A stretch of 64,000 nucleotides of DNA from Selaginella moellendorffii (Eukaryota; Plantae; Lycopodiophyta), in NCBI RefSeq assembly GCF_000143415.4, contig NW_003314262.1, positions 1,229,960-1,293,959 on the forward strand. The letters run 5' to 3'. Each line of letters begins with the position of its first letter. The stretch's first letter is position 1. Position numbers and translations under genes: made by a program. The notes below the pieces were generated by a model, which saw only the letters and a program-made list of their open reading frames with translations, searched no databases and was not told where the DNA came from. This document shows positions 1 to 64,000 of the stretch, piece by piece.

Positions 1-20
1 GTTTTTCGGGTTCTGTGTAG

Positions 21-3000
21 TTTTTTCTTGGAGATTATCGGCCTCTTGTTCGAGATACTCATGGAAACGTTCTCGATCAGGTAAATAAAAATGATGTAAG
101 TGCTTTTATTTAGTTTTAGTCCTGAGTGTTGTTCTTTTCCGGTATTGTTCTTGCAAAAACTGAGTATCTTTCTTTTACAGGAAACTCAGTTGCCTCCTCA
201 TCAAAGGAATCTTCAAGATCTCTTGTGCGATGCAAGTAAGCTGGTGACTTCTCACCTCGTCCAACTTATTTTTCTGTTTCATTTTCAGGCTTGATTCCCT
301 ATCCAGAACCTTATCAAAGTTCGTACCAGCAACGTCGTCTGGGACTCCTAGGTTGCTACTGGCAACCACCGTCAGTTCAGCTCGCAGTGGGAACGTTTGA
401 TGATCCAGCGTTCATTCCTCAAGATCAGCCTCAAGCAGTAGTTGCCGCTCTACAAGCAATCGAGCAAACAAACGAGCAAGGCAACAGATGGGTAGAAAAA
501 CCGGCGGATGGTGAGGCAATGGACTGGGATGAAGAAGTCACTGGATTGAGTGACGATTCTGGTTCTGATTACTGCGCGAGCGAAGAAAGCTCGAGTGACG
601 AGGATGGAAATGAAGAAAGTGGTACGATCTGTGAATCGGAAACAACCGACAAAGAAATTGACGAAATCGATTCTGATGGGGTTCGTAACCGAAGAACAAG
701 GAAAAAGAAGAGAGAGGTACGTACGTCCAGCTTTTGCGTCTCTGATAACTTCAATGGTGATTGTCCACTACAGATACTCGCAACCTTGGTGAGGAAGCAA
801 AAGCGCAGGCGCTTGGAGGAGTCAAACAATGCTCTTTTGATACCTGAGGAAACGCAGAGGTTGAGGTCTAGAAAGCGGATAAGAAAGTCAAACCCGGACC
901 ATGCATTGAGGCCTATGAGGATGGCAGCTCGGAATGCCTTGACCATGTTTTCGAGCTTACATGAGTACGAAGACGACGAAGCACGCCGCCTGGCCGTTGA
1001 GGATGCCAAAAGACCTGGTACATCTGGAGAGAACGAGAACCAGAGGCTTCTACGCAACGGGAAAGTTCTTACAGAAACTCAGGAACGTGAAGACGATGAA
1101 CCTCCGAAGAAGAGTCCCGCAGAGACTTTGGACGTGGGTGAATGCAGGCGGCCAAGGTCTCAGCGAAAGTTAGTACTCAAGTTGAGAAACTGTGCACAAA
1201 CGTCCAACAACGAGGATACTTTTCGGAGCCTCGAAATACCAGAACAAGGCACTTCTAAGGTCCCCGTGGCCGAGGCTAATGACAGTCATCCAGAAACAGA
1301 TGGTTTTATCGCGGACGAGAATCCCACTGAAGCTGTTTCGTCTGACGACAAACAGGGATACATATGGAAGAAGGGGAAAGCAGCCAAGCGTGCTCGCATG
1401 CCTTATCACAGCAGCAGCAGCTCCGAAGAGGATAAACTGGTAGACGTTCCTTGTGATACCAAGAAAGGCCTTGAAGCGACTCGTGTAGAAAATGGAGACA
1501 CAAAGGTGGTGGCAAGGGCGATCATTAGCGAGTCCGAGTCGGAGAGGTCTCTTTCAGCTGACTACCTTGACGAACAGCAGAGACGAGAGCAGAATCACAC
1601 TCTTATGAGCAATGAGTCCTTACAGAATGGAGAAGCTCCAGATGGTGACAATGACCCTGATTACCACGATGAGGTTTCACCAGGCAGTAACAGTGAGTCG
1701 CTGGAGGATGCTTACAAGCCCGAGGAAGAGCAGGCAAGTGAGGACCTGGACGTGGACGATATACAAATGAAGCGCAATATGAACAAGGCCGTCTACTCAA
1801 GGAGAAGGCCTCGCAAAGTTGCGACTAAGACCGAGTGTTATGAGGCCGACGAGCACGCTTCAGGTGGCCGCAGGAGAAGTACACGGCTGGCGCAGGGTCG
1901 CGTGGTTAGTCTCTCCAACAGCAGGTCCACAAGAAGCAGGAGAAACGTCGGCCGTCCCTCACACTGGGAAGCTAGCTCGTCTTACGACGACTCGGACTGG
2001 GATAGAAGCAGCGACGACGATGGACGCCGAAAGCCCGAAAGAAGAACTTCGAGCAGACTTAAAGTGAAGCTGCAGAAGAACGTTGGGTCGAGGTACAAGG
2101 ATTTCCACGTGAGGAGAAACCTGAGCACGGTGCATCGGAGTCCGAGCAACGTGTCCTGGTTACTCTTGACAGAGGTGGAGCGGACGCGCTACATCCCACA
2201 GTATGGTGATGAGGTGGTGTACTTCCGACAGGTAAGAGATCCAACGAGCTTGTCTTGAATTATGTTTGAATTGAAACTGTCGATCGCAGGGACATCAAGA
2301 CTACTTAGACAACAAGCGGCTCGACGACGATGGTCCCTGGAGAAGCGTGAAAAGGGAACTGCAAGCGGTCGAGTTCTGCGAGATCACCGGAGTACATCAT
2401 TCTCGAGGTGTCGGGGAACACTTGTTGCCGGCTGACTCTCGAGTTCATAGACGGGTACAGGATTCGCGGCAGCAGCTTCAGCATCGACTTGCCGGAGCTG
2501 ACAGACTTCGCCGACTTTATAGTGGAGAGAAGCCGCTACGAGGCCTCCATGGCCAGGAAGTGGTCCAGTCGGGACAAGTGCCATGGTGGAGGTCGGACGA
2601 GGAAGAAGGTGGTCGCTGGTGGGAAGGGACGATAACTCAGGTGAAGGCAAAGTCGCCCGAGTTTCCAAACAGCCCCTGGGACAGCATCAGTGTGCTGTAC
2701 AAGGACGAGCCATCGACGACGAACCACTGCCCCTGGGAGCTTCACGACGTTGAGAATCCTTTAACTTGGGAGTCGCCACAGATCGAGCAGGACAAGGTGC
2801 GTGAGCTGCTCGACATCGTGGACGAGGTGCTCCACTCGAACCAATCCAAGGTTTGTTTTTGATCATAGACTCGAGGAATGTTTCGGTTTTGGTCTTGGCG
2901 TGACGAGCTTTTGCTTTTCACAGGACGAGTATGGCTTGTGGAGGTTGCAGCAGGCCGTGAGCAACCTTGATTTTCTTGACAGGCAAGTTGGAAAAATCTC

Positions 3001-3234
3001 TTGCGATTGAGAAAGAAGCTAACGGTTTTCAATCAATGCAGGATTGCGCTACCAATCTCCATGGACGTGATTCGCGAGCGGCTGGAGAACAACTATTATC
3101 GTAGCGTGATGGCGGTGTCACACGATCTTAGGATACTGATCGACAACTTCCGGACATATTTTGGGAAACAGCATTCGTCGGTGCTCAAGGTGGAGCGGCT
3201 GAGAGAACGCTTCTCTGAGGCACTGCAAATGTGA
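21..3234 (+). CDS. 3' part of a bromodomain and WD-repeat protein (BRWD/PHIP-like); multi-exon, two compensating frameshifts, possibly a pseudogene
   Basis: Exons read by hand: 21-80 (FFLGDYRPLVRDTHGNVLDQ), 181-235 (ETQLPPHQRNLQDLLCDA), 289-716 and 774-2231 (IPYPEPYQ...RYIPQYGDEVVYFRQ; the 57-nt in-frame intron 717-773 is tentative), 2290-2850 (GHQDY...WWEG...SPW), 2924-2982, 3042-3234 (IRERLENNYYRS, bromodomain end). GT-AG introns except one GC-AG. Motifs match plant BRWD/PHIP proteins. 5' exons lie outside the window. Confidence 0.85.
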
Positions 3235-4611
3235 GCTTTGTAAAAATTTCCTCGAGGTCTTAGTTAACGAAGAATAGAAGCATTTTCCTTACACATCCAT
3301 CTACATTGTCAAACACGAGATTATTCAGGATCACTCATACCTGGAAAACCATGAGGAAGAAGGAAGTCGAGGAGATGGGGCGCCATTCTTCTCCTCTTCC
3401 TCCTCCTCTTGTCATCGAGGCTGCGTACTGATGGAAATCGCGAGAATCCACTGACAAGGAACTCGAGTTCCCGCCAGACCACTGTACGAACGGCGGCCCA
3501 CCAAGAAAGTGGCCACGGCCCATTGTACGTAACATCGCCTTTATTTCAAAAGGGACCGCGAAGATAGGGCGAAATTCTGGTAAGCGTCTTGCATAGCTGC
3601 TGCAAACCCTGATCTCACTGCTGCAAAGCCTGATTTCGTTGTTAGTTTCTGATTGCCATGGTGCATAGTGACCACAGCTTGTGTGCTGGTGCTGGCATCT
3701 GCCATGCGTGCAGGAATGGGATCCATTCGTGCGGCAGTAAGGGAGGATTTACAAGGGATATATGGTGCATTAAAGGAGGACGTGGTTGCCAGAGCAGTGA
3801 ATGTTGCGGTTATGCGTGCTGCAATCAAGGAGGACCTCCAGGCACGTCACGACACAGTGAAGGAGGATGTTATAGCAGCCCACAACCAAAGTCATGGTCG
3901 ACTGTTCCACATCCCTCTATCAGGTAAGCATTTGTCAGATCTAGATTTTGTGCGGCTTTTAAAATACTGGATCAGGGTTTGGATGGCTTGATCAGGTCGT
4001 GTCCAAAGCGCAAAGTGGCGCTGCTGCTGGTTCAGTGATTCATAGAAACGACGAACTGTTCTCTTTTTTATCAGGAATTTTTTTTCTGATTCGGATCTTC
4101 GGAAATAAAAAGGCTTATATGTCGTGACCTTCTGATAGTAAGTCTTTTTCCGGGCAAGAACATAGACATGAACGTGGCCTGGCAGTGTCTAATTGGTACT
4201 TTCTTGTAGGTGGATGAGACCCTTTGGAGCTGCCGATAGTCACTGGGTTCATTTGCTTTGTATGGTAGAGGAACATGTGATATTTGTGCGCTTTTCGAGG
4301 ATTCTCTGTAACAGTTTATTTCCGAATGGAGTTGGCTTGGTGGCTGGCTGTTCCTGTCGCGGCTGTTACCTCTGATAATGTTACCTCTGATGCGTGATCG
4401 AGGAGCTTGTTTTTTTCCTTGATGGAATATCACGACGGCTTGTTGACTGATCTTCCGGACGATGTGTTCGGGTTGATCGTTTAGCTTACAAAAACTTGTT
4501 GCCAGCAAGGAATCTGGATCTTCCAACATGTTTTGAGTTGACGTCCCATCTCACAGTTCATCTGTTTGATAATAAACTAAAGAAAATTAAAATAGTCAAC
4601 TAGTCTCTCTG

Positions 4612-4668
4612 GTACCAAATTGGTACCACGTAACAGGTGACTTTAGGTTTAACACATTTTAGGGTTTG
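4612..4668 (+). promoter_or_regulatory. Putative proximal promoter of the ATPase: TGGTACCA-AAT-TGGTACCA dyad and a telo-box (TTAGGGTTT) just before the ATG; repeated in copy 2 and, often degenerate, in every array unit
   Basis: Motifs seen directly at ~4611-4629 and 4659-4667. The telo-box (AAACCCTAA) is a known plant promoter element; function here is inferred. Confidence 0.35.
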
Positions 4669-4674
4669 GCGGCT

Positions 4675-5937
4675 ATGGCGGCTGAAGCGGTGAGGGAGCT
4701 GAAGAAGTCGCTCAACGACGACAAGGGTTTCTTTGATAGGCACGAAGAGATGACTAATCTGCTCACACATATTGAGGAAGGCTTCAACCGCATCGCTGTA
4801 GTGATAGGCCCCAACAATTCAAGCAAGTCCGCTCTACTCAAGCAACTCAGGAAGATGTGGGATGCCAGCCCTCTGCTGAAAGCCCAGTTGCCGCTCTTCT
4901 ACATGGACATGAGGGCTGCGGACTTCAGTTCCCCGGAGCTGGCTGCTGCACAGATTGCAAGACAGATGCGAGCTTGGGCTTCTTGGCTCAAAGATGTGGC
5001 AGCGGCCCTTCTGAAGACGATCGGAGGTGTCAGTGTCAATCTGAAGAAGCTGACGTTCAAGGGCGTAAACCTTGATGCATCGAGCTTTCTAGAGCTGTTA
5101 AAAGCGGAGCCAGTGAAGGACTTGGGCTCTGTCATGAGTTGGTTTATGAGCCTGGCAGCTGAAAACCAGCATAGGAGGCCAATTTTTGTCATCGATGAAG
5201 CTGACAGGCTGAAGTAGTGGTCCGACCAGGATGTAGGCACCCTCCTGGGATGTTTCACAGCCATGACCAAGTAGGACCGGACTGGGGTTGTGATTATGTC
5301 CACTTGCGACGACTTTTTTCGGCATTGGTTCCAGAGTCACACAAACGTTGAGCAGTGGAAGCCAGTTGGTGTGGGGCACCTTGGTGAAAAGAACGCCAAG
5401 GCATTCCTGTCAAGCCTCATCGCCAAGCGCATAGCAGCAAGTGCCACAGCTCCCGACTCGTGGTCGGAGCAGAGGGTGTATGAGATCTGTGGCGGCTGCT
5501 CTTTAACATTTCTGAACTGTGTGATCGATGTGTTCCTGCACGGAAGGAGCATGGATGTGGTTCTCGAAGCCAAGGTGGTGGCACAGCTGCCCAAGATTCT
5601 CCTAGGATTGGAGGATGGTCACGGCTGGGAAGAGGCTAAGTTCAGGGAGGTGATGAAGCTCATTGTGGCACATGGTGCAGTTGGGCTGTCGAAGATTTGC
5701 CGCCGTATCTTCAAGTCGGACATCCCGGAGTTCCGGCGGCAGATCAGAGTGATGCTCTCCTTCAATGTGATACATGTTCGTTACGTGCTGACGGGACTGG
5801 TTTATGATGATCTTCGAGACTTTGACACTGACACGGGGCCTGCCATTTACTGTGATTTCGTCATGGCAAGGTCGCCTACCCACCATGTGGCTATGAAAAT
5901 GTTTTGTGATGGTGCGTTTGACGAACCGGACGAATAG
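4675..5937 (+). pseudogene. Full-length intronless P-loop ATPase (ATPase_2/'archaeal ATPase', STAND-like), 420 codons, two in-frame TAG stops
   Basis: FFDRHEE N-terminal motif, Walker A GPNNSSKS (G>S versus GPNNSGKS in the array), Walker B IFVIDEA. Single frame with TAG at 5215-5217 and 5272-5274; joins ORFs 4666..5217 and 5290..5937. Confidence 0.8.
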
Positions 5938-7076
5938 AAACTGATCATTATCCTTAATATTAATTAATATAGAAATGTGAATATCATATTAGTCCCTCAT
6001 CAAAGCAAGACCTCCCAACCAAGAGTTCCTTTGCATTTGGTACTTCTTCACCCACCGAGGTCGCTCTTATGAAGATAGATAACAATTAAGTGATATATCA
6101 ACGAAGCAAAAGAGGACTTCATCCACCTCTATGCTAAGTCCCATTACTCTTTCAATGGCAACAAGTTTCATTTTGTCATAATTAAACTCTTATTACACAA
6201 GTTCCAATAAACCAGACAGAATGCCCTAAACCAGATACCAGGCAAAATAGACTCAGCTTAATTCGCATTGCAAGGTTTCCTTTGTTCCTTTGGCACTAAG
6301 TGCTTCGTAGCGTCAGCACTCTCCACTCTCAATAGGGAACTAAAACAACTGGTACACCCGCCACATTCGCCCACATTGCCCAAAGACATACCATCTTGTT
6401 TCACTCGACCCTCTCCAAGTGAAATTACACTCTTTGATGAAAACCACCTAATATAGTTTCAGCTGCCTTGAGTGACTTGCATATTCACTAGCGTTTGCTT
6501 AGTTATTACCCCCACAAGCCACTAATCCTAGTTATTCAAAAAACTCGGACAACCAGATATCTGCATCTCTCACAGAGACAAGTTCTATCCAAACATGAGG
6601 TGGTTTCACTCCACCAAGCCTTTCAGTTATGCTTGCATTTCAATGCTTCCACAATCTAATAACTTTAGTCCCATATCTGAGCATTGTGGAGCTCATACAC
6701 TAAAGGTTATCTGGTTCACCCAGAGCCTTTACGAGCCTACCAATAACCAAGAATTTCCAAAACCACATTACAAGTTTTCAAGCTCTTCAAACTCTCTCTA
6801 TCGGTAAACTAGTTCTCCAGAGTTTCAGTTAGGTTCTCTAGTTAGCCAGGAAGAAAAACTCTTCCTACGGATTAGCATTCATTTAGCTTACAACAACTTG
6901 TAGCCAGCAAGGAATCTGGATCTTCCAACATGTTTTGAGTTGACGTCCCATCTCGCAGTTCATCTGTTTGAAAATAAACTAAGGAAAATTAAAACAGTCA
7001 ACTAGTCTCTCTGGTACCAAATTGGTACCACGTAACGGGCGACTTTAGGTTTAACACATTTTAGGGTTTGGCGGCT

Positions 7077-8252
7077 ATGGCGGCTGAAGCGGTGAGGGAG
7101 CTGAAGAAGTCGCTCAACGACGACGAGGGTTTCTTTGATAGGCACGAAGAGATGACTAATCTGCTCACACATATTGAGGAAGGCTTCAACCGCATCGCTG
7201 TAGTGATAGGCCCCAACAATTCAAGCAAGTCCGCTCTACTCAAGCAGCTCAGGAAGATGTGGGATGCCAGCCCTCTGCTGAAAGCCCAGTTGCCGCTCTT
7301 CTACATGGACATGAGGGCTGCGGACTTCAGTTCCCCAGAGCTGGCTGCTGCATAGATTGCAAGACAGATGCGAACTTGGGCTTCTTGGCTCAAAGATGTG
7401 GCAGCGGCCCTTCTGAAGACGATCGGAGGTGTCAGTGTCGATCTGAAGAAGCTGACGTTCAAGGGCGTAAACCTTGATTCATTGAGCTTTCTAGAGTTGT
7501 TAAAAGCGGAGCCAGTGAAGGAGTTGGGCTCTATCATGAGTTGGTTTATGAGCCTGGCGGCTGAAAACCAGCATAGGAGGCCAATTTTTGTCATCGATGA
7601 AGCTGATAGGCTAAAGTGGTGGTCCGACCAGGATGTAGGTACCCTTTTAGGATGTTTCACAGCCATGACTAAGCAGGACCAGACTGGGGTGGTGATTATG
7701 TCCACCTCCGACGACTTTTTTTGGCAGTGGTGCCAGAGTCACATAGATGTTGAGCAGTGGAAGCCAGTTGGTGTGGGGCACTTTGGTAAAAAGAACGCCA
7801 AGGCATTCCTATCAAGCCTCGTCTCCAAGCGCATAGCAGCAGGTGCCACCGCTCCCGACTCGTGGTCGGAATAGAGGGTGTATGAGATCTTCTCAAAGCC
7901 ACGATGGTGGCTCAGCTGCCCAAGATTCTCCTGGGACTGGAGGATGGTCACGGCTGGGAAGAAGGTGATGAAGCTCATTGTGGTGCATGGTGCAATTGGG
8001 CTGTCGAAGATTTGCCGCCATATCTTCAAGTCGGACATCCCGGAGTGCCAACTGCAGATCAAAGCGATGCTCTCCTTCAATGTGATACATGTTCGTTACA
8101 TGCCGATGGGACTGGTTTATGATGATCTTCGAGACTTTGACACTAACACGGGGCCTGCCATGAACTGTGATTTCGTCATGGCAAGGTCGCCTACCCACCA
8201 TGTGGCTATTAAAATGTTCTGTGATGGTGCGTTTGACAAACCGGAGGAATAG
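7077..8252 (+). pseudogene. Second full-length ATPase copy, tandem duplicate 2402 bp from copy 1
   Basis: Near-identical to 4675-5937. TAG at 7353 and 7872; 73-bp deletion at ~7890 and a further small deletion near 7960. Confidence 0.8.
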
Positions 8253-8293
8253 GAACTGACCATTATCCTTAATATTAATTAATATAGAAATGT

Positions 8294-9142
8294 CAAAGAC
8301 AAACTTTTGCAACATATGATAAGCTTCGTTTCCATCCTGCAAGGATCCCCATGAATGTACATCCACAGCAGCAGCGCATGCCTTTCTGTCACAGCCTTGA
8401 GTTCCTTCTTAAAAGAATGCTTCGACTTGAAGAAGACGGGGCCCTATGCTAAGGGGGGCATTTTGATCCGGACTTGCGTGACCAGCGCTTCCAGCAGTCG
8501 TCTTCTGTCACCAAAGCTGAGCCTACCGAAACAAGCACCAGACCTGCTTTCTGATCTTCTCGAGCTGCACTCGTCGCCATCGCTGTTCTCCGCCATCAAA
8601 CCCACGAGTGTGCTGTCTGGACTGATTGGCAAACGCTGCTTCTGCTCGGTGATGAACGATTCCGCTTCCAGTAAGAGAACGTTGCAGTTGTTGCTCCTGG
8701 CGGCTCCAAATCTCCCAGGATAGCAGTAGTCGTCCCTGTCCCTTCCGTGGAGGAAAAACGCTAGAGATTCGTCAGGAAGGCCGAAGATCTCAAACACCGG
8801 AGCCCAGAGCAACCCGCAATCCATTCCTCGAGGGGTGGTATGATTCGGCAGCCCCCCACCGAAAGAAATCCCCAAGTGACATAGACTAAGTTCCCCAGCT
8901 CCGGATTCTAATGCACCCAAATACCCACCAGATTCCTGACCCCGTTGATGAATCTGAACAGCGCCTCCTGCGACTGCAGCCCATTCCTCCAAGTGCTCAA
9001 GTCGATGTATTCCTCCGCTTCTTCTTCTCTAACCAGCCTTTGGCACTGCGGGAACCAGAGCTTATCAGAGCTGCAGACATCTCGAAGCTTGCAAGAAGTG
9101 GCGCTGAGGTTGCAGAGATCTCTGTGACAGACGCGGCTGGAT
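8294..9142 (-). pseudogene. F-box protein fragment (At5g39450-like), truncated at both ends
   Basis: Minus strand reads DLCNLSATSCKLRDVCSSDKLW (F-box tail)...LVGIWVH*NPELGNLVYVTWGFLSVGGCRIIP, then after a frameshift LLWAPVFEIFG; this matches the GIWVHQNPELGN / LWAPVFEI signature recalled for that family. Two TAG stops. Confidence 0.75.
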
Positions 9143-9304
9143 AATGCTAATCCGTAGGAAGAGTTTTTCTTCCTGGCTAACTAGAGAACCTAACTGAAAC
9201 TCTGGAGAACTAGTTTACCGATAGAGAGAGTTTGAAGAGCTTGAAAACTTGTAATGTGGTTTTGGAAATTCTTGGTTATTGGTAGGCTCGTAAAGGCTCT
9301 GGGT

Positions 9305-9691
9305 TGTCAGGAATCCCCCAATTCTTGCCACATTCCTGACACTCGCCGGATTCCTGACCTGCAGACCACATTCCTCACTCTCGAGACACTTCCCTATTCC
9401 TGACTCTCAAGACACTTTCCTCTTCCTGACTCTCGAGACACTTCCCGATTCCTAAGTCTCGAGCCACATTCCTGATGATGATGTGGTGCCTCCTCGACCT
9501 CAGCTATATTTAGGCCGTCCTCGATCCAAGAGTGGTGGAGCTTCATCAACCTATAGTATATATAGGTTAGCCTTGTTCCATTTCTCCACAATCTGAATCA
9601 ACGTCAGTCTAAGGCCTCTTCTTTGTTTCCACTAGTTTTTCTCTTTGTCTTTTTGCATTTTCCAATCTTGATCTTGTCAGGGGTCTTGACA
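9305..9691 (+). repeat. 5' LTR, with internal ~27-bp TTCCTGACTCTCGAGACACTT repeats and TATA at 9557-9564
   Basis: Direct repeat of 14507-14892. Confidence 0.95.
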
Positions 9692-9693
9692 GT

Positions 9694-9708
9694 TTGATTC
9701 AGATTGTG
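9694..9708 (+). promoter_or_regulatory. Self-priming primer-binding site
   Basis: TTGATTCAGATTGTG is the exact 15-nt reverse complement of LTR 9587-9601 (CACAATCTGAATCAA). No TGG-initiated tRNA PBS. Confidence 0.85.
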
Positions 9709-9790
9709 TTTTTTCATTTTTTGATTTAGCTCGTTTTGATTGTTTGATTACCTTTGCCTTTTTTTCCCCCTTTTTCCTTTCTTCTTGCCA

Positions 9791-10762
9791 ATGGAGTCTC
9801 CAAGCCATCCTGATTTCTTTGCTGAAGTCCTTGCAAAAATCCAGTCTGAGAATACCGAGCTGAAGGCGACCCTTCTTTGCATGCAGCAGGAGCTTGCTTC
9901 ACTTTAGGCTCAAGGATTCAGCAAAGTTCCTGAACCGAAGGTGAGCTTCCCGGCGAAATTTTCAGGCAAGCGTTCGGAGCTTCGCGGATTCCTGAACCAG
10001 ATGGAGTTGATCTTCGCACTTCAACATCGGCGGTACCCTACTCCCGAGTCTCAAATCGGTGCGATTGGGACGTTGCTCGAAGGTGCAGCTTTGTCATGGT
10101 TTTCTACTCTTCTGGAGAAGAGCCTGAAAGGGGTCGTGGTTCCAGAGCTGATGGATCTTCAATTGTTCAAAGAGAAGCTCGAAGTTTGTTTTGGCGAGAC
10201 AGATCGGGTTCGGGCTGCTACCACAAAGATGAGACGTCTCTCTCAGGGGTCTCGTCCTGCCTCGATCTACGCTGCAGAGTTCCAACTCCTTGCTTTGGAC
10301 ACTCAGTGGGATGAGCGGGCCTTGATTGACCAATTTAGTTTCGGCCTCAACAGCGGTGTCAAGGATTTATTGCTCACCATGGAGGATCCCAAGGACTTGT
10401 CGGATGCCATCAACAAAGCTGTTTGATGTGACAATCGTCTCTTTGAACGTCGTCAGGAAAGTCGCCGCGCCGCTGTTTTTCCGTCCCAGACTCAGGAATC
10501 CCAGCTTGAGTCTTCAGGGCATACTCCTGAACCTACTGCTCTAGTTCCGATGAATATTTCTGGTACTCCCCGACTCATTAGAGGGAAGTTGAGTCCTGCT
10601 GAGAAGCAACGTCGAATATCTCATAATCTTTGCCTCTATTGTGCTGATCCTAATCACAATGCAGCTGTATGTCCCAAGAAGCCTCCTCGACTGCTCGAGT
10701 TCACTCTGCCTCAAAGTCCACCTCTATTGCAGTCGGGAAACGACCCTGTCCAAACAGAGTAG
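9791..10762 (+). pseudogene. gag: Retrotransposon Gag with CCHC knuckle; two premature stops
   Basis: ATG 9791; PAKFSGKRSELRGFLNQ; CLYCADPNHNAAVC; TAG 9905 and TGA 10424. Confidence 0.9.
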
Positions 10763-10784
10763 GAGCTGTTTGTTTGGACTCCCC
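10735..10784 (+). other. -1 ribosomal frameshift signal: G GGA AAC plus downstream stem or pseudoknot
   Basis: Heptamer 10735-10741 is correctly phased in gag, and pol is in the -1 frame. Stem GTCCAAACA (10748-10756) / TGTTTGGAC (10771-10779) starts 6 nt downstream. Confidence 0.8.
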
Positions 10785-13700
10785 GAATAAAAATCACTTT
10801 TCTTCTTTATCAAGCTCCTCACCACCTTTCATCAAAGCCACCACCAATTCCCGCAACTTCTGCGTCCCATGTCTCCTTTTTTTCACCGGACAATCAGGAC
10901 TCAAGGCTCTGGCATTACTGGACTCGGGTGCAACTTCCTGCTTCATGGACACGAACTTTGCTACCCGACATTACGTTCCTCTTTCTCCTACCATACGGGA
11001 TTTTAGGGTTGAAGGCATCGGCGGGCATTTTGTGTCTCCATCTTCTAGACTTAGGGAAACGTTGCCCGTTCGAGTACACATCGGGTCCACCGTCACCGAT
11101 ATCACCTTCAACATCATCAACAACAAGTCCTCCTCTGTGGTGCTCGGTCTTCCTTGGTTCCAACTACATCAGCCTCAGATCTGTTGGAAGGAATTACAGC
11201 TCATCTCTCCCACGGCTTCCCCTGCTGTTCATCGAGTCCGAATCAGAAAAAGTTCCCTAATCTCAAATCGGGGTTCTGTTCCTGACTCTATAAAGTTTTC
11301 ACCCTCTTCTTTTTCCTCTCTTCCATCTTACACTGGACCGTATCCTCGTCTCATCATTCCATTTAGTCGTACGCCTCCTCCTATCTCCACAATCACTATG
11401 AAAGAACTCCTTCATGAAGAACCTCTTTTTCTTTTTGCTTTGCATGTTTCTCCTGTCAGTCTTTCTGAGAAGTATCATGATTTTGGGGATGTGTTTGACA
11501 AGAAAAAAAGCTAGTGTACTACCTGTTCATCGGCCTTATGATTGTCCCATTGATTTACAGGAAGGAGCGTCACCTCCGTGGGGGCCTATCTACGGGTTAT
11601 CCCCGTCTGAGCTTAAGGCCCTCAAAGAGTACGTGGGTGAGAACCTTGCCTCGGGCTACATTCAGCATTCGCAGTCCCCGGCTGGAGCGCCTGTCTTCTT
11701 TGTCAAGAAGAAGGATGGGAGCTTGCGGCTAGTCATCGACTACCGAGGTTTGAACAAGGTGACTGTTCGGAACTGTTATCCGCTGCCCCTGATCTCGAAC
11801 CTGTTGGAACGCCTCGGCGGTGCCCACTTCTTCACCAAGATCGACCTCCGTGGAGCATACAACCTGATCCGGATCCGGCCTGGTGATGAATGGAAGACTG
11901 CATTCCGAACCCGCTATGGCCACTTCGAGTACATTGTCATGCCATTTGGCTTGACAAATGCTCCAGCAGTTTTCCAACACATGGCGAACGACGTCTTTCG
12001 GGAGTTTCTTGATCAGATGGTGATTGTCTATCTCGATGACATCCTCATCTACTCAAAAACTCAGGAGGAGCATGACGAACATGTTCGCAAGGTGCTAGCG
12101 AAGTTGCAAGAACACGGCCTATACGCGAAGCTTGAGAAATGTTCCTTTGATCGGCAGTCTGTGGAGTTCCTTGGGTACATTGTCACTCCTGAGGGTATCA
12201 CGATGGATCCTGCCAAAGTCAAGACTATTCTCGACTGGGAGCCTCCACAATCAATGTCGGACGTTCAGGTTTTCCTTGGCTTCGCCAACTTCTACTGCAA
12301 ATTCATTGATCACTACTCTGACATTGTCCTTCCTCTCACACATCTCACTCGCAAGGATGTTCCCTTCTCTTGGTCTGCTGCTGCCCAGCAGGCCTTCGAC
12401 ACACTCAAGGCGGCCTTCAGTTCTGCTCCTGTCTTGATCCATGCTGATTCCTCACAACCTTTCTTCATTGAGGCTGACGCCTCCGACTTTGCCATTGGTG
12501 TTGTGCTGTCTCAACTCGGAGCGGATCACGATCTTCATCCGGTCGCTTTCCATTCTCAGAAATTCCAGCCTGCGGAGATCAATTACGAAATCCACAACAA
12601 GGAGCTCCTTGCCATCGTGGATTCCTTTGGAGAGTGGCGCCGTTTCTTGGAGGGGGCGAGCCATCAAACAACAGTCTGGACGGATCACAAAAATCTCGAG
12701 TACTTTGCCACTTCCCGAGTTTTAAGCCGTCGTCAAGCAAGGTGGGCACAATTCCTGAGTCGGTTTGACTTTGTTATCAAGTACAGACCTGGAAAGTTTC
12801 AAGGCCTTCCTGATGCTCTTTCAAGGCGCTCGTATCTCAGTCTCAGGCCTGGTAATCCTACCTTTGATCAACAGGATCAAGTTATCCTCGGTCCTGATCG
12901 GCTTCAAGTTATGGCAATTTCCTTGGCCCCTTAGGACTCCTCCTTGATGGATGCAATCAGAAACGATCTTCAATCCGATGATCTCGCTAGCAACATTTTC
13001 CCCCATCTTCAGGCTGGACACCCAGTGACTCCCGACTGCCGGTGATTTGACGAGTTCGAGTTCTTAGATGGCTTATTGTACCGTGGGGAGCAGCTTTACG
13101 TTCCTGAAGGTGATGCTCGAAGGTTGGTCCTGATGGCGTGCCACGATAGCCCGACTGCTGGTCACTTCGGCATTGCGAAAACCTATGAGCTAGTTGCACG
13201 GGACTTTTGGTGGCCTCACATGGACGACTACATCAAAGCTTTTGTTACCTCTTGTGACACTTGTGCCCGGAATAAGGTACCTCGCCACCTTCCTTCAGGT
13301 TTGCTTCGTTCCCTTCCAGTCCCTTCAGGTCCTTGGGAATCCATCTCCATGGATTTCTTGAGTGATCTTCTGAGTTCTGGAGGCTTCAACAGCATTTTAG
13401 GTCATGGTGGATCGCTTCACAAAGATGGCGCACTTCTTGCCATGTACCAAGGAGTTTTCGGGCGAGGACATGGCAAAACTGGTATTCAGGGAAATTTTCC
13501 GACTTCATGGGATTCCTACAGATGTGGTTTCGGATCGGGGGCCTCAGTTCATCTCTCATTTCTGGCAATAGTTTTTGCAACTACTTGGAGTGAAGGCCAA
13601 CCTCTCTTCGGCATATCATCCTCAAACTGATGGGCAGTCTGAGCGAACGATTCAGACGTTGGAACAATTCTTGAGGTGCTTCATCAACTATCATCAGGAT

Positions 13701-14495
13701 AACTAGTTCGATATCCTTCCCCTTGCTGAGTTCTCCTATAACAACTCTGTTCACTCCTCTCTTCGAGTTTCCCCCTTCTTTGCAAACTCTGGCCAAAATC
13801 CCCGATTCAATCTCTCACTTCCTTCTCCATCTGAATCCTCTCGTTCAAATCCCCGTTATAAGGCATTTATCTCCAACATCCAAGAAATCCACAACTCCAT
13901 CTCCTTCCACCTCCATCGTGCTCAGGAATTTCATAAAACATTTGCCAATGTCCATCGTCAGGATTGTCCCCCTTACAATATCGGGGATAAAGTCTGGCTC
14001 CTCAGGCAAAATATCTCCACCACCAGGCCCTGTCCAAAACTTGATTTCAAATGCCTTGGTCCTTTCCTTATCACTGCCATCATTAATCCTGTCACTTATC
14101 ACCTTGCACTTCCCTCCTCATATCAAATTCACCCCGTTTTTCACTCCTCTCTCCTTGAGCCTTATATTCCCAGTCCTATTCCAAATCAGGTCATTCCTCC
14201 GCCTCCACCAGTGCAGCTCGAGGATGGGTCTGAGTACGAGGTTCAGGACATCCTTGATTCCAAGATTTCACGGTCTAAACTCTACTATCTGGTGGACTGG
14301 AAGGGTTACAGACCTGAGGAACGCACTTGGGAACCTGCAGACAACCTGCTTCATTCTCCTGACCTTGTTCAGGACTTCCACCGCCACTATCCTTCTCGTC
14401 CCAGTCCTCATTCTTTTTCTCCATTTCCCATCCCTCGCCACTCATCTACTCCTCCTCTTCGTTCTCGTTCACATCCTCGTTCCACTTGTTCTTGA
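10741..14495 (+). pseudogene. pol: Pol polyprotein (protease, RT, RNase H, integrase, chromodomain) with stops and frameshifts
   Basis: LLDSGA protease; RT with YLDD; RNase H ADASDFAIG...TDHKNL; integrase H-H-CDTC and SISMDF; chromodomain EYEVQDILDS...YLVDWKGY...TWEP. Frameshifts at the A-run ~11505 and ~13398; TAG 12932. Confidence 0.92.
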
Positions 14496-14506
14496 GGAGG
14501 GGGTGC

Positions 14507-14892
14507 TGTCAGGAATCCCCCAATTCTTGCTACATTCCTGACTCTCGCCGGATTCCTGACCTGCAGACCACATTCCTGACTTCGAGACACTTCCCTATTC
14601 CTGACTCTCGAGACACTTTCCTATTCCTGACTCTCGAGACACTTTCCGATTCCTGAGTCTCGAGCCACATTCCTGATGATGATGTGGCGCCTCCTCGACC
14701 TCAGCTATATTTAGGCCGTCCTCGATCCAAGAGCGGTGGAGCTTCATCAACCTATAGTATATATAGGTTAGCCTTGTTCCATTTCTCCACAATCTGAATC
14801 AACGCCAATCTAAGGCTTCTTCTTTGTTTCCACTAGCTTTTCTCTTTGTCTTTTTGCATTTTCCAATCTTGATCTTGTCAGGGGTCTTGACA
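14507..14892 (+). repeat. 3' LTR
   Basis: Direct repeat of 9305-9691; about 13 substitutions and 3 single-base indels by hand alignment. Confidence 0.95.
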
Positions 14893-15746
14893 TGGGTGAA
14901 CCAGATGATAACCTTTAGTGTATGAGCTCCACAGATCTCATACACCCTCTTCTCCGACCACGAGTCGGGAGCTGTGGCACTTGCTGCTATGCGCTTGGCG
15001 ACGAGGATTGACAGGAATGCCTTGGCGTTCTTTTCACCAAGGTGCCCCACACCAACTGGCTTCCACTGCTCAACGTCTATGTGACTCTGGAACCACTGCC
15101 GAAAAAAGTCGTCGCAGGTGGACATAATCACAACCCCAGTCCGGTCCTGCTTGATCATGGCTGTGAAACATCCCAGGAGGGTGCCTACATCCTGGTCGGA
15201 CCACCACTTCAGCCTGTCAGCTTCATCGATGACAAAAATTGGCCTCCTATGCTGGTTTTCAACCGCCAGGCTCATAAACTAACTCATGACAGAGCCCAAG
15301 TCCTTCACTAGCTCCGCTTTTAACAGCTCTAGAAAGCTCGATGCATCAAGGTTTACGCCCTTGAACGTCAGCTTCTTCAAATCGACACTGACACCTCCGA
15401 TCGTCTTCAGAAAGGCTGCTGCCACATCTTTGAGCCAAGAAGCCCAAGCTCGCATCTGTCTTGCAATCTGTGCAGCAGCCAGCTCCGGAGAACTGAAGTC
15501 CGCAGCCCTCATGTCCATGTAGAAGAGTGGCAACTGGGCTTTCAGCAGAGGGTTGGCATCCCACATCTTCCTGAGCTGCTTGAGCAGAGCGGACTTGCCT
15601 GAATTGTTGGCGCCTATCACTACAGCGATGCGGTTGAAGCCTTCCTCAATATGTGTGAGCAGATCAGTTATCTCTTCGTGCCTATCAAAGAAACCCTCAT
15701 CGTTGTTGAGCGACTTCTTCAGCTCCCTCACCGCTTTAGCCGCCAT
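14893..15746 (-). pseudogene. Array unit 1, truncated ATPase; internal stop, tail split by the LTR element
   Basis: ORFs 15279..15755 and 14799..15275; tail resumes at 9215-9304. Confidence 0.8.
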
Positions 15747-16015
15747 AGCCGCCAAACCCTAAAATGTATTAAACCTAAAATCGCCCGTTACGTGGTACCA
15801 ATTTGGTACCGGAGAGACTAATTGACTGTTTTAATTTTCTTTAGTTTATTTTCAAATAGATGAACTGTGAGATGGGACGTCAACTCAAAACATGTTGGAA
15901 GATCCAGATTCCCTGCTGGCTACAAGTTGTTGTATGCCAAACGAATGCTAATCCGTAGGAAGAGTTTTTCTTCCTGGCTAACTAGAGAACCTAACTGAAA
16001 CTCTGGAGAACTAGT

Positions 16016-16879
16016 TTACCAATAAAGAGAGTTTGAAGAGCTTGAAAACCTGTAATGTGGTTTTGGAAATTCTTGGTTATTGGTAGGCTCGTAAAGGCTC
16101 TGGGTGAACCAGATGATAACCTTTAGTGTATGAGCTCCACAGATCTCATACACCCTCTTCTCCGACCACGAGTCGGGAGCTGTGGCACATGCTGCTATGC
16201 GCTTGGCGACGAGGCTTGAAAGGAATGCCTTGGCGTTCTTTTCACCAAGGTGCCCCACACCAACTGGCTTCCACTGCTCAATGTCTGTGTGACTCTGGAA
16301 CCACTGCCCAAAAAAGTCGTTGCAGGTGGACATAATCACAAACCCAGTCCGGTCCTGCTTGGTCATGGCTGTCAAACATCCCAGGAGGGTGCCTACATCC
16401 TGCTCGGACCACTGCTTCAGCCTGTCAGCTTCATCGATGACAAAAATTGGCCTCCTATGCTGGTTTTCAGCCGCCAGGCTCATAAACCAACTCATGACAG
16501 AGCCCAAGTCCTTCACTGGCTCCGCTTTTAACAGCTCTAGAAAGCTCGATGCATCAAGGTTTACGCCCTTGAATGTCAGCTTCTTCAGATCGACACTGAC
16601 ACCTCCGATCGTCTTCAGAAGGGCCGCTGCCACATCTTTGAGCCAAGAAGCCCAAGCTCGCATCTGTCCTGCAATCTGTGCAGTAGCCAGCTCCGGGGAA
16701 CTGAAGTCCACAGCCCTCATGTCCATGTAGAAGAGCGGCAACTGGGCTTTCAGCGGAGGGTTGGCATCCCACATCTTCCTGAGCTGCTTGAGCAGAGCAA
16801 ACTTGCCTGAATTGTTGGGGCCTATCACTACAGCGATGCGGTTGAAGCCTTCCTCAATATGTGTGAGCAGATCAGTCAT
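16016..16879 (-). CDS. Array unit 2, truncated P-loop ATPase (287 aa, Walker A GKF)
   Basis: Open from the internal ATG (MTDLL); expression unknown. Confidence 0.5.
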   Translation of the reverse strand: MTDLLTHIEEGFNRIAVVIGPNNSGKFALLKQLRKMWDANPPLKAQLPLFYMDMRAVDFSSPELATAQIAGQMRAWASWLKDVAAALLKTIGGVSVDLKKLTFKGVNLDASSFLELLKAEPVKDLGSVMSWFMSLAAENQHRRPIFVIDEADRLKQWSEQDVGTLLGCLTAMTKQDRTGFVIMSTCNDFFGQWFQSHTDIEQWKPVGVGHLGEKNAKAFLSSLVAKRIAACATAPDSWSEKRVYEICGAHTLKVIIWFTQSLYEPTNNQEFPKPHYRFSSSSNSLYW

Positions 16880-17255
16880 CTCTTCGTGCCCATCAAAGAA
16901 GAAATGACTGATCGTCGTCGTTGAGCGACTTCTTCGTCATCATCATTGAGCGACTTCTTCAGCTCCCTCACCGCTTCAGCCACCATAGCCGCCAAACCCT
17001 AAAATGTGTTAAACCTAAAGTCGCCCGTTACGTGGTTCCAATTTGGTATCAGAGAGACTAGTTGACTGTTTTAATTTTCTTTAGTTTATTTTCAAACAGA
17101 TGAACTGCGAGATGGGACGTCAACTCAAAACATGTTGGAAGATCCAGATTCCTTGCTGGCTACAAGTTGTTGTAAGCTAAATGAATGCTAATCCATAGGA
17201 AGAGTTTTTCTTCCTGGCTAACTAGAGAACCTAACTGAAACTCTGGAGAACTAAT

Positions 17256-18116
17256 TTACCGATAGAGAAAGTTTGAAGAGCTTGAAAACCTGTAATGTGG
17301 TTTTGGAAATTCTTGGTTATTGGTAGGCTTGTAAAGGCTCTGGGTGAACCAGATAACCTTTAGTGTATGAGCTCCATAGATCTCATACACCCTCTGCTCC
17401 GACCACGAGTCAGGAGCTGTGGCACTTGCTGCTATGCGCTTGGCAACGAGGCTTGACAGGAATGCCTTGGCGTTTTTTTCACCAAGGTCCCCCACACCAA
17501 CTGGCTGCCACTGCTCAACGTCTGCGTGACTCTGGAACCACTGCCAAAAAAAGTCGTCGCAGGTGGACATAATCACAACCCCAGTCCAGTCTTGCTTGGT
17601 CATGGCTGGGAAACATCCCAGGAGGGTGCCTACATCCTGGTCGGACCACCGCTTCAGCCTGTCAGCTTCATCGATGACAAAAATTGGCCTCCTATGCTGG
17701 TTTTCAGCCGCTAGGCTCATAAACCAACTCATGACAGAGCCCAAGTCCTTCACTGGCTCCGCTTTTAACAGCTCTAGAAAGCTCGATGCATCAAGGTTTA
17801 CGCCCTTGAACGTCAGCTTCTTCAGATTGACATTGACACCTCCGATCGTCTTCAGAAGGGCCGCTGCCACATCTTTGAGCCAAGAAGCCCAAGCTCGCAT
17901 CTGTCTTGCAATCTGTGCAGCAGCCAGCTCCGGGGAACTGAAGTCCGCAGCCCTCATGTCCATGTAGAAGAGCGGCAACTGGGCTTTCAGCAGAGGGTTG
18001 GCATCCCACATCTTCCTGAGCTGCTTGAGCAGAGCAGACTTGCCTGAATTGTTGGGGCCTATCACTACAGCGATGCAGTTGAAGCTTTCCTCAATATGTG
18101 TGAGCAGATCAGTCAT
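17256..18116 (-). CDS. Array unit 3, truncated P-loop ATPase (286 aa)
   Basis: Open ORF, Walker A/B intact. Confidence 0.55.
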   Translation of the reverse strand: MTDLLTHIEESFNCIAVVIGPNNSGKSALLKQLRKMWDANPLLKAQLPLFYMDMRAADFSSPELAAAQIARQMRAWASWLKDVAAALLKTIGGVNVNLKKLTFKGVNLDASSFLELLKAEPVKDLGSVMSWFMSLAAENQHRRPIFVIDEADRLKRWSDQDVGTLLGCFPAMTKQDWTGVVIMSTCDDFFWQWFQSHADVEQWQPVGVGDLGEKNAKAFLSSLVAKRIAASATAPDSWSEQRVYEIYGAHTLKVIWFTQSLYKPTNNQEFPKPHYRFSSSSNFLYR

Positions 18117-18492
18117 CTCTTCGTGCCTATCAAAGAAGAAATGACTGATCGTCGTCGTTGAGCGACTTCTTCGTCATCATCATTGAGCGACTTCTTCAGC
18201 TCCCTCACCGCTTCAGCCACCATAGCCGCCAAACCCTAAAATGTGTTAAACCTAAAGTCTCCCGTTACGTTGTTCCAATTTGGTATCAGAGAGACTAGTT
18301 GACTGTTTTAATTTTCTTTAGTTTATTTTCAAACAGATGAGCTGTGAAATGGGACATCAACTCAAAACATGTTGGAAGATCCAGATTCCTTGCTGGCTAC
18401 AAGTTGTTGTAAGCTAAACAAATGCTAATCTGTAGGAAGAGTTTTTCTTCCTGGCTAACTAGAGAACCTAACTGAAACTCTGGAGAACTAAT

Positions 18493-19343
18493 TTACCGAT
18501 AGAGAGAGTTTGAAGAGCTTGAAAACCTGTAATGTGGGTTTGGAAATTCTTGGTTATTGGTAGGCTTGTAAAGGCTCTGGGTTAACCAGATAACCTTTAG
18601 TGTATGAGCTCCATAGATCTCATACACCCTCTGCTCCGACCACGAGTCGGGAGCTGTGGCACTTGCTGCTATGCGCTTGGCAACGAGGCTTGACAGGAAT
18701 GCCTTGGCGTTCTTTTCACCAAGGTGCCCCACACCAACTGGCTGCCACTGCTCAACGTCTGCGTGACTCTGGAACCACTGCCAAAAAAAGTCGTCGCAGG
18801 TGGACATAATCACAACCCCAGTCCAGTCTTGCTTGGTCATGGCTGGGAAACATCCCAGGAGGGTGCCTACATCCTGGTCGGACCACCGCTTCAGCCTGTC
18901 AGCTTCATCGATGACAAAAATTGGCCTCCTATGCTGGTTTTCAGCCTCCAGGCTCATAAACTAACTCATGACAAAGCCCAAGTCCTTCACTGGCTCCGCT
19001 TTTAACAGCTCTAGAAAGCTCGATGCATCAAGGTTTACGCCCTTGAATGTCAGCTTCTTGAGATCTACACTGACACCTTCGATCGTCTTCAGAAGGGCCG
19101 CTGCCACATCTTTGAGCCAAGAAGCCCAAGCTCGCATCTGTCTTGCAATCTGTGCAGCAGCCAGCTCCGGGGAACTGAAGTCCGCAGCCCTCATGTCCAT
19201 GTAGAAGAGCGGCAACTGGGCTTTCAGCAGAGGGTTGGCATCCCACATCTTCCTGAGCTGCTTGAGCAGAGCAAACTTGCCTGGCCTATCACTACAGCGA
19301 TGCGGTTGAAGCCTTCCTCAATATGTGTGAGCAGATCAGTCAT
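18493..19343 (-). pseudogene. Array unit 4; 10-bp deletion through Walker A and an internal stop
   Basis: Deletion at ~19283; TAG at 18961. Confidence 0.8.
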
Positions 19344-19803
19344 CTCTTCGTGCCTATCAAAGAAGAAATGACTGATCGTCGTCGTTGAGCGACTTCTTCG
19401 TCATCATCATTGAGCGACTTCTTCAGCTCCCTCACCGCTTCAGCCACCATAGCCGCCAAACCCTAAAATGTGTTAAACCTAAAGTCGCCCGTTACGTGGT
19501 TCCAATTTGGTATCAGAGAGACTAGTTGACTGTTTTAATTTTCTTTAGTTTATTTTCAAACAGATGAGCTGTGAAATGGGACATCAACTCAAAACATGTT
19601 GGAAGATCCAGATTCCTTGCTGGCTACAAGTTGTTGTAAGCTAAATGAATGCTAATCTGTAGGAAGAGTTTTTCTTCCTGGCTAACTAGAGAACCTAACT
19701 GAAACTCTGGAGAACTAATTTACCGATAGAGAGAGTTTGAAGAGCTTGAAAACCTGTAATGTGGTTTTGGAAATTCTTGGTTATTGGTAGGCTCGTAAAG
19801 GCT

Positions 19804-20580
19804 CTAGGTGAACCAGATAACCTTTAGTGTATGAGCTCCACAGATCTCATACACCCTCTGCTCCGAACACGAGTCGGGAGCTGTGGCACTTGCTGCTATG
19901 CGCTTGGCGACGAGGCTTGACAGGAATGCCTTGGCGTTCTTTTCACCAAGGTGCCCCACACCAACTGGCTGCCACTGCTCAACGTCTGTGTGACTCTGGA
20001 ACCACTGCCAAAAAAAGTCGTCGCAGGTGGACATAATCACAACCCCAGTCCAGTCTTGCTTGGTCATGGCTGGGAAACATCCCAGGAGGGTGCCTACATC
20101 CTGGTCGGACCACCGCTTCAGCCTGTCAGCTTCATCGATGACAAAAATTGGCCTCCTATGCTGGTTTTCAGCCGCTAGGCTCATAAACCAACTCATGACA
20201 GAGCCCAAGTCCTTCACTGGCTCCGCTTTTAACAGCTCTAGAAAGCTCGATGCATCAAGGTTTACGCCCTTGAACGTCAGCTTCTTCAGATTGACACTGA
20301 CACCTCCGATCGTCTTCAGAAGGGCCGCTGCCACATCTTTGAGCCAAGAAGCCCAAGCTCGCATCTGTCTTGCAATCTGTGCAGCAGCCAGCTCCGGGGA
20401 ACTGAAGTCCGCAGCCCTCATGTCCATGTAGAAGAGCGGCAACTGGGCTTTCAGCAGAGGGTTGGCATCCCACATCTTCCTGAGCTGCTTGAGCAGAGCA
20501 GACTTGCCTGAATTGTTGGGGCCTATCACTACAGCGATGCGGTTGAAGCCTTCCTCAATATGTGTGAGCAGATCAGTCAT
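19804..20580 (-). CDS. Array unit 5, truncated ATPase (258 aa, short tail)
   Basis: Open core, ends WFT*. Confidence 0.5.
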   Translation of the reverse strand: MTDLLTHIEEGFNRIAVVIGPNNSGKSALLKQLRKMWDANPLLKAQLPLFYMDMRAADFSSPELAAAQIARQMRAWASWLKDVAAALLKTIGGVSVNLKKLTFKGVNLDASSFLELLKAEPVKDLGSVMSWFMSLAAENQHRRPIFVIDEADRLKRWSDQDVGTLLGCFPAMTKQDWTGVVIMSTCDDFFWQWFQSHTDVEQWQPVGVGHLGEKNAKAFLSSLVAKRIAASATAPDSCSEQRVYEICGAHTLKVIWFT

Positions 20581-20956
20581 CTCTTCGTGCCTATCAAAGA
20601 AGAAATGACTGATCGTCGTCGTTGAGCGACTTCTTCGTCATCATCATTGAGCGACTTCTTCAGCTCCCTCACCGCTTCAGCCACCATAGCCGCCAAACCC
20701 TAAAATGTGTTAAACCTAAAGTCTCCCGTTACGTGGTTCCAATTTGGTATCAGAGAGACTAGTTGACTGTTTTAATTTTCTTTAGTTTATTTTCAAACAG
20801 ATGAGCTGTGAAATGGGACATCAACTCAAAACATGTTGGAAGATCCAGATTCCTTGCTGGCTACAAGTTGTTGTAAGCTAAATGAATGCTAATCCATAGG
20901 AAGAGTTTTTCTTCCTGGCTAACTAGAGAACCTAACTGAAACTCTGGAGAACTAAT

Positions 20957-21817
20957 TTACCGATAGAGAGAGTTTGAAGAGCTTGAAAACCTGTAATGTG
21001 GTTTTGGAAATTCTTGGTTATTGGTAGGCTTGTAAAGGCTCAGGGTGAACCAGATAACCTTTAGTGTATGAGCTCCATAGATCTCATACACCCTCTGCTC
21101 CGACCACGAGTCAGGAGCTGTGGCACTTGCTGCTATGCGCTTGGCAACAAGGCTTGACAGGAATGCCTTGGCGTTCTTTTCACCAAGGTGCCCCACACCA
21201 ACTGGCTGCCACTGCTCAACGTCTGCGTGACTCTGGAACCACTGCCAAAAAAAGTCGTCGCAGGTGGACATAATCACAACCCCAGTCCAGTCTTGCTTGG
21301 TCATGGCTGGGAAACATCCCAGGAGGGTGCCTACATCCTGGTCGGACCACCGCTTCAGCCTGTCAGCTTCATCGATGATAAAAATTGGCCTCCTATGCTG
21401 GTTTTCAGCCTCCAGGCTCATAAACTAACTCATGACAGAGCCCAAGTCCTTCACTGGCTCCGCTTTTAACAGCTCTAGAAAGCTCAATGCATCAAGGTTT
21501 ACGCCCTTGAACGTCAGCTTCTTCAGATTGACACTGACACCTCCGATTGTCTTCAGAAGGGCCGCTGCCACATCTTTGAGCCAAGAAGCCCAAGCTCGCA
21601 TCTGTCTTGCAATCTGTGCAGCAGCCAGCTCCGGGGAACTGAAGTCCGCAGCCCTCATGTCCATGTAGAAGAGCGGCAACTGGGCTTTCAGCAGAGGGTT
21701 GGCATCCCACATCTTCCTGAGCTGCTTGAGCAGAGCAGACTTGCCTGAATTGTTGGGGCCTATCACTACAGCGATGCAGTTGAAGCCTTCCTCAATATGT
21801 GTGAGCAGATCAGTCAT
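20957..21817 (-). pseudogene. Array unit 6; internal W>stop
   Basis: TAG at 21425. Confidence 0.75.
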
Positions 21818-22193
21818 CTCTTCGTGCCTATCAAAGAAGAAATGACTGATCGTCGTCGTTGAGCGACTTCTTCGTCATCATCATTGAGCGACTTCTTCAG
21901 CTCCCTCACCGCTTCAGCCACCATAGCCGCCAAACCCTAAAATGTGTTAAACCTAAAGTCGCCCGTTACGTGGTTCCAATTTGGTATCAGAGAGACTAGT
22001 TGACTGTTTTAATTTTCTTTAGTTTATTTTCAAACAGATGAACTGCGAGATGGGACGTCAACTCAAAACATGTTGGAAGATCCAGATTCCTTGCTGGCTA
22101 CAAGTTGTTGTAAGCTAAACAAATGCTAATCTGTAGGAAGAGTTTTTCTTCCTGGCTAACTAGAGAATCTAACTGAAACTCTGGAGAACTAAT

Positions 22194-23054
22194 TTACCGA
22201 TAGAGAGAGTTTGAAGAGCTTGAAAACCTGTAATGTGGGTTTGGAAATTCTTGGTTATTGGTAGGCTCGTAAAGGCTCTGGGTGAACCAAATAACCTTTA
22301 GTGTATGAGCTCCACAGATCTCATACACCCTCTGCTCCGAACACGAGTCGGGAGCTGTGGCACTTGCTGCTATGCGCTTGGCGACGAGGCTTGACAGGAA
22401 TGCCTTGGCGTTCTTTTCACCAAGGTGCCCCACACCAACTGGCTGCCACTGCTCAACGTCTGTGTGACTCTGGAACCACTGCCAAAAAAAGTCGTCGCAG
22501 GTGGACATAATCACAACCCCAGTCCAATCTTGCTTGGTCATGGCTGGGAAACATCCCAGGAGGGTGCCTACATCCTGGTCGGACCACCGCTTCAGCCTGT
22601 CAACTTCATCGATGACAAAAATTGGCCTCCTATGCTGGTTTTCAGCCGCTAGGCTCATAAACCAACTCATGACAGAGCCCAAGTCCTTCACTGGCTCCGC
22701 TTTTAACAGCTCTAGAAAGCTCGATGCATCAAGGTTTACGCCCTTGAACGTCAGCTTCTTCAGATTGACACTGACACCTCCGATCGTCTTCAGAAGGGCC
22801 GCTGCCACATCTTTGAGCCAAGAAGCCCAAGCTCGCATCTGTCTTGCAATCTGTGCAGCAGCCAGCTCCGGGGAACTGAAGTCCGCAGCCCTCATGTCCA
22901 TGTAGAAGAGCGGCAACTGGGCTTTCAGCAGAGGGTTGGCATCCCACATCTTCCTGAGCTGCTTGAGCAGAGCAGACTTGCCTGAATTGTTGGGGCCTAT
23001 CACTACAGCGATGCGGTTGAAGCCTTCCTCAATATGTGTAAGCAGATCAGTCAT
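22194..23054 (-). CDS. Array unit 7, truncated ATPase (286 aa)
   Basis: Open ORF. Confidence 0.55.
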   Translation of the reverse strand: MTDLLTHIEEGFNRIAVVIGPNNSGKSALLKQLRKMWDANPLLKAQLPLFYMDMRAADFSSPELAAAQIARQMRAWASWLKDVAAALLKTIGGVSVNLKKLTFKGVNLDASSFLELLKAEPVKDLGSVMSWFMSLAAENQHRRPIFVIDEVDRLKRWSDQDVGTLLGCFPAMTKQDWTGVVIMSTCDDFFWQWFQSHTDVEQWQPVGVGHLGEKNAKAFLSSLVAKRIAASATAPDSCSEQRVYEICGAHTLKVIWFTQSLYEPTNNQEFPNPHYRFSSSSNSLYR

Positions 23055-23430
23055 CTCTTTGTGCCTATCAAAGAAGAAATGACTGATCGTCGTCGTTGAG
23101 CGACTTCTTCGTCATCATCATTGAGTGACTTCTTCAGCTCCCTCACCACTTCAGCCACCATAGCCGCCAAACCCTAAAATGTGTTAAACCTAAAGTCGCC
23201 CGTTACGTGGTTCCAATTTGGTATCAGAGAGACTAGTTGACTGTTTTAATTTTCTTTAGTTTATTTTCAAACAGATGAACTGCGAGATGGGACGTCAACT
23301 CAAAACATGTTGGAAGATCCAGATTCCTTGCTGGCTACAAGTTGTTGTAAGCTAAATGAATGCTAATCCATAGGAAGAGTTTTTCTTCCTGGCTAACTAG
23401 AGAACCTAACTGAAACTCTGGAGAACTAAT

Positions 23431-24366
23431 TTACCGATAGAGAGAGTTTGAAGAGCTTGAAAACCTGTAATGTGGTTTTGGAAATTCTTGGTTATTGGTA
23501 GGCTTGTAAAGGCTCTGGGTGAACCAAATAACCTTTAGTGTATGAGCTCCATAGATCTCATACACCCTCTGCTCCGACCACGAGTCAGGAGCTGTGGCAC
23601 TTGCTGCTATGCGCTTGGCAACAAGGCTTGACAGGAATGCCTTGGCGTTCTTTTCACCAAGGTGCCCCACACCAACTGGCTGCCACTGCTCAACGTCTGC
23701 GTGACTCTGGAACCACTGCCAAAAAAAGTCGTCGCAGGTGGACATAATCACAACCCCAGTCCAGTCTTGCTTGGTCATGGCTGGGAAACATCCCAGGAGG
23801 GTGCCTACATCCTGGTCGGACCACCGCTTCAGCCTGTCAGCTTCATCGATGACAAAAATTGGCCTCCTATGCTGGTTTTCAGCCTCCAGGCTCATAAACT
23901 AACTCATGACAAAGCCCAAGTCCTTCACTGGCTCCGCTTTTAACAGCTCTAGAAAGCTCGATGCATCAAGGTTTACGCCCTTGAACGTCAGCTTCTTCAG
24001 ATTGACACTGACACCTCCGATCGTCTTCAGAAGGGCCGCTGCCACATCTTTGAGCCAAGAAGCCCAAGCTCGCATCTGTCTTGCAATCTGTGCAGCAGCC
24101 AGCTCCGGGGAACTGAAGTCCGCAGCCCTCATGTCCATGTAGAAGAGCGGCAACTGGGCTTTCAGCAGAGGGTTGGCATCCCACATCTTCCTGAGCTGCT
24201 TGAGCAGAGCAGACTTGCCTGAATTGTTGGGGCCTATCACTACAGCGATGCGGTTGAAGCTTTCCTCAATATGTGTGAGCAGATCAGTCATCTCTTCGTG
24301 CCTATCAATGAAACCGTCGTCGTCGTTGAGCAACTTCTTCAGCTCCCTCACCACTTCAGCCACCAT
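23431..24366 (-). pseudogene. Array unit 8 (1205-bp type); internal W>stop
   Basis: TAG at 23899. Confidence 0.75.
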
Positions 24367-24719
24367 AGCCGCCAAAACCTAAAATGTGTTAAACCTAAAG
24401 TCGCCCGTTACGTGGTTCCAATTTGGTATCAGAGAGACTAGTTGACTGTTTTAATTTTCTTTAGTTTATTTTCAAACAGATGAACTGCGAGATGGGACGT
24501 CAACTCAAAACATGTTGAAAGATCCAGATTCCTTGCTGGCTACAAGTTGTTGTAAGCTAAACAAATGCTAATCTGTAGGAAGAGTTTTTCTTCCTGGCTA
24601 ACTAGAGAACCTGACTGAAACTCTGGAGAACTAATTTACCGATAGAGAGAGTTTGAAGAGCTTGAAAACCTGTAATGTGGGTTTGGAAATTCTTGGTTAT
24701 TGGTAGGCTCGTAAAGGCT

Positions 24720-25496
24720 CTAGGTGAACCAGATAACTTTTAGTGTATGAGCTCCACAGATCTCATACACCCTCTGCTCCGACCACGAGTCGGGAGCTGT
24801 GGCACTTGCTGCTATGCGCTTGGCGACGAGGCTTGACAGGAATGCCTTGGCGTTCTTTTCACCAAGGTGCCCCACACCAACTGGCTTCCACTGCTCAACA
24901 TCTGTGTGACTCTGGAACCACTGCCAAAAAAAGTCGTCGCAGGTGGACATAATCACAACCCCAGTCCAGTCCTGCTTGGTGATGGCTATGAAACATCCCA
25001 GGAGGGTGCCTACATCCTGGTCGGACCACCGCTTCAGCCTGTCAGCTTCATCGATGACAAAAATTGGCCTCCTATGCTGGTTTTCAGCCTCCAGGCTCAT
25101 AAACCAACTCATGACAAAGCCCAAGTCCTTCACTGGCTCCGCTTTTAACAGCTCTAGAAAGCTCGATGCATCAAGGTTTACGCCCTTGAACGTTAGCTTC
25201 TTCAGATTGACACTGACACCTCCGATCGTCTTCAAAAGGGCCGCTGCCACATCTTTGAGCCAAGAAGCCCAAGCTTGCATCTGTCTTGCAATCTGTGCAG
25301 CAGCCAGCTCCGGGGAACTGAAGTCCGCAGCCCTCATGTCCATGTAGAAGAGCGGCAACTGGGCTTTCAGTAGAGGGTTGGCATCCCACATCTTCCTAAG
25401 CTGCTTGAGCAGAGCAGACTTGCCTGAATTGTTGGGGCCTATCACTACAGCGATGCGGTTGAAGCCTTCCTCAATATGTGTGAGCAGATCAGTCAT
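24720..25496 (-). CDS. Array unit 9, truncated ATPase (258 aa)
   Basis: Open core, ends WFT*. Confidence 0.5.
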   Translation of the reverse strand: MTDLLTHIEEGFNRIAVVIGPNNSGKSALLKQLRKMWDANPLLKAQLPLFYMDMRAADFSSPELAAAQIARQMQAWASWLKDVAAALLKTIGGVSVNLKKLTFKGVNLDASSFLELLKAEPVKDLGFVMSWFMSLEAENQHRRPIFVIDEADRLKRWSDQDVGTLLGCFIAITKQDWTGVVIMSTCDDFFWQWFQSHTDVEQWKPVGVGHLGEKNAKAFLSSLVAKRIAASATAPDSWSEQRVYEICGAHTLKVIWFT

Positions 25497-25872
25497 CTCT
25501 TCGTGCCTATCAAAGAAGAAATGACTGATCGTCGTCGTTGAGCGACTTCTTCGTCATCATCATTGAGCGACTTCTTCAGCTCCCTCACCGCTTCAGCCAC
25601 CATAGCCGCCAAACCCTAAAATGTGTTAAACCTAAAGTCGCCCGTTACGTGGTTCCAATTTGGTATCAGAGAGACTAGTTGACTGTTTTAATTTTCTTTA
25701 GTTTATTTTCAAACAGATGAACTGCGAGATGGGACGTCAACTCAAAACATGTTGGAAGATCCAGATTCCTTGCTGGCTACAAGTTGTTGTAAGCTAAATG
25801 AATGCTAATCCATAGGAAGAGTTTTTCTTCCTGGCTAACTAGAGAACCTAACTGAAACTCTGGAGAACTAAT

Positions 25873-26733
25873 TTACCGATAGAGAGAGTTTGAAGAGCTT
25901 GAAAACCTGTAATGTGGTTTTGGAAATTCTTGGTTATTGGTAGGCTTGTAAAGGCTCTGGGTGAACCAGATAACCTTTAGTGTATGAGCTCCATAGATCT
26001 CATACACCCTCTGCTCCGACCACGAGTCAGGAGCTGTGGCACTTGCTGCTATGCGCTTGGCGACGAGGCTTGACAGGAATGCCTTGGCGTTCTTTTCACC
26101 AAGGTGCCCCACACCAACTGGCTGCCACTGCTCAACGTCTGCGTTACTCTGGAACCACTGCCAAAAATAGTCGTCGCAGGTGGACATAATCACAACCCCA
26201 GTCCAGTCTTGCTTGGTCATGGCTGGGAAACATCCTAGAAGGGTGCCTACATCCTGGTCGGACCACCGCTTCAGCCTGTCAGCTTCATCGATGACAAAAA
26301 TTGGCCTCCTATGCTGGTTTTCAGCCGCTAGGCTCATAAACCAACTCATGACAGAGCCCAAGTCCTTCACTGGCTCCGCTTTTAACAGCTCTAGAAAGCT
26401 CGATGCATCAAGGTTTACGCCCTTGAACGTCAGCTTCTTCAGATTGACACTGACACCTCCGATCGTCTTCAGAAGGGCCGCTGCCACATCTTTGAGCCAA
26501 GAAGCCCAAGCTCGCATCTGTCTTGCAATCTGTGCAGCAGCCAGCTCCGGGGAACTGAAGTCCGCAGCCCTCATGTCCATGTAGAAGAGCGGCAACTGGG
26601 CTTTCAGCAGAGGGTTGGCATCCCACATCTTCCTAAGCTGCTTGAGCAGAGCAGACTTGCCTGAATTGTTGGGGCCTATCACTACAGCGATGCGGTTGAA
26701 GCCTTCCTCAATATGTGTAAGCAGATCAGTCAT
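25873..26733 (-). CDS. Array unit 10, truncated ATPase (286 aa)
   Basis: Open ORF. Confidence 0.55.
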   Translation of the reverse strand: MTDLLTHIEEGFNRIAVVIGPNNSGKSALLKQLRKMWDANPLLKAQLPLFYMDMRAADFSSPELAAAQIARQMRAWASWLKDVAAALLKTIGGVSVNLKKLTFKGVNLDASSFLELLKAEPVKDLGSVMSWFMSLAAENQHRRPIFVIDEADRLKRWSDQDVGTLLGCFPAMTKQDWTGVVIMSTCDDYFWQWFQSNADVEQWQPVGVGHLGEKNAKAFLSSLVAKRIAASATAPDSWSEQRVYEIYGAHTLKVIWFTQSLYKPTNNQEFPKPHYRFSSSSNSLYR

Positions 26734-27109
26734 CTCTTCGTGCCTATCAAAGAAGAAATGACTGATCGTCGTCGTTGAGCGACTTCTTCGTCATCATCAT
26801 TGAGCGACTTCTTCAGCTCCCTCACCGCTTCAGCCACCATAGCCGCCAAACCCTAAAATGTGTTAAACCTAAAGTCGCCCGTTACGTGGTTCCAATTTGG
26901 TATCAGAGAGACTAGTTGACTGTTTTAATTTTCTTTAGTTTATTTTCAAACAGATGAGCTGTGAAATGGGACATCAACTCAAAACATGTTGGAAGATCCA
27001 GATTCCTTGCTGGCTACAAGTTGTTGTAAGATAAACAAATGCTAATCTGTAGGAAGAGTTCTTCTTCCTGGCTAACTAGAGAACCTAACTGAAACTCTGG
27101 AGAACTAAT

Positions 27110-27970
27110 TTACCGATAGAGAGAGTTTGAAGAGCTTGAAAACCTGTAATGTGGGTTTGGAAATTCTTGGTTATTGGTAGGCTCGTAAAGGCTCTGGGTG
27201 AACCAAATAACCTTTAGTGTATGAGCTCCACAGATCTCATACACCCTCTGCTCCGAACACGAGTCGGGAGCTGTGGCACTTGCTGCTATGCGCTTGGCGA
27301 CGAGGCTTGACAGGAATGCCTTGGCGTTCTTTTCACCAAGGTGCCCCATACCAACTGGCTGCCACTGCTCAACGTCTGTGTGACTCTGGAACCACTGCCA
27401 AAAAAAGTCGTCGCAGGTGGACATAATCACAACCCCAGTCCAATCTTGCTTGGTCATGGCTGGGAAACATCCCAGGAGGGTGCCTACATCCTGGTCGGAC
27501 CACCGCTTCAGCCTGTCAGCTTCATCGATGACAATAATTGGCCTCCTATGCTGGTTTTCAGCCGCTAGGCTCATAAACCAACTCATGACAGAGCCCAAGT
27601 CCTTCACTGGCTCCGCTTTTAACAGCTCTAGAAAGCTCGATGCATCAAGGTTTACGCCCTTGAACGTCAGCTTCTTGAGATCGACACTGACACCTCCGAT
27701 CGTCTTCAGAAGGGCCGCTGCCACATCTTTGAGCCAAGAAGCCCAAGCTCGCATCTGTCTTGCAATCTGTGCAGCAGCCAGCTCCGGGGAACTGAAGTCC
27801 GCAGCCCTCATGTCCATGTAGAAGAGCGGCAACTGGGCTTTCAGCAGAGGGTTGGCATCCCACATCTTCCTGAGCTGCTTGAGCAGAGCAGACTTGCCTG
27901 AATTGTTGGGGCCTATCACTACAGCGATGCGGTTGAAGCTTTCCTCAATATGTGTGAGCAGATCAGTCAT
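27110..27970 (-). CDS. Array unit 11, truncated ATPase (286 aa)
   Basis: Open ORF. Confidence 0.55.
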   Translation of the reverse strand: MTDLLTHIEESFNRIAVVIGPNNSGKSALLKQLRKMWDANPLLKAQLPLFYMDMRAADFSSPELAAAQIARQMRAWASWLKDVAAALLKTIGGVSVDLKKLTFKGVNLDASSFLELLKAEPVKDLGSVMSWFMSLAAENQHRRPIIVIDEADRLKRWSDQDVGTLLGCFPAMTKQDWTGVVIMSTCDDFFWQWFQSHTDVEQWQPVGMGHLGEKNAKAFLSSLVAKRIAASATAPDSCSEQRVYEICGAHTLKVIWFTQSLYEPTNNQEFPNPHYRFSSSSNSLYR

Positions 27971-28430
27971 CTCTTCGTGCCTATCAAAGAAGAAATGACT
28001 GATCGTCGTCGTTGAGCGACTTCTTCATCATCATCATTGAGCGACTTCTTCAGCTCCCTCACCGCTTCAGCCACCATAGCCGCCAAACCCTAAAATGTGT
28101 TAAACCTAAAGTCGCCCGTTACGTGGTTCCAATTTGGTATCAGAGAGACTAGTTGACTTTTTTTATTTTTTTTAGTTTATTTTCAAACAGATGAGCTGTG
28201 AAATGGGACATCAACTCAAAACATGTTGGAAGATCCAGATTCCTTGCTGGCTACAAGTTGTTGTAAGCTAAACAAATGCTAATCTGTAGGAAGAGTTTTT
28301 CTTCCTGGCTAACTAGAGAACCTGACCGAAACTCTGGAGAACTAATTTACCGATAGAGAGAGTTTGAAGAGCTTGAAAACCTGTAATGTGGGTTTGGAAA
28401 TTCTTGGTTATTGGTAGGCTCGTAAAGGCT

Positions 28431-29207
28431 CTAGGTGAACCAGATAACCTTTAGTGTATGAGCTCCACAGATCTCATACACCCTCTGCTCCGAACACGAG
28501 TCGGGAGCTGTGGCACTTGCTGCTATGCGCTTGGCGACGAGGCTTGACAGGAATGCCTTGGCGTTCTTTTCACCAAGGTGCCCCACACCAACTGGCTGCC
28601 ACTGCTCAACGTCTGCGTTACTCTGGAACCACTGCCAAAAAAAGTCGTCGCAGGTGGACATAATCACAACCCCAGTCCAGTCTTGCTTGGTCATGGCTGG
28701 GAAACATCCCAGGAGGGTGCCTACATCCTGGTCGGACCACCGCTTCAGCCTGTCAACTTCATCGATGACAAAAATTGGCCTCCTATGCTGGTTTTCAGCC
28801 GCTAGGCTCATAAACCAACTCATGACAGAGCCCAAGTCCTTCACTGGCTCCGCTTTTAACAGCTCTAGAAAGCTCGATGCATCAAGGTTTACGCCCTTGA
28901 ACGTCAGCTTCTTCAGATTGACACTGACACCTCCGATCGTCTTCAGAAGGGCCGCTGCCACATCTTTGAGCCAAGAAGCCCAAGCTCGCATCTGTCTTGC
29001 AATCTGTGCAGCAGCCAGCTCCGGGGAACTGAAGTCCGCAGCCCTCATGTCCATGTAGAAGAGCGGCAACTGGGCTTTCAGCAGAGGGTTGGCATCCCAC
29101 ATCTTCCTGAGCTGCTTGAGCAGAGCAGACTTGCCTGAATTGTTGGGGCCTATCACTACAGCGATGCGGTTGAAGCCTTCCTCAATATGTGTAAGCAGAT
29201 CAGTCAT
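28431..29207 (-). CDS. Array unit 12, truncated ATPase (258 aa)
   Basis: Open core, ends WFT*. Confidence 0.5.
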   Translation of the reverse strand: MTDLLTHIEEGFNRIAVVIGPNNSGKSALLKQLRKMWDANPLLKAQLPLFYMDMRAADFSSPELAAAQIARQMRAWASWLKDVAAALLKTIGGVSVNLKKLTFKGVNLDASSFLELLKAEPVKDLGSVMSWFMSLAAENQHRRPIFVIDEVDRLKRWSDQDVGTLLGCFPAMTKQDWTGVVIMSTCDDFFWQWFQSNADVEQWQPVGVGHLGEKNAKAFLSSLVAKRIAASATAPDSCSEQRVYEICGAHTLKVIWFT

Positions 29208-29667
29208 CTCTTTGTGCCTATCAAAGAAGAAATGACTGATCGTCGTCGTTGAGCGACTTCTTCGTCATCATCATTGAGCGACTTCTTCAGCTCCCTCACC
29301 GCTTCAGCCACCATAGCCGCCAAACCCTAAAATGTGTTAAACCTAAAGTCGCCCGTTACGTGGTTCCAATTTGGTATCAGAGAGACTAGTTGACTGTTTT
29401 AATTTTCTTTAGTTTATTTTCAAACAGATGAGCTGTGAAATGGGACATCAACTCAAAACATGTTGGAAGATCCAGATTCCTTGCTGGCTACAAGTTGTTG
29501 TAAGATAAACAAATGCTAATCTGTAGGAAGAGTTCTTCTTCCTGGCTAACTAGAGAATCTAACTGAAACTCTGGAGAACTAATTTACCGATAGAGAGAGT
29601 TTGAAGAGCTTGAAAACCTGTAATGTGGGTTTGGAAATTCTTGGTTATTGGTAGGCTCGTAAAGGCT

Positions 29668-30519
29668 CTAGGTGAACCAGATAACCTTTAGTGTATGAGC
29701 TCCACAGATCTCATACACCCTCTGCTCTGAACACGAGTCGGGAGCTGTGGCACTTGCTGCTATGCGCTTGGCGACGAGGCTTGACAGGAATGCCTTGGCG
29801 TTCTTTTCACCAAGGTGCCCCACACCAACTGGCTGCCACTGCTCAACGTCTGTGTGACTCTGGAACCACTGCCAAAAAAAGTCGTTGCAGGTGGACATAA
29901 TCACAACCCCAGTCCAGTCTTGCTTGGTCATGGCTGGGAAACATCCCAGGAGGGTGCCTACATCCTGGTCGGACCACCGCTTCAGCCTGTCAGCTTCATC
30001 GATGACAAAAATTGGCCTCCTATGCTGGTTTTCAGCCGCTAGGCTCATAAACTAACTCATGACAGAGCCCAAGTCCTTCACTGGCTCCGCTTTTAACAGC
30101 TCTAGAAAGCTCGATGCATCAAGGTTTACGCCCTTGAACGTCAGCTTCTTCAAATCGACACTGACACCTCCGATCGTCTTCAGAAGGGCCGCTGCCACAT
30201 CTTTGAGCCAAGAAGCCCAAGCTCGCATCTGTCTTGCAATCTGTGCAGCAGCCAGCTCCGGAGAACTGAAGTCCGCAGCCCTCATGTCCATGTAGAAGAG
30301 TGGCAACTGGGCTTTCAGCAGAGGGTTGGCATCCCACATCTTCCTGAGCTGCTTGAGCAGAGCAGACTTGCCTGAATTGTTGGGGCCTATCACTACAGCG
30401 ATGCGGTTGAAGCCTTCCTCAATATGTGTGAGCAGATCAGTCATCTCTTCGTGCCTATCAATGAAACCGTCGTCGTCGTTGAGCAACTTCTTCAGCTCCC
30501 TCACCGCTTCAGCCACCAT
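29668..30519 (-). pseudogene. Array unit 13 (1205-bp type); internal W>stop
   Basis: TAG at 30052. Confidence 0.75.
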
Positions 30520-30788
30520 AGCCGCCAAACCCTAAAATGTGTTAAACCTAAAGTCGCCCGTTACGTGGTTCCAATTTGGTATCAGAGAGACTAGTTGACT
30601 GTTTTAATTTTCTTTAGTTTATTTTCAAACAGATGAACTGCGAGATGGGACGTCAACTCAAAACATGTTGGAAGATCCAGATTCCTTGCTGGCTACAAGT
30701 TGTTGTAAGCTAAATGAATGCTAATCCTTAGGAAGAGTTTTTCTTCCTGGCTAACTAGAGAACCTAACTGAAACTCTGGAGAACTAAT

Positions 30789-31649
30789 TTACCGATAGAG
30801 AGAGTTTGAAGAGCTTGAAAACCTGTAATGTGGTTTTGGAAATTCTTGGTTATTGGTAGGCTTGTAAAGGCTCTGGGTGAACCAGATAACCTTTAGTGTA
30901 TGAGCTCCATAGATCTCATACACCCTCTGCTCCGACCACGAGTCGGGAGCTGTGGCACTTGCTGCTATGCGCTTGGCGACGAGGCTTGACAGGAATGCCT
31001 TGGCGTTCTTTTCACCAAGGTGCCCCACACCAACTGGCTGCCACTGCTCAACGTCTGCGTTACTCTGGAACCACTGCCAAAAAAAGTCGTCGCAGGTGGA
31101 CATAATCACAACCCCAGTCCAGTCTTGCTTGGTCATGGCTGGGAAACATCCCAGGAGGGTGCCTACATCCTGGTCGGACCACCGCTTCAGCCTGTCAACT
31201 TCATCGATGACAAAAATTGGCCTCCTATGCTGGTTTTCAGCCGCTAGGCTCATAAACCAACTCATGACAGAGCCCAAGTCCTTCACTGGCTCCGCTTTTA
31301 ACAGCTCTAGAAAGCTCGATGCATCAAGGTTTACGCCCTTGAACGTCAGCTTCTTCAGATTGACACTGACACCTCCAATCGTCTTCAAAAGGGCCGCTGC
31401 CACATCTTTGAGCCAAGAAGCCCAAGCTCGCATCTGTCTTGCAATCTGTGCAGCAGCCAGCTCCGGGGAACTGAAGTCCGCAGCCCTCATGTCCATGTAG
31501 AAGAGCGGCAACTGGGCTTTCAGCAGAGGGTTGGCATCCCACATCTTCCTAAGCTGCTTGAGCAGAGCAGACTTGCCTGAATTGTTGGGGCCTATCACTA
31601 CAGCGATGCGGTTGAAGCCTTCCTCAATATGTGTAAGCAGATCAGTCAT
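30789..31649 (-). CDS. Array unit 14, truncated ATPase (286 aa)
   Basis: Open ORF. Confidence 0.55.
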   Translation of the reverse strand: MTDLLTHIEEGFNRIAVVIGPNNSGKSALLKQLRKMWDANPLLKAQLPLFYMDMRAADFSSPELAAAQIARQMRAWASWLKDVAAALLKTIGGVSVNLKKLTFKGVNLDASSFLELLKAEPVKDLGSVMSWFMSLAAENQHRRPIFVIDEVDRLKRWSDQDVGTLLGCFPAMTKQDWTGVVIMSTCDDFFWQWFQSNADVEQWQPVGVGHLGEKNAKAFLSSLVAKRIAASATAPDSWSEQRVYEIYGAHTLKVIWFTQSLYKPTNNQEFPKPHYRFSSSSNSLYR

Positions 31650-32109
31650 CTCTTTGTGCCTATCAAAGAAGAAATGACTGATCGTCGTCGTTGAGCGACT
31701 TCTTCGTCATCATCATTGAGCGACTTCTTCAGCTCCCTCACCGCTTCAGCCACCATAGCCGCCAAACCCTAAAATGTGTTAAACCTAAAGTCGCCCGTTA
31801 CGTGGTTCCAATTTGGTATCAGAGAGACTAGTTGACTGTTTTAATTTTCTTTAGTTTATTTTCAAACAGATGAGCTGTGAAATGGGACATCAACTCAAAA
31901 CATGTTGGAAGATCCAGATTCCTTGCTGGCTACAAGTTGTTGTAAGCTAAACAAATGCTAATCTGTAGGAAGAGTTTTTCTTCCTGGCTAACTAGAGAAC
32001 CTGACTGAAACTCTGGATAACTAATTTACCGATAGAGAGAGTTTGAAGAGCTTGAAAACCTGTAATGTGGGTTTGGAAATTCTTGGTTATTGGTAGGCTC
32101 GTAAAGGCT

Positions 32110-32961
32110 CTAGGTGAACCAAATAACCTTTAGTGTATGAGCTCCACAGATCTCATACACCCTCTGCTCCGACCACGAGTCGGGAGCTGTGGCACTTGCT
32201 GCTATGCGCTTGGCGACGAGGCTTGACAGGAATGCCTTGGCGTTCTTTTCACCAAGGTGCCCCACACCAACTGGCTTCCACTGCTCAACATCTGTGTGAC
32301 TCTGGAACCACTGCCAAAAAAAGTCGTCGCAGGTGGACATAATCACAACCCCAGTCCAGTCCTGCTTGGTGATGGCTATGAAACATCCCAGGAGGGTGCC
32401 TACATCCTGGTCGGACCACCGCTTCAGCCTGTCAGCTTCATCGATGACAAAAATTGGCCTCCTATGCTGGTTTTCAGCCGCTAGGCTCATAAACAAACTC
32501 ATGACAGAGCCCAAGTCCTTCACTGGCTCCGCTTTTAACAGCTCTAGAAAGCTCGATGCATCAAGGTTTACGCCCTTGAACGTCAGCTTCTTCAGATTGA
32601 CACTGACACCTCCGATCGTCTTCAGAAGGGCCGCTGCCACATCTTTGAGCCAAGAAGCCCAAGCTCGCATCTGTCTTGCAATCTGTGCAGCAGCCAGCTC
32701 CGGGGAACTGAAGTCCGCAGCCCTCATGTCCATGTAGAAGAGCGGCAACTGGGCTTTCAGCAGAGGGTTGGCATCCCACATCTTCCTAAGCTGCTTGAGC
32801 AGAGCAGACTTGCCTGAATTGTTGGGGCCTATCACTACAGCGATGCGGTTGAAGCCTTCCTCAATATGTGTGAGCAGATCAGTCATCTCTTCGTGCCTAT
32901 CAATGAAACCGTCGTCGTCGTTGAGCAACTTCTTCAGCTCCCTCACCACTTCAGCCACCAT
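32110..32961 (-). CDS. Array unit 15, truncated ATPase with native N-terminus (283 aa)
   Basis: 1205-bp type; first ATG in frame; ends WFT*. Confidence 0.55.
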   Translation of the reverse strand: MVAEVVRELKKLLNDDDGFIDRHEEMTDLLTHIEEGFNRIAVVIGPNNSGKSALLKQLRKMWDANPLLKAQLPLFYMDMRAADFSSPELAAAQIARQMRAWASWLKDVAAALLKTIGGVSVNLKKLTFKGVNLDASSFLELLKAEPVKDLGSVMSLFMSLAAENQHRRPIFVIDEADRLKRWSDQDVGTLLGCFIAITKQDWTGVVIMSTCDDFFWQWFQSHTDVEQWKPVGVGHLGEKNAKAFLSSLVAKRIAASATAPDSWSEQRVYEICGAHTLKVIWFT

Positions 32962-33314
32962 AGCCGCCAAAACCTAAAATGTGTTAAACCTAAAGTCGCC
33001 CGTTACGTGGTTCCAATTTGGTATCAGAGAGACTAGTTGACTGTTTTAATTTTCTTTAGTTTATTTTCAAACAGATGAACTGCGAGATGGGACGTCAACT
33101 CAAAACATGTTGAAAGATCCAGATTCCTTGCTGGCTACAAGTTGTTGTAAGCTAAACAAATGCTAATCTGTAGGAAGAGTTTTTCTTCCTGGCTAACTAG
33201 AGAACCTGACTGAAACTCTGGAGAACTAATTTACCGATAGAGAGAGTTTGAAGAGCTTGAAAACCTGTAATGTGGGTTTGGAAATTCTTGGTTATTGGTA
33301 GGCTCGTAAAGGCT

Positions 33315-34091
33315 CTAGGTGAACCAGATAACTTTTAGTGTATGAGCTCCACAGATCTCATACACCCTCTGCTCCGACCACGAGTCGGGAGCTGTGGCAC
33401 TTGCTGCTATGCGCTTGGCGACGAGGCTTGACAGGAATGCCTTGGCGTTCTTTTCACCAAGGTGCCCCACACCAACTGGCTTCCACTGCTCAACGTCTGT
33501 GTGACTCTGGAACCACTGCCAAAAAAAGTCGTCGCAGGTGGACATAATCACAACCCCAGTCCGGTCCTGCTTGGTGATGGCTATGAAACATCCCAGGAGG
33601 GTGCCTACATCCTAGTCAGACCACCGCTTCAGCCTGTCAGCTTCATCGATGACAAAAATTGGCCTCCTATGCTGGTTTTCAGCCTCCAGGCTCATAAACT
33701 AACTCATGACAAAGCCCAAGTCCTTCACTGGCTCCGCTTTTAACAGCTCTAGAAAGCTCGATGCATCAAGGTTTACGCCCTTGAACGTCAGCTTCTTGAG
33801 ATCGACACTGACACCTCCGATCGTCTTCAGAAGGGCCGCTGCCACATCTTTGAGCCAAGAAGCCCAAGCTCGCATCTGTCTTGCAATCTGTGCAGCAGCC
33901 AGCTCCGGAGAACTGAAGTCCGCAGCCCTCATGTCCATGTAGAAGAGCGGCAACTGGGCTTTCAGCAGAGGGTTGGCATCCCACATCTTCCTGAGCTGCT
34001 TGAGCAAAGCAGACTTGCCTGAATTGTTGGGGCCTATCACTATAGTGATGCGGTTGAAGACTTCCTCAATATGTGTGAGCAGATCAGTCAT
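33315..34091 (-). pseudogene. Array unit 16; internal W>stop
   Basis: TAG at 33699. Confidence 0.75.
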
Positions 34092-34467
34092 CTCTTCGTG
34101 CCTATCAAAGAAGAAATGACTGATCGTCGTCGTTGAGCGACTTCTTCGTCATCATCATTGAGCGACTTCTTCAGCTCCCTCACCGCTTCAGCCACCATAG
34201 CCACCAAACCCTAAAATGTGTTAAACCTAAAGTCGCCCGTTACATGGTTCCAATTTGGTATCAGAGAGACTAGTTGACTGTTTTAATTTTCCTTAGTTTA
34301 TTTTCAAACAGATGAACTGCGAGATGGGATGTCAACTCAAAACATGTTGGAAGATCCAGATTCCTTGCTGGCTACAAGTTGTTGTAAGCTAAATGAATGC
34401 TAATCCATAGGAAGAGTTTTTCTTCCTGGCTAACTAGAGAACCTAACTGAAACTATAGAGAACTAAT

Positions 34468-35403
34468 TTACCGATAGAGAGAGTTTGAAGAGCTTGAAAA
34501 CCTGTAATGTGGTTTTGGAAATTCTTGGTTATTGGTAGGCTTGTAAAGGATCTGGGTGAACCAGATAACCTTTAGTGTATGAGCTCCATAGATCTCATAC
34601 ACCCTCTGCTCCGACCACGAGTCGGGAGCTGTGGCACTTGCTGCTATGCGCTTGGCGACGAGGCTTGACAGGAATGCCTTGGCATTCTTTTCACCAAGGT
34701 GCCCCACACCAACTGGCTGCCACTGCTCAACGTCTGCGTGACTCTGGAACCACTGCCAAAAAAAGTCGTCGCAGGTGGACATAATCACAACCCCAGTCCA
34801 GTCTTGCTTGGTCATGGCTGGGAAACATCCCAGGAGGGTGCCTACATCCTGGTCAGACCACCGCTTCAGCCTGTCAGCTTCATCGATGACAAAAATTGGC
34901 CTCCTATGCTGGTTTTCAGCCGCTAGGCTCATAAACCAACTCATGACAGAGCCCAAGTCCTTCACTGGCTTCGCTTTTAACAGCTCTAGAAAGCTCGATG
35001 CATCAAGGTTTACGCCCTTGAACGTCAGCTTCTTCAGATCGACACTGACACCTCCGATCGTCTTCAAAAGGGCCGCTGCCACATCTTTGAGCCAAAAAGC
35101 CCAAGCTCGCATCTGTCTTGCAATCTGTGCAGCAGCCAGCTCCGGAGAACTGAAGTCCGCAGCCCTCATGTCCATGTAGAAGAGCGGCAACTGGGCTTTC
35201 AGCAGAGGGTTGGCATCCCACATCTTCCTGAGCTGCTTGAGCAGAGCAGACTTGCCTGAATTGTTGGGGCCTATCACTACAGCGATGCGGTTGAAGCCTT
35301 CCTCAATATGTGTGAGCAGATCAGTCATCTCTTCGTGCCTATCAATGAAACCCTCGTCGTCGTTGAGCGACTTCTTCAGCTCCCTCACCGCTTCAGCCGC
35401 CAT
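34468..35403 (-). CDS. Array unit 17, longest form of the truncated ATPase (311 aa)
   Basis: Native ATG, FIDR motif, GPNNSGKS, VIDEA, 38-aa new tail. Confidence 0.65.
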   Translation of the reverse strand: MAAEAVRELKKSLNDDEGFIDRHEEMTDLLTHIEEGFNRIAVVIGPNNSGKSALLKQLRKMWDANPLLKAQLPLFYMDMRAADFSSPELAAAQIARQMRAWAFWLKDVAAALLKTIGGVSVDLKKLTFKGVNLDASSFLELLKAKPVKDLGSVMSWFMSLAAENQHRRPIFVIDEADRLKRWSDQDVGTLLGCFPAMTKQDWTGVVIMSTCDDFFWQWFQSHADVEQWQPVGVGHLGEKNAKAFLSSLVAKRIAASATAPDSWSEQRVYEIYGAHTLKVIWFTQILYKPTNNQEFPKPHYRFSSSSNSLYR

Positions 35404-35756
35404 AGCCGCCAAACCCTAAAATGTGTTAAACCTAAAGTCGCCCGTTACGTGGTACCAATTTGGTACCAGAGAGACTAGTTGACTGTTTTAATTTTCCTTA
35501 GTTTATTTTCAAACAGATGAACTGCGAGATGGGACGTCAACTCAAAACATGTTGGAAGATCCAGATTCCTTGCTGGCTACAAGTTGTTGTAAGCTAAACA
35601 AATGCTAATCTGTAGGAAAAGTTTTTCTTCCCGGCTAACTAGAGAACCTGACTGAAACTCTGGAGAACTAATTTACCGATAGAGAGAGTTTGAAGAGCTT
35701 GAAAACCTGTAATGTGGGTTTGGAAATTCTTGGTTATTGGTAGGCTCGTAAAGGCT

Positions 35757-36533
35757 CTAGGTGAACCAGATAACCTTTAGTGTATGAGCTCCACAGATCT
35801 CATACACCCTCTGCTCCGACCACGAGTCGGGAGCTGTGGCACTTGCTGCTATGCGCTTGGCAACGAGGCTTGACAGGAATGCCTTGGCGTTCTTTTCACC
35901 AAGGTGCCGCACACCAACTGGCTGCCACTGCTCAACGTCTGCGTGACTCTGGAACCACTGCCAAAAAAAGTCGTCGCAGGTGGACATAATCACAACCCCA
36001 GTCCAGTCTTCCTTGGTCATGGCTAGGAAACATCCCAGGAGTGTGCCTACATCCTGGTCGGACCACCGCTTCAGCCTGTCAGCTTCATCGATGACAAAAA
36101 TTGGCCTCCTATGCTGGTTTTCAGCCGCTAGGCTCATAAACCAACTCATGACAGAGCCCAAGTCCTTCACTGGCTCCGCTTTTAACAGCTCTAGAAAGCT
36201 CGATGCATCAAGGTTTACGCCCTTGAACGTCAGCTTCTTGAGATCGACACTGACACCTCCGATCGTCTTCAGAAGGGCCGCTGCCACATCTTTGAGCCAA
36301 GAAGCCCAAGCTCGCATCTGTCTTGCAATCTGTGCAGCAGCCAGCTCCGGGGAACTGAAGTCCGCAGCCCTCATGTCCATGTAGAAGAGCGGCAACTGGG
36401 CTTTCAGCAGAGGGTTGGCATCCCACATCTTCCTGAGCTGCTTGAGCAGAGCAGACTTGCCTGAATTGTTGGGGCCTATCACTACAGCGATGCAGTTGAA
36501 GCCTTCCTCAATATGTGTGAGCAGATCAGTCAT
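35757..36533 (-). CDS. Array unit 18, truncated ATPase (258 aa)
   Basis: Open core, ends WFT*. Confidence 0.5.
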   Translation of the reverse strand: MTDLLTHIEEGFNCIAVVIGPNNSGKSALLKQLRKMWDANPLLKAQLPLFYMDMRAADFSSPELAAAQIARQMRAWASWLKDVAAALLKTIGGVSVDLKKLTFKGVNLDASSFLELLKAEPVKDLGSVMSWFMSLAAENQHRRPIFVIDEADRLKRWSDQDVGTLLGCFLAMTKEDWTGVVIMSTCDDFFWQWFQSHADVEQWQPVGVRHLGEKNAKAFLSSLVAKRIAASATAPDSWSEQRVYEICGAHTLKVIWFT

Positions 36534-36993
36534 CTCTTCGTGCCTATCAAAGAAGAAATGACTGATCGTCGTCGTTGAGCGACTTCTTCGTCATCATCAT
36601 TGAGCGACTTCTTCAGCTCCCTCACCGCTTCAGCCACCATAGCCGCCAAACCCTAAAATGTGTTAAACCTAAAGTCGCCCGTTACGTGGTTCCAATTTGG
36701 TATCAGAGAGACTAGTTGACTGTTTTAATTTTCTTTAGTTTATTTTCAAATAGATGAGCTATGAAATGGGACATCAACTCAAAACATGTTGGAAGATCCA
36801 GATTCCTTGCTGGCTACAAGTTGTTGTAAGCTAAACAAATGCTAATCTGTAGGAAGAGTTTTTCTTCCCGGCTAACTAGAGAACCTGACTGAAACTCTGG
36901 AGAACTAATTTACCGATAGAGAGAGTTTGAAGAGCTTGAAAACCTGTAATGTGGGTTTGGAAATTCTTGGTTATTGGTAGGCTCGTAAAGGCT

Positions 36994-37845
36994 CTAGGTG
37001 AACCAGATAACCTTTAGTGTATGAGCTCCACAGATCTCATACACCCTCTGCTCCGACCACGAGTCGGGAGCTGTGGCACTTGCTGCTATGCGCTTGGCGA
37101 CGAGGCTTGACAGGAATGCCTTGGCGTTCTTTTCACCAAGGTGCCCCACACCAACTGGCTTCCACTGCTCAACGTCTGTGTGACTCTTGAACCACTGCCA
37201 AAAAAAGTCGTCGCAGGTGGACATAATCACAACCCCAGTCCGGTCCTGCTTGGTGATGGCTATGAAACATCCCAGGAGGGTGCCTACATCCTGGTCGGAC
37301 CACCGCTTCAGCCTGTCAGCTTCATCGATGACAAAAATTGGCCTCCTATGCTGGTTTTCAGCCTCCAGGCTCATAAACCAACTCATGACAAAGCCCAAGT
37401 CCTTCACTGGCTCCGCTTTTAACAGCTCTAGAAAGCTCGATGCATCAAGGTTTACGCCCTTGAATGTCAGCTTCTTGAGATCGACACTGACACCTCCGAT
37501 CGTCTTCAGAAGGGCCGCTGCCACATCTTTGAGCCAAGAAGCCCAAGCTCGCATCTGTCTTGCAATCTGTGCAGCAGCCAGCTCCGGAGAACTGAAGTCC
37601 GCAGCCCTCATGTCCATGTAGAAGAGCGGCAACTGGGCTTTCAGCAGAGGGTTGGCATCCCACATCATCCTGAGCTGCTTGAGCAGAGCAAACTTGCCTG
37701 AATTGTTGGGGCCTATCACTACAGTGATGCGGTTGAAGCCTTCCTCAATATGTGTGAGCAGATCAGTCATCTCTTCGTGCCTATCAATGAAACCCTCGTC
37801 GTCGTTGAGCGACTTCTTCAGCTCCCTCACCGCTTCAGCCGCCAT
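36994..37845 (-). CDS. Array unit 19, native N-terminus (283 aa, Walker A GKF)
   Basis: 1205-bp type; ends WFT*. Confidence 0.5.
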   Translation of the reverse strand: MAAEAVRELKKSLNDDEGFIDRHEEMTDLLTHIEEGFNRITVVIGPNNSGKFALLKQLRMMWDANPLLKAQLPLFYMDMRAADFSSPELAAAQIARQMRAWASWLKDVAAALLKTIGGVSVDLKKLTFKGVNLDASSFLELLKAEPVKDLGFVMSWFMSLEAENQHRRPIFVIDEADRLKRWSDQDVGTLLGCFIAITKQDRTGVVIMSTCDDFFWQWFKSHTDVEQWKPVGVGHLGEKNAKAFLSSLVAKRIAASATAPDSWSEQRVYEICGAHTLKVIWFT

Positions 37846-38114
37846 AGCCGCCAAACCCTAAAATGTGTTAAACCTAAAGTCGCCCGTTACGTGGTACCAA
37901 TTTGGTACCAGAGAGACTAGTTGACTGTTTTAATTTTCCTTAGTTTATTTTCAAACAGATGAACTGCGAGATGGGACGTCAACTCAAAACATGTTGGAAG
38001 ATCCAGATTCCTTGCTGGCTACAAGTTGTTGTAAGCTAAATGAATGCTAATCCGTAGGAAGAGTTTTTCTTCCTGGCTAACTAGAGAACCTAACTGAAAC
38101 TCTGGAGAACTAAT

Positions 38115-39050
38115 TTACCGATAGAGAGAGTTTGAAGAGCTTGAAAACCTGTAATGTGGTTTTGGAAATTCTTGGTTATTGGTAGGCTTGTAAAGGCTCT
38201 GGGTGAACCAGATAACCTTTAGTGTATGAGCTCCATAGATCTCATACACCCTCTGCTCCGACCACGAGTCAGGAGCTGTGGCACTTGCTGCTATGCGCTT
38301 GGCAACAAGGCTTGACAGGAATGCCTTGGCGTTCTTTTCACCAAGGTGCCCCACACCAACTGGCTGCCACTGCTCAACGTCTGCGTGACTCTGGAACCAC
38401 TGCCAAAAAAAGTCGTCGCAGGTGGACATAATCACAACCCCAGTCCAGTCTTGCTTGGTCATGGCTGGGAAACATCCCAGGAGGGTGCCTACATCCTGGT
38501 CGGACCACCGCTTCAGCCTGTCAGCTTCATCGATGACAAAAATTGGCCTCCTATGCTGGTTTTCAGCCGCTAGGCTCATAAACCAACTCATGACAGAGCC
38601 CAAGTCCTTCACTGGCTCCGCTTTTAACAGCTCTAGAAAGCTCGATGCATCAAGGTTTACGCCCTTGAACGTCAGCTTCTTCAGATTGACACTGACACCT
38701 CCGATCGTCTTCAGAAGGGCCGCTGCCACATCTTTGAGCCAAGAAGCCCAAGCTCGCATCTGTCTTGCAATCTGTGCAGCAGCCAGCTCCGGGGAACTGA
38801 AGTCCGCAGCCCTCATGTCCATGTAGAAGAGCGGCAACTGGGCTTTCAGCAGAGGGTAGGCATCCCACATCTTCCTGAGCTGCTTGAGCAGAGCAGACTT
38901 GCCTGAATTGTTGGGGCCTATCACTACAGCGATGCGGTTGAAGCCTTCCTCAATATGTGTGAGCAGATCAGTCATCTCTTCGTGCCTATCAATGAAACCC
39001 TCGTCGTCGTTGAGCGACTTCTTCAGCTCCCTCACCGCTTCAGCCGCCAT
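38115..39050 (-). CDS. Array unit 20, longest form (311 aa)
   Basis: Native ATG, motifs intact. Confidence 0.65.
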   Translation of the reverse strand: MAAEAVRELKKSLNDDEGFIDRHEEMTDLLTHIEEGFNRIAVVIGPNNSGKSALLKQLRKMWDAYPLLKAQLPLFYMDMRAADFSSPELAAAQIARQMRAWASWLKDVAAALLKTIGGVSVNLKKLTFKGVNLDASSFLELLKAEPVKDLGSVMSWFMSLAAENQHRRPIFVIDEADRLKRWSDQDVGTLLGCFPAMTKQDWTGVVIMSTCDDFFWQWFQSHADVEQWQPVGVGHLGEKNAKAFLSSLVAKRIAASATAPDSWSEQRVYEIYGAHTLKVIWFTQSLYKPTNNQEFPKPHYRFSSSSNSLYR

Positions 39051-39319
39051 AGCCGCCAAACCCTAAAATCTGTTAAACCTAAAGTCGCCCGTTACGTGGT
39101 ACCAATTTGGTACCAGAGAGACTAGTTGACTGTTTTAATTTTCCTTAGTTTATTTTCAAACAGATGAACTGCGAGATGGGACTTCAACTCAAAACATGTT
39201 GGAAGATCCAAATTCCTTGCTGGCTACAAGTTGTTGTAAGCTAAATGAATGCTAATCCGTAGGAAGAGTTTTTCTTCCTGGCTAACTAGAGAACCTAACT
39301 GAAACTCTGGAGAACTAAT

Positions 39320-40180
39320 TTACCGATAGAGAGAGTTTGAAGGGCTTGAAAACCTGTAATGTGGTTTTGGAAATTCTTGGTTATTGGTAGGCTTGTAAAG
39401 GCTCTGGGTGAACCAGATAACCTTTAGTGTATGAGCTCCATAGATCTCATACACCCTCTGCTCCGACCACGAGTCGGGAGCTGTGGCACTTTCTGCTATG
39501 CGATTGGCAACGAGGCTTGACAGGAATGCCTTGGCGTTCTTTTCACCAAGGTGCCCCACACCAACTGGCTGCCACTGCTCAACGTCTGCGTTACTCTGGA
39601 ACCACTGCCAAAAATAGTCGTCGCAGGTGGACATAATCACAACCCCAGTCCAATCTTGCTTGGTCATGGCTGGGAAACATCCCAGGAGGGTGCCTACATC
39701 CTGGTCGGACCACCGCTTCAGCCTGTCAACTTCATCGATGACAAAAATTGGCCTCCTATGCTGGTTTTCAGCCGCTAAGCTCATAAACCAACTCATGACA
39801 GAGCCCAAGTCCTTCACTGGCTCCGCTTTTAACAGCTCTAGAAAGCTCGATGCATCAAGGTTTACGCCCTTGAACGTCAGCTTCTTCAGATTGACACTGA
39901 CACCTCCAATCGTCTTCAGAAGGGCCGCTGCCACATCTTTGAGCCAAGAAGCCCAAGCTCGCATCTGTCTTGCAATCTGTGCAGCAGCCAGCTCCGGGGA
40001 ACTGAAGTCCGCAGCCCTCATGTCCATGTAGAAGAGCGGCAACTGGGCTTTCAGCAGAGGGTTGGCATCCCACATCTTCCTGAGCTGCTTGAGCAGAGCA
40101 GACTTGCCTGAATTGTTGGGGCCTATCACTACAGCGATGCAGTTGAAGCTTTCCTCAATATGTGTGAGCAGATCAGTCAT
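39320..40180 (-). CDS. Array unit 21, truncated ATPase (286 aa)
   Basis: Open ORF. Confidence 0.55.
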   Translation of the reverse strand: MTDLLTHIEESFNCIAVVIGPNNSGKSALLKQLRKMWDANPLLKAQLPLFYMDMRAADFSSPELAAAQIARQMRAWASWLKDVAAALLKTIGGVSVNLKKLTFKGVNLDASSFLELLKAEPVKDLGSVMSWFMSLAAENQHRRPIFVIDEVDRLKRWSDQDVGTLLGCFPAMTKQDWTGVVIMSTCDDYFWQWFQSNADVEQWQPVGVGHLGEKNAKAFLSSLVANRIAESATAPDSWSEQRVYEIYGAHTLKVIWFTQSLYKPTNNQEFPKPHYRFSSPSNSLYR

Positions 40181-40556
40181 CTCTTCGTGCCTATCAAAGA
40201 AGAAATGACTGATCGTCGTCGTTGAGCGATTTCTTCGTCATCATCATTGAGCGACTTCTTCAGCTCCCTCACCGCTTCAGCCACCATAGCCGCCAAACCC
40301 TAAAATGTGTTAAACCTAAAGTCGCCCGTTACGTGGTACCAATTTGGTATCAGAGAGACTAGTTGACTATTTTAATTTTCTTTAGTTTATTTTCAAACAG
40401 ATGAGCTGTGAAATGGGACATCAACTCAAAACATGTTGGAAGATCCAGATTCCTTGCTGGCTACAAGTTGTTGTAAGCTAAACAAATGCTAATCTGTAGG
40501 AAGAGTTTTTCTTCCTGGCTAACTAGAGAACCTGACCGAAACTCTGGAGAACTAAT

Positions 40557-41417
40557 TTACCGATAGAGAGAGTTTGAAGAGCTTGAAAACCTGTAATGTG
40601 GGTTTGGAAATTCTTGGTTATTGGTAGGCTCGTAAAGGCTCTGGGTGAACCAGATAACCTTTAGTGTATGAGCTCCACAGATCTCATACACCCTCTGCTC
40701 CGAACACGAGTCGGGAGCTGTGGCACTTGCTGCTATGCGCTTGGCGACGAGGCTTGACAGGAATGCCTTGGCGTTCTTTTCACCAAGGTGCCCCACACCA
40801 ACTGGCTGCCACTGCTCAACGTCTGCGTTACTCTGGAACCACTGCCAAAAAAAGTCGTCGCAGGTGGACATAATCACAACCCCAGTCCAGTCTTGCTTGG
40901 TCATGGCTGGGAAACATCCCAGGAGGGTGCCTACATCCTGGTCGGACCACCGCTTCAGCCTGTCAACTTCATCGATGACAAAAATTGGCCTCCTATGCTG
41001 GTTTTCAGCCGCTAGGCTCATAAACCAACTCATGACAGAGCCCAAGTCCTTCACTGGCTCCGCTTTTAACAGCTCTAGAAAGCTCGATGCATCAAGGTTT
41101 ACGCCCTTGAACGTCAGCTTCTTCAGATTGACACTGACACCTCCGATCGTCTTCAGAAGGGCCGCTGCCACATCTTTGAGCCAAGAAGCCCAAGCTCGCA
41201 TCTGTCTTGCAATCTGTGCAGCAGCCAGCTCCGGGGAACTGAAGTCCGCAGCCCTCATGTCCATGTAGAAGAGCGGCAACTGGGCTTTCAGCAGAGGGTT
41301 GGCATCCCACATCTTCCTGAGCTGCTTGAGCAGAGCAGACTTGCCTGAATTGTTGGGGCCTATCACTACAGCGATGCGGTTGAAGCTTTCCTCAATATGT
41401 GTGAGCAGATCAGTCAT
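40557..41417 (-). CDS. Array unit 22, truncated ATPase (286 aa)
   Basis: Open ORF. Confidence 0.55.
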   Translation of the reverse strand: MTDLLTHIEESFNRIAVVIGPNNSGKSALLKQLRKMWDANPLLKAQLPLFYMDMRAADFSSPELAAAQIARQMRAWASWLKDVAAALLKTIGGVSVNLKKLTFKGVNLDASSFLELLKAEPVKDLGSVMSWFMSLAAENQHRRPIFVIDEVDRLKRWSDQDVGTLLGCFPAMTKQDWTGVVIMSTCDDFFWQWFQSNADVEQWQPVGVGHLGEKNAKAFLSSLVAKRIAASATAPDSCSEQRVYEICGAHTLKVIWFTQSLYEPTNNQEFPNPHYRFSSSSNSLYR

Positions 41418-41793
41418 CTCTTCGTGCCTATCAAAGAAGAAATGACTGATCGTCGTCGTTGAGCGACTTCTTCGTCATCATCATTGAGCGACTTCTTCAG
41501 CTCCCTCACCGCTTCAGCCGCCATAGCCGCCAAACCCTAAAATGTGTTAAACCTAAAGTCGCCCGTTACGTGGTACCAATTTGGTACCAGAGAGACTAGT
41601 TGACTGTTTTAATTTTCCTTAGTTTATTTTCAAACAGATGAACTGCGAGATGGGACGTCAACTCAAAACATGTTGGAAGATCCAGATTCCTTGCTGGCTA
41701 CAAGTTGTTGTAAGCTAAATGAATGCTAATCTGTAGGAAGAGTTTTTCTTCCTGGCTAACTAGAGAACCTGACTGAAACTCTGGATAACTAAT

Positions 41794-42654
41794 TTACCGA
41801 TAGAGAGAGTTTGAAGAGCTTGAAAACCTGTAATGTGGGTTTGGAAATTCTTGGTTATTGGTAGGCTCGTAAAGGCTCTGGGTGAACCAGATAACCTTTA
41901 GTGTATGAGCTCCACAGATCTCATACACCCTCTGCTCCGAACACGAGTCGGGAGCTGTGGCACTTGCTGCTATGCGCTTGGCGACGAGGCTTGACAGGAA
42001 TGCCTTGGCGTTCTTTTCACCAAGGTGCCCCACACCAACTGGCTGCCACTGCTCAACGTCTGTGTGACTCTGGAACCACTGCCAAAAATAGTCGTCGCAG
42101 GTGGACATAATCACAACCCCAGTCCAGTCTTGCTTGGTCATGGCTGGGAAACATCCCAGGAGGGTGCCTACATCCTGGTCGGACCACCGCTTCAGCCTGT
42201 CAGCTTCATCGATGACAAAAATTGGCCTCCTATGCTGGTTTTCAGCCACTAGGCTCATAAACCAACTCATGACAGAGCCCAAGTCCTTCACTGGCTCCGC
42301 TTTTAACAGCTCTAGAAAGCTCGATGCATCAAGGTTTACGCCCTTGAACGTCAGCTTCTTCAGATTGACACTGACACCTCCAATCGTCTTCAGAAGGGCC
42401 GCTGCCACATCTTTGAGCCAAGAAGCCCAAGCTCGCATCTGTCTTGCAATCTGTGCAGCAGCCAGCTCCGGGGAACTGAAGTCCGCAGCCCTCATGTCCA
42501 TGTAGAAGAGCGGCAACTGGGCTTTCAGCAGAGGGTTGGCATCCCACATCTTCCTGAGCTGCTTGAGCAGAGCAGACTTGCCTGAATTGTTGGGGCCTAT
42601 CACTACAGCGATGCAGTTGAAGCCTTCCTCAATATGTGTGAGCAGATCAGTCAT
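41794..42654 (-). CDS. Array unit 23, truncated ATPase (286 aa)
   Basis: Open ORF. Confidence 0.55.
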   Translation of the reverse strand: MTDLLTHIEEGFNCIAVVIGPNNSGKSALLKQLRKMWDANPLLKAQLPLFYMDMRAADFSSPELAAAQIARQMRAWASWLKDVAAALLKTIGGVSVNLKKLTFKGVNLDASSFLELLKAEPVKDLGSVMSWFMSLVAENQHRRPIFVIDEADRLKRWSDQDVGTLLGCFPAMTKQDWTGVVIMSTCDDYFWQWFQSHTDVEQWQPVGVGHLGEKNAKAFLSSLVAKRIAASATAPDSCSEQRVYEICGAHTLKVIWFTQSLYEPTNNQEFPNPHYRFSSSSNSLYR

Positions 42655-43030
42655 CTCTTCGTGCCTATCAAAGAAGAAATGACTGATCGTCGTCGTTGAG
42701 CGACTTCTTCGTCATCATCATTGAGCGACTTCTTCAGCTCCCTCACCGCTTCAGCCGCCATAGCCGCCAAACCCTAAAATGTGTTAAACCTAAAGTCGCC
42801 CGTTACGTGGTTCCAATTTGGTATCAGAGAGACTAGTTGACTGTTTTAATTTTCCTTAGTTTATTTTCAAACAGATGAGCTGTGAAATGGGACATCAACT
42901 CAAAACATGTTGGAAGATCCAGATTCCTTGCTGGCTACAAGTTGTTGTAAGCTAAATGAATGCTAATCCTTAGGAAGAGTTTTTCTTCCTGGCTAACTAG
43001 AGAACCTAACTGAAACTCTGGAGAACTAAT

Positions 43031-43891
43031 TTACCGATAGAGAGAGTTTGAAGGGCTTGAAAACCTGTAATGTGGTTTTGGAAATTCTTGGTTATTGGTA
43101 GGCTTGTAAAGGCTCTGGGTGAACCAGATAACCTTTAGTGTATGAGCTCCATAGATCTCATACACCCTCTGCTCCGACCACGAGTCGGGAGCTGTGGCAC
43201 TTGCTGCTATGCGCTTGGCGACGAGGCTTGACAGGAATGCCTTGGCGTTCTTTTCACCAAGGTGCCCCACACCAACTGGCTGCCACTGCTCAACGTCTGC
43301 GTTACTCTGGAACCACTGCCAAAAATAGTCGTCGCAGGTGGACATAATCACAACCCCAGTCCAGTCTTGCTTGGTCATGGCTGGGAAACATCCCAGGAGG
43401 GTGCCTACATCCTGGTCGGACCACCGCTTCAGCCTGTCAACTTCATCGATGACAAAAATTGGCCTCCTATGCTAGTTTTCAGCCGCTAAGCTCATAAACC
43501 AACTCATGACAGAGCCCAAGTCCTTCACTGGCTCCGCTTTTAACAGCTCTAGAAAGCTCGATGCATCAAGGTTTACGCCCTTGAACGTCAGCTTCTTCAG
43601 ATTGACACTGACACCTCCAATCGTCTTCAAAAGGGCCGCTGCCACATCTTTGAGCCAAGAAGCCCAAGCTCGCATCTGTCTTGCAATCTGTGCAGCAGCC
43701 AGCTCCGGGGAACTGAAGTCCGCAGCCCTCATGTCCATGTAGAAGAGCGGCAACTGGGCTTTCAGCAGAGGGTTGGCATCCCACATCTTCCTGAGCTGCT
43801 TGAGCAGAGCAGACTTGCCTGAATTGTTGGGGCCTATCACTACAGCGATGCGGTTGAAGCCTTCCTCAATATGTGTGAGCAGATCAGTCAT
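43031..43891 (-). pseudogene. Array unit 24; Q>stop before Walker B
   Basis: TAG at 43472. Confidence 0.75.
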
Positions 43892-44267
43892 CTCTTCGTG
43901 CCTATCAAAGAAGAAATGACTGATCGTCGTCGTTGAGCGACTTCTTCGTCATCATCATTGAGCGACTTCTTCAGCTCCCTCACCGCTTCAGCCACCATAG
44001 CCGCCAAACCCTAAAATGTGTTAAACCTAAAGTCGCCCGTTACGTGGTTCCAATTTGGTATCAGAGAGACTAGTTGACTTTTTTTATTTTTTTTAGTTTA
44101 TTTTCAAACAGATGAGCTGTGAAATGGGACATCAACTCAAAACATGTTGGAAGATCCAGATTCCTTGCTGGCTACAAGTTGTTGTAAGCTAAACAAATGC
44201 TCATCTGTAGGAAGAGTTTTTCTTCCTGGCTAACTAGAGAACCTGACTGAAACTCTGGATAACTAAT

Positions 44268-45128
44268 TTACCGATAGAGAGATTTTGAAGAGCTTGAAAA
44301 CCTGTAATGTGGGTTTGGAAATTCTTGGTTATTGGTAGGCTCGTAAAGGCTCTGGGTGAACCAGATAACCTTTAGTGTATGAGCTCCACAGATCTCATAC
44401 ACCCTCTGCTCCGACCACGAGTCGGGAGCTGTGGCACTTGCTGCTATGCGCTTGGCAACGAGGCTTGACAGGAATGCCTTGGCGTTCTTTTCACCAAGGT
44501 GCCCCACACCAACTGGCTGCCACTGCTCAACGTCTGCGTTACTCTGGAACCACTGCCAAAAATAGTCGTCGCAGGTGGACATAATCACAACCCCAGTCCA
44601 GTCTTGCTTGGTCATGGCTGGGAAACATCCCAGGAGGGTGCCTACATCCTGGTCGGACCACCGCTTCAGCCTGTCAACTTCATCGATGACAAAAATTGGC
44701 CTCCTATGCTGGTTTTCAGCCGCTAGGCTCATAAACCAACTCATGACAGAGCCCAAGTCCTTCACTGGCTCCGCTTTTAACAGCTCTAGAAAGCTCGATG
44801 CATCAAGGTTTACGCCCTTGAACGTCAGCTTCTTCAGATTGACACTGACACCTCCGATCGTCTTCAGAAGGGCCGCTGCCACATCTTTGAGCCAAGAAGC
44901 CCAAGCTCGCATCTGTCTTGCTATCTGTGCAGCAGCCAGCTCCGGGGAACTGAAGTCCGCAGCCCTCATGTCCATGTAGAAGAGCGGCAACTGGGCTTTC
45001 AGCAGAGGGTTGGCATCCCACATCTTCCTGAGCTGCTTGAGCAGAGCAGACTTGCCTGAATTGTTGGGTCCTATCACTACAGCGATGCAGTTGAAGCTTT
45101 CCTCAATATGTGTGAGCAGATCAGTCAT
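44268..45128 (-). CDS. Array unit 25, truncated ATPase (286 aa)
   Basis: Open ORF. Confidence 0.55.
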   Translation of the reverse strand: MTDLLTHIEESFNCIAVVIGPNNSGKSALLKQLRKMWDANPLLKAQLPLFYMDMRAADFSSPELAAAQIARQMRAWASWLKDVAAALLKTIGGVSVNLKKLTFKGVNLDASSFLELLKAEPVKDLGSVMSWFMSLAAENQHRRPIFVIDEVDRLKRWSDQDVGTLLGCFPAMTKQDWTGVVIMSTCDDYFWQWFQSNADVEQWQPVGVGHLGEKNAKAFLSSLVAKRIAASATAPDSWSEQRVYEICGAHTLKVIWFTQSLYEPTNNQEFPNPHYRFSSSSKSLYR

Positions 45129-45504
45129 CTCTTCGTGCCTATCAAAGAAGAAATGACTGATCGTCGTCGTTGAGCGACTTCTTCGTCATCATCATTGAGC
45201 GACTTCTTCAGCTCCCTCACCGCTTCAGCCGCCATAGCCGCCAAACCCTAAAATGTGTTAAACCTAAAGTCGCCCGTTACGTGGTACCAATTTGGTACCA
45301 GAGAGACTAGTTGACTGTTTTAATTTTCCTTAGTTTATTTTCAAACAGATGAACTGCGAGATGGGACGTCAACTCAAAACATGTTGGAAGATCCAGATTC
45401 CTTGCTGGCTACAAGTTGTTGTAAGCTAAATGAATGCTAATCCTTAGGAAGAGTTTTTCTTCCTGGCTAACTAGAGAACCTAACTGAAACTCTGGAGAAC
45501 TAAT

Positions 45505-46365
45505 TTACCGATAGAGAGAGTTTGAAGGGCTTGAAAACCTGTAATGTGGGTTTGGAAATTCTTGGTTATTGGTAGGCTTGTAAAGGCTCTGGGTGAACCA
45601 GATAACCTTTAGTGTATGAGCTCCATAGATCTCATACACCCTCTGCTCCGACCACGAGTCGGGAGCTGTGGCACTTGCTGCTATGCGCTTGGCGACGAGG
45701 CTTGACAGGAATGCCTTGGCGTTCTTTTCACCAAGGTGCCCCACACCAACTGGCTGCCACTGCTCAACGTCTGCGTTACTCTGGAACCACTGCCAAAAAT
45801 AGTCGTCGCAGGTGGACATAATCACAACCCCAGTCCAGTCTTGCTTGGTCATGGCTGGGAAACATCCCAGGAGGGTGCCTACATCCTGGTCGGACCACCG
45901 CTTCAGCCTGTCAGCTTCATCGATGACAAAAATTGGCCTCCTATGCTGGATTTCAGCCGCTAAGCTCATAAACTAACTCATGACAGAGCCCAAGTCCTTC
46001 ACTGGCTCCGCTTTTAACAGCTCTAGAAAGCTCGATGCATCAAGGTTTACGCCCTTGAACGTCAGCTTCTTCAGATTGACACTGACACCTCCGATCGTCT
46101 TCAGAAGGGCCGCTGCCACATCTTTGAGCCAAGAAGCCCAAGCTCGCATCTGTCTTGCAATCTGTGCAGCAGCCAGCTCCGGGGAACTGAAGTCCGCAGC
46201 CCTCATGTCCATGTAGAAGAGCGGCAACTGGGCTTTCAGCAGAGGGTTGGCATCCCACATCTTCCTGAGCTGCTTGAGCAGAGCAGACTTGCCTGAATTG
46301 TTGGGGCCTATCACTACAGCGATGCAGTTGAAGCCTTCCTCAATATGTGTGAGCAGATCAGTCAT
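45505..46365 (-). pseudogene. Array unit 26; internal W>stop
   Basis: TAG at 45973. Confidence 0.75.
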
Positions 46366-46741
46366 CTCTTCGTGCCTATCAAAGAAGAAATGACTGATCG
46401 TCGTCGTTGAGCGACTTCTTCGTCATCATCATTGAGCGACTTCTTCAGCTCCCTCACCGCTTCAGCCACCATAGCCGCCAAACCCTAAAATGTGTTAAAC
46501 CTAAAGTCACCCGTTACGTGGTTCCAATTTGGTACCAGAGAGACTAGTTGACTGTTTTAATTTTCCTTAGTTTATTTTCAAACAGATGAACTGCGAGATG
46601 GGACGTCAACTCAAAACATGTTGGAAGATCCAGATTCCTTGCTGGCTACAAGTTGTTGTAAGCTAAATGAATGCTAATCCGTAGGAAGAGTTTTTCTTCC
46701 TGGCTAACTAGAGAACCTAACTGAAACTCTGGAGAACTAAT

Positions 46742-47602
46742 TTACCGATAGAGAGAGTTTGAAGAGCTTGAAAACCTGTAATGTGGGTTTGGAAATTCTT
46801 GGTTATTGGTAGGCTCGTAAAGGCTCTGGGTGAACCAGATAACCTTTAGTGTATGAGCTCCACAGATCTCATACACCCTCTGCTCCGACCACGAGTCGGG
46901 AGCTGTGGCACTTGCTGCTATGCGCTTGGCAACGAGGCTTGACAGGAATGCCTTGGCGTTCTTTTCACCAAGGTGCCCCACACCAACTGGCTGCCACTGC
47001 TCAACGTCTGTGTTACTCTGGAACCACTGCCAAAAATAGTCGTCGCAGGTGGACATAATCACAACCCCAGTCCAGTCTTGCTTGGTCATGGCTGGGAAAC
47101 ATCCCAGGAGGGTGCCTACATCCTGGTCGGACCACCGCTTCAGCCTGTCAGCTTCATCGATGACAAAAATTGGCCTCCTATGCTGGTTTTCAGCCGCTAG
47201 GCTCATAAACCAACTCATGACAGAGCCCAAGTCCTTCACTGGCTCCGCTTTTAACAGCTCTAGAAAGCTCGATGCATCAAGGTTTACGCCCTTGAACGTC
47301 AGCTTCTTCAGATTGACATTGACACCTCCGATCGTCTTCAGAAGGGCCGCTGCCACATCTTTGAGCCAAGAAGCCCAAGCTCGCATCTGTCTTGCAATCT
47401 GTGCAGCAGCCAGCTCCGGGGAACTGAAGTCCGCAGCCCTCATGTCCATGTAGAAGAGCGGCAACTGGGCTTTCAGCAGAGGGTTGGCATCCCACATCTT
47501 CCTGAGCTGCTTGAGCAGAGCAGACTTGCCTGAATTGTTGGGGCCTATCACTACAGCGATGCAGTTGAAGCTTTCCTCAATATGTGTGAGCAGATCAGTC
47601 AT
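46742..47602 (-). CDS. Array unit 27, truncated ATPase (286 aa)
   Basis: Open ORF. Confidence 0.55.
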   Translation of the reverse strand: MTDLLTHIEESFNCIAVVIGPNNSGKSALLKQLRKMWDANPLLKAQLPLFYMDMRAADFSSPELAAAQIARQMRAWASWLKDVAAALLKTIGGVNVNLKKLTFKGVNLDASSFLELLKAEPVKDLGSVMSWFMSLAAENQHRRPIFVIDEADRLKRWSDQDVGTLLGCFPAMTKQDWTGVVIMSTCDDYFWQWFQSNTDVEQWQPVGVGHLGEKNAKAFLSSLVAKRIAASATAPDSWSEQRVYEICGAHTLKVIWFTQSLYEPTNNQEFPNPHYRFSSSSNSLYR

Positions 47603-47978
47603 CTCTTCGTGCCTATCAAAGAAGAAATGACTGATCGTCGTCGTTGAGCGACTTCTTCGTCATCATCATTGAGCGACTTCTTCAGCTCCCTCACCGCTTC
47701 AGCCGCCATAGCCGCCAAACCCTAAAATGTGTTAAACCTAAAGTCGCCCGTTACGTGGTACCAATTTGGTACCAGAGAGACTAGTTGACTGTTTTAATTT
47801 TCCTTAGTTTATTTTCAAACAGATGAACTGCGAGATGGGACGTCAACTCAAAACATGTTGGAAGATCCAGATTCCTTGCTGGCTACAAGTTGTTGTAAGC
47901 TAAATGAATGCTAATCCGTAGGAAGAGTTTTTCTTCCTGGCTAACTAGAGAACCTAACTGAAACTCTAGAGAACTAAT

Positions 47979-48839
47979 TTACTGATAGAGAGAGTTTGAA
48001 GAGCTTGAAAACCTGTAATGTGGGTTTGGAAATTCTTGGTTATTGGTAGGCTTGTAAAGGCTCTGGGTGAACCAGATAACCTTTAGTGTATGAGCTCCAT
48101 AGATCTCATACACCCTCTGCTCCGACCACGAGTCGGGAGCTGTGGCACTTGCTGCTATGCGCTTGGCAACGAGGCTTGACAGGAATGCCTTGGCGTTCTT
48201 TTCACCAAGGTGCCCCACACCAACTGGCTGCCACTGCTCAACGTCTGCGTGACTCTGGAACCACTGCCAAAAAAAGTCGTCGCAGGTGGACATAATCACA
48301 ACCCCAGTCCAGTCTTGCTTGGTCATGGCTGGGAAACATCCCAGGAGGGTGCCTACATCCTGGTCGGACCACCGCTTCAGCCTGTCAGCTTCATCGATGA
48401 CAAAAATTGGCCTCCTATGCTGGTTTTCAGCCGCTAGGCTCATAAACCAACTCATGACAGAGCCCAAGTCCTTCACTGGCTCCGCTTTTAACAGCTCTAG
48501 AAAGCTCGATGCATCAAGGTTTACGCCCTTGAACGTCAGCTTCTTCAGATTGACACTGACACCTCCGATCGTCTTCAGAAGGGCCGCTGCCACATCTTTG
48601 AGCCAAGAAGCCCAAGCTCGCATCTGTCTTGCAATCTGTGCAGCAGCCAGCTCCGGGGAACTGAAGTCCGCAGCCCTCATGTCCATGTAGAAGAGCGGCA
48701 ACTGGGCTTTCAGCAGAGGGTTGGCATCCCACATCTTCCTGAGCTGCTTGAGCAGAGCAGACTTGCCTGAATTGTTGGGGCCTATCACTACAGCGATGCA
48801 GTTGAAGCCTTCCTCAATATGTGTGAGCAGATCAGTCAT
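47979..48839 (-). CDS. Array unit 28, truncated ATPase (286 aa)
   Basis: Open ORF. Confidence 0.55.
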   Translation of the reverse strand: MTDLLTHIEEGFNCIAVVIGPNNSGKSALLKQLRKMWDANPLLKAQLPLFYMDMRAADFSSPELAAAQIARQMRAWASWLKDVAAALLKTIGGVSVNLKKLTFKGVNLDASSFLELLKAEPVKDLGSVMSWFMSLAAENQHRRPIFVIDEADRLKRWSDQDVGTLLGCFPAMTKQDWTGVVIMSTCDDFFWQWFQSHADVEQWQPVGVGHLGEKNAKAFLSSLVAKRIAASATAPDSWSEQRVYEIYGAHTLKVIWFTQSLYKPTNNQEFPNPHYRFSSSSNSLYQ

Positions 48840-49215
48840 CTCTTCGTGCCTATCAAAGAAGAAATGACTGATCGTCGTCGTTGAGCGACTTCTTCGTCAT
48901 CATCATTGAGCGAATTCTTCAGCTCCCTCACCGCTTCAGCCACCATAGCTGCCAAACCCTAAAATGTGTTAAACCTAAAGTCGCCCGTTACGTGGTTCCA
49001 ATTTGGTATCAGAGAGACTAGTTGACTGTTTTAATTTTCTTTAGTTTATTTTCAAACAGATGAGCTATGAAATGGGACATCAACTCAAAACATGTTGGAA
49101 GATCCAGATTCCTTGCTGGCTACAAGTTGTTGTAAGCTAAACAAATGCTAATCTGTAGGAAGAGTTTTTCTTCCTGGCTAACTAGAGAACCTGACTGAAA
49201 CTCTGGAGAACTAAT

Positions 49216-50076
49216 TTACCGATAGAGAGAGTTTGAAGAGCTTGAAAACCTGTAATGTGGGTTTGGAAATTCTTGGTTATTGGTAGGCTCATAAAGGCTC
49301 TGGGTGAACCAGATAACCTTTAGTGTATGAGCTCCACAGATCTCATACACCCTCTGCTCCGACCACGAGTCGGGAGCTGTGGCACTTGCTGCTATGCGCT
49401 TGGCGACGAGGCTTGACAGGAATGCCTTGGCGTTCTTTTCACCAAGGTGCCCCACACCAACTGGCTTCCACTGCTCAACGTCTGTGTGACTCTGGAACCA
49501 CTGCCAAAAAAAGTCGTCGCAGGTAGACATAATCACAACCCCAGTCCGGTCCTGCTTGGTGATGGCTATGAAACATCCCAGAAGGGTGCCTACATCCTGG
49601 TCGGACCACCGCTTTAGCCTATCAGCTTCATCGATGACAAAAATTGGCCTCCTATGCTGGTTTTCAGCCTCCAGGCTCATAAACCAACTCATGACAAAGC
49701 CCAAGTCCTTCACTAGCTCCGCTTTTAACAGCTCTAGAAAGCTCGATGCATCAAGGTTTACGCCCTTGAATGTCAGCTTCTTGAGATCGACACTGACACC
49801 TCCGATCGTCTTCAGAAGGGCCGCTGCCACATCTTTGAGCCAAGAAGCCCAAGCTCGCATCTGTCTTGCAATCTGTGCAGCAGCCAGCTCCGGAGAACTG
49901 AAGTCCGCAGCCCTCATGTCCATGTAGAAGAGCGGCAACTGGGCTTTCAGCAGAGGGTTGGCATCCCACATCTTCCTGAGCTGCTTGAGCAGAGCAGACT
50001 TGCCTGAATTGTTGGGGCCTATCACTACAGCGATGCAGTTGAAGCTTTCCTCAATATGTGTGAGCAGATCAGTCAT
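49216..50076 (-). CDS. Array unit 29, truncated ATPase (286 aa)
   Basis: Open ORF. Confidence 0.55.
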   Translation of the reverse strand: MTDLLTHIEESFNCIAVVIGPNNSGKSALLKQLRKMWDANPLLKAQLPLFYMDMRAADFSSPELAAAQIARQMRAWASWLKDVAAALLKTIGGVSVDLKKLTFKGVNLDASSFLELLKAELVKDLGFVMSWFMSLEAENQHRRPIFVIDEADRLKRWSDQDVGTLLGCFIAITKQDRTGVVIMSTCDDFFWQWFQSHTDVEQWKPVGVGHLGEKNAKAFLSSLVAKRIAASATAPDSWSEQRVYEICGAHTLKVIWFTQSLYEPTNNQEFPNPHYRFSSSSNSLYR

Positions 50077-50452
50077 CTCTTCGTGCCTATCAAAGAAGAA
50101 ATGACTGATCGTCGTCGTTGAGCGACTTCTTCGTCATCATCATTGAGCGACTTCTTCAGCTCCCTCACCGCTTCAGCCACCATAGCCGCCAAACCCTAAA
50201 ATGTGTTAAACCTAAAGTCGCCCGTTACGTGGTACCAATTTGGTACCAGAGAGACTAGTTGACTGTTTTAATTTTCCTTAGTTTATTTTCAAACAGATGA
50301 GCTGTGAAATGGGACATCAACTCAAAACATGTTGGAAGATCCAGATTCCTTGCTGGCTACAAGTTGTTGTAAGCTAAATGATTGCTAATCCATAGGAAGA
50401 GTTTTTCTTCCTGGCTAACTAGAGAACCTAACTGAAACTCTGGAGAACTAAT

Positions 50453-51313
50453 TTACCGATAGAGAGAGTTTGAAGAGCTTGAAAACCTGTAATGTGGTTT
50501 TGGAAATTCTTGGTTATTGGTAGGCTCGTAAAGGCTCTGGGTGAACCAGATAACCTTTAGTGTATGAGCTCCACAGATCTCATACACCCTCTGCTCCGAC
50601 CACGAGTCGGGAGCTGTGGCACTTGCTGCTATGCGCTTGGCGACGAGGCTTGACAGGAATGCCTTGGCGTTCTTTTCACCAAGGTGCCCCACACCAACTG
50701 GCTGCCACTGCTCAACGTCTGCGTGACTCTGGAACCACTGCCAAAAAAAGTCGTTGCAGGTGGACATAATCACAACCCCAGTCCAGTCTTGCTTGGTCAT
50801 GGCTGGGAAACATCCCAGGAGGGTGCCTACATCCTGGTCGGACCACCGCTTCAGCCTGTCAGCTTCATCGATGACAAAAATTGGCCTCCTATGCTAGTTT
50901 TCAGCCGCTAGGCTCATAAACCAACTCATGACAGAGCCCAAGTCCTTCACTGGCTCCGCTTTTAACAGCTCTAGAAAGCTCGATGCATCAAGGTTTACGC
51001 CCTTGAACGTCAGCTTCTTCAGATCGACACTGACACCTCCGATCGTCTTCAGAAGGGCCGCTGCCACATCTTTGAGCCAAGAAGCCCAAGCTCGCATCTG
51101 TTTTGCAATCTGTGCAGCAGCCAGCTCCGGGGAACTAAAGTCTGCAGCCCTCATGTCCATGTAGAAGAGCGGCAACTGGGCTTTCAGTAGAGGGCTAGCA
51201 TCCCACATCTTCCTAAGCTGCTTGAGCAGAGCAGACTTGCCTGAATTGTTGGGGCCTATCACTACAGTGATGTTGTTGAAGCCTTCCTCAATATGTGTGA
51301 GCAGATCAGTCAT
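50453..51313 (-). pseudogene. Array unit 30 (1262-bp type); Q>stop
   Basis: TAG at 50894; triplicated 25-bp motif at the 5' end. Confidence 0.75.
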
Positions 51314-51714
51314 CTCTTCGTGCCTATCAAAGAAGAGATGACTGATCGTCGTCGTTGAGCGACTTCTTCATCGTCGTCGTTGAGCGACTTCTTCGTCGTC
51401 ATCATTGAGCGACTTCTTCAGCTCCCTCACCGCTTCAGCCACCATAGCCGCCAAACCCTAAAATGTGTTAAACCTAAAGTCGCCCGTTACGTGGTTCCAA
51501 TTTGGTACCGGAGAGACTAGTTGACTGTTTTAATTTTCTTTAGTTTATTTTCAAACAGATGAGCTGTGAAATGGGACATCAACTCAAAACATGTTGGAAG
51601 ATCCAGATTCCTTGCTGGCTACAAGTTGTTGTAAGCTAAACAAATGCTAATCTGTAGGAAGAGTTTTTCTTCCTGGCTAACTAGAGAACCTAACTGAAAC
51701 TCTAGAGAACTAGT

Positions 51715-52650
51715 TTACCGATAGAGAGAGTTTGAAGAGCTTGAAAACCTGTAATGTGGGTTTGGAAATTCTTGGTTATTGGTAGGCTCATAAAGGCTCT
51801 GGGTGAACCAGATAACCTTTAGTGTATGAGCTCCACAGATCTCATACACCCTCTGCTCCGACCACGAGTCGGGAGCTGTGGCACTTGCTGCTATGCGCTT
51901 GGCGACGAGGCTTGACAGGAATGCCTTGGCGTTCTTTTCACCAAGGTGCCCCACACCAACTGGCTTCCACTGCTCAACGTCTGTGTGACTCTTGAACCAC
52001 TGCCAAAAAAAGTCGTCGCAGGTAGACATAATCACAACCCCAGTCCGGTCCTGCTTGGTGATGGCTATGAAACATCCCAGAAGGGTGCCTACATCCTGGT
52101 CGGACCACCGCTTTAGCCTATCAGCTTCATCGATGACAAAAATTGGCCTCCTATGCTGGTTTTCAGCCTCCAGGCTCATAAACCAACTCATGACAAAGCC
52201 CAAGTCCTTCACTAGCTCCGCTTTTAACAGCTCTAGAAAGCTCGATGCATCAAGGTTTACGCCCTTGAATGTCAGCTTCTTGAGATCGACACTGACACCT
52301 CCGATCGTCTTCAGAAGGGCCGCTGCCACATCTTTGAGCCAAGAAGCCCAAGCTCGCATCTGTCTTGCAATCTGTGCAGCAGCCAGCTCCGGAGAACTGA
52401 AGTCCGCAGCCCTCATGTCCATGTAGAAGAGCGGCAACTGGGCTTTCAGCAGAGGGTTGGCATCCCACATCTTCCTGAGCTGCTTGAGCAGAGCAGACTT
52501 GCCTGAATTGTTGGGGCCTATCACTACAGCGATGCGGTTGAAGCCTTCCTCAATATGTGTGAGCAGATCAGTCATCTCTTCGTGCCTATCAATGAAACCC
52601 TCGTCGTCGTTGAGCGACTTCTTCAGCTCCCTCACCGCTTCAGCCGCCAT
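51715..52650 (-). CDS. Array unit 31, longest form (311 aa)
   Basis: Native ATG, motifs intact. Confidence 0.65.
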   Translation of the reverse strand: MAAEAVRELKKSLNDDEGFIDRHEEMTDLLTHIEEGFNRIAVVIGPNNSGKSALLKQLRKMWDANPLLKAQLPLFYMDMRAADFSSPELAAAQIARQMRAWASWLKDVAAALLKTIGGVSVDLKKLTFKGVNLDASSFLELLKAELVKDLGFVMSWFMSLEAENQHRRPIFVIDEADRLKRWSDQDVGTLLGCFIAITKQDRTGVVIMSTCDDFFWQWFKSHTDVEQWKPVGVGHLGEKNAKAFLSSLVAKRIAASATAPDSWSEQRVYEICGAHTLKVIWFTQSLYEPTNNQEFPNPHYRFSSSSNSLYR

Positions 52651-52919
52651 AGCCGCCAAACCCTAAAATGTGTTAAACCTAAAGTCGCCCGTTACGTGGT
52701 ACCAATTTGGTACCAGAGAGACTAGTTGACTGTTTTAATTTTCCTTAGTTTATTTTCAAACAGATGAACTGCGAGATGGGACGTCAACTCAAAACATGTT
52801 GGAAGATCCAGATTCCTTGCTGGCTACAAGTTGTTGTAAGCTAAATGATTGCTAATCCGTAGGAAGAGTTTTTCTTCCTGGCTAACTAGAGAACCTGACT
52901 GAAACTCTGGAGAACTAAT

Positions 52920-53780
52920 TTACCGATAGAGAGAGTTTGAAGAGCTTGAAAACCTGTAATGTGGGTTTGGAAATTCTTGGTTATTGGTAGGCTCGTAAAG
53001 GCTCTGGGTGAACCAGATAACCTTTAGTGTATGAGCTCCACAGATCTCATACACCCTCTGCTCCGACCACGAGTCGGGAGCTGTGGCACTTGCTGCTATG
53101 CGCTTGGCGACGAGGCTTGACAGGAATGCCTTGGCGTTCTTTTCACCAAGGTGCCCCACACCAACTGGCTGCCACTGCTCAACGTCTGCGTGACTCTGGA
53201 ACCACTGCCAAAAAAAGTCGTTGCAGGTGGACATAATCACAACCCCAGTCCAGTCTTGCTTGGTCATGGCTGGGAAACATCCCAGGAGGGTGCCTACATC
53301 CTGGTCGGACCACCGCTTCAGCCTGTCAGCTTCATCGATGACAAAAATTGGCCTCCTATGCTAGTTTTCAGCCGCTAGGCTCATAAACCAACTCATGACA
53401 GAGCCCAAGTCCTTCACTGGCTCCGCTTTTAACAGCTCTAGAAAGCTCGATGCATCAAGGTTTACGCCCTTGAACGTCAGCTTCTTCAGATCGACACTGA
53501 CACCTCCGATCGTCTTCAGAAGGGCCGCTGCCACATCTTTGAGCCAAGAAGCCCAAGTTCGCATCTGTTTTGCAATCTGTGCAGCAGCCAGCTCCGGGGA
53601 ACTAAAGTCTGCAGCCCTCATGTCCATGTAGAAGAGCGGCAACTGGGCTTTCAGTAGAGGGCTAGCATCCCACATCTTCCTAAGCTGCTTGAGCAGAGCA
53701 GACTTGCCTGAATTGTTGGGGCCTATCACTACAGCGATGTGGTTGAAGCCTTCCTCAATATGTGTGAGCAGATCAGTCAT
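52920..53780 (-). pseudogene. Array unit 32 (1262-bp type); Q>stop
   Basis: TAG at 53361. Confidence 0.75.
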
Positions 53781-54304
53781 CTCTTCGTGCCTATCAAAGA
53801 AGAGATGACTGATCGTCGTCGTTGAGCGACTTCTTCATCGTCGTCGTTGAGCGACTTCTTCGTCGTCATCATTGAGCGACTTCTTCAGCTCCCTCACCGC
53901 TTCAGCCACCATAGCCGCCAAACCCTAAAATGTGTTAAACCTAAAGTCGCCCGTTACGTGGTTCCAATTTGGTACCGGAGAGACCAGTTGACTGTTTTAA
54001 TTTTCTTTAGTTTATTTTCAAACAGATGAGCTGTGAAATGGGACATCAACTCAAAACATGTTGGAAGATCCAGATTCCTTGCTGGCTACAAGTTGTTGTA
54101 AGCTAAACAAATGCTAATCTGTAGGAAGAGTTTTTCTTCCTGGCTAACTAGAGAACCTAACTGAAACTCTAGAGAACTAGTTTACCAATAGAGAGAGTTT
54201 GAAGAGCTTGAAAACCTGTAATGTGGTTTTGGAAATTCTTGGTTATTGGTAGGCTCGTAAAGGCTCTGGGTGAACCAGATAACCTTTAGTGTATGAGCTC
54301 CACA

Positions 54305-55124
54305 ATGCTCAGATATGGGACTGAAGTTATTAGATTGTGGAAGCATTGAAATGCAAGCATAACCAAAAGGCTTGGTGGAGTGAAACCACCTCATGTTTGG
54401 ATACAACTTGTCCCTATGGGAGATGCGAATATCTGGTTGTCCGAGTTTTTTGAATAACTAGGATTAGTGGCTTGTGGGTGAAATAACTAACCGAACGCTA
54501 GTGAATATGCAAGTCACTCAAGGCAGCTGAAACTGTATTAGGTGGTTTTCATCAAAGAGTGTAATTTCACTTGGAGAGGGTCGAGTGAAACAAGATGGTA
54601 TGTCTTTTGGCAATGTGGGCGAATGTGGTGGCTGTAGTACCAGTTGTTTTAGTACCCTATTGAGAGTGGAGAGCGCTGATGCTACGAACCACTTAGTGCC
54701 AAAGGAACAAAGGAAACCTTGCAATGCGAATTAAGCTGAATCTATTCTGCCTGGTATCTGGTTTAGGGCATTTTGTCTGGTTTATTGGAACTTGTGCAAT
54801 AAGGAGTTTAAATATGACAAAATGAAATTTGTTGCCATTGAAAGAGTGATGGGACTTAGCATAGAGGTGGATGAAGTCTTGTTTTGCTTTGTTGATATAT
54901 CACTTAATTGTTATCTATCTTCATAGGAGCGACCTCGGTGGGTGAAGAAGTACCAAATGCAAAGGAACTCTTGGTTGGGAGGTCTTGCTTTGATGAGGGA
55001 CTAATATGATATTCACATTTCTATATTAATTAATATTAAGGATAATGATCAGTTTCTATTCGTCCGGTTCATCAAATGCACCATCACAAAACATTTTCAT
55101 AGCCACATGGTGGGTAGGTGACCT
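54305..55124 (-). repeat. Inverted copy of the ancestral intergenic spacer and the last ~23 codons of a full-length ATPase (55056-55124)
   Basis: Reverse complement of 5869-6685; ORFs 54518..54724 and 54182..54406 mirror 6268..6456 and 6595..6807. Confidence 0.9.
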
Positions 55125-55452
55125 ACCCTTAATACGAAAGTATCCACCGTGGGACTGTGGTATAGGTGGATAATTAGTTGCCTCACCTGGAATAGCTAGT
55201 CTACACAATGAAAGGATTGGTATATTCAGTGTGGAAATGGAGGTGTTGGTTCCCCTTGGCTTAATAGGGGTTGTTAGTCAATAGTCAATGAAGACATTAA
55301 CATCTCTGAAGGGGGGGATCATGGGATGAGATTTGAATATACTGTCACCGTGAATCCTTGGAACATTGGAGGATAAATGGGGATAAAATAGCCACTAAAG
55401 GCTCTCTCATCAAGCAATTGCCCCTTTTTTAGTTGGCTTAAAGGGAGATAAT

Positions 55453-55751
55453 GAATATACAAGTCATTCAAGGTAGCGAAACCTTGCAATGCGAATTAAG
55501 CTGAGTCTATTCTACCTAGTATCTGGTTTAGGGCATTCTATCTAGTTTATTGGAACTTGTGCAATAAGGAGTTTAAATATGACAAAATGAAATTTATTGC
55601 CATTGAAAGAGTAATGGGACTTAGCATAGAGGTGGATGAAGTCCTCTTTTGCTTCATTGATATATCACTTAATTGTTATTTATCTTCATAGGAGCGACCT
55701 CAGTGGGTGAAGAAGTACCAAATGCAAAGGAACTCTTGGTTGGGAGGTCTT
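55453..55751 (-). repeat. Third, internally deleted copy of the ATPase spacer
   Basis: Matches ~54503-54527 joined to ~54713-54987. Confidence 0.8.
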
Positions 55752-56324
55752 AGACCTCCTTAGCAAGTTATGAAAAAAGCTAATGGGAATGGCACTTGCA
55801 GGTCGAACAGGCAAGCAGTTGACGAGTTTATGGCCTGGTATATGAAGATGCACGAGCTAGATATGTACCAGAGCATACGTGAGAACAAGGAGTTAAGTGC
55901 ACATTCTCAGTTATTTGAGTTTGAAAAGAATGACATTCAGGCAAGTCTTTAATTGGTTTCTTTATTTATATTTATCTATTTATGGTTTTTCAAATGGAAA
56001 AATGATGCACTCCCTGAAAATTTCGAAGAGTAGATGGATGTTGCAACATGTGGAGCAGGCTCATGTGTGACATTAGCGATTTTGAAGTGTAGTACTGTCC
56101 TTTCTGGCTGGATTTCCTTCCCGGTGGCTGTCCGGAATGGGCTACAAGATACACAAGGATTATCGGTGAGAGCTATTGTGGAAGAAGTGAGGAAGCTCCA
56201 GGTGAAGATGGATATCAAGTCAGCAAGATCGGCCACCAAGGGCAGCAAGGGCCAGGCTTTTTCTTCAGCCCCATCACCAGATTGGAAGAAGGTGATATGT
56301 TGAGGATGCTGATGCCAGAGAAAC

Positions 56325-56600
56325 GGGAGTTTGGAAATCATCCATGCAGATTCAGGAAACCTTGCAGTCCAATAGTACTTCAAAGCTGGGAGACCTTTTC
56401 CACCAGGACTGAAGGAGCTTGAGGATTGGAAGTCTCTACCGAAATGTGTCCAGGGAGCTGTTGATCTTCTCATCATCGATTCGCCTACTAGATGTGTTGC
56501 TGGTTGATCAGTATACGGAGCTCTCGGATGCTTTACTGAAGAACTTGGTGAACCCTGCTTTCGGGATACTAGACAGAGCTGGCTACGTGGTGGATTTGCC
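56325..56600 (+). pseudogene. Possible relic of a beta-class DNA amino-methyltransferase (N6_N4_Mtase-like)
   Basis: LEIIHADS...GAVDLLIIDSP (gat tcg cct ac, two changes from DPPY), then in a shifted frame LLKNLVNPAFGILDRAGYVV. Motif resemblance only; stops and frameshifts. Confidence 0.35.
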
Positions 56601-56716
56601 GGCTTTGAATAACACTGCAGAAACTTGCAAGCTGAAGTTCCTGTACGTGCACACGTCCTGGGGATACTGTATTTTTAGAAAGGTTATTCTGAGTTACGTG
56701 GCGACCAGCACAAATC

Positions 56717-56806
56717 GTTGATGTGGCAGGACTCGCTAACGTGGTGGGACTCGCTGATATGGCAGGACACGCTGATGTGGCGGGACTCACTGACACGGCA
56801 GGACTC
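56717..56806 (+). repeat. 18-bp minisatellite, 5 copies (consensus GCTGATGTGGCAGGACTC)
   Basis: Five imperfect adjacent units; a sixth at ~56872-56889. Confidence 0.85.
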
Positions 56807-57905
56807 GAGAGCAGAGGCTCTAAGAGGTAAAACAAACTCTGTGTTGAGTTAAGCAGCGGCCAACACAAATCGCTGATGTGCCAGGACTCCTGGAAAGGTA
56901 ACTCATCCTTTCGAAATTGGTACTTTTTAATGTTCCTTTTTTCAGGAAAGCATCGTTGCCATGTGTATTTTCGGTTCCCCCTACTCCAAGGTTGCAAAGA
57001 ACAAGGAGATCCTGAACACATGCTACATTCCTTGACGAGCCAGAAGATTTCCAGTTCCCATGGTATACTATTGTTTGTTAGCAGATAGCAGCGAAAATAG
57101 TTGAAGAGTTCAAAGTTTACGAGAGACAAATTTGCTCACGTCACTGTATAACAATGCATTCATTGACGATGAGGCACTGACTGGTGGAAACAAGTCTTCA
57201 TGAAACAAATTGAGAAGAGTTATGTTTATGTTTAGTTTGATATATATATAAATATAATTATAAATATCTATACATATAAAGAGATAAGGCTCGCCGGCCG
57301 TTGGATTCCAGGCCCGGGCCAGGGTCGGTAGCCATGGTTGTGTGAGAAATTTTTCTGATGTTTGCTCCCGGCCAATGGGAGGCGGCCAAGCTGCGTGGGG
57401 CGGGAGAAGAAGCAACGACACGTGTCACATGCAAGTGTTTTTCGTATCATCATCCAAACTTTTTTTGTTGAGATCTTTTAAATTTTTCCTGCACAAATCG
57501 CCCCGTCGCTCCCGATGTGGAGCGCCACTGCTTTAGGGAAAGGGCAAGAGAGGGATGTGGTCGAGTAAATGCCCAGTGAAGCTGTGGCTCTCGGATCTCC
57601 CAGGCAGAGATCTTCCACTCTCTCCCGCTCAATCGCCACAGCATTCCCCACAGGAACAGGCACCAGCAGCAGATCCGGAGCTACAGTCTCGCCACCGTCA
57701 CTCCCGGCATGGAGGATCTCCACCGCTGCTTTAGGGAAAGGGTGTAGCTCTAGAGGAGAGCAAGTAAATGGCCAGTGAAGCTGCGGCTCCCAGTCCCCAC
57801 GGAAACAGGTGCCAGAGCAGATCTGGACCCACGGGCTCTAGATCCAACAGGTCCAGTGGTCCACCCAGTGGCAGCAGCGGCGCCTCCACCAGCGACGACA
57901 GAGGT

Positions 57906-58028
57906 GTTGAGAAGAATGCCATGGAGGACGTTTTCTCTCTTTGTTATGGAGGGATGGACGAGGGGGGTGGTGCGATGACACTCGGTGGTTTTCAGCCTCC
58001 AAAAGACATGGTTTTTACATTGTCTTGA
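57906..58028 (+). pseudogene. Isolated fragment of a plant A1 aspartic protease gene
   Basis: VEKNAMEDVFSLCYGGMDEGGGAMTLGGFQPPKDMVFT matches the FSLCYGGMD.GGGAM.LGG..PP.DMVF motif; no flanking exons seen. Confidence 0.7.
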
Positions 58029-58927
58029 TCATACTTTCAAGGACATTCTTCTTCACATTCCTCTTAAGCTTGGAAAGAACCAACACATCCATGAGCTGTC
58101 TACTCTGGTGAATGCCACTGGCCCCGACCAATATTTCATTGCCCCTTTGGCATTACGAGCCTCAATCAATGTAGTTACTCTTGAAGTGGAACATGAGTAA
58201 GTTAAAGAATGTTGAGATACCGGATCGGACCATCAGTGACGGTCACATTTACCAAGGAACTCTAGCTTTAGAAGCTTTATTTTTATTTATGCCTAGGGGT
58301 ATATTTTGTTCCAAATATTTAAATTTTCAAGAATTAATTTTTGTAATCAATCTAACATTTTCTAGGCCAATATTTGTTTTTTTGATACAATTCCAATTTA
58401 GTTTTTAATATATTAAAAAATCAAAACAGTATTTTGCTACCTACACAGGTTTGGATTTTATCTTTGACTATATTCTTTCTGTCAGTGATCGATTGACCTT
58501 ATGCGCAGTAGCTTCATGCAAGCGATGTTGCAAACTTCATCGAGAGCAAGCTTCATGGCATTCCTCCAGTGCTTAATTATTAATTATAAATATATAAACA
58601 TATATGGACACAATTAGCCGCACCAGAATATTCTTTGTATGGAAAAGAATATTATGTACCGATTAGAATTCCCCATACGCTCGGCAAACTGCACTCGAGG
58701 AGGAAGATAGCAACATAGCTTGACCCACTCTTCGTGACAACATTCCTCAGTGTGTAACAAAACATAGAGTTGACTATTTTCATAGAATAGGTTCTACTTA
58801 ATGTTTTTTGCAAACATTTTGTTAATTATATGTTAAATACTAACTCACGTCGCTTAACTTCACCGACAATGTCTCCCTTTACTCTGCTTCTGCTTCAATT
58901 GATTCATTCCCAGTTGCAAGAGTTTCA

Positions 58928-59613
58928 ATGAGGTTATCTCTTTATCCCGCTGCTGCATTTACATTAGCGTTGGATCTCCTCGCGTTCGGCCTTTCAGTCG
59001 GTTCTTCGTCCACAAGTTATCATGTAAGCCGCCTTCACTTCGCCCTTGAATTCACGTTTTCTGGCTGTAGGAAACCATTCAAGACGAGATTTCATCTGAT
59101 CACACCAGAATCAGATGCACTCCCAAGAGAGGAGAGGTAGCAAGCGGCTTAGCTATCAGAGCTGCCGTGTGTTTGCTTCTCGGCCAAATTACCGCCACAG
59201 ACACCACAAAATGCACTTGCTGTTCTTCGTCGCTTCATCGACGCGGATGCAAGATCCCTGCAATTATCCTCCTCACTCTTTCCTGGTATTTTCAGCAAAA
59301 AAATAAATAAATAAATCATTTATTTAAAAGATCAACTTATGTGGTAATGGCAGGATCTCTTTCGTGATCGCTGAACTCCTTGAACACGGCGGCCAGCCTC
59401 AGCAGTTATCAAGTGGAAAGGTTTGAAGAATCTGGTTGCAGCACTGTTCTGCAAGGCGTGAGTGTTGTGGGTGGTGCTTTTACACTCGTCACTTTGCTGC
59501 TCAGCATTGCCTACTTGTCCGTCTGCATGAGCGGCATGAAGAAACCGAAGAAGAAGACGAGCACCGACGAAACAAGCCGGATTGTTGATATGGAAGTCGC
59601 AAAACCAGTTTAG
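58928..59613 (+). pseudogene. DUF1218 / MODIFYING WALL LIGNIN-like small membrane protein, 3 exons, frameshift in exon 3
   Basis: Exons 58928-59023, 59071-59285, 59354-59613 with GT-AG introns. LDLLAFGL...KCTCC...LSWISFVIAEL, frameshift at ~59379, then C..VLQGV...GGAF. Confidence 0.7.
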
Positions 59614-59646
59614 ATAGAAGCTGTAGGCTAGCGCTGTATAAGATCG

Positions 59647-61611
59647 ATGATTCAGTTGACAGAGATGTGTGTTTCTAGCACCACCATCAGCCCAGCTCTG
59701 GACGTCTCGCTGCTGAAATCCTGCGCTCTTACCAGAAACTTAGCCAGAGGGAAACAACTTCACAGAGAGATCCATGCGTCCTGGCAAACAAACAACACAG
59801 TCCTCTGCAATCTGCTCGTTCAGATGTACGGGAAATGCGGGAGTTTGCCTGATGCTCGCGAAGTGTTTGATAGTGTTAAACAGCCTAATGCGTTCACTTG
59901 GAACATCATGATCCGTGCATATACAGAGAATGGTCAATTGCTGCAAGCGAGGATTTTGTTCGATAAGATGCCGATCAAGAATGTGGTTTCCTGGACGACA
60001 ATGCTGGAAGCCTACGGAAGAACTGGTGGTCTTGGATCTGCTTGATTCGATGCCTGATCGTGATCTAGTCGTCTGGAACGTGATGATGGAAGTGTTTGCG
60101 CAGAATGGTCCTCTACTGCAGGGTAGAAGCTTGTTTGAGAGCATAAAGATGTGGCTTCCTGGACGACGATGATCACTGCCTACTCGCAGATGGGTGATTT
60201 AGACTCAGCAAAAGATTTCTTCGATCGGATGCCGTATCGAAGCGTCGTTTCCTGGAGCGCGATGCTCACGGCGTACGCTCGCAACGGCAAAGTCGAGGAT
60301 TCGAGGAAGGTTTTTGAAGGAATGCCTGAGAGGAATGTTCTGGCCTGGACAGCCATGTTGGCTGCGTATTCAGTACGGACATTTGGACGAAGCGAAGAAG
60401 GTTTTCGAGTTGATGCCCGAGAAAGACGTCGTCTCTTGGAATGTGATGATATCTGGTTACGCTCACACGAAGCATTTTCGCGAGGCCGAGACATTGTTCG
60501 AAGAGATGCCGAGGAGAGACCTGGTTTCGTGGTCGCTGATGATCTCCGCGTATGCTCAAAACCGCTCGAGCAAAGGAATGCCTCAGCAGAATCTCATCGC
60601 CAGGAACACGATCGTAGCTGCGTACGCTTCGGAGGGCGATTTGGGACTTGCGAGGACGGTGTTCGATGCGATGCCGGAGAAGAATGTCGTATCGTGGACG
60701 ACGATCGTTAGAGCGTATGCGCAAAACGGTCATTTACGTGAGGCAAGGGTGTTGTTTGAAAAGATGCCTGAGAGGATGTCGTGACCTGGAACTCAATGGT
60801 CACAGCCTATGCTCAGAACAGACTGGTTGATCAAGCTGTGGATGTCTTGAATCAGATGCCTTGCAGAGATGTGGTTTCCTGGAACGTTACGATTCCGGCG
60901 TATTCGCACAACGGGCATAATCAGCAGGCCATCGCGTTGTTTCGAAAGATGGATCTTGAAGGCTTGCAACCCAACGAGATCACCTTCGTTACGATCTTCG
61001 ACGCCTGTGCAACGGTCTCGTTGCTCAGAGTCGGGAAGTCTGGATTCAGCGCGTTGGAGCCGGTTTCGACGTCGATCCTGACAATGTATGGGAAGTGCGG
61101 GAGTCTGGAGGAGGCTCGTCGGATCTTCGATGCGATGCCTGAAAGACGCACTGTGTCTTGGAGTGCGACGGTATCTGCATATGCACAGAGTGGTCATGGC
61201 CTGCTAGCTCTGGATCTCTTCAAGGAGATGGGTTTGGATGGAGTTGAACCGGATGGAATCACCTTCATCGCGGTGCTTTCGTCTTGCTGTCACTGTGGGG
61301 AGCTGAAAGACGGGTGGACGTATTATGTGAGCTTGAGAAACGACTATGGTGTTGATCCCATGGCTGAGCATTACATCTGCATCGCCGATCATCTGGGAAG
61401 AGCAGGAAGGCTGGCTGAAGCTCAGGATTTGATTCACAACATGCCCTTGCATCCTAGTCCCGTTGCTTGGACTCAGCTTCTTAGCGCATACAAGATTCAT
61501 GGGAATAACCAAACGAAGCTGAATGCAGATGAGCTTGCTCAACAAGTGCAGAAGTTGGATGAAACGAACTCGTTCTGTTACGTGCTGCTCTCAAACACAT
61601 ACGAATCTTGA
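59647..61611 (+). pseudogene. PLS-class pentatricopeptide repeat protein with E-type tail; several frameshifts
   Basis: Repeated MYGKCGSL..AR..FD.MP.K/RNVVSW motifs and HYICIADHLGRAGRL...YVLLSN; spread over ORFs 59647, 60151, 60314 and 60781 in different frames; no DYW domain. Confidence 0.9.
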
Positions 61612-61850
61612 TTTGAAATAGGTTTTCAACATTTCAGTGAGAACTATAGTGGGAAATTTTCAAACTTATTTCCCGGATGACATGAGTTGATCAAGATAAG
61701 TCCTCTCAGATTTTCAGGACAAATGACATTAACACTAGGATTACAAACTCTTAAATATATTATTTTGCTTTCCAAAATAAAATATTTAAAATTTTGTAAT
61801 CTTACATCTGTCTATAGCTAACATTCTTAAAGTTAACAAGTTTTCCTATC

Positions 61851-61905
61851 ATTCATTCCTTCGTTCAATCCATTCATTCATTTATTCATTCATTCATTCA
61901 TTCAT
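61851..61905. repeat. (ATTC)n microsatellite
   Basis: Imperfect ATTC run. Confidence 0.8.
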
Positions 61906-62061
61906 CACACAAACACTAGAGAGTAATAGCTATATGTTAATGGTTATGTTAGCGTTTTCTTCAGGTGTCATTCATCCATCAATCACAAAGATTTGAGTTT
62001 GTTTGTTGTTAAAATTTAAGTTTATAATCTTACATATACTGCAGTCATGACTTCCACAATT

Positions 62062-62500
62062 CATGCTGCAATCAAGCAGGACCTCCAGGCACTTCATGGC
62101 ACACTGACAGAGGACACACCCACAACCAAGTTATGGACATCCCTCTATCATGTAAGCATTTGTTAAATTTTGATTTTGTGCAGATTTGAAAATACTTGAT
62201 CGGGGTCTGGATGGCTTGTGTGCAGGGTGGGTAAGTGGCGCTGCTGCTGGGGTAAGAGATCCAACGAGCTTGCCTTGAATTATGTTTGAATTGAAACTGA
62301 TCGCAGGCACATCAACACTAGCTTGACGACGATGGAAGGGTGAGAACTCCGAGCGTTCTGCGAGATCACCGAACTGGAGTACATTCTCGAACCGGGCCGG
62401 CTCACTCTCGAGTTTATGGACGTGTACAGGATTCGCGGCAGCATTGACTTGCCGGAGCTGACAGACTTCGCAGACTATATAGTGACTACGAGATCTTCAC
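62062..62500 (+). repeat. Rearranged decayed duplicate of the window's left end: ~3815-4030 fused to BRWD intron/exon 2231-2545
   Basis: GCTGCAATCAAG.AGGACCTCCAGGCAC...AAGTGGCGCTGCTGCTGG runs directly into GGTAAGAGATCCAACGAGCTTG...TTGCCGGAGCTGACAGACTTCG. 62984-63047 also matches 3369-3427. Confidence 0.85.
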
Positions 62501-63284
62501 GAGCACACCTTTTGTCCCGAGTTGGGAGGATCTTTTTATACCATTCTTTCTAGAGCTCCCATGATACTCCCTCGGAGCCAAACAAATAAAGAAATTAAAG
62601 GTACCTCTTTGGAAAAGTGGCGATTCTACGTAACACCAAGAAAAAATCACGGGTGCAGTGATCGGATCGGAGCTCTTGCTCTCGAAGCTGAGCCAGAGGT
62701 TCTCGTTTTCAAGTCGAGGGTTGACCACTGCTGGGTTTTAGTTTTTGCTCCACGCACGCAACGCTTTCTCCACTTTGCAGGGCTTGGAGAGGCCAAATAA
62801 AGGAATAGAGAAGAAAGAAACTCACTGTGAATCCAAGATATCACAGCTGTTCCTCCGTGTTTTATGTGGCTGCTTTCCTGTGGAGCTCCAACACATGTAA
62901 GTCAGTCAGTGTAGCGCAGCTCTGGAAGAAAAGTGTTGATAGATTTTTCCATTTGCAGCGAAGAGAGCTGCCAAGGATCGAGTGAGGAGATGGAGGGCCA
63001 TCCTTCTCCTCTTCCTCCCCCTCCTCCTCTTGTCATCGAGGCCGCGTGAGCTCCTCTTCGATCCGGAAGCCGACGGTGATCACCCTAGCACCAGAAATCC
63101 CCCGCCAAGAACAAGAGGACGAAATCCCTGGATTGATCCGCTGCTCCTACTCTGGCCACAAAACCTCGCGGAGCCACCACGCCGGCGCCAAGATCCACAG
63201 CTCCTCGCGAAATCACGACGACAAGATCAAGATTCCCGAGAATGTGCCCGCGGAGGAAGATATCCAGCATAGTTGCAGCTAGAC

Positions 63285-63900
63285 GTGCAAACGTTCAAAC
63301 GCGTCCACGTTTAAACGCCGTTTAAAACGTTTTTTTCAGGACAATCAAACGTTTACATGTTAAAGCCTAAAATGATTAAGAAAACACTAATATTTACTAA
63401 AGACACTTTAATCTAATATTAAGTTTATAAAACCCAACCGAATAACATACTAAAACAAATGAAAGAAGAAGCCGTTTCGCTGTTCTGCTTGTCTCAGCAC
63501 TGGACCAGTTCTCCGTGCTTGCCACCATAGATTCTGCTGGCCCCCCTGAACCCTGTGCGGCTTGCTGCAGCAGATGCCCATCATCGGCATCTGCTGGGTC
63601 TGCTACCTCGAAATCGGAAAAACTGCTGCGAGGTTTTTTAAGGGTTCATGGCAGGAATTGGAGGACGCCGCAAATGCTGGAGCTGGAAGCATGTGATACA
63701 AGCAGAGCGGCACTGGACATGTAAGTATTGTCATGAGATTCACACTGGGGGAGCGGAGCGAGTCCGAGCACATCTTGCTGGAGTTTGGGCAAGAGGTGTG
63801 AAAACGTGCAAGGCAAAATAGTGCAAACGCGTTGGGAGTTTAGAACGGCGTTTTTTAACGCGTTTAAAACGTTACGTTTTTTTAGTTTCATACGTTTTCC
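63285..63900. repeat. Two clusters of AAACG/CGTTT motifs (63285-63355 and 63800-63900); possible DNA-transposon subterminal repeats
   Basis: Dense AAACG repeats on both strands; no TIR or TSD identified. Confidence 0.35.
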
Positions 63901-64000
63901 GGCAACTGGCAGCGCCTCCGTGGGAAGAATCCACGCCCGTGGCACAAGAGCAGCATCGATTCCTGCCGCCAATCCGGCTCCCGGGCTGCCATCTCTGTTG

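Follow-up and report, generated by a model that had tools for sequence, protein, structure and literature searches.

A tandem array and its parent gene

The window that we analyzed comprises 64,000 nucleotides from the lycophyte Selaginella moellendorffii (contig NW_003314262.1). It contains two copies of a gene for an ATPase of the ATPase_2 family (genes A and B), a Ty3/gypsy retrotransposon, and an array of 32 complete head-to-tail units, each of which combines 389 bp of upstream DNA with about 272 codons from the 420-codon ATPase gene (Table 1).

Table 1. Coordinates of features in the window
Feature	Position	Strand	Remarks
Inverted segment	4477..9142	.	Reverses the orientation of genes A and B with respect to the array
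Gene A, parent and terminal copy of the array, 420 codons	4675..5937	+	Stops at codons 181 and 200; Walker A G50S
Intergenic spacer	5938..6687	+	A second copy, which differs by 4.3%, precedes the array at 54302-55054 (-)
Gene B, older whole-gene duplicate	7077..8252	+	Stops at codons 93 and 266; 73-bp and 14-bp deletions
33rd unit, following 162 bp, up to the inversion breakpoint	9143..9304	-	100% identical to 6718-6879
Ty3/gypsy LTR retrotransposon in the 33rd unit	9305..14892	+	gag, protease, RT, RNase H, integrase
Terminal 33rd unit, first 38 bp, ends at the Ty3 insertion	14893..14930	-	
Array, 32 complete head-to-tail units	14931..54301	-	32-bp insertion after codon ~17 in 24 units
283-aa ORF, natural ATG	32110..32961	-	FIDR
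311-aa ORF, natural ATG, unit 17	34468..35403	-	FIDR; Pfam ATPase_2 45.9 bits (cut-off 33.2)
283-aa ORF, natural ATG	36994..37845	-	FIDR; Walker A S52F
311-aa ORF, natural ATG, unit 20 of the initial annotation	38115..39050	-	FIDR
311-aa ORF, natural ATG, unit 31 of the initial annotation	51715..52650	-	FIDR replacing FFDR
Remnant (113 bp) of the 3' end of the gene	55012..55124	-	Heads the spacer before the array

The units are 1205, 1208, 1227, 1237, or 1262 bp long. The 1205-bp unit begins 389 bp 5' of the start codon and extends to codon 272/273, where the coding sequence is joined to the upstream DNA at a 5-bp microhomology, TGTGG, that is found at both parent sites of the junction. The initial annotation had described 32 head-to-tail copies of the first 273 of 420 codons, and we confirmed this between 54301 and 14931. 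Its range, from 9143, does cover the array, but it also takes in the 5.6-kb Ty3 element and leaves out the parent gene. The upstream piece plausibly acts as a promoter; a bacterial promoter scan, of a type that is inapplicable to plant DNA, gave no match, and neither did a search of Rfam.

Most of the units (24 of 32) have a 32-bp insertion after codon ~17, and 2 of these have an extra 25 bp as well. None of the three coding indels in the array (32, 25, and 10 bp) is a multiple of three. Pairwise divergence among the units averages 2.75% (minimum, 0.55%), as compared to 4.5% between the units and gene A and 5.5% between the units and gene B, which indicates concerted evolution. The units are also recombinant mosaics: four-gamete incompatibility rises with distance from 0.21 to 0.47 (permutation p<0.0005).

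We considered whether the assembler might have multiplied a few real copies. The DNA runs that contain the unit may be from the assembly's own sample, and no long read was seen across the array. However, no two units are identical; 70% of the differences between them are transitions, with enrichment at CG and CHG sites; and only four types of indels occur across the 32 units. Furthermore, in contigs from the raw data (one run, whose contigs total only 3 million letters), the unit forms a 1267-letter circle, at depth 9, that includes both joints, while the single-copy flanks are missing from the same run. Thus, the many head-to-tail copies are visible in the raw data as well as in the assembly, and an artefact is extremely improbable.

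Genes A and B are both pseudogenes, and the 73-bp deletion in gene B begins at the array's junction site. They share Gly50Ser, which is a single G-to-A change at a CHG site, so the array retains the ancestral state: Walker A is exactly GPNNSGKS in 28 of the 32 units. The initial annotation had contrasted this motif in most units with GPNNSSKS, along with stops, in the flanking copies. This contrast holds, but the flanking copies are not both full length, given the two deletions in gene B.

The 33rd unit continues into gene A across the Ty3 insertion and the inversion. The Ty3 element has LTRs at 9305-9691 and 14507-14892 (K2P distance of 0.035) and a 5-bp target duplication. In a related organism, 4476 is joined to 9142, which is the un-inverted state. 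Allowing for both of these events, the array lies directly upstream of the full gene and on the same strand. The growth of the array took place ahead of its own parent gene; the two were separated only later, by the Ty3 insertion and the inversion. The gene downstream of the array is not intact in the window (Table 1). The related organism's contig covers the whole gene, with both stops absent, glycine at position 50, and in-frame coding gaps only.

The ATPase family of the parent gene

The gene had been assigned to the ATPase_2/STAND-like group, and the Pfam score, the motifs, and the fold all agree. The parent gene matches ATPase_2 (PF01637) with 45.9 bits, as compared to a curated cut-off of 33.2, and 48 of the 50 members of the family alignment match this Pfam as well. 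FFDR, a Walker A motif of the form G-x4-G(S)KS, and the Walker B motif FVIDE are found in both the parent and the family consensus, although gene A now has G50S. The predicted structure of the nearest full-length relative, P0001 (pLDDT of 89.7), aligns to 2QEN and 2FNA along its entire length. It includes the nucleotide-binding, helical, and winged-helix domains that have been described for this structural group (PMC4599002), and the 3' piece of gene A aligns there. Two archaeal ATPases, SSO1545 (2FNA) and Paby2304 (2QEN), are the family's best matches by sequence profile (best E = 3e-14) and by structure (Z of 21.0 and 20.7, with rmsd of 5.4 and 5.6 over 325 and 316 residues), with an identity of only ~16%.

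The initial annotation also described the ATPase as prokaryote-like, which reflects the Pfam name only. A full HMMER scan identified 73 relatives; the closest are from Selaginella, ferns, streptophyte and green algae, and fungi. In a quick tree, which is not strongly supported, the gene groups with plants (Selaginella, Adiantum, and Chlorokybus; SH-aLRT 91). Because the nearest relatives are from plants, we rejected a recent transfer from prokaryotes. Two other loci of S. moellendorffii, L002 and L003, have no shared neighbours and no DNA similarity to the window, so they are paralogs.

When we searched for homologs of the 311-amino-acid product, there was no match, which is a limit of sensitivity, since the full HMMER scan did find relatives; the 420-codon gene was searched as separate open pieces only. 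A single-sequence search of the PDB returned nothing informative. The proposed tie to immune or conflict systems received no support: Pfam gives NTPase families only, with no immune effector domain or sensor repeats, and the matches to defence-system models (PADLOC) are confined to the P-loop region, with none of them full length. A literature search on the function of ATPase_2 proteins in eukaryotes found nothing specific.

Reading frames and predicted products

Because the 24 units with the insertion are frameshifted after codon ~17, just 5 of the 32 units have an open frame from the real start, and in all 5 of these FFDR has become FIDR. Another 17 units are open from an internal Met26 only, and the Met26 products lack FFDR. 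In these 17 units, the 32-bp insertion makes the natural ATG a dead end: the frame that it opens has 36 codons, and its stop overlaps Met26. Thus, the initial count of 22 open NTPase cores combines 5 that begin at the natural ATG with 17 that do not. The longest form, with 311 amino acids including a 38-residue tail, is indeed encoded by units 17, 20, and 31 (ORF starts at 35403, 39050, and 52650).

Of the three domains, the array product retains the first and a portion of the second. It is severed at YEICG (residue 273), within the conserved YxxCGG helix, and it lacks the helices equivalent to 277-313 of P0001 and all of 325-415. About half of the helical lid and the entire winged helix are lost, so that no complete helical domain remains. 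In the predicted structure, the nucleotide-binding fold is confident to about residue 230, and the tail has low confidence (pLDDT of 66 falling to 34).

Might the truncated NTPase have been amplified for its dosage, as a decoy or a dominant-negative subunit? The 22 open units and the confidently predicted fold are consistent with this, as is the slight excess of synonymous variants (see below). However, the commonest type of unit is frameshifted near the start, FFDR is altered or missing, the near-invariant A176 is changed in 7 units, and the cut at YxxCGG takes away two lid helices as well as the winged helix. The poorly modeled tail, the unprotected conserved codons, and the RNA data described below, with neither junction reads nor a full-length partner transcript, also argue against this explanation, which is very unlikely.

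Mutation pattern and transcription

Among the units, most variants are C-to-T changes in a CG or CHG context; C-to-T variants occur at 52% of CG, 24% of CHG, and 8% of CHH sites, and the ratio of observed to expected CpG is 0.56 in the array versus 0.94 and 1.07 in the neighbouring genes. In Selaginella, methylation is found on repeats and not on gene bodies (PMC6073778). This pattern of mutations suggests that the repeats are methylated at CG and CHG sites. The data did not support the idea that decay of the gene is confined to the part that it shares with the array: CG/CHG decay affects 15 of 80 sites in the 3' part, outside the unit, and 21 of 173 sites in the 5' part (P=0.18), so the 3' part has decayed at least as much.

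The check on dN/dS among units that the initial annotation proposed gave a near-neutral result. Neutrality was not rejected in four of five tests: there were 46 synonymous variants in the array versus 41.5 expected (P=0.22), 11 nonsynonymous variants at family-conserved codons versus 11.2 expected, and 3 stop variants versus 6.6 expected (P=0.09), and pN/pS was 0.44 (P=0.10). This pN/pS is not proof of selection, as the mutation spectrum alone gives 0.61 (95% range, 0.38-0.95). The exception was the shared variants, of which 30 of 64 were synonymous versus 22.3 expected (P=0.025, uncorrected). This weak synonymous excess may be carried over from the time of the functional parent, or it may reflect mild selection.

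The RNA reads were from two libraries of one study (12% of each run), possibly from another accession. In these two libraries, no reads spanned the junction, and both the tail region and the 3' third of the gene had a depth of 0. The shared 5' part had a mean depth of 0.6-0.7x, summed over all copies; exon bins of the neighbouring BRWD gene had 58-157x. The handful of array-type reads were nearly all from the sense strand. A full-length transcript was present in organism B and absent from organism A. The units are not complete expressed genes. In gene-dosage arrays such as the EPSPS and soybean Rhg1 amplifications, genic DNA is tandemly repeated at high copy number and the units are complete expressed genes. 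The spikemoss array shares the tandem amplification, but its units are truncated, mostly frameshifted, and nearly silent.

The initial annotation had named a lack of transcripts, dN/dS near 1, and dense methylation as the marks of a neutral gene-derived satellite. This is largely what we found: there were no junction transcripts and change is near-neutral, with methylation being read from the mutations only.

Origin of the array

We consider it probable (roughly 70%) that the array is a macrosatellite that derives from a gene, is laid out like barley mlo-11, and is by now silent and drifting near-neutrally. A gene turning into a satellite was among the options first proposed, and the structure, the decay, and the near-silence support it. 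However, the claim that no such array was known in a plant overlooked mlo-11, in which 5' regulatory DNA and the first five exons are tandemly repeated upstream of an intact gene (PMC4941727). Both arrays consist of head-to-tail copies of 5' regulatory DNA (with putative promoter activity in the spikemoss) and a 5' coding part, directly upstream of the full gene. Methylation of the repeats was measured in mlo-11 and is inferred here. Also, the 2-12 units of mlo-11 are nearly identical, the gene downstream of them is intact, read-through RNA can be measured, and the phenotype has been selected (PMC4941727, PMC7699567), whereas the spikemoss array has 32 diverged units, trace RNA, and a downstream pseudogene from which it has been split off.

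Satellites that arose by local tandem duplication, for example from retrotransposons, are also similar (PMC7004042, PMC3648361): they are reported to have a kilobase monomer that is traceable to a parent, homogenization by recombination, and the most divergent unit at the edge. The spikemoss array differs from these in that its parent is a cellular protein-coding gene and that its origins can still be seen. A literature search for gene-derived plant satellites found nothing specific.

The macrosatellite would have originated from an intact, expressed, single-copy ATPase gene that was duplicated whole to give genes A and B. The array would then have begun with a partial duplication, mediated by microhomology, ahead of gene A, and would have grown by unequal crossing-over and conversion, which would also have spread the frameshifted variant. 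The repeats would have become CG/CHG-methylated and transcriptionally silent, and the entire locus would have decayed. By analogy to the effect of mlo-11 on Mlo, the array may have helped to silence gene A in cis.

An alternative is that the array was selected as an off switch of the mlo-11 type: read-through RNA and 24-nt siRNA would have led to the methylation of gene A and shut it off in cis, and might silence intact alleles in trans, with copy number favoured as loss of the ATPase was useful. In mlo-11, which has the same layout, silencing, methylation, and 24-nt siRNA all rise with the number of repeats (PMC4941727, PMC7699567). The trace of sense reads and the difference in full-length transcripts between the two organisms would fit, as would the current orientation of genes A and B, opposite to the array owing to the inversion. 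However, both genes already have stops, so no intact target remains in cis. Also, the small RNAs of mlo-11 are absent from exons outside the repeat, yet the 3' part of the spikemoss gene is at least as decayed as the 5' part; therefore, the whole-gene duplication could account for the silencing just as well. The evidence that we gathered contains no signs that silencing of gene A was selected, and we view the off switch as rather unlikely. A more specific version seems quite improbable: an aged and independently evolved mlo-11, acting as a copy-number-tuned source of siRNA, selected for shutting a receptor-less STAND-like ATPase, and still silencing intact alleles in trans. If true, a lycophyte would supply the second natural case, observed when its target had already decayed.

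Neither a new protein nor a new mechanism is demonstrated by this locus. Rather, it is an unusually complete record of the birth of a satellite from a protein-coding gene, in which one can still see the seed junction, the parent, a relative that is intact and expressed, an insertion that can be dated, and 32 individually resolved units. The locus shows that the layout of mlo-11 has also originated outside barley, and how such an allele may appear at a much later stage. It also points to the ATPase_2 family, which is widespread in eukaryotes and has several paralogs in Selaginella.

Structure and origin of the array

A 20-mer scan of the window gave a strong period of 1,237/1,205 bp, and splitting the sequence at the junction between repeats gave 32 complete units. 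Each unit combines 389 bp of upstream DNA with about 272 codons of the ATPase gene, and the units differ from each other by 2.75% on average (minimum pairwise difference, 0.55%). The sequence is GAGATC-TGTGG-CGG at the cut site in the parent gene, GCAT-TGTGG-AGC in the upstream DNA, and GAGATC-TGTGG-AGC at the junction. Because TGTGG is common to all three, the duplication was probably seeded by a 5-bp microhomology. The DNA around the upstream TGTGG (6640-6760), one of three stretches tested, folds better than shuffled sequences (z = -3.2), and the fold puts TGTGG in the paired part of a hairpin. The initial annotation counted 22 of 32 units with an open core and three 311-aa reading frames and described a 38-residue tail, all of which we confirmed; GPNNSGKS, which it reported for most copies, is present in 28 units.

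Features of the locus (window coordinates)
Feature	Position	Strand	Description
Array	54301-14931	minus	32 complete units
Gene A	4675-5937		parent and terminal copy of the array; stops at codons 181 and 200
Gene B	7077-8252		older whole-gene duplicate; two stops; a 73-bp and a 14-bp deletion
Ty3 element	9305-14892		gag to integrase; 38 bp into the 33rd unit, 5-bp target duplication
PPR gene	59647-61611		broken over several reading frames
Expressed sequence	3600-4240		spliced, well expressed, multi-copy; many loose read ends; no Pfam match
Spacer duplicate	55478-55751		274-bp direct duplicate, 95% identical, of 54713-54986 in the spacer that precedes the array
Scrambled pieces	62064-63047		~71-84% identical to a BRWD exon and to 3369-4030; direct orientation, 60 kb away

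Beyond the Ty3 element, the 33rd unit goes on at 9304-9143; its sequence is then taken up again on the plus strand from 4477, leading into gene A, so the segment 4477-9142 has been inverted. In a related organism, one contig shows the un-inverted state, with 4476 joined to the sequence that runs downward from 9142. Thus, the array would have grown immediately ahead of its parent, gene A. The LTRs of the Ty3 element are 0.035 apart (K2P), and commonly used plant substitution rates are roughly 0.65-1.3e-8 per site per year, which gives a rough minimum age for the array of 1.3-2.7 million years.

Several observations concern the rearranged segment. First, the sequence at 4230-4476 is covered by RNA, and in the related organism the RNA runs on into 9142 downward (9142-8350), a stretch that holds a 182-aa open reading frame without a Pfam match; a transcribed unit appears to have been split by the inversion. 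Second, 9143-9304 and 6718-6879 are 100% identical over 162 bp even though genes A and B are 5% apart. Its ends are the Ty3 insertion and the inversion breakpoint, which points to a recent gene conversion between copies that now lie in opposite orientation. Third, the 73-bp deletion in gene B (7889) starts at the array junction site (5487 in gene A) and ends at a second TGTGG. That the two rearrangements have a breakpoint in common points to a fragile site or to a single complex repair.

Both flanking copies had been described as full length, but gene B is not, because of its deletions. The reported contrast in Walker A between the array and the flanking copies holds. It does not indicate that the array is under selection, since Gly50Ser in genes A and B is a single G-to-A change at a CHG site, common to both, and the related organism has Gly.

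Protein family and reading frames

The ATPase scores above the cut-off for Pfam ATPase_2. An exhaustive search found 73 relatives (best, 35% identity), among them several paralogs in Selaginella moellendorffii and proteins from Adiantum, Chlorokybus, Klebsormidium, green algae, a glaucophyte, fungi, and one Chlamydiales bacterium. A quick tree placed the window's protein with the Selaginella, Adiantum, and Chlorokybus sequences, a grouping that is not strongly supported (SH-aLRT 91). Both the family profile and the modeled structure (pLDDT 89.7) of the nearest full-length relative gave archaeal SSO1545 and Paby2304 as best matches, followed by NLR and Cdc6/Orc1 cores; nucleotide-binding, helical, and winged-helix domains are common to these proteins (PMC4599002). 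The ATPase showed no effector or sensor domain, and PADLOC matches were confined to the P-loop region; an immune role for the family would be an analogy from resemblance only.

The array cut falls at a conserved YxxCGG helix and removes two lid helices and the winged helix, which in STAND proteins close over the nucleotide. In the model of the 311-aa protein, a confidence of about 90 gives way to 65-78 past residue 230 and to 34-50 where the tail ends.

In 24 of the 32 units, a 32-bp insertion follows codon ~17. In these units the natural ATG, which has G at -3 and +4, opens a frame of just 36 codons whose stop lies on top of Met26 (25 codons in two units). As a result, 17 of the 22 open cores begin only at Met26, and their products lack FFxR, a motif conserved in the family. 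All five units that are open from the natural start have FIDR, versus FFDR in gene A. The other 10 units are broken outright.

Variation among units

There are 193 variants among the units (70% transitions), with C-to-T changes at 52% of CG, 24% of CHG, and 8% of CHH sites. Neighboring genes have observed/expected CpG ratios of 0.94 and 1.07, compared with 0.67 for the Ty3 element and 0.56 for the array. As Selaginella methylates repeats and not gene bodies (PMC6073778), the array seems to have behaved as methylated repeat DNA.

We compared the variants with a neutral model that preserves mutation type and context. Neutrality was not rejected for synonymous variants (46 versus 41.5 expected, P = 0.22), conserved-codon variants (11 versus 11.2), stop variants (3 versus 6.6, P = 0.09), or pN/pS (0.44 versus 0.61, P = 0.10). 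Among variants in at least two units, 30 of 64 were synonymous (22.3 expected; P = 0.025, uncorrected), and about half of this excess involves states also present in gene A or B. Neutral evolution of the units mostly stands, with a weak synonymous residual. The suggestion that the units supply a decoy protein, for which the 22 open cores might speak, is quite improbable.

The units are mosaics: four-gamete incompatibility grows with distance (P < 0.0005). The most divergent and most A-like unit is the one adjoining the Ty3 element. Both features are expected from unequal crossing-over.

Transcription and raw reads

We matched reads from four runs to 2200-6878 at 88% likeness, which gathers reads from all copies. 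Two RNA runs from one study (12% of each), possibly of another accession than the assembly, covered bins in exons of the neighboring BRWD gene at 58-157x and the 272 shared codons, over all copies, at a mean of 0.6-0.7x. No reads in these samples fell on the 3' third of the ATPase gene, on the tail-coding DNA, or across the junction. The few ATPase reads carry array-type letters and none of the related organism's private letters, so these plants probably carry the array and transcribe it at a trace level.

In a small run of unrecorded type, which may be the assembly's own sample, the unit formed a closed contig of 1,267 letters that included both joints (depth 9), and single-copy flanks were absent. 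The unit is thus multi-copy in raw data, and an assembly artefact is the least probable explanation by our estimate; the array is real and well resolved.

A probable RNA run of the related organism gave a 1,297-letter contig that spans the whole ATPase gene, without either stop and with coding gaps of 6, 12, and 6 bases. Its gene is likely intact (only part of its differences are listed). Against this contig, the window's ATPase gene (4641-5988) is 6% different, plus in-frame gaps, versus ~1% for the BRWD exons; the excess is in part pseudogene decay. The BRWD/PHIP-like gene itself lacks, at 2388 and 2583, 5 bp and 4 bp that are present in most RNA reads, which puts ~65 codons out of frame before the frame is regained, with no stop. 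Two frameshifts that compensate each other, decay of this allele, or an error in the assembly could explain this.

Comparison with mlo-11

The array is of a known kind. In barley mlo-11, tandem copies of the 5' regulatory sequence and first five exons lie upstream of an intact Mlo gene, with copy-number-dependent methylation and 24-nt siRNA (PMC4941727, PMC7699567). The layout here is alike, but one defining feature of mlo-11, an intact gene downstream, is lacking. That the array was selected as a silencer is unlikely: the layout would suit it, but decay is not limited to the part of the gene shared with the array. We favor, at a probability of about 0.7, a history in which events took the order reconstructed here and the array would have been methylated and would have expanded by recombination instead of selection. 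We class the locus as a gene-derived satellite with mlo-11 architecture, and, given that layout, the array may once have worked like mlo-11.
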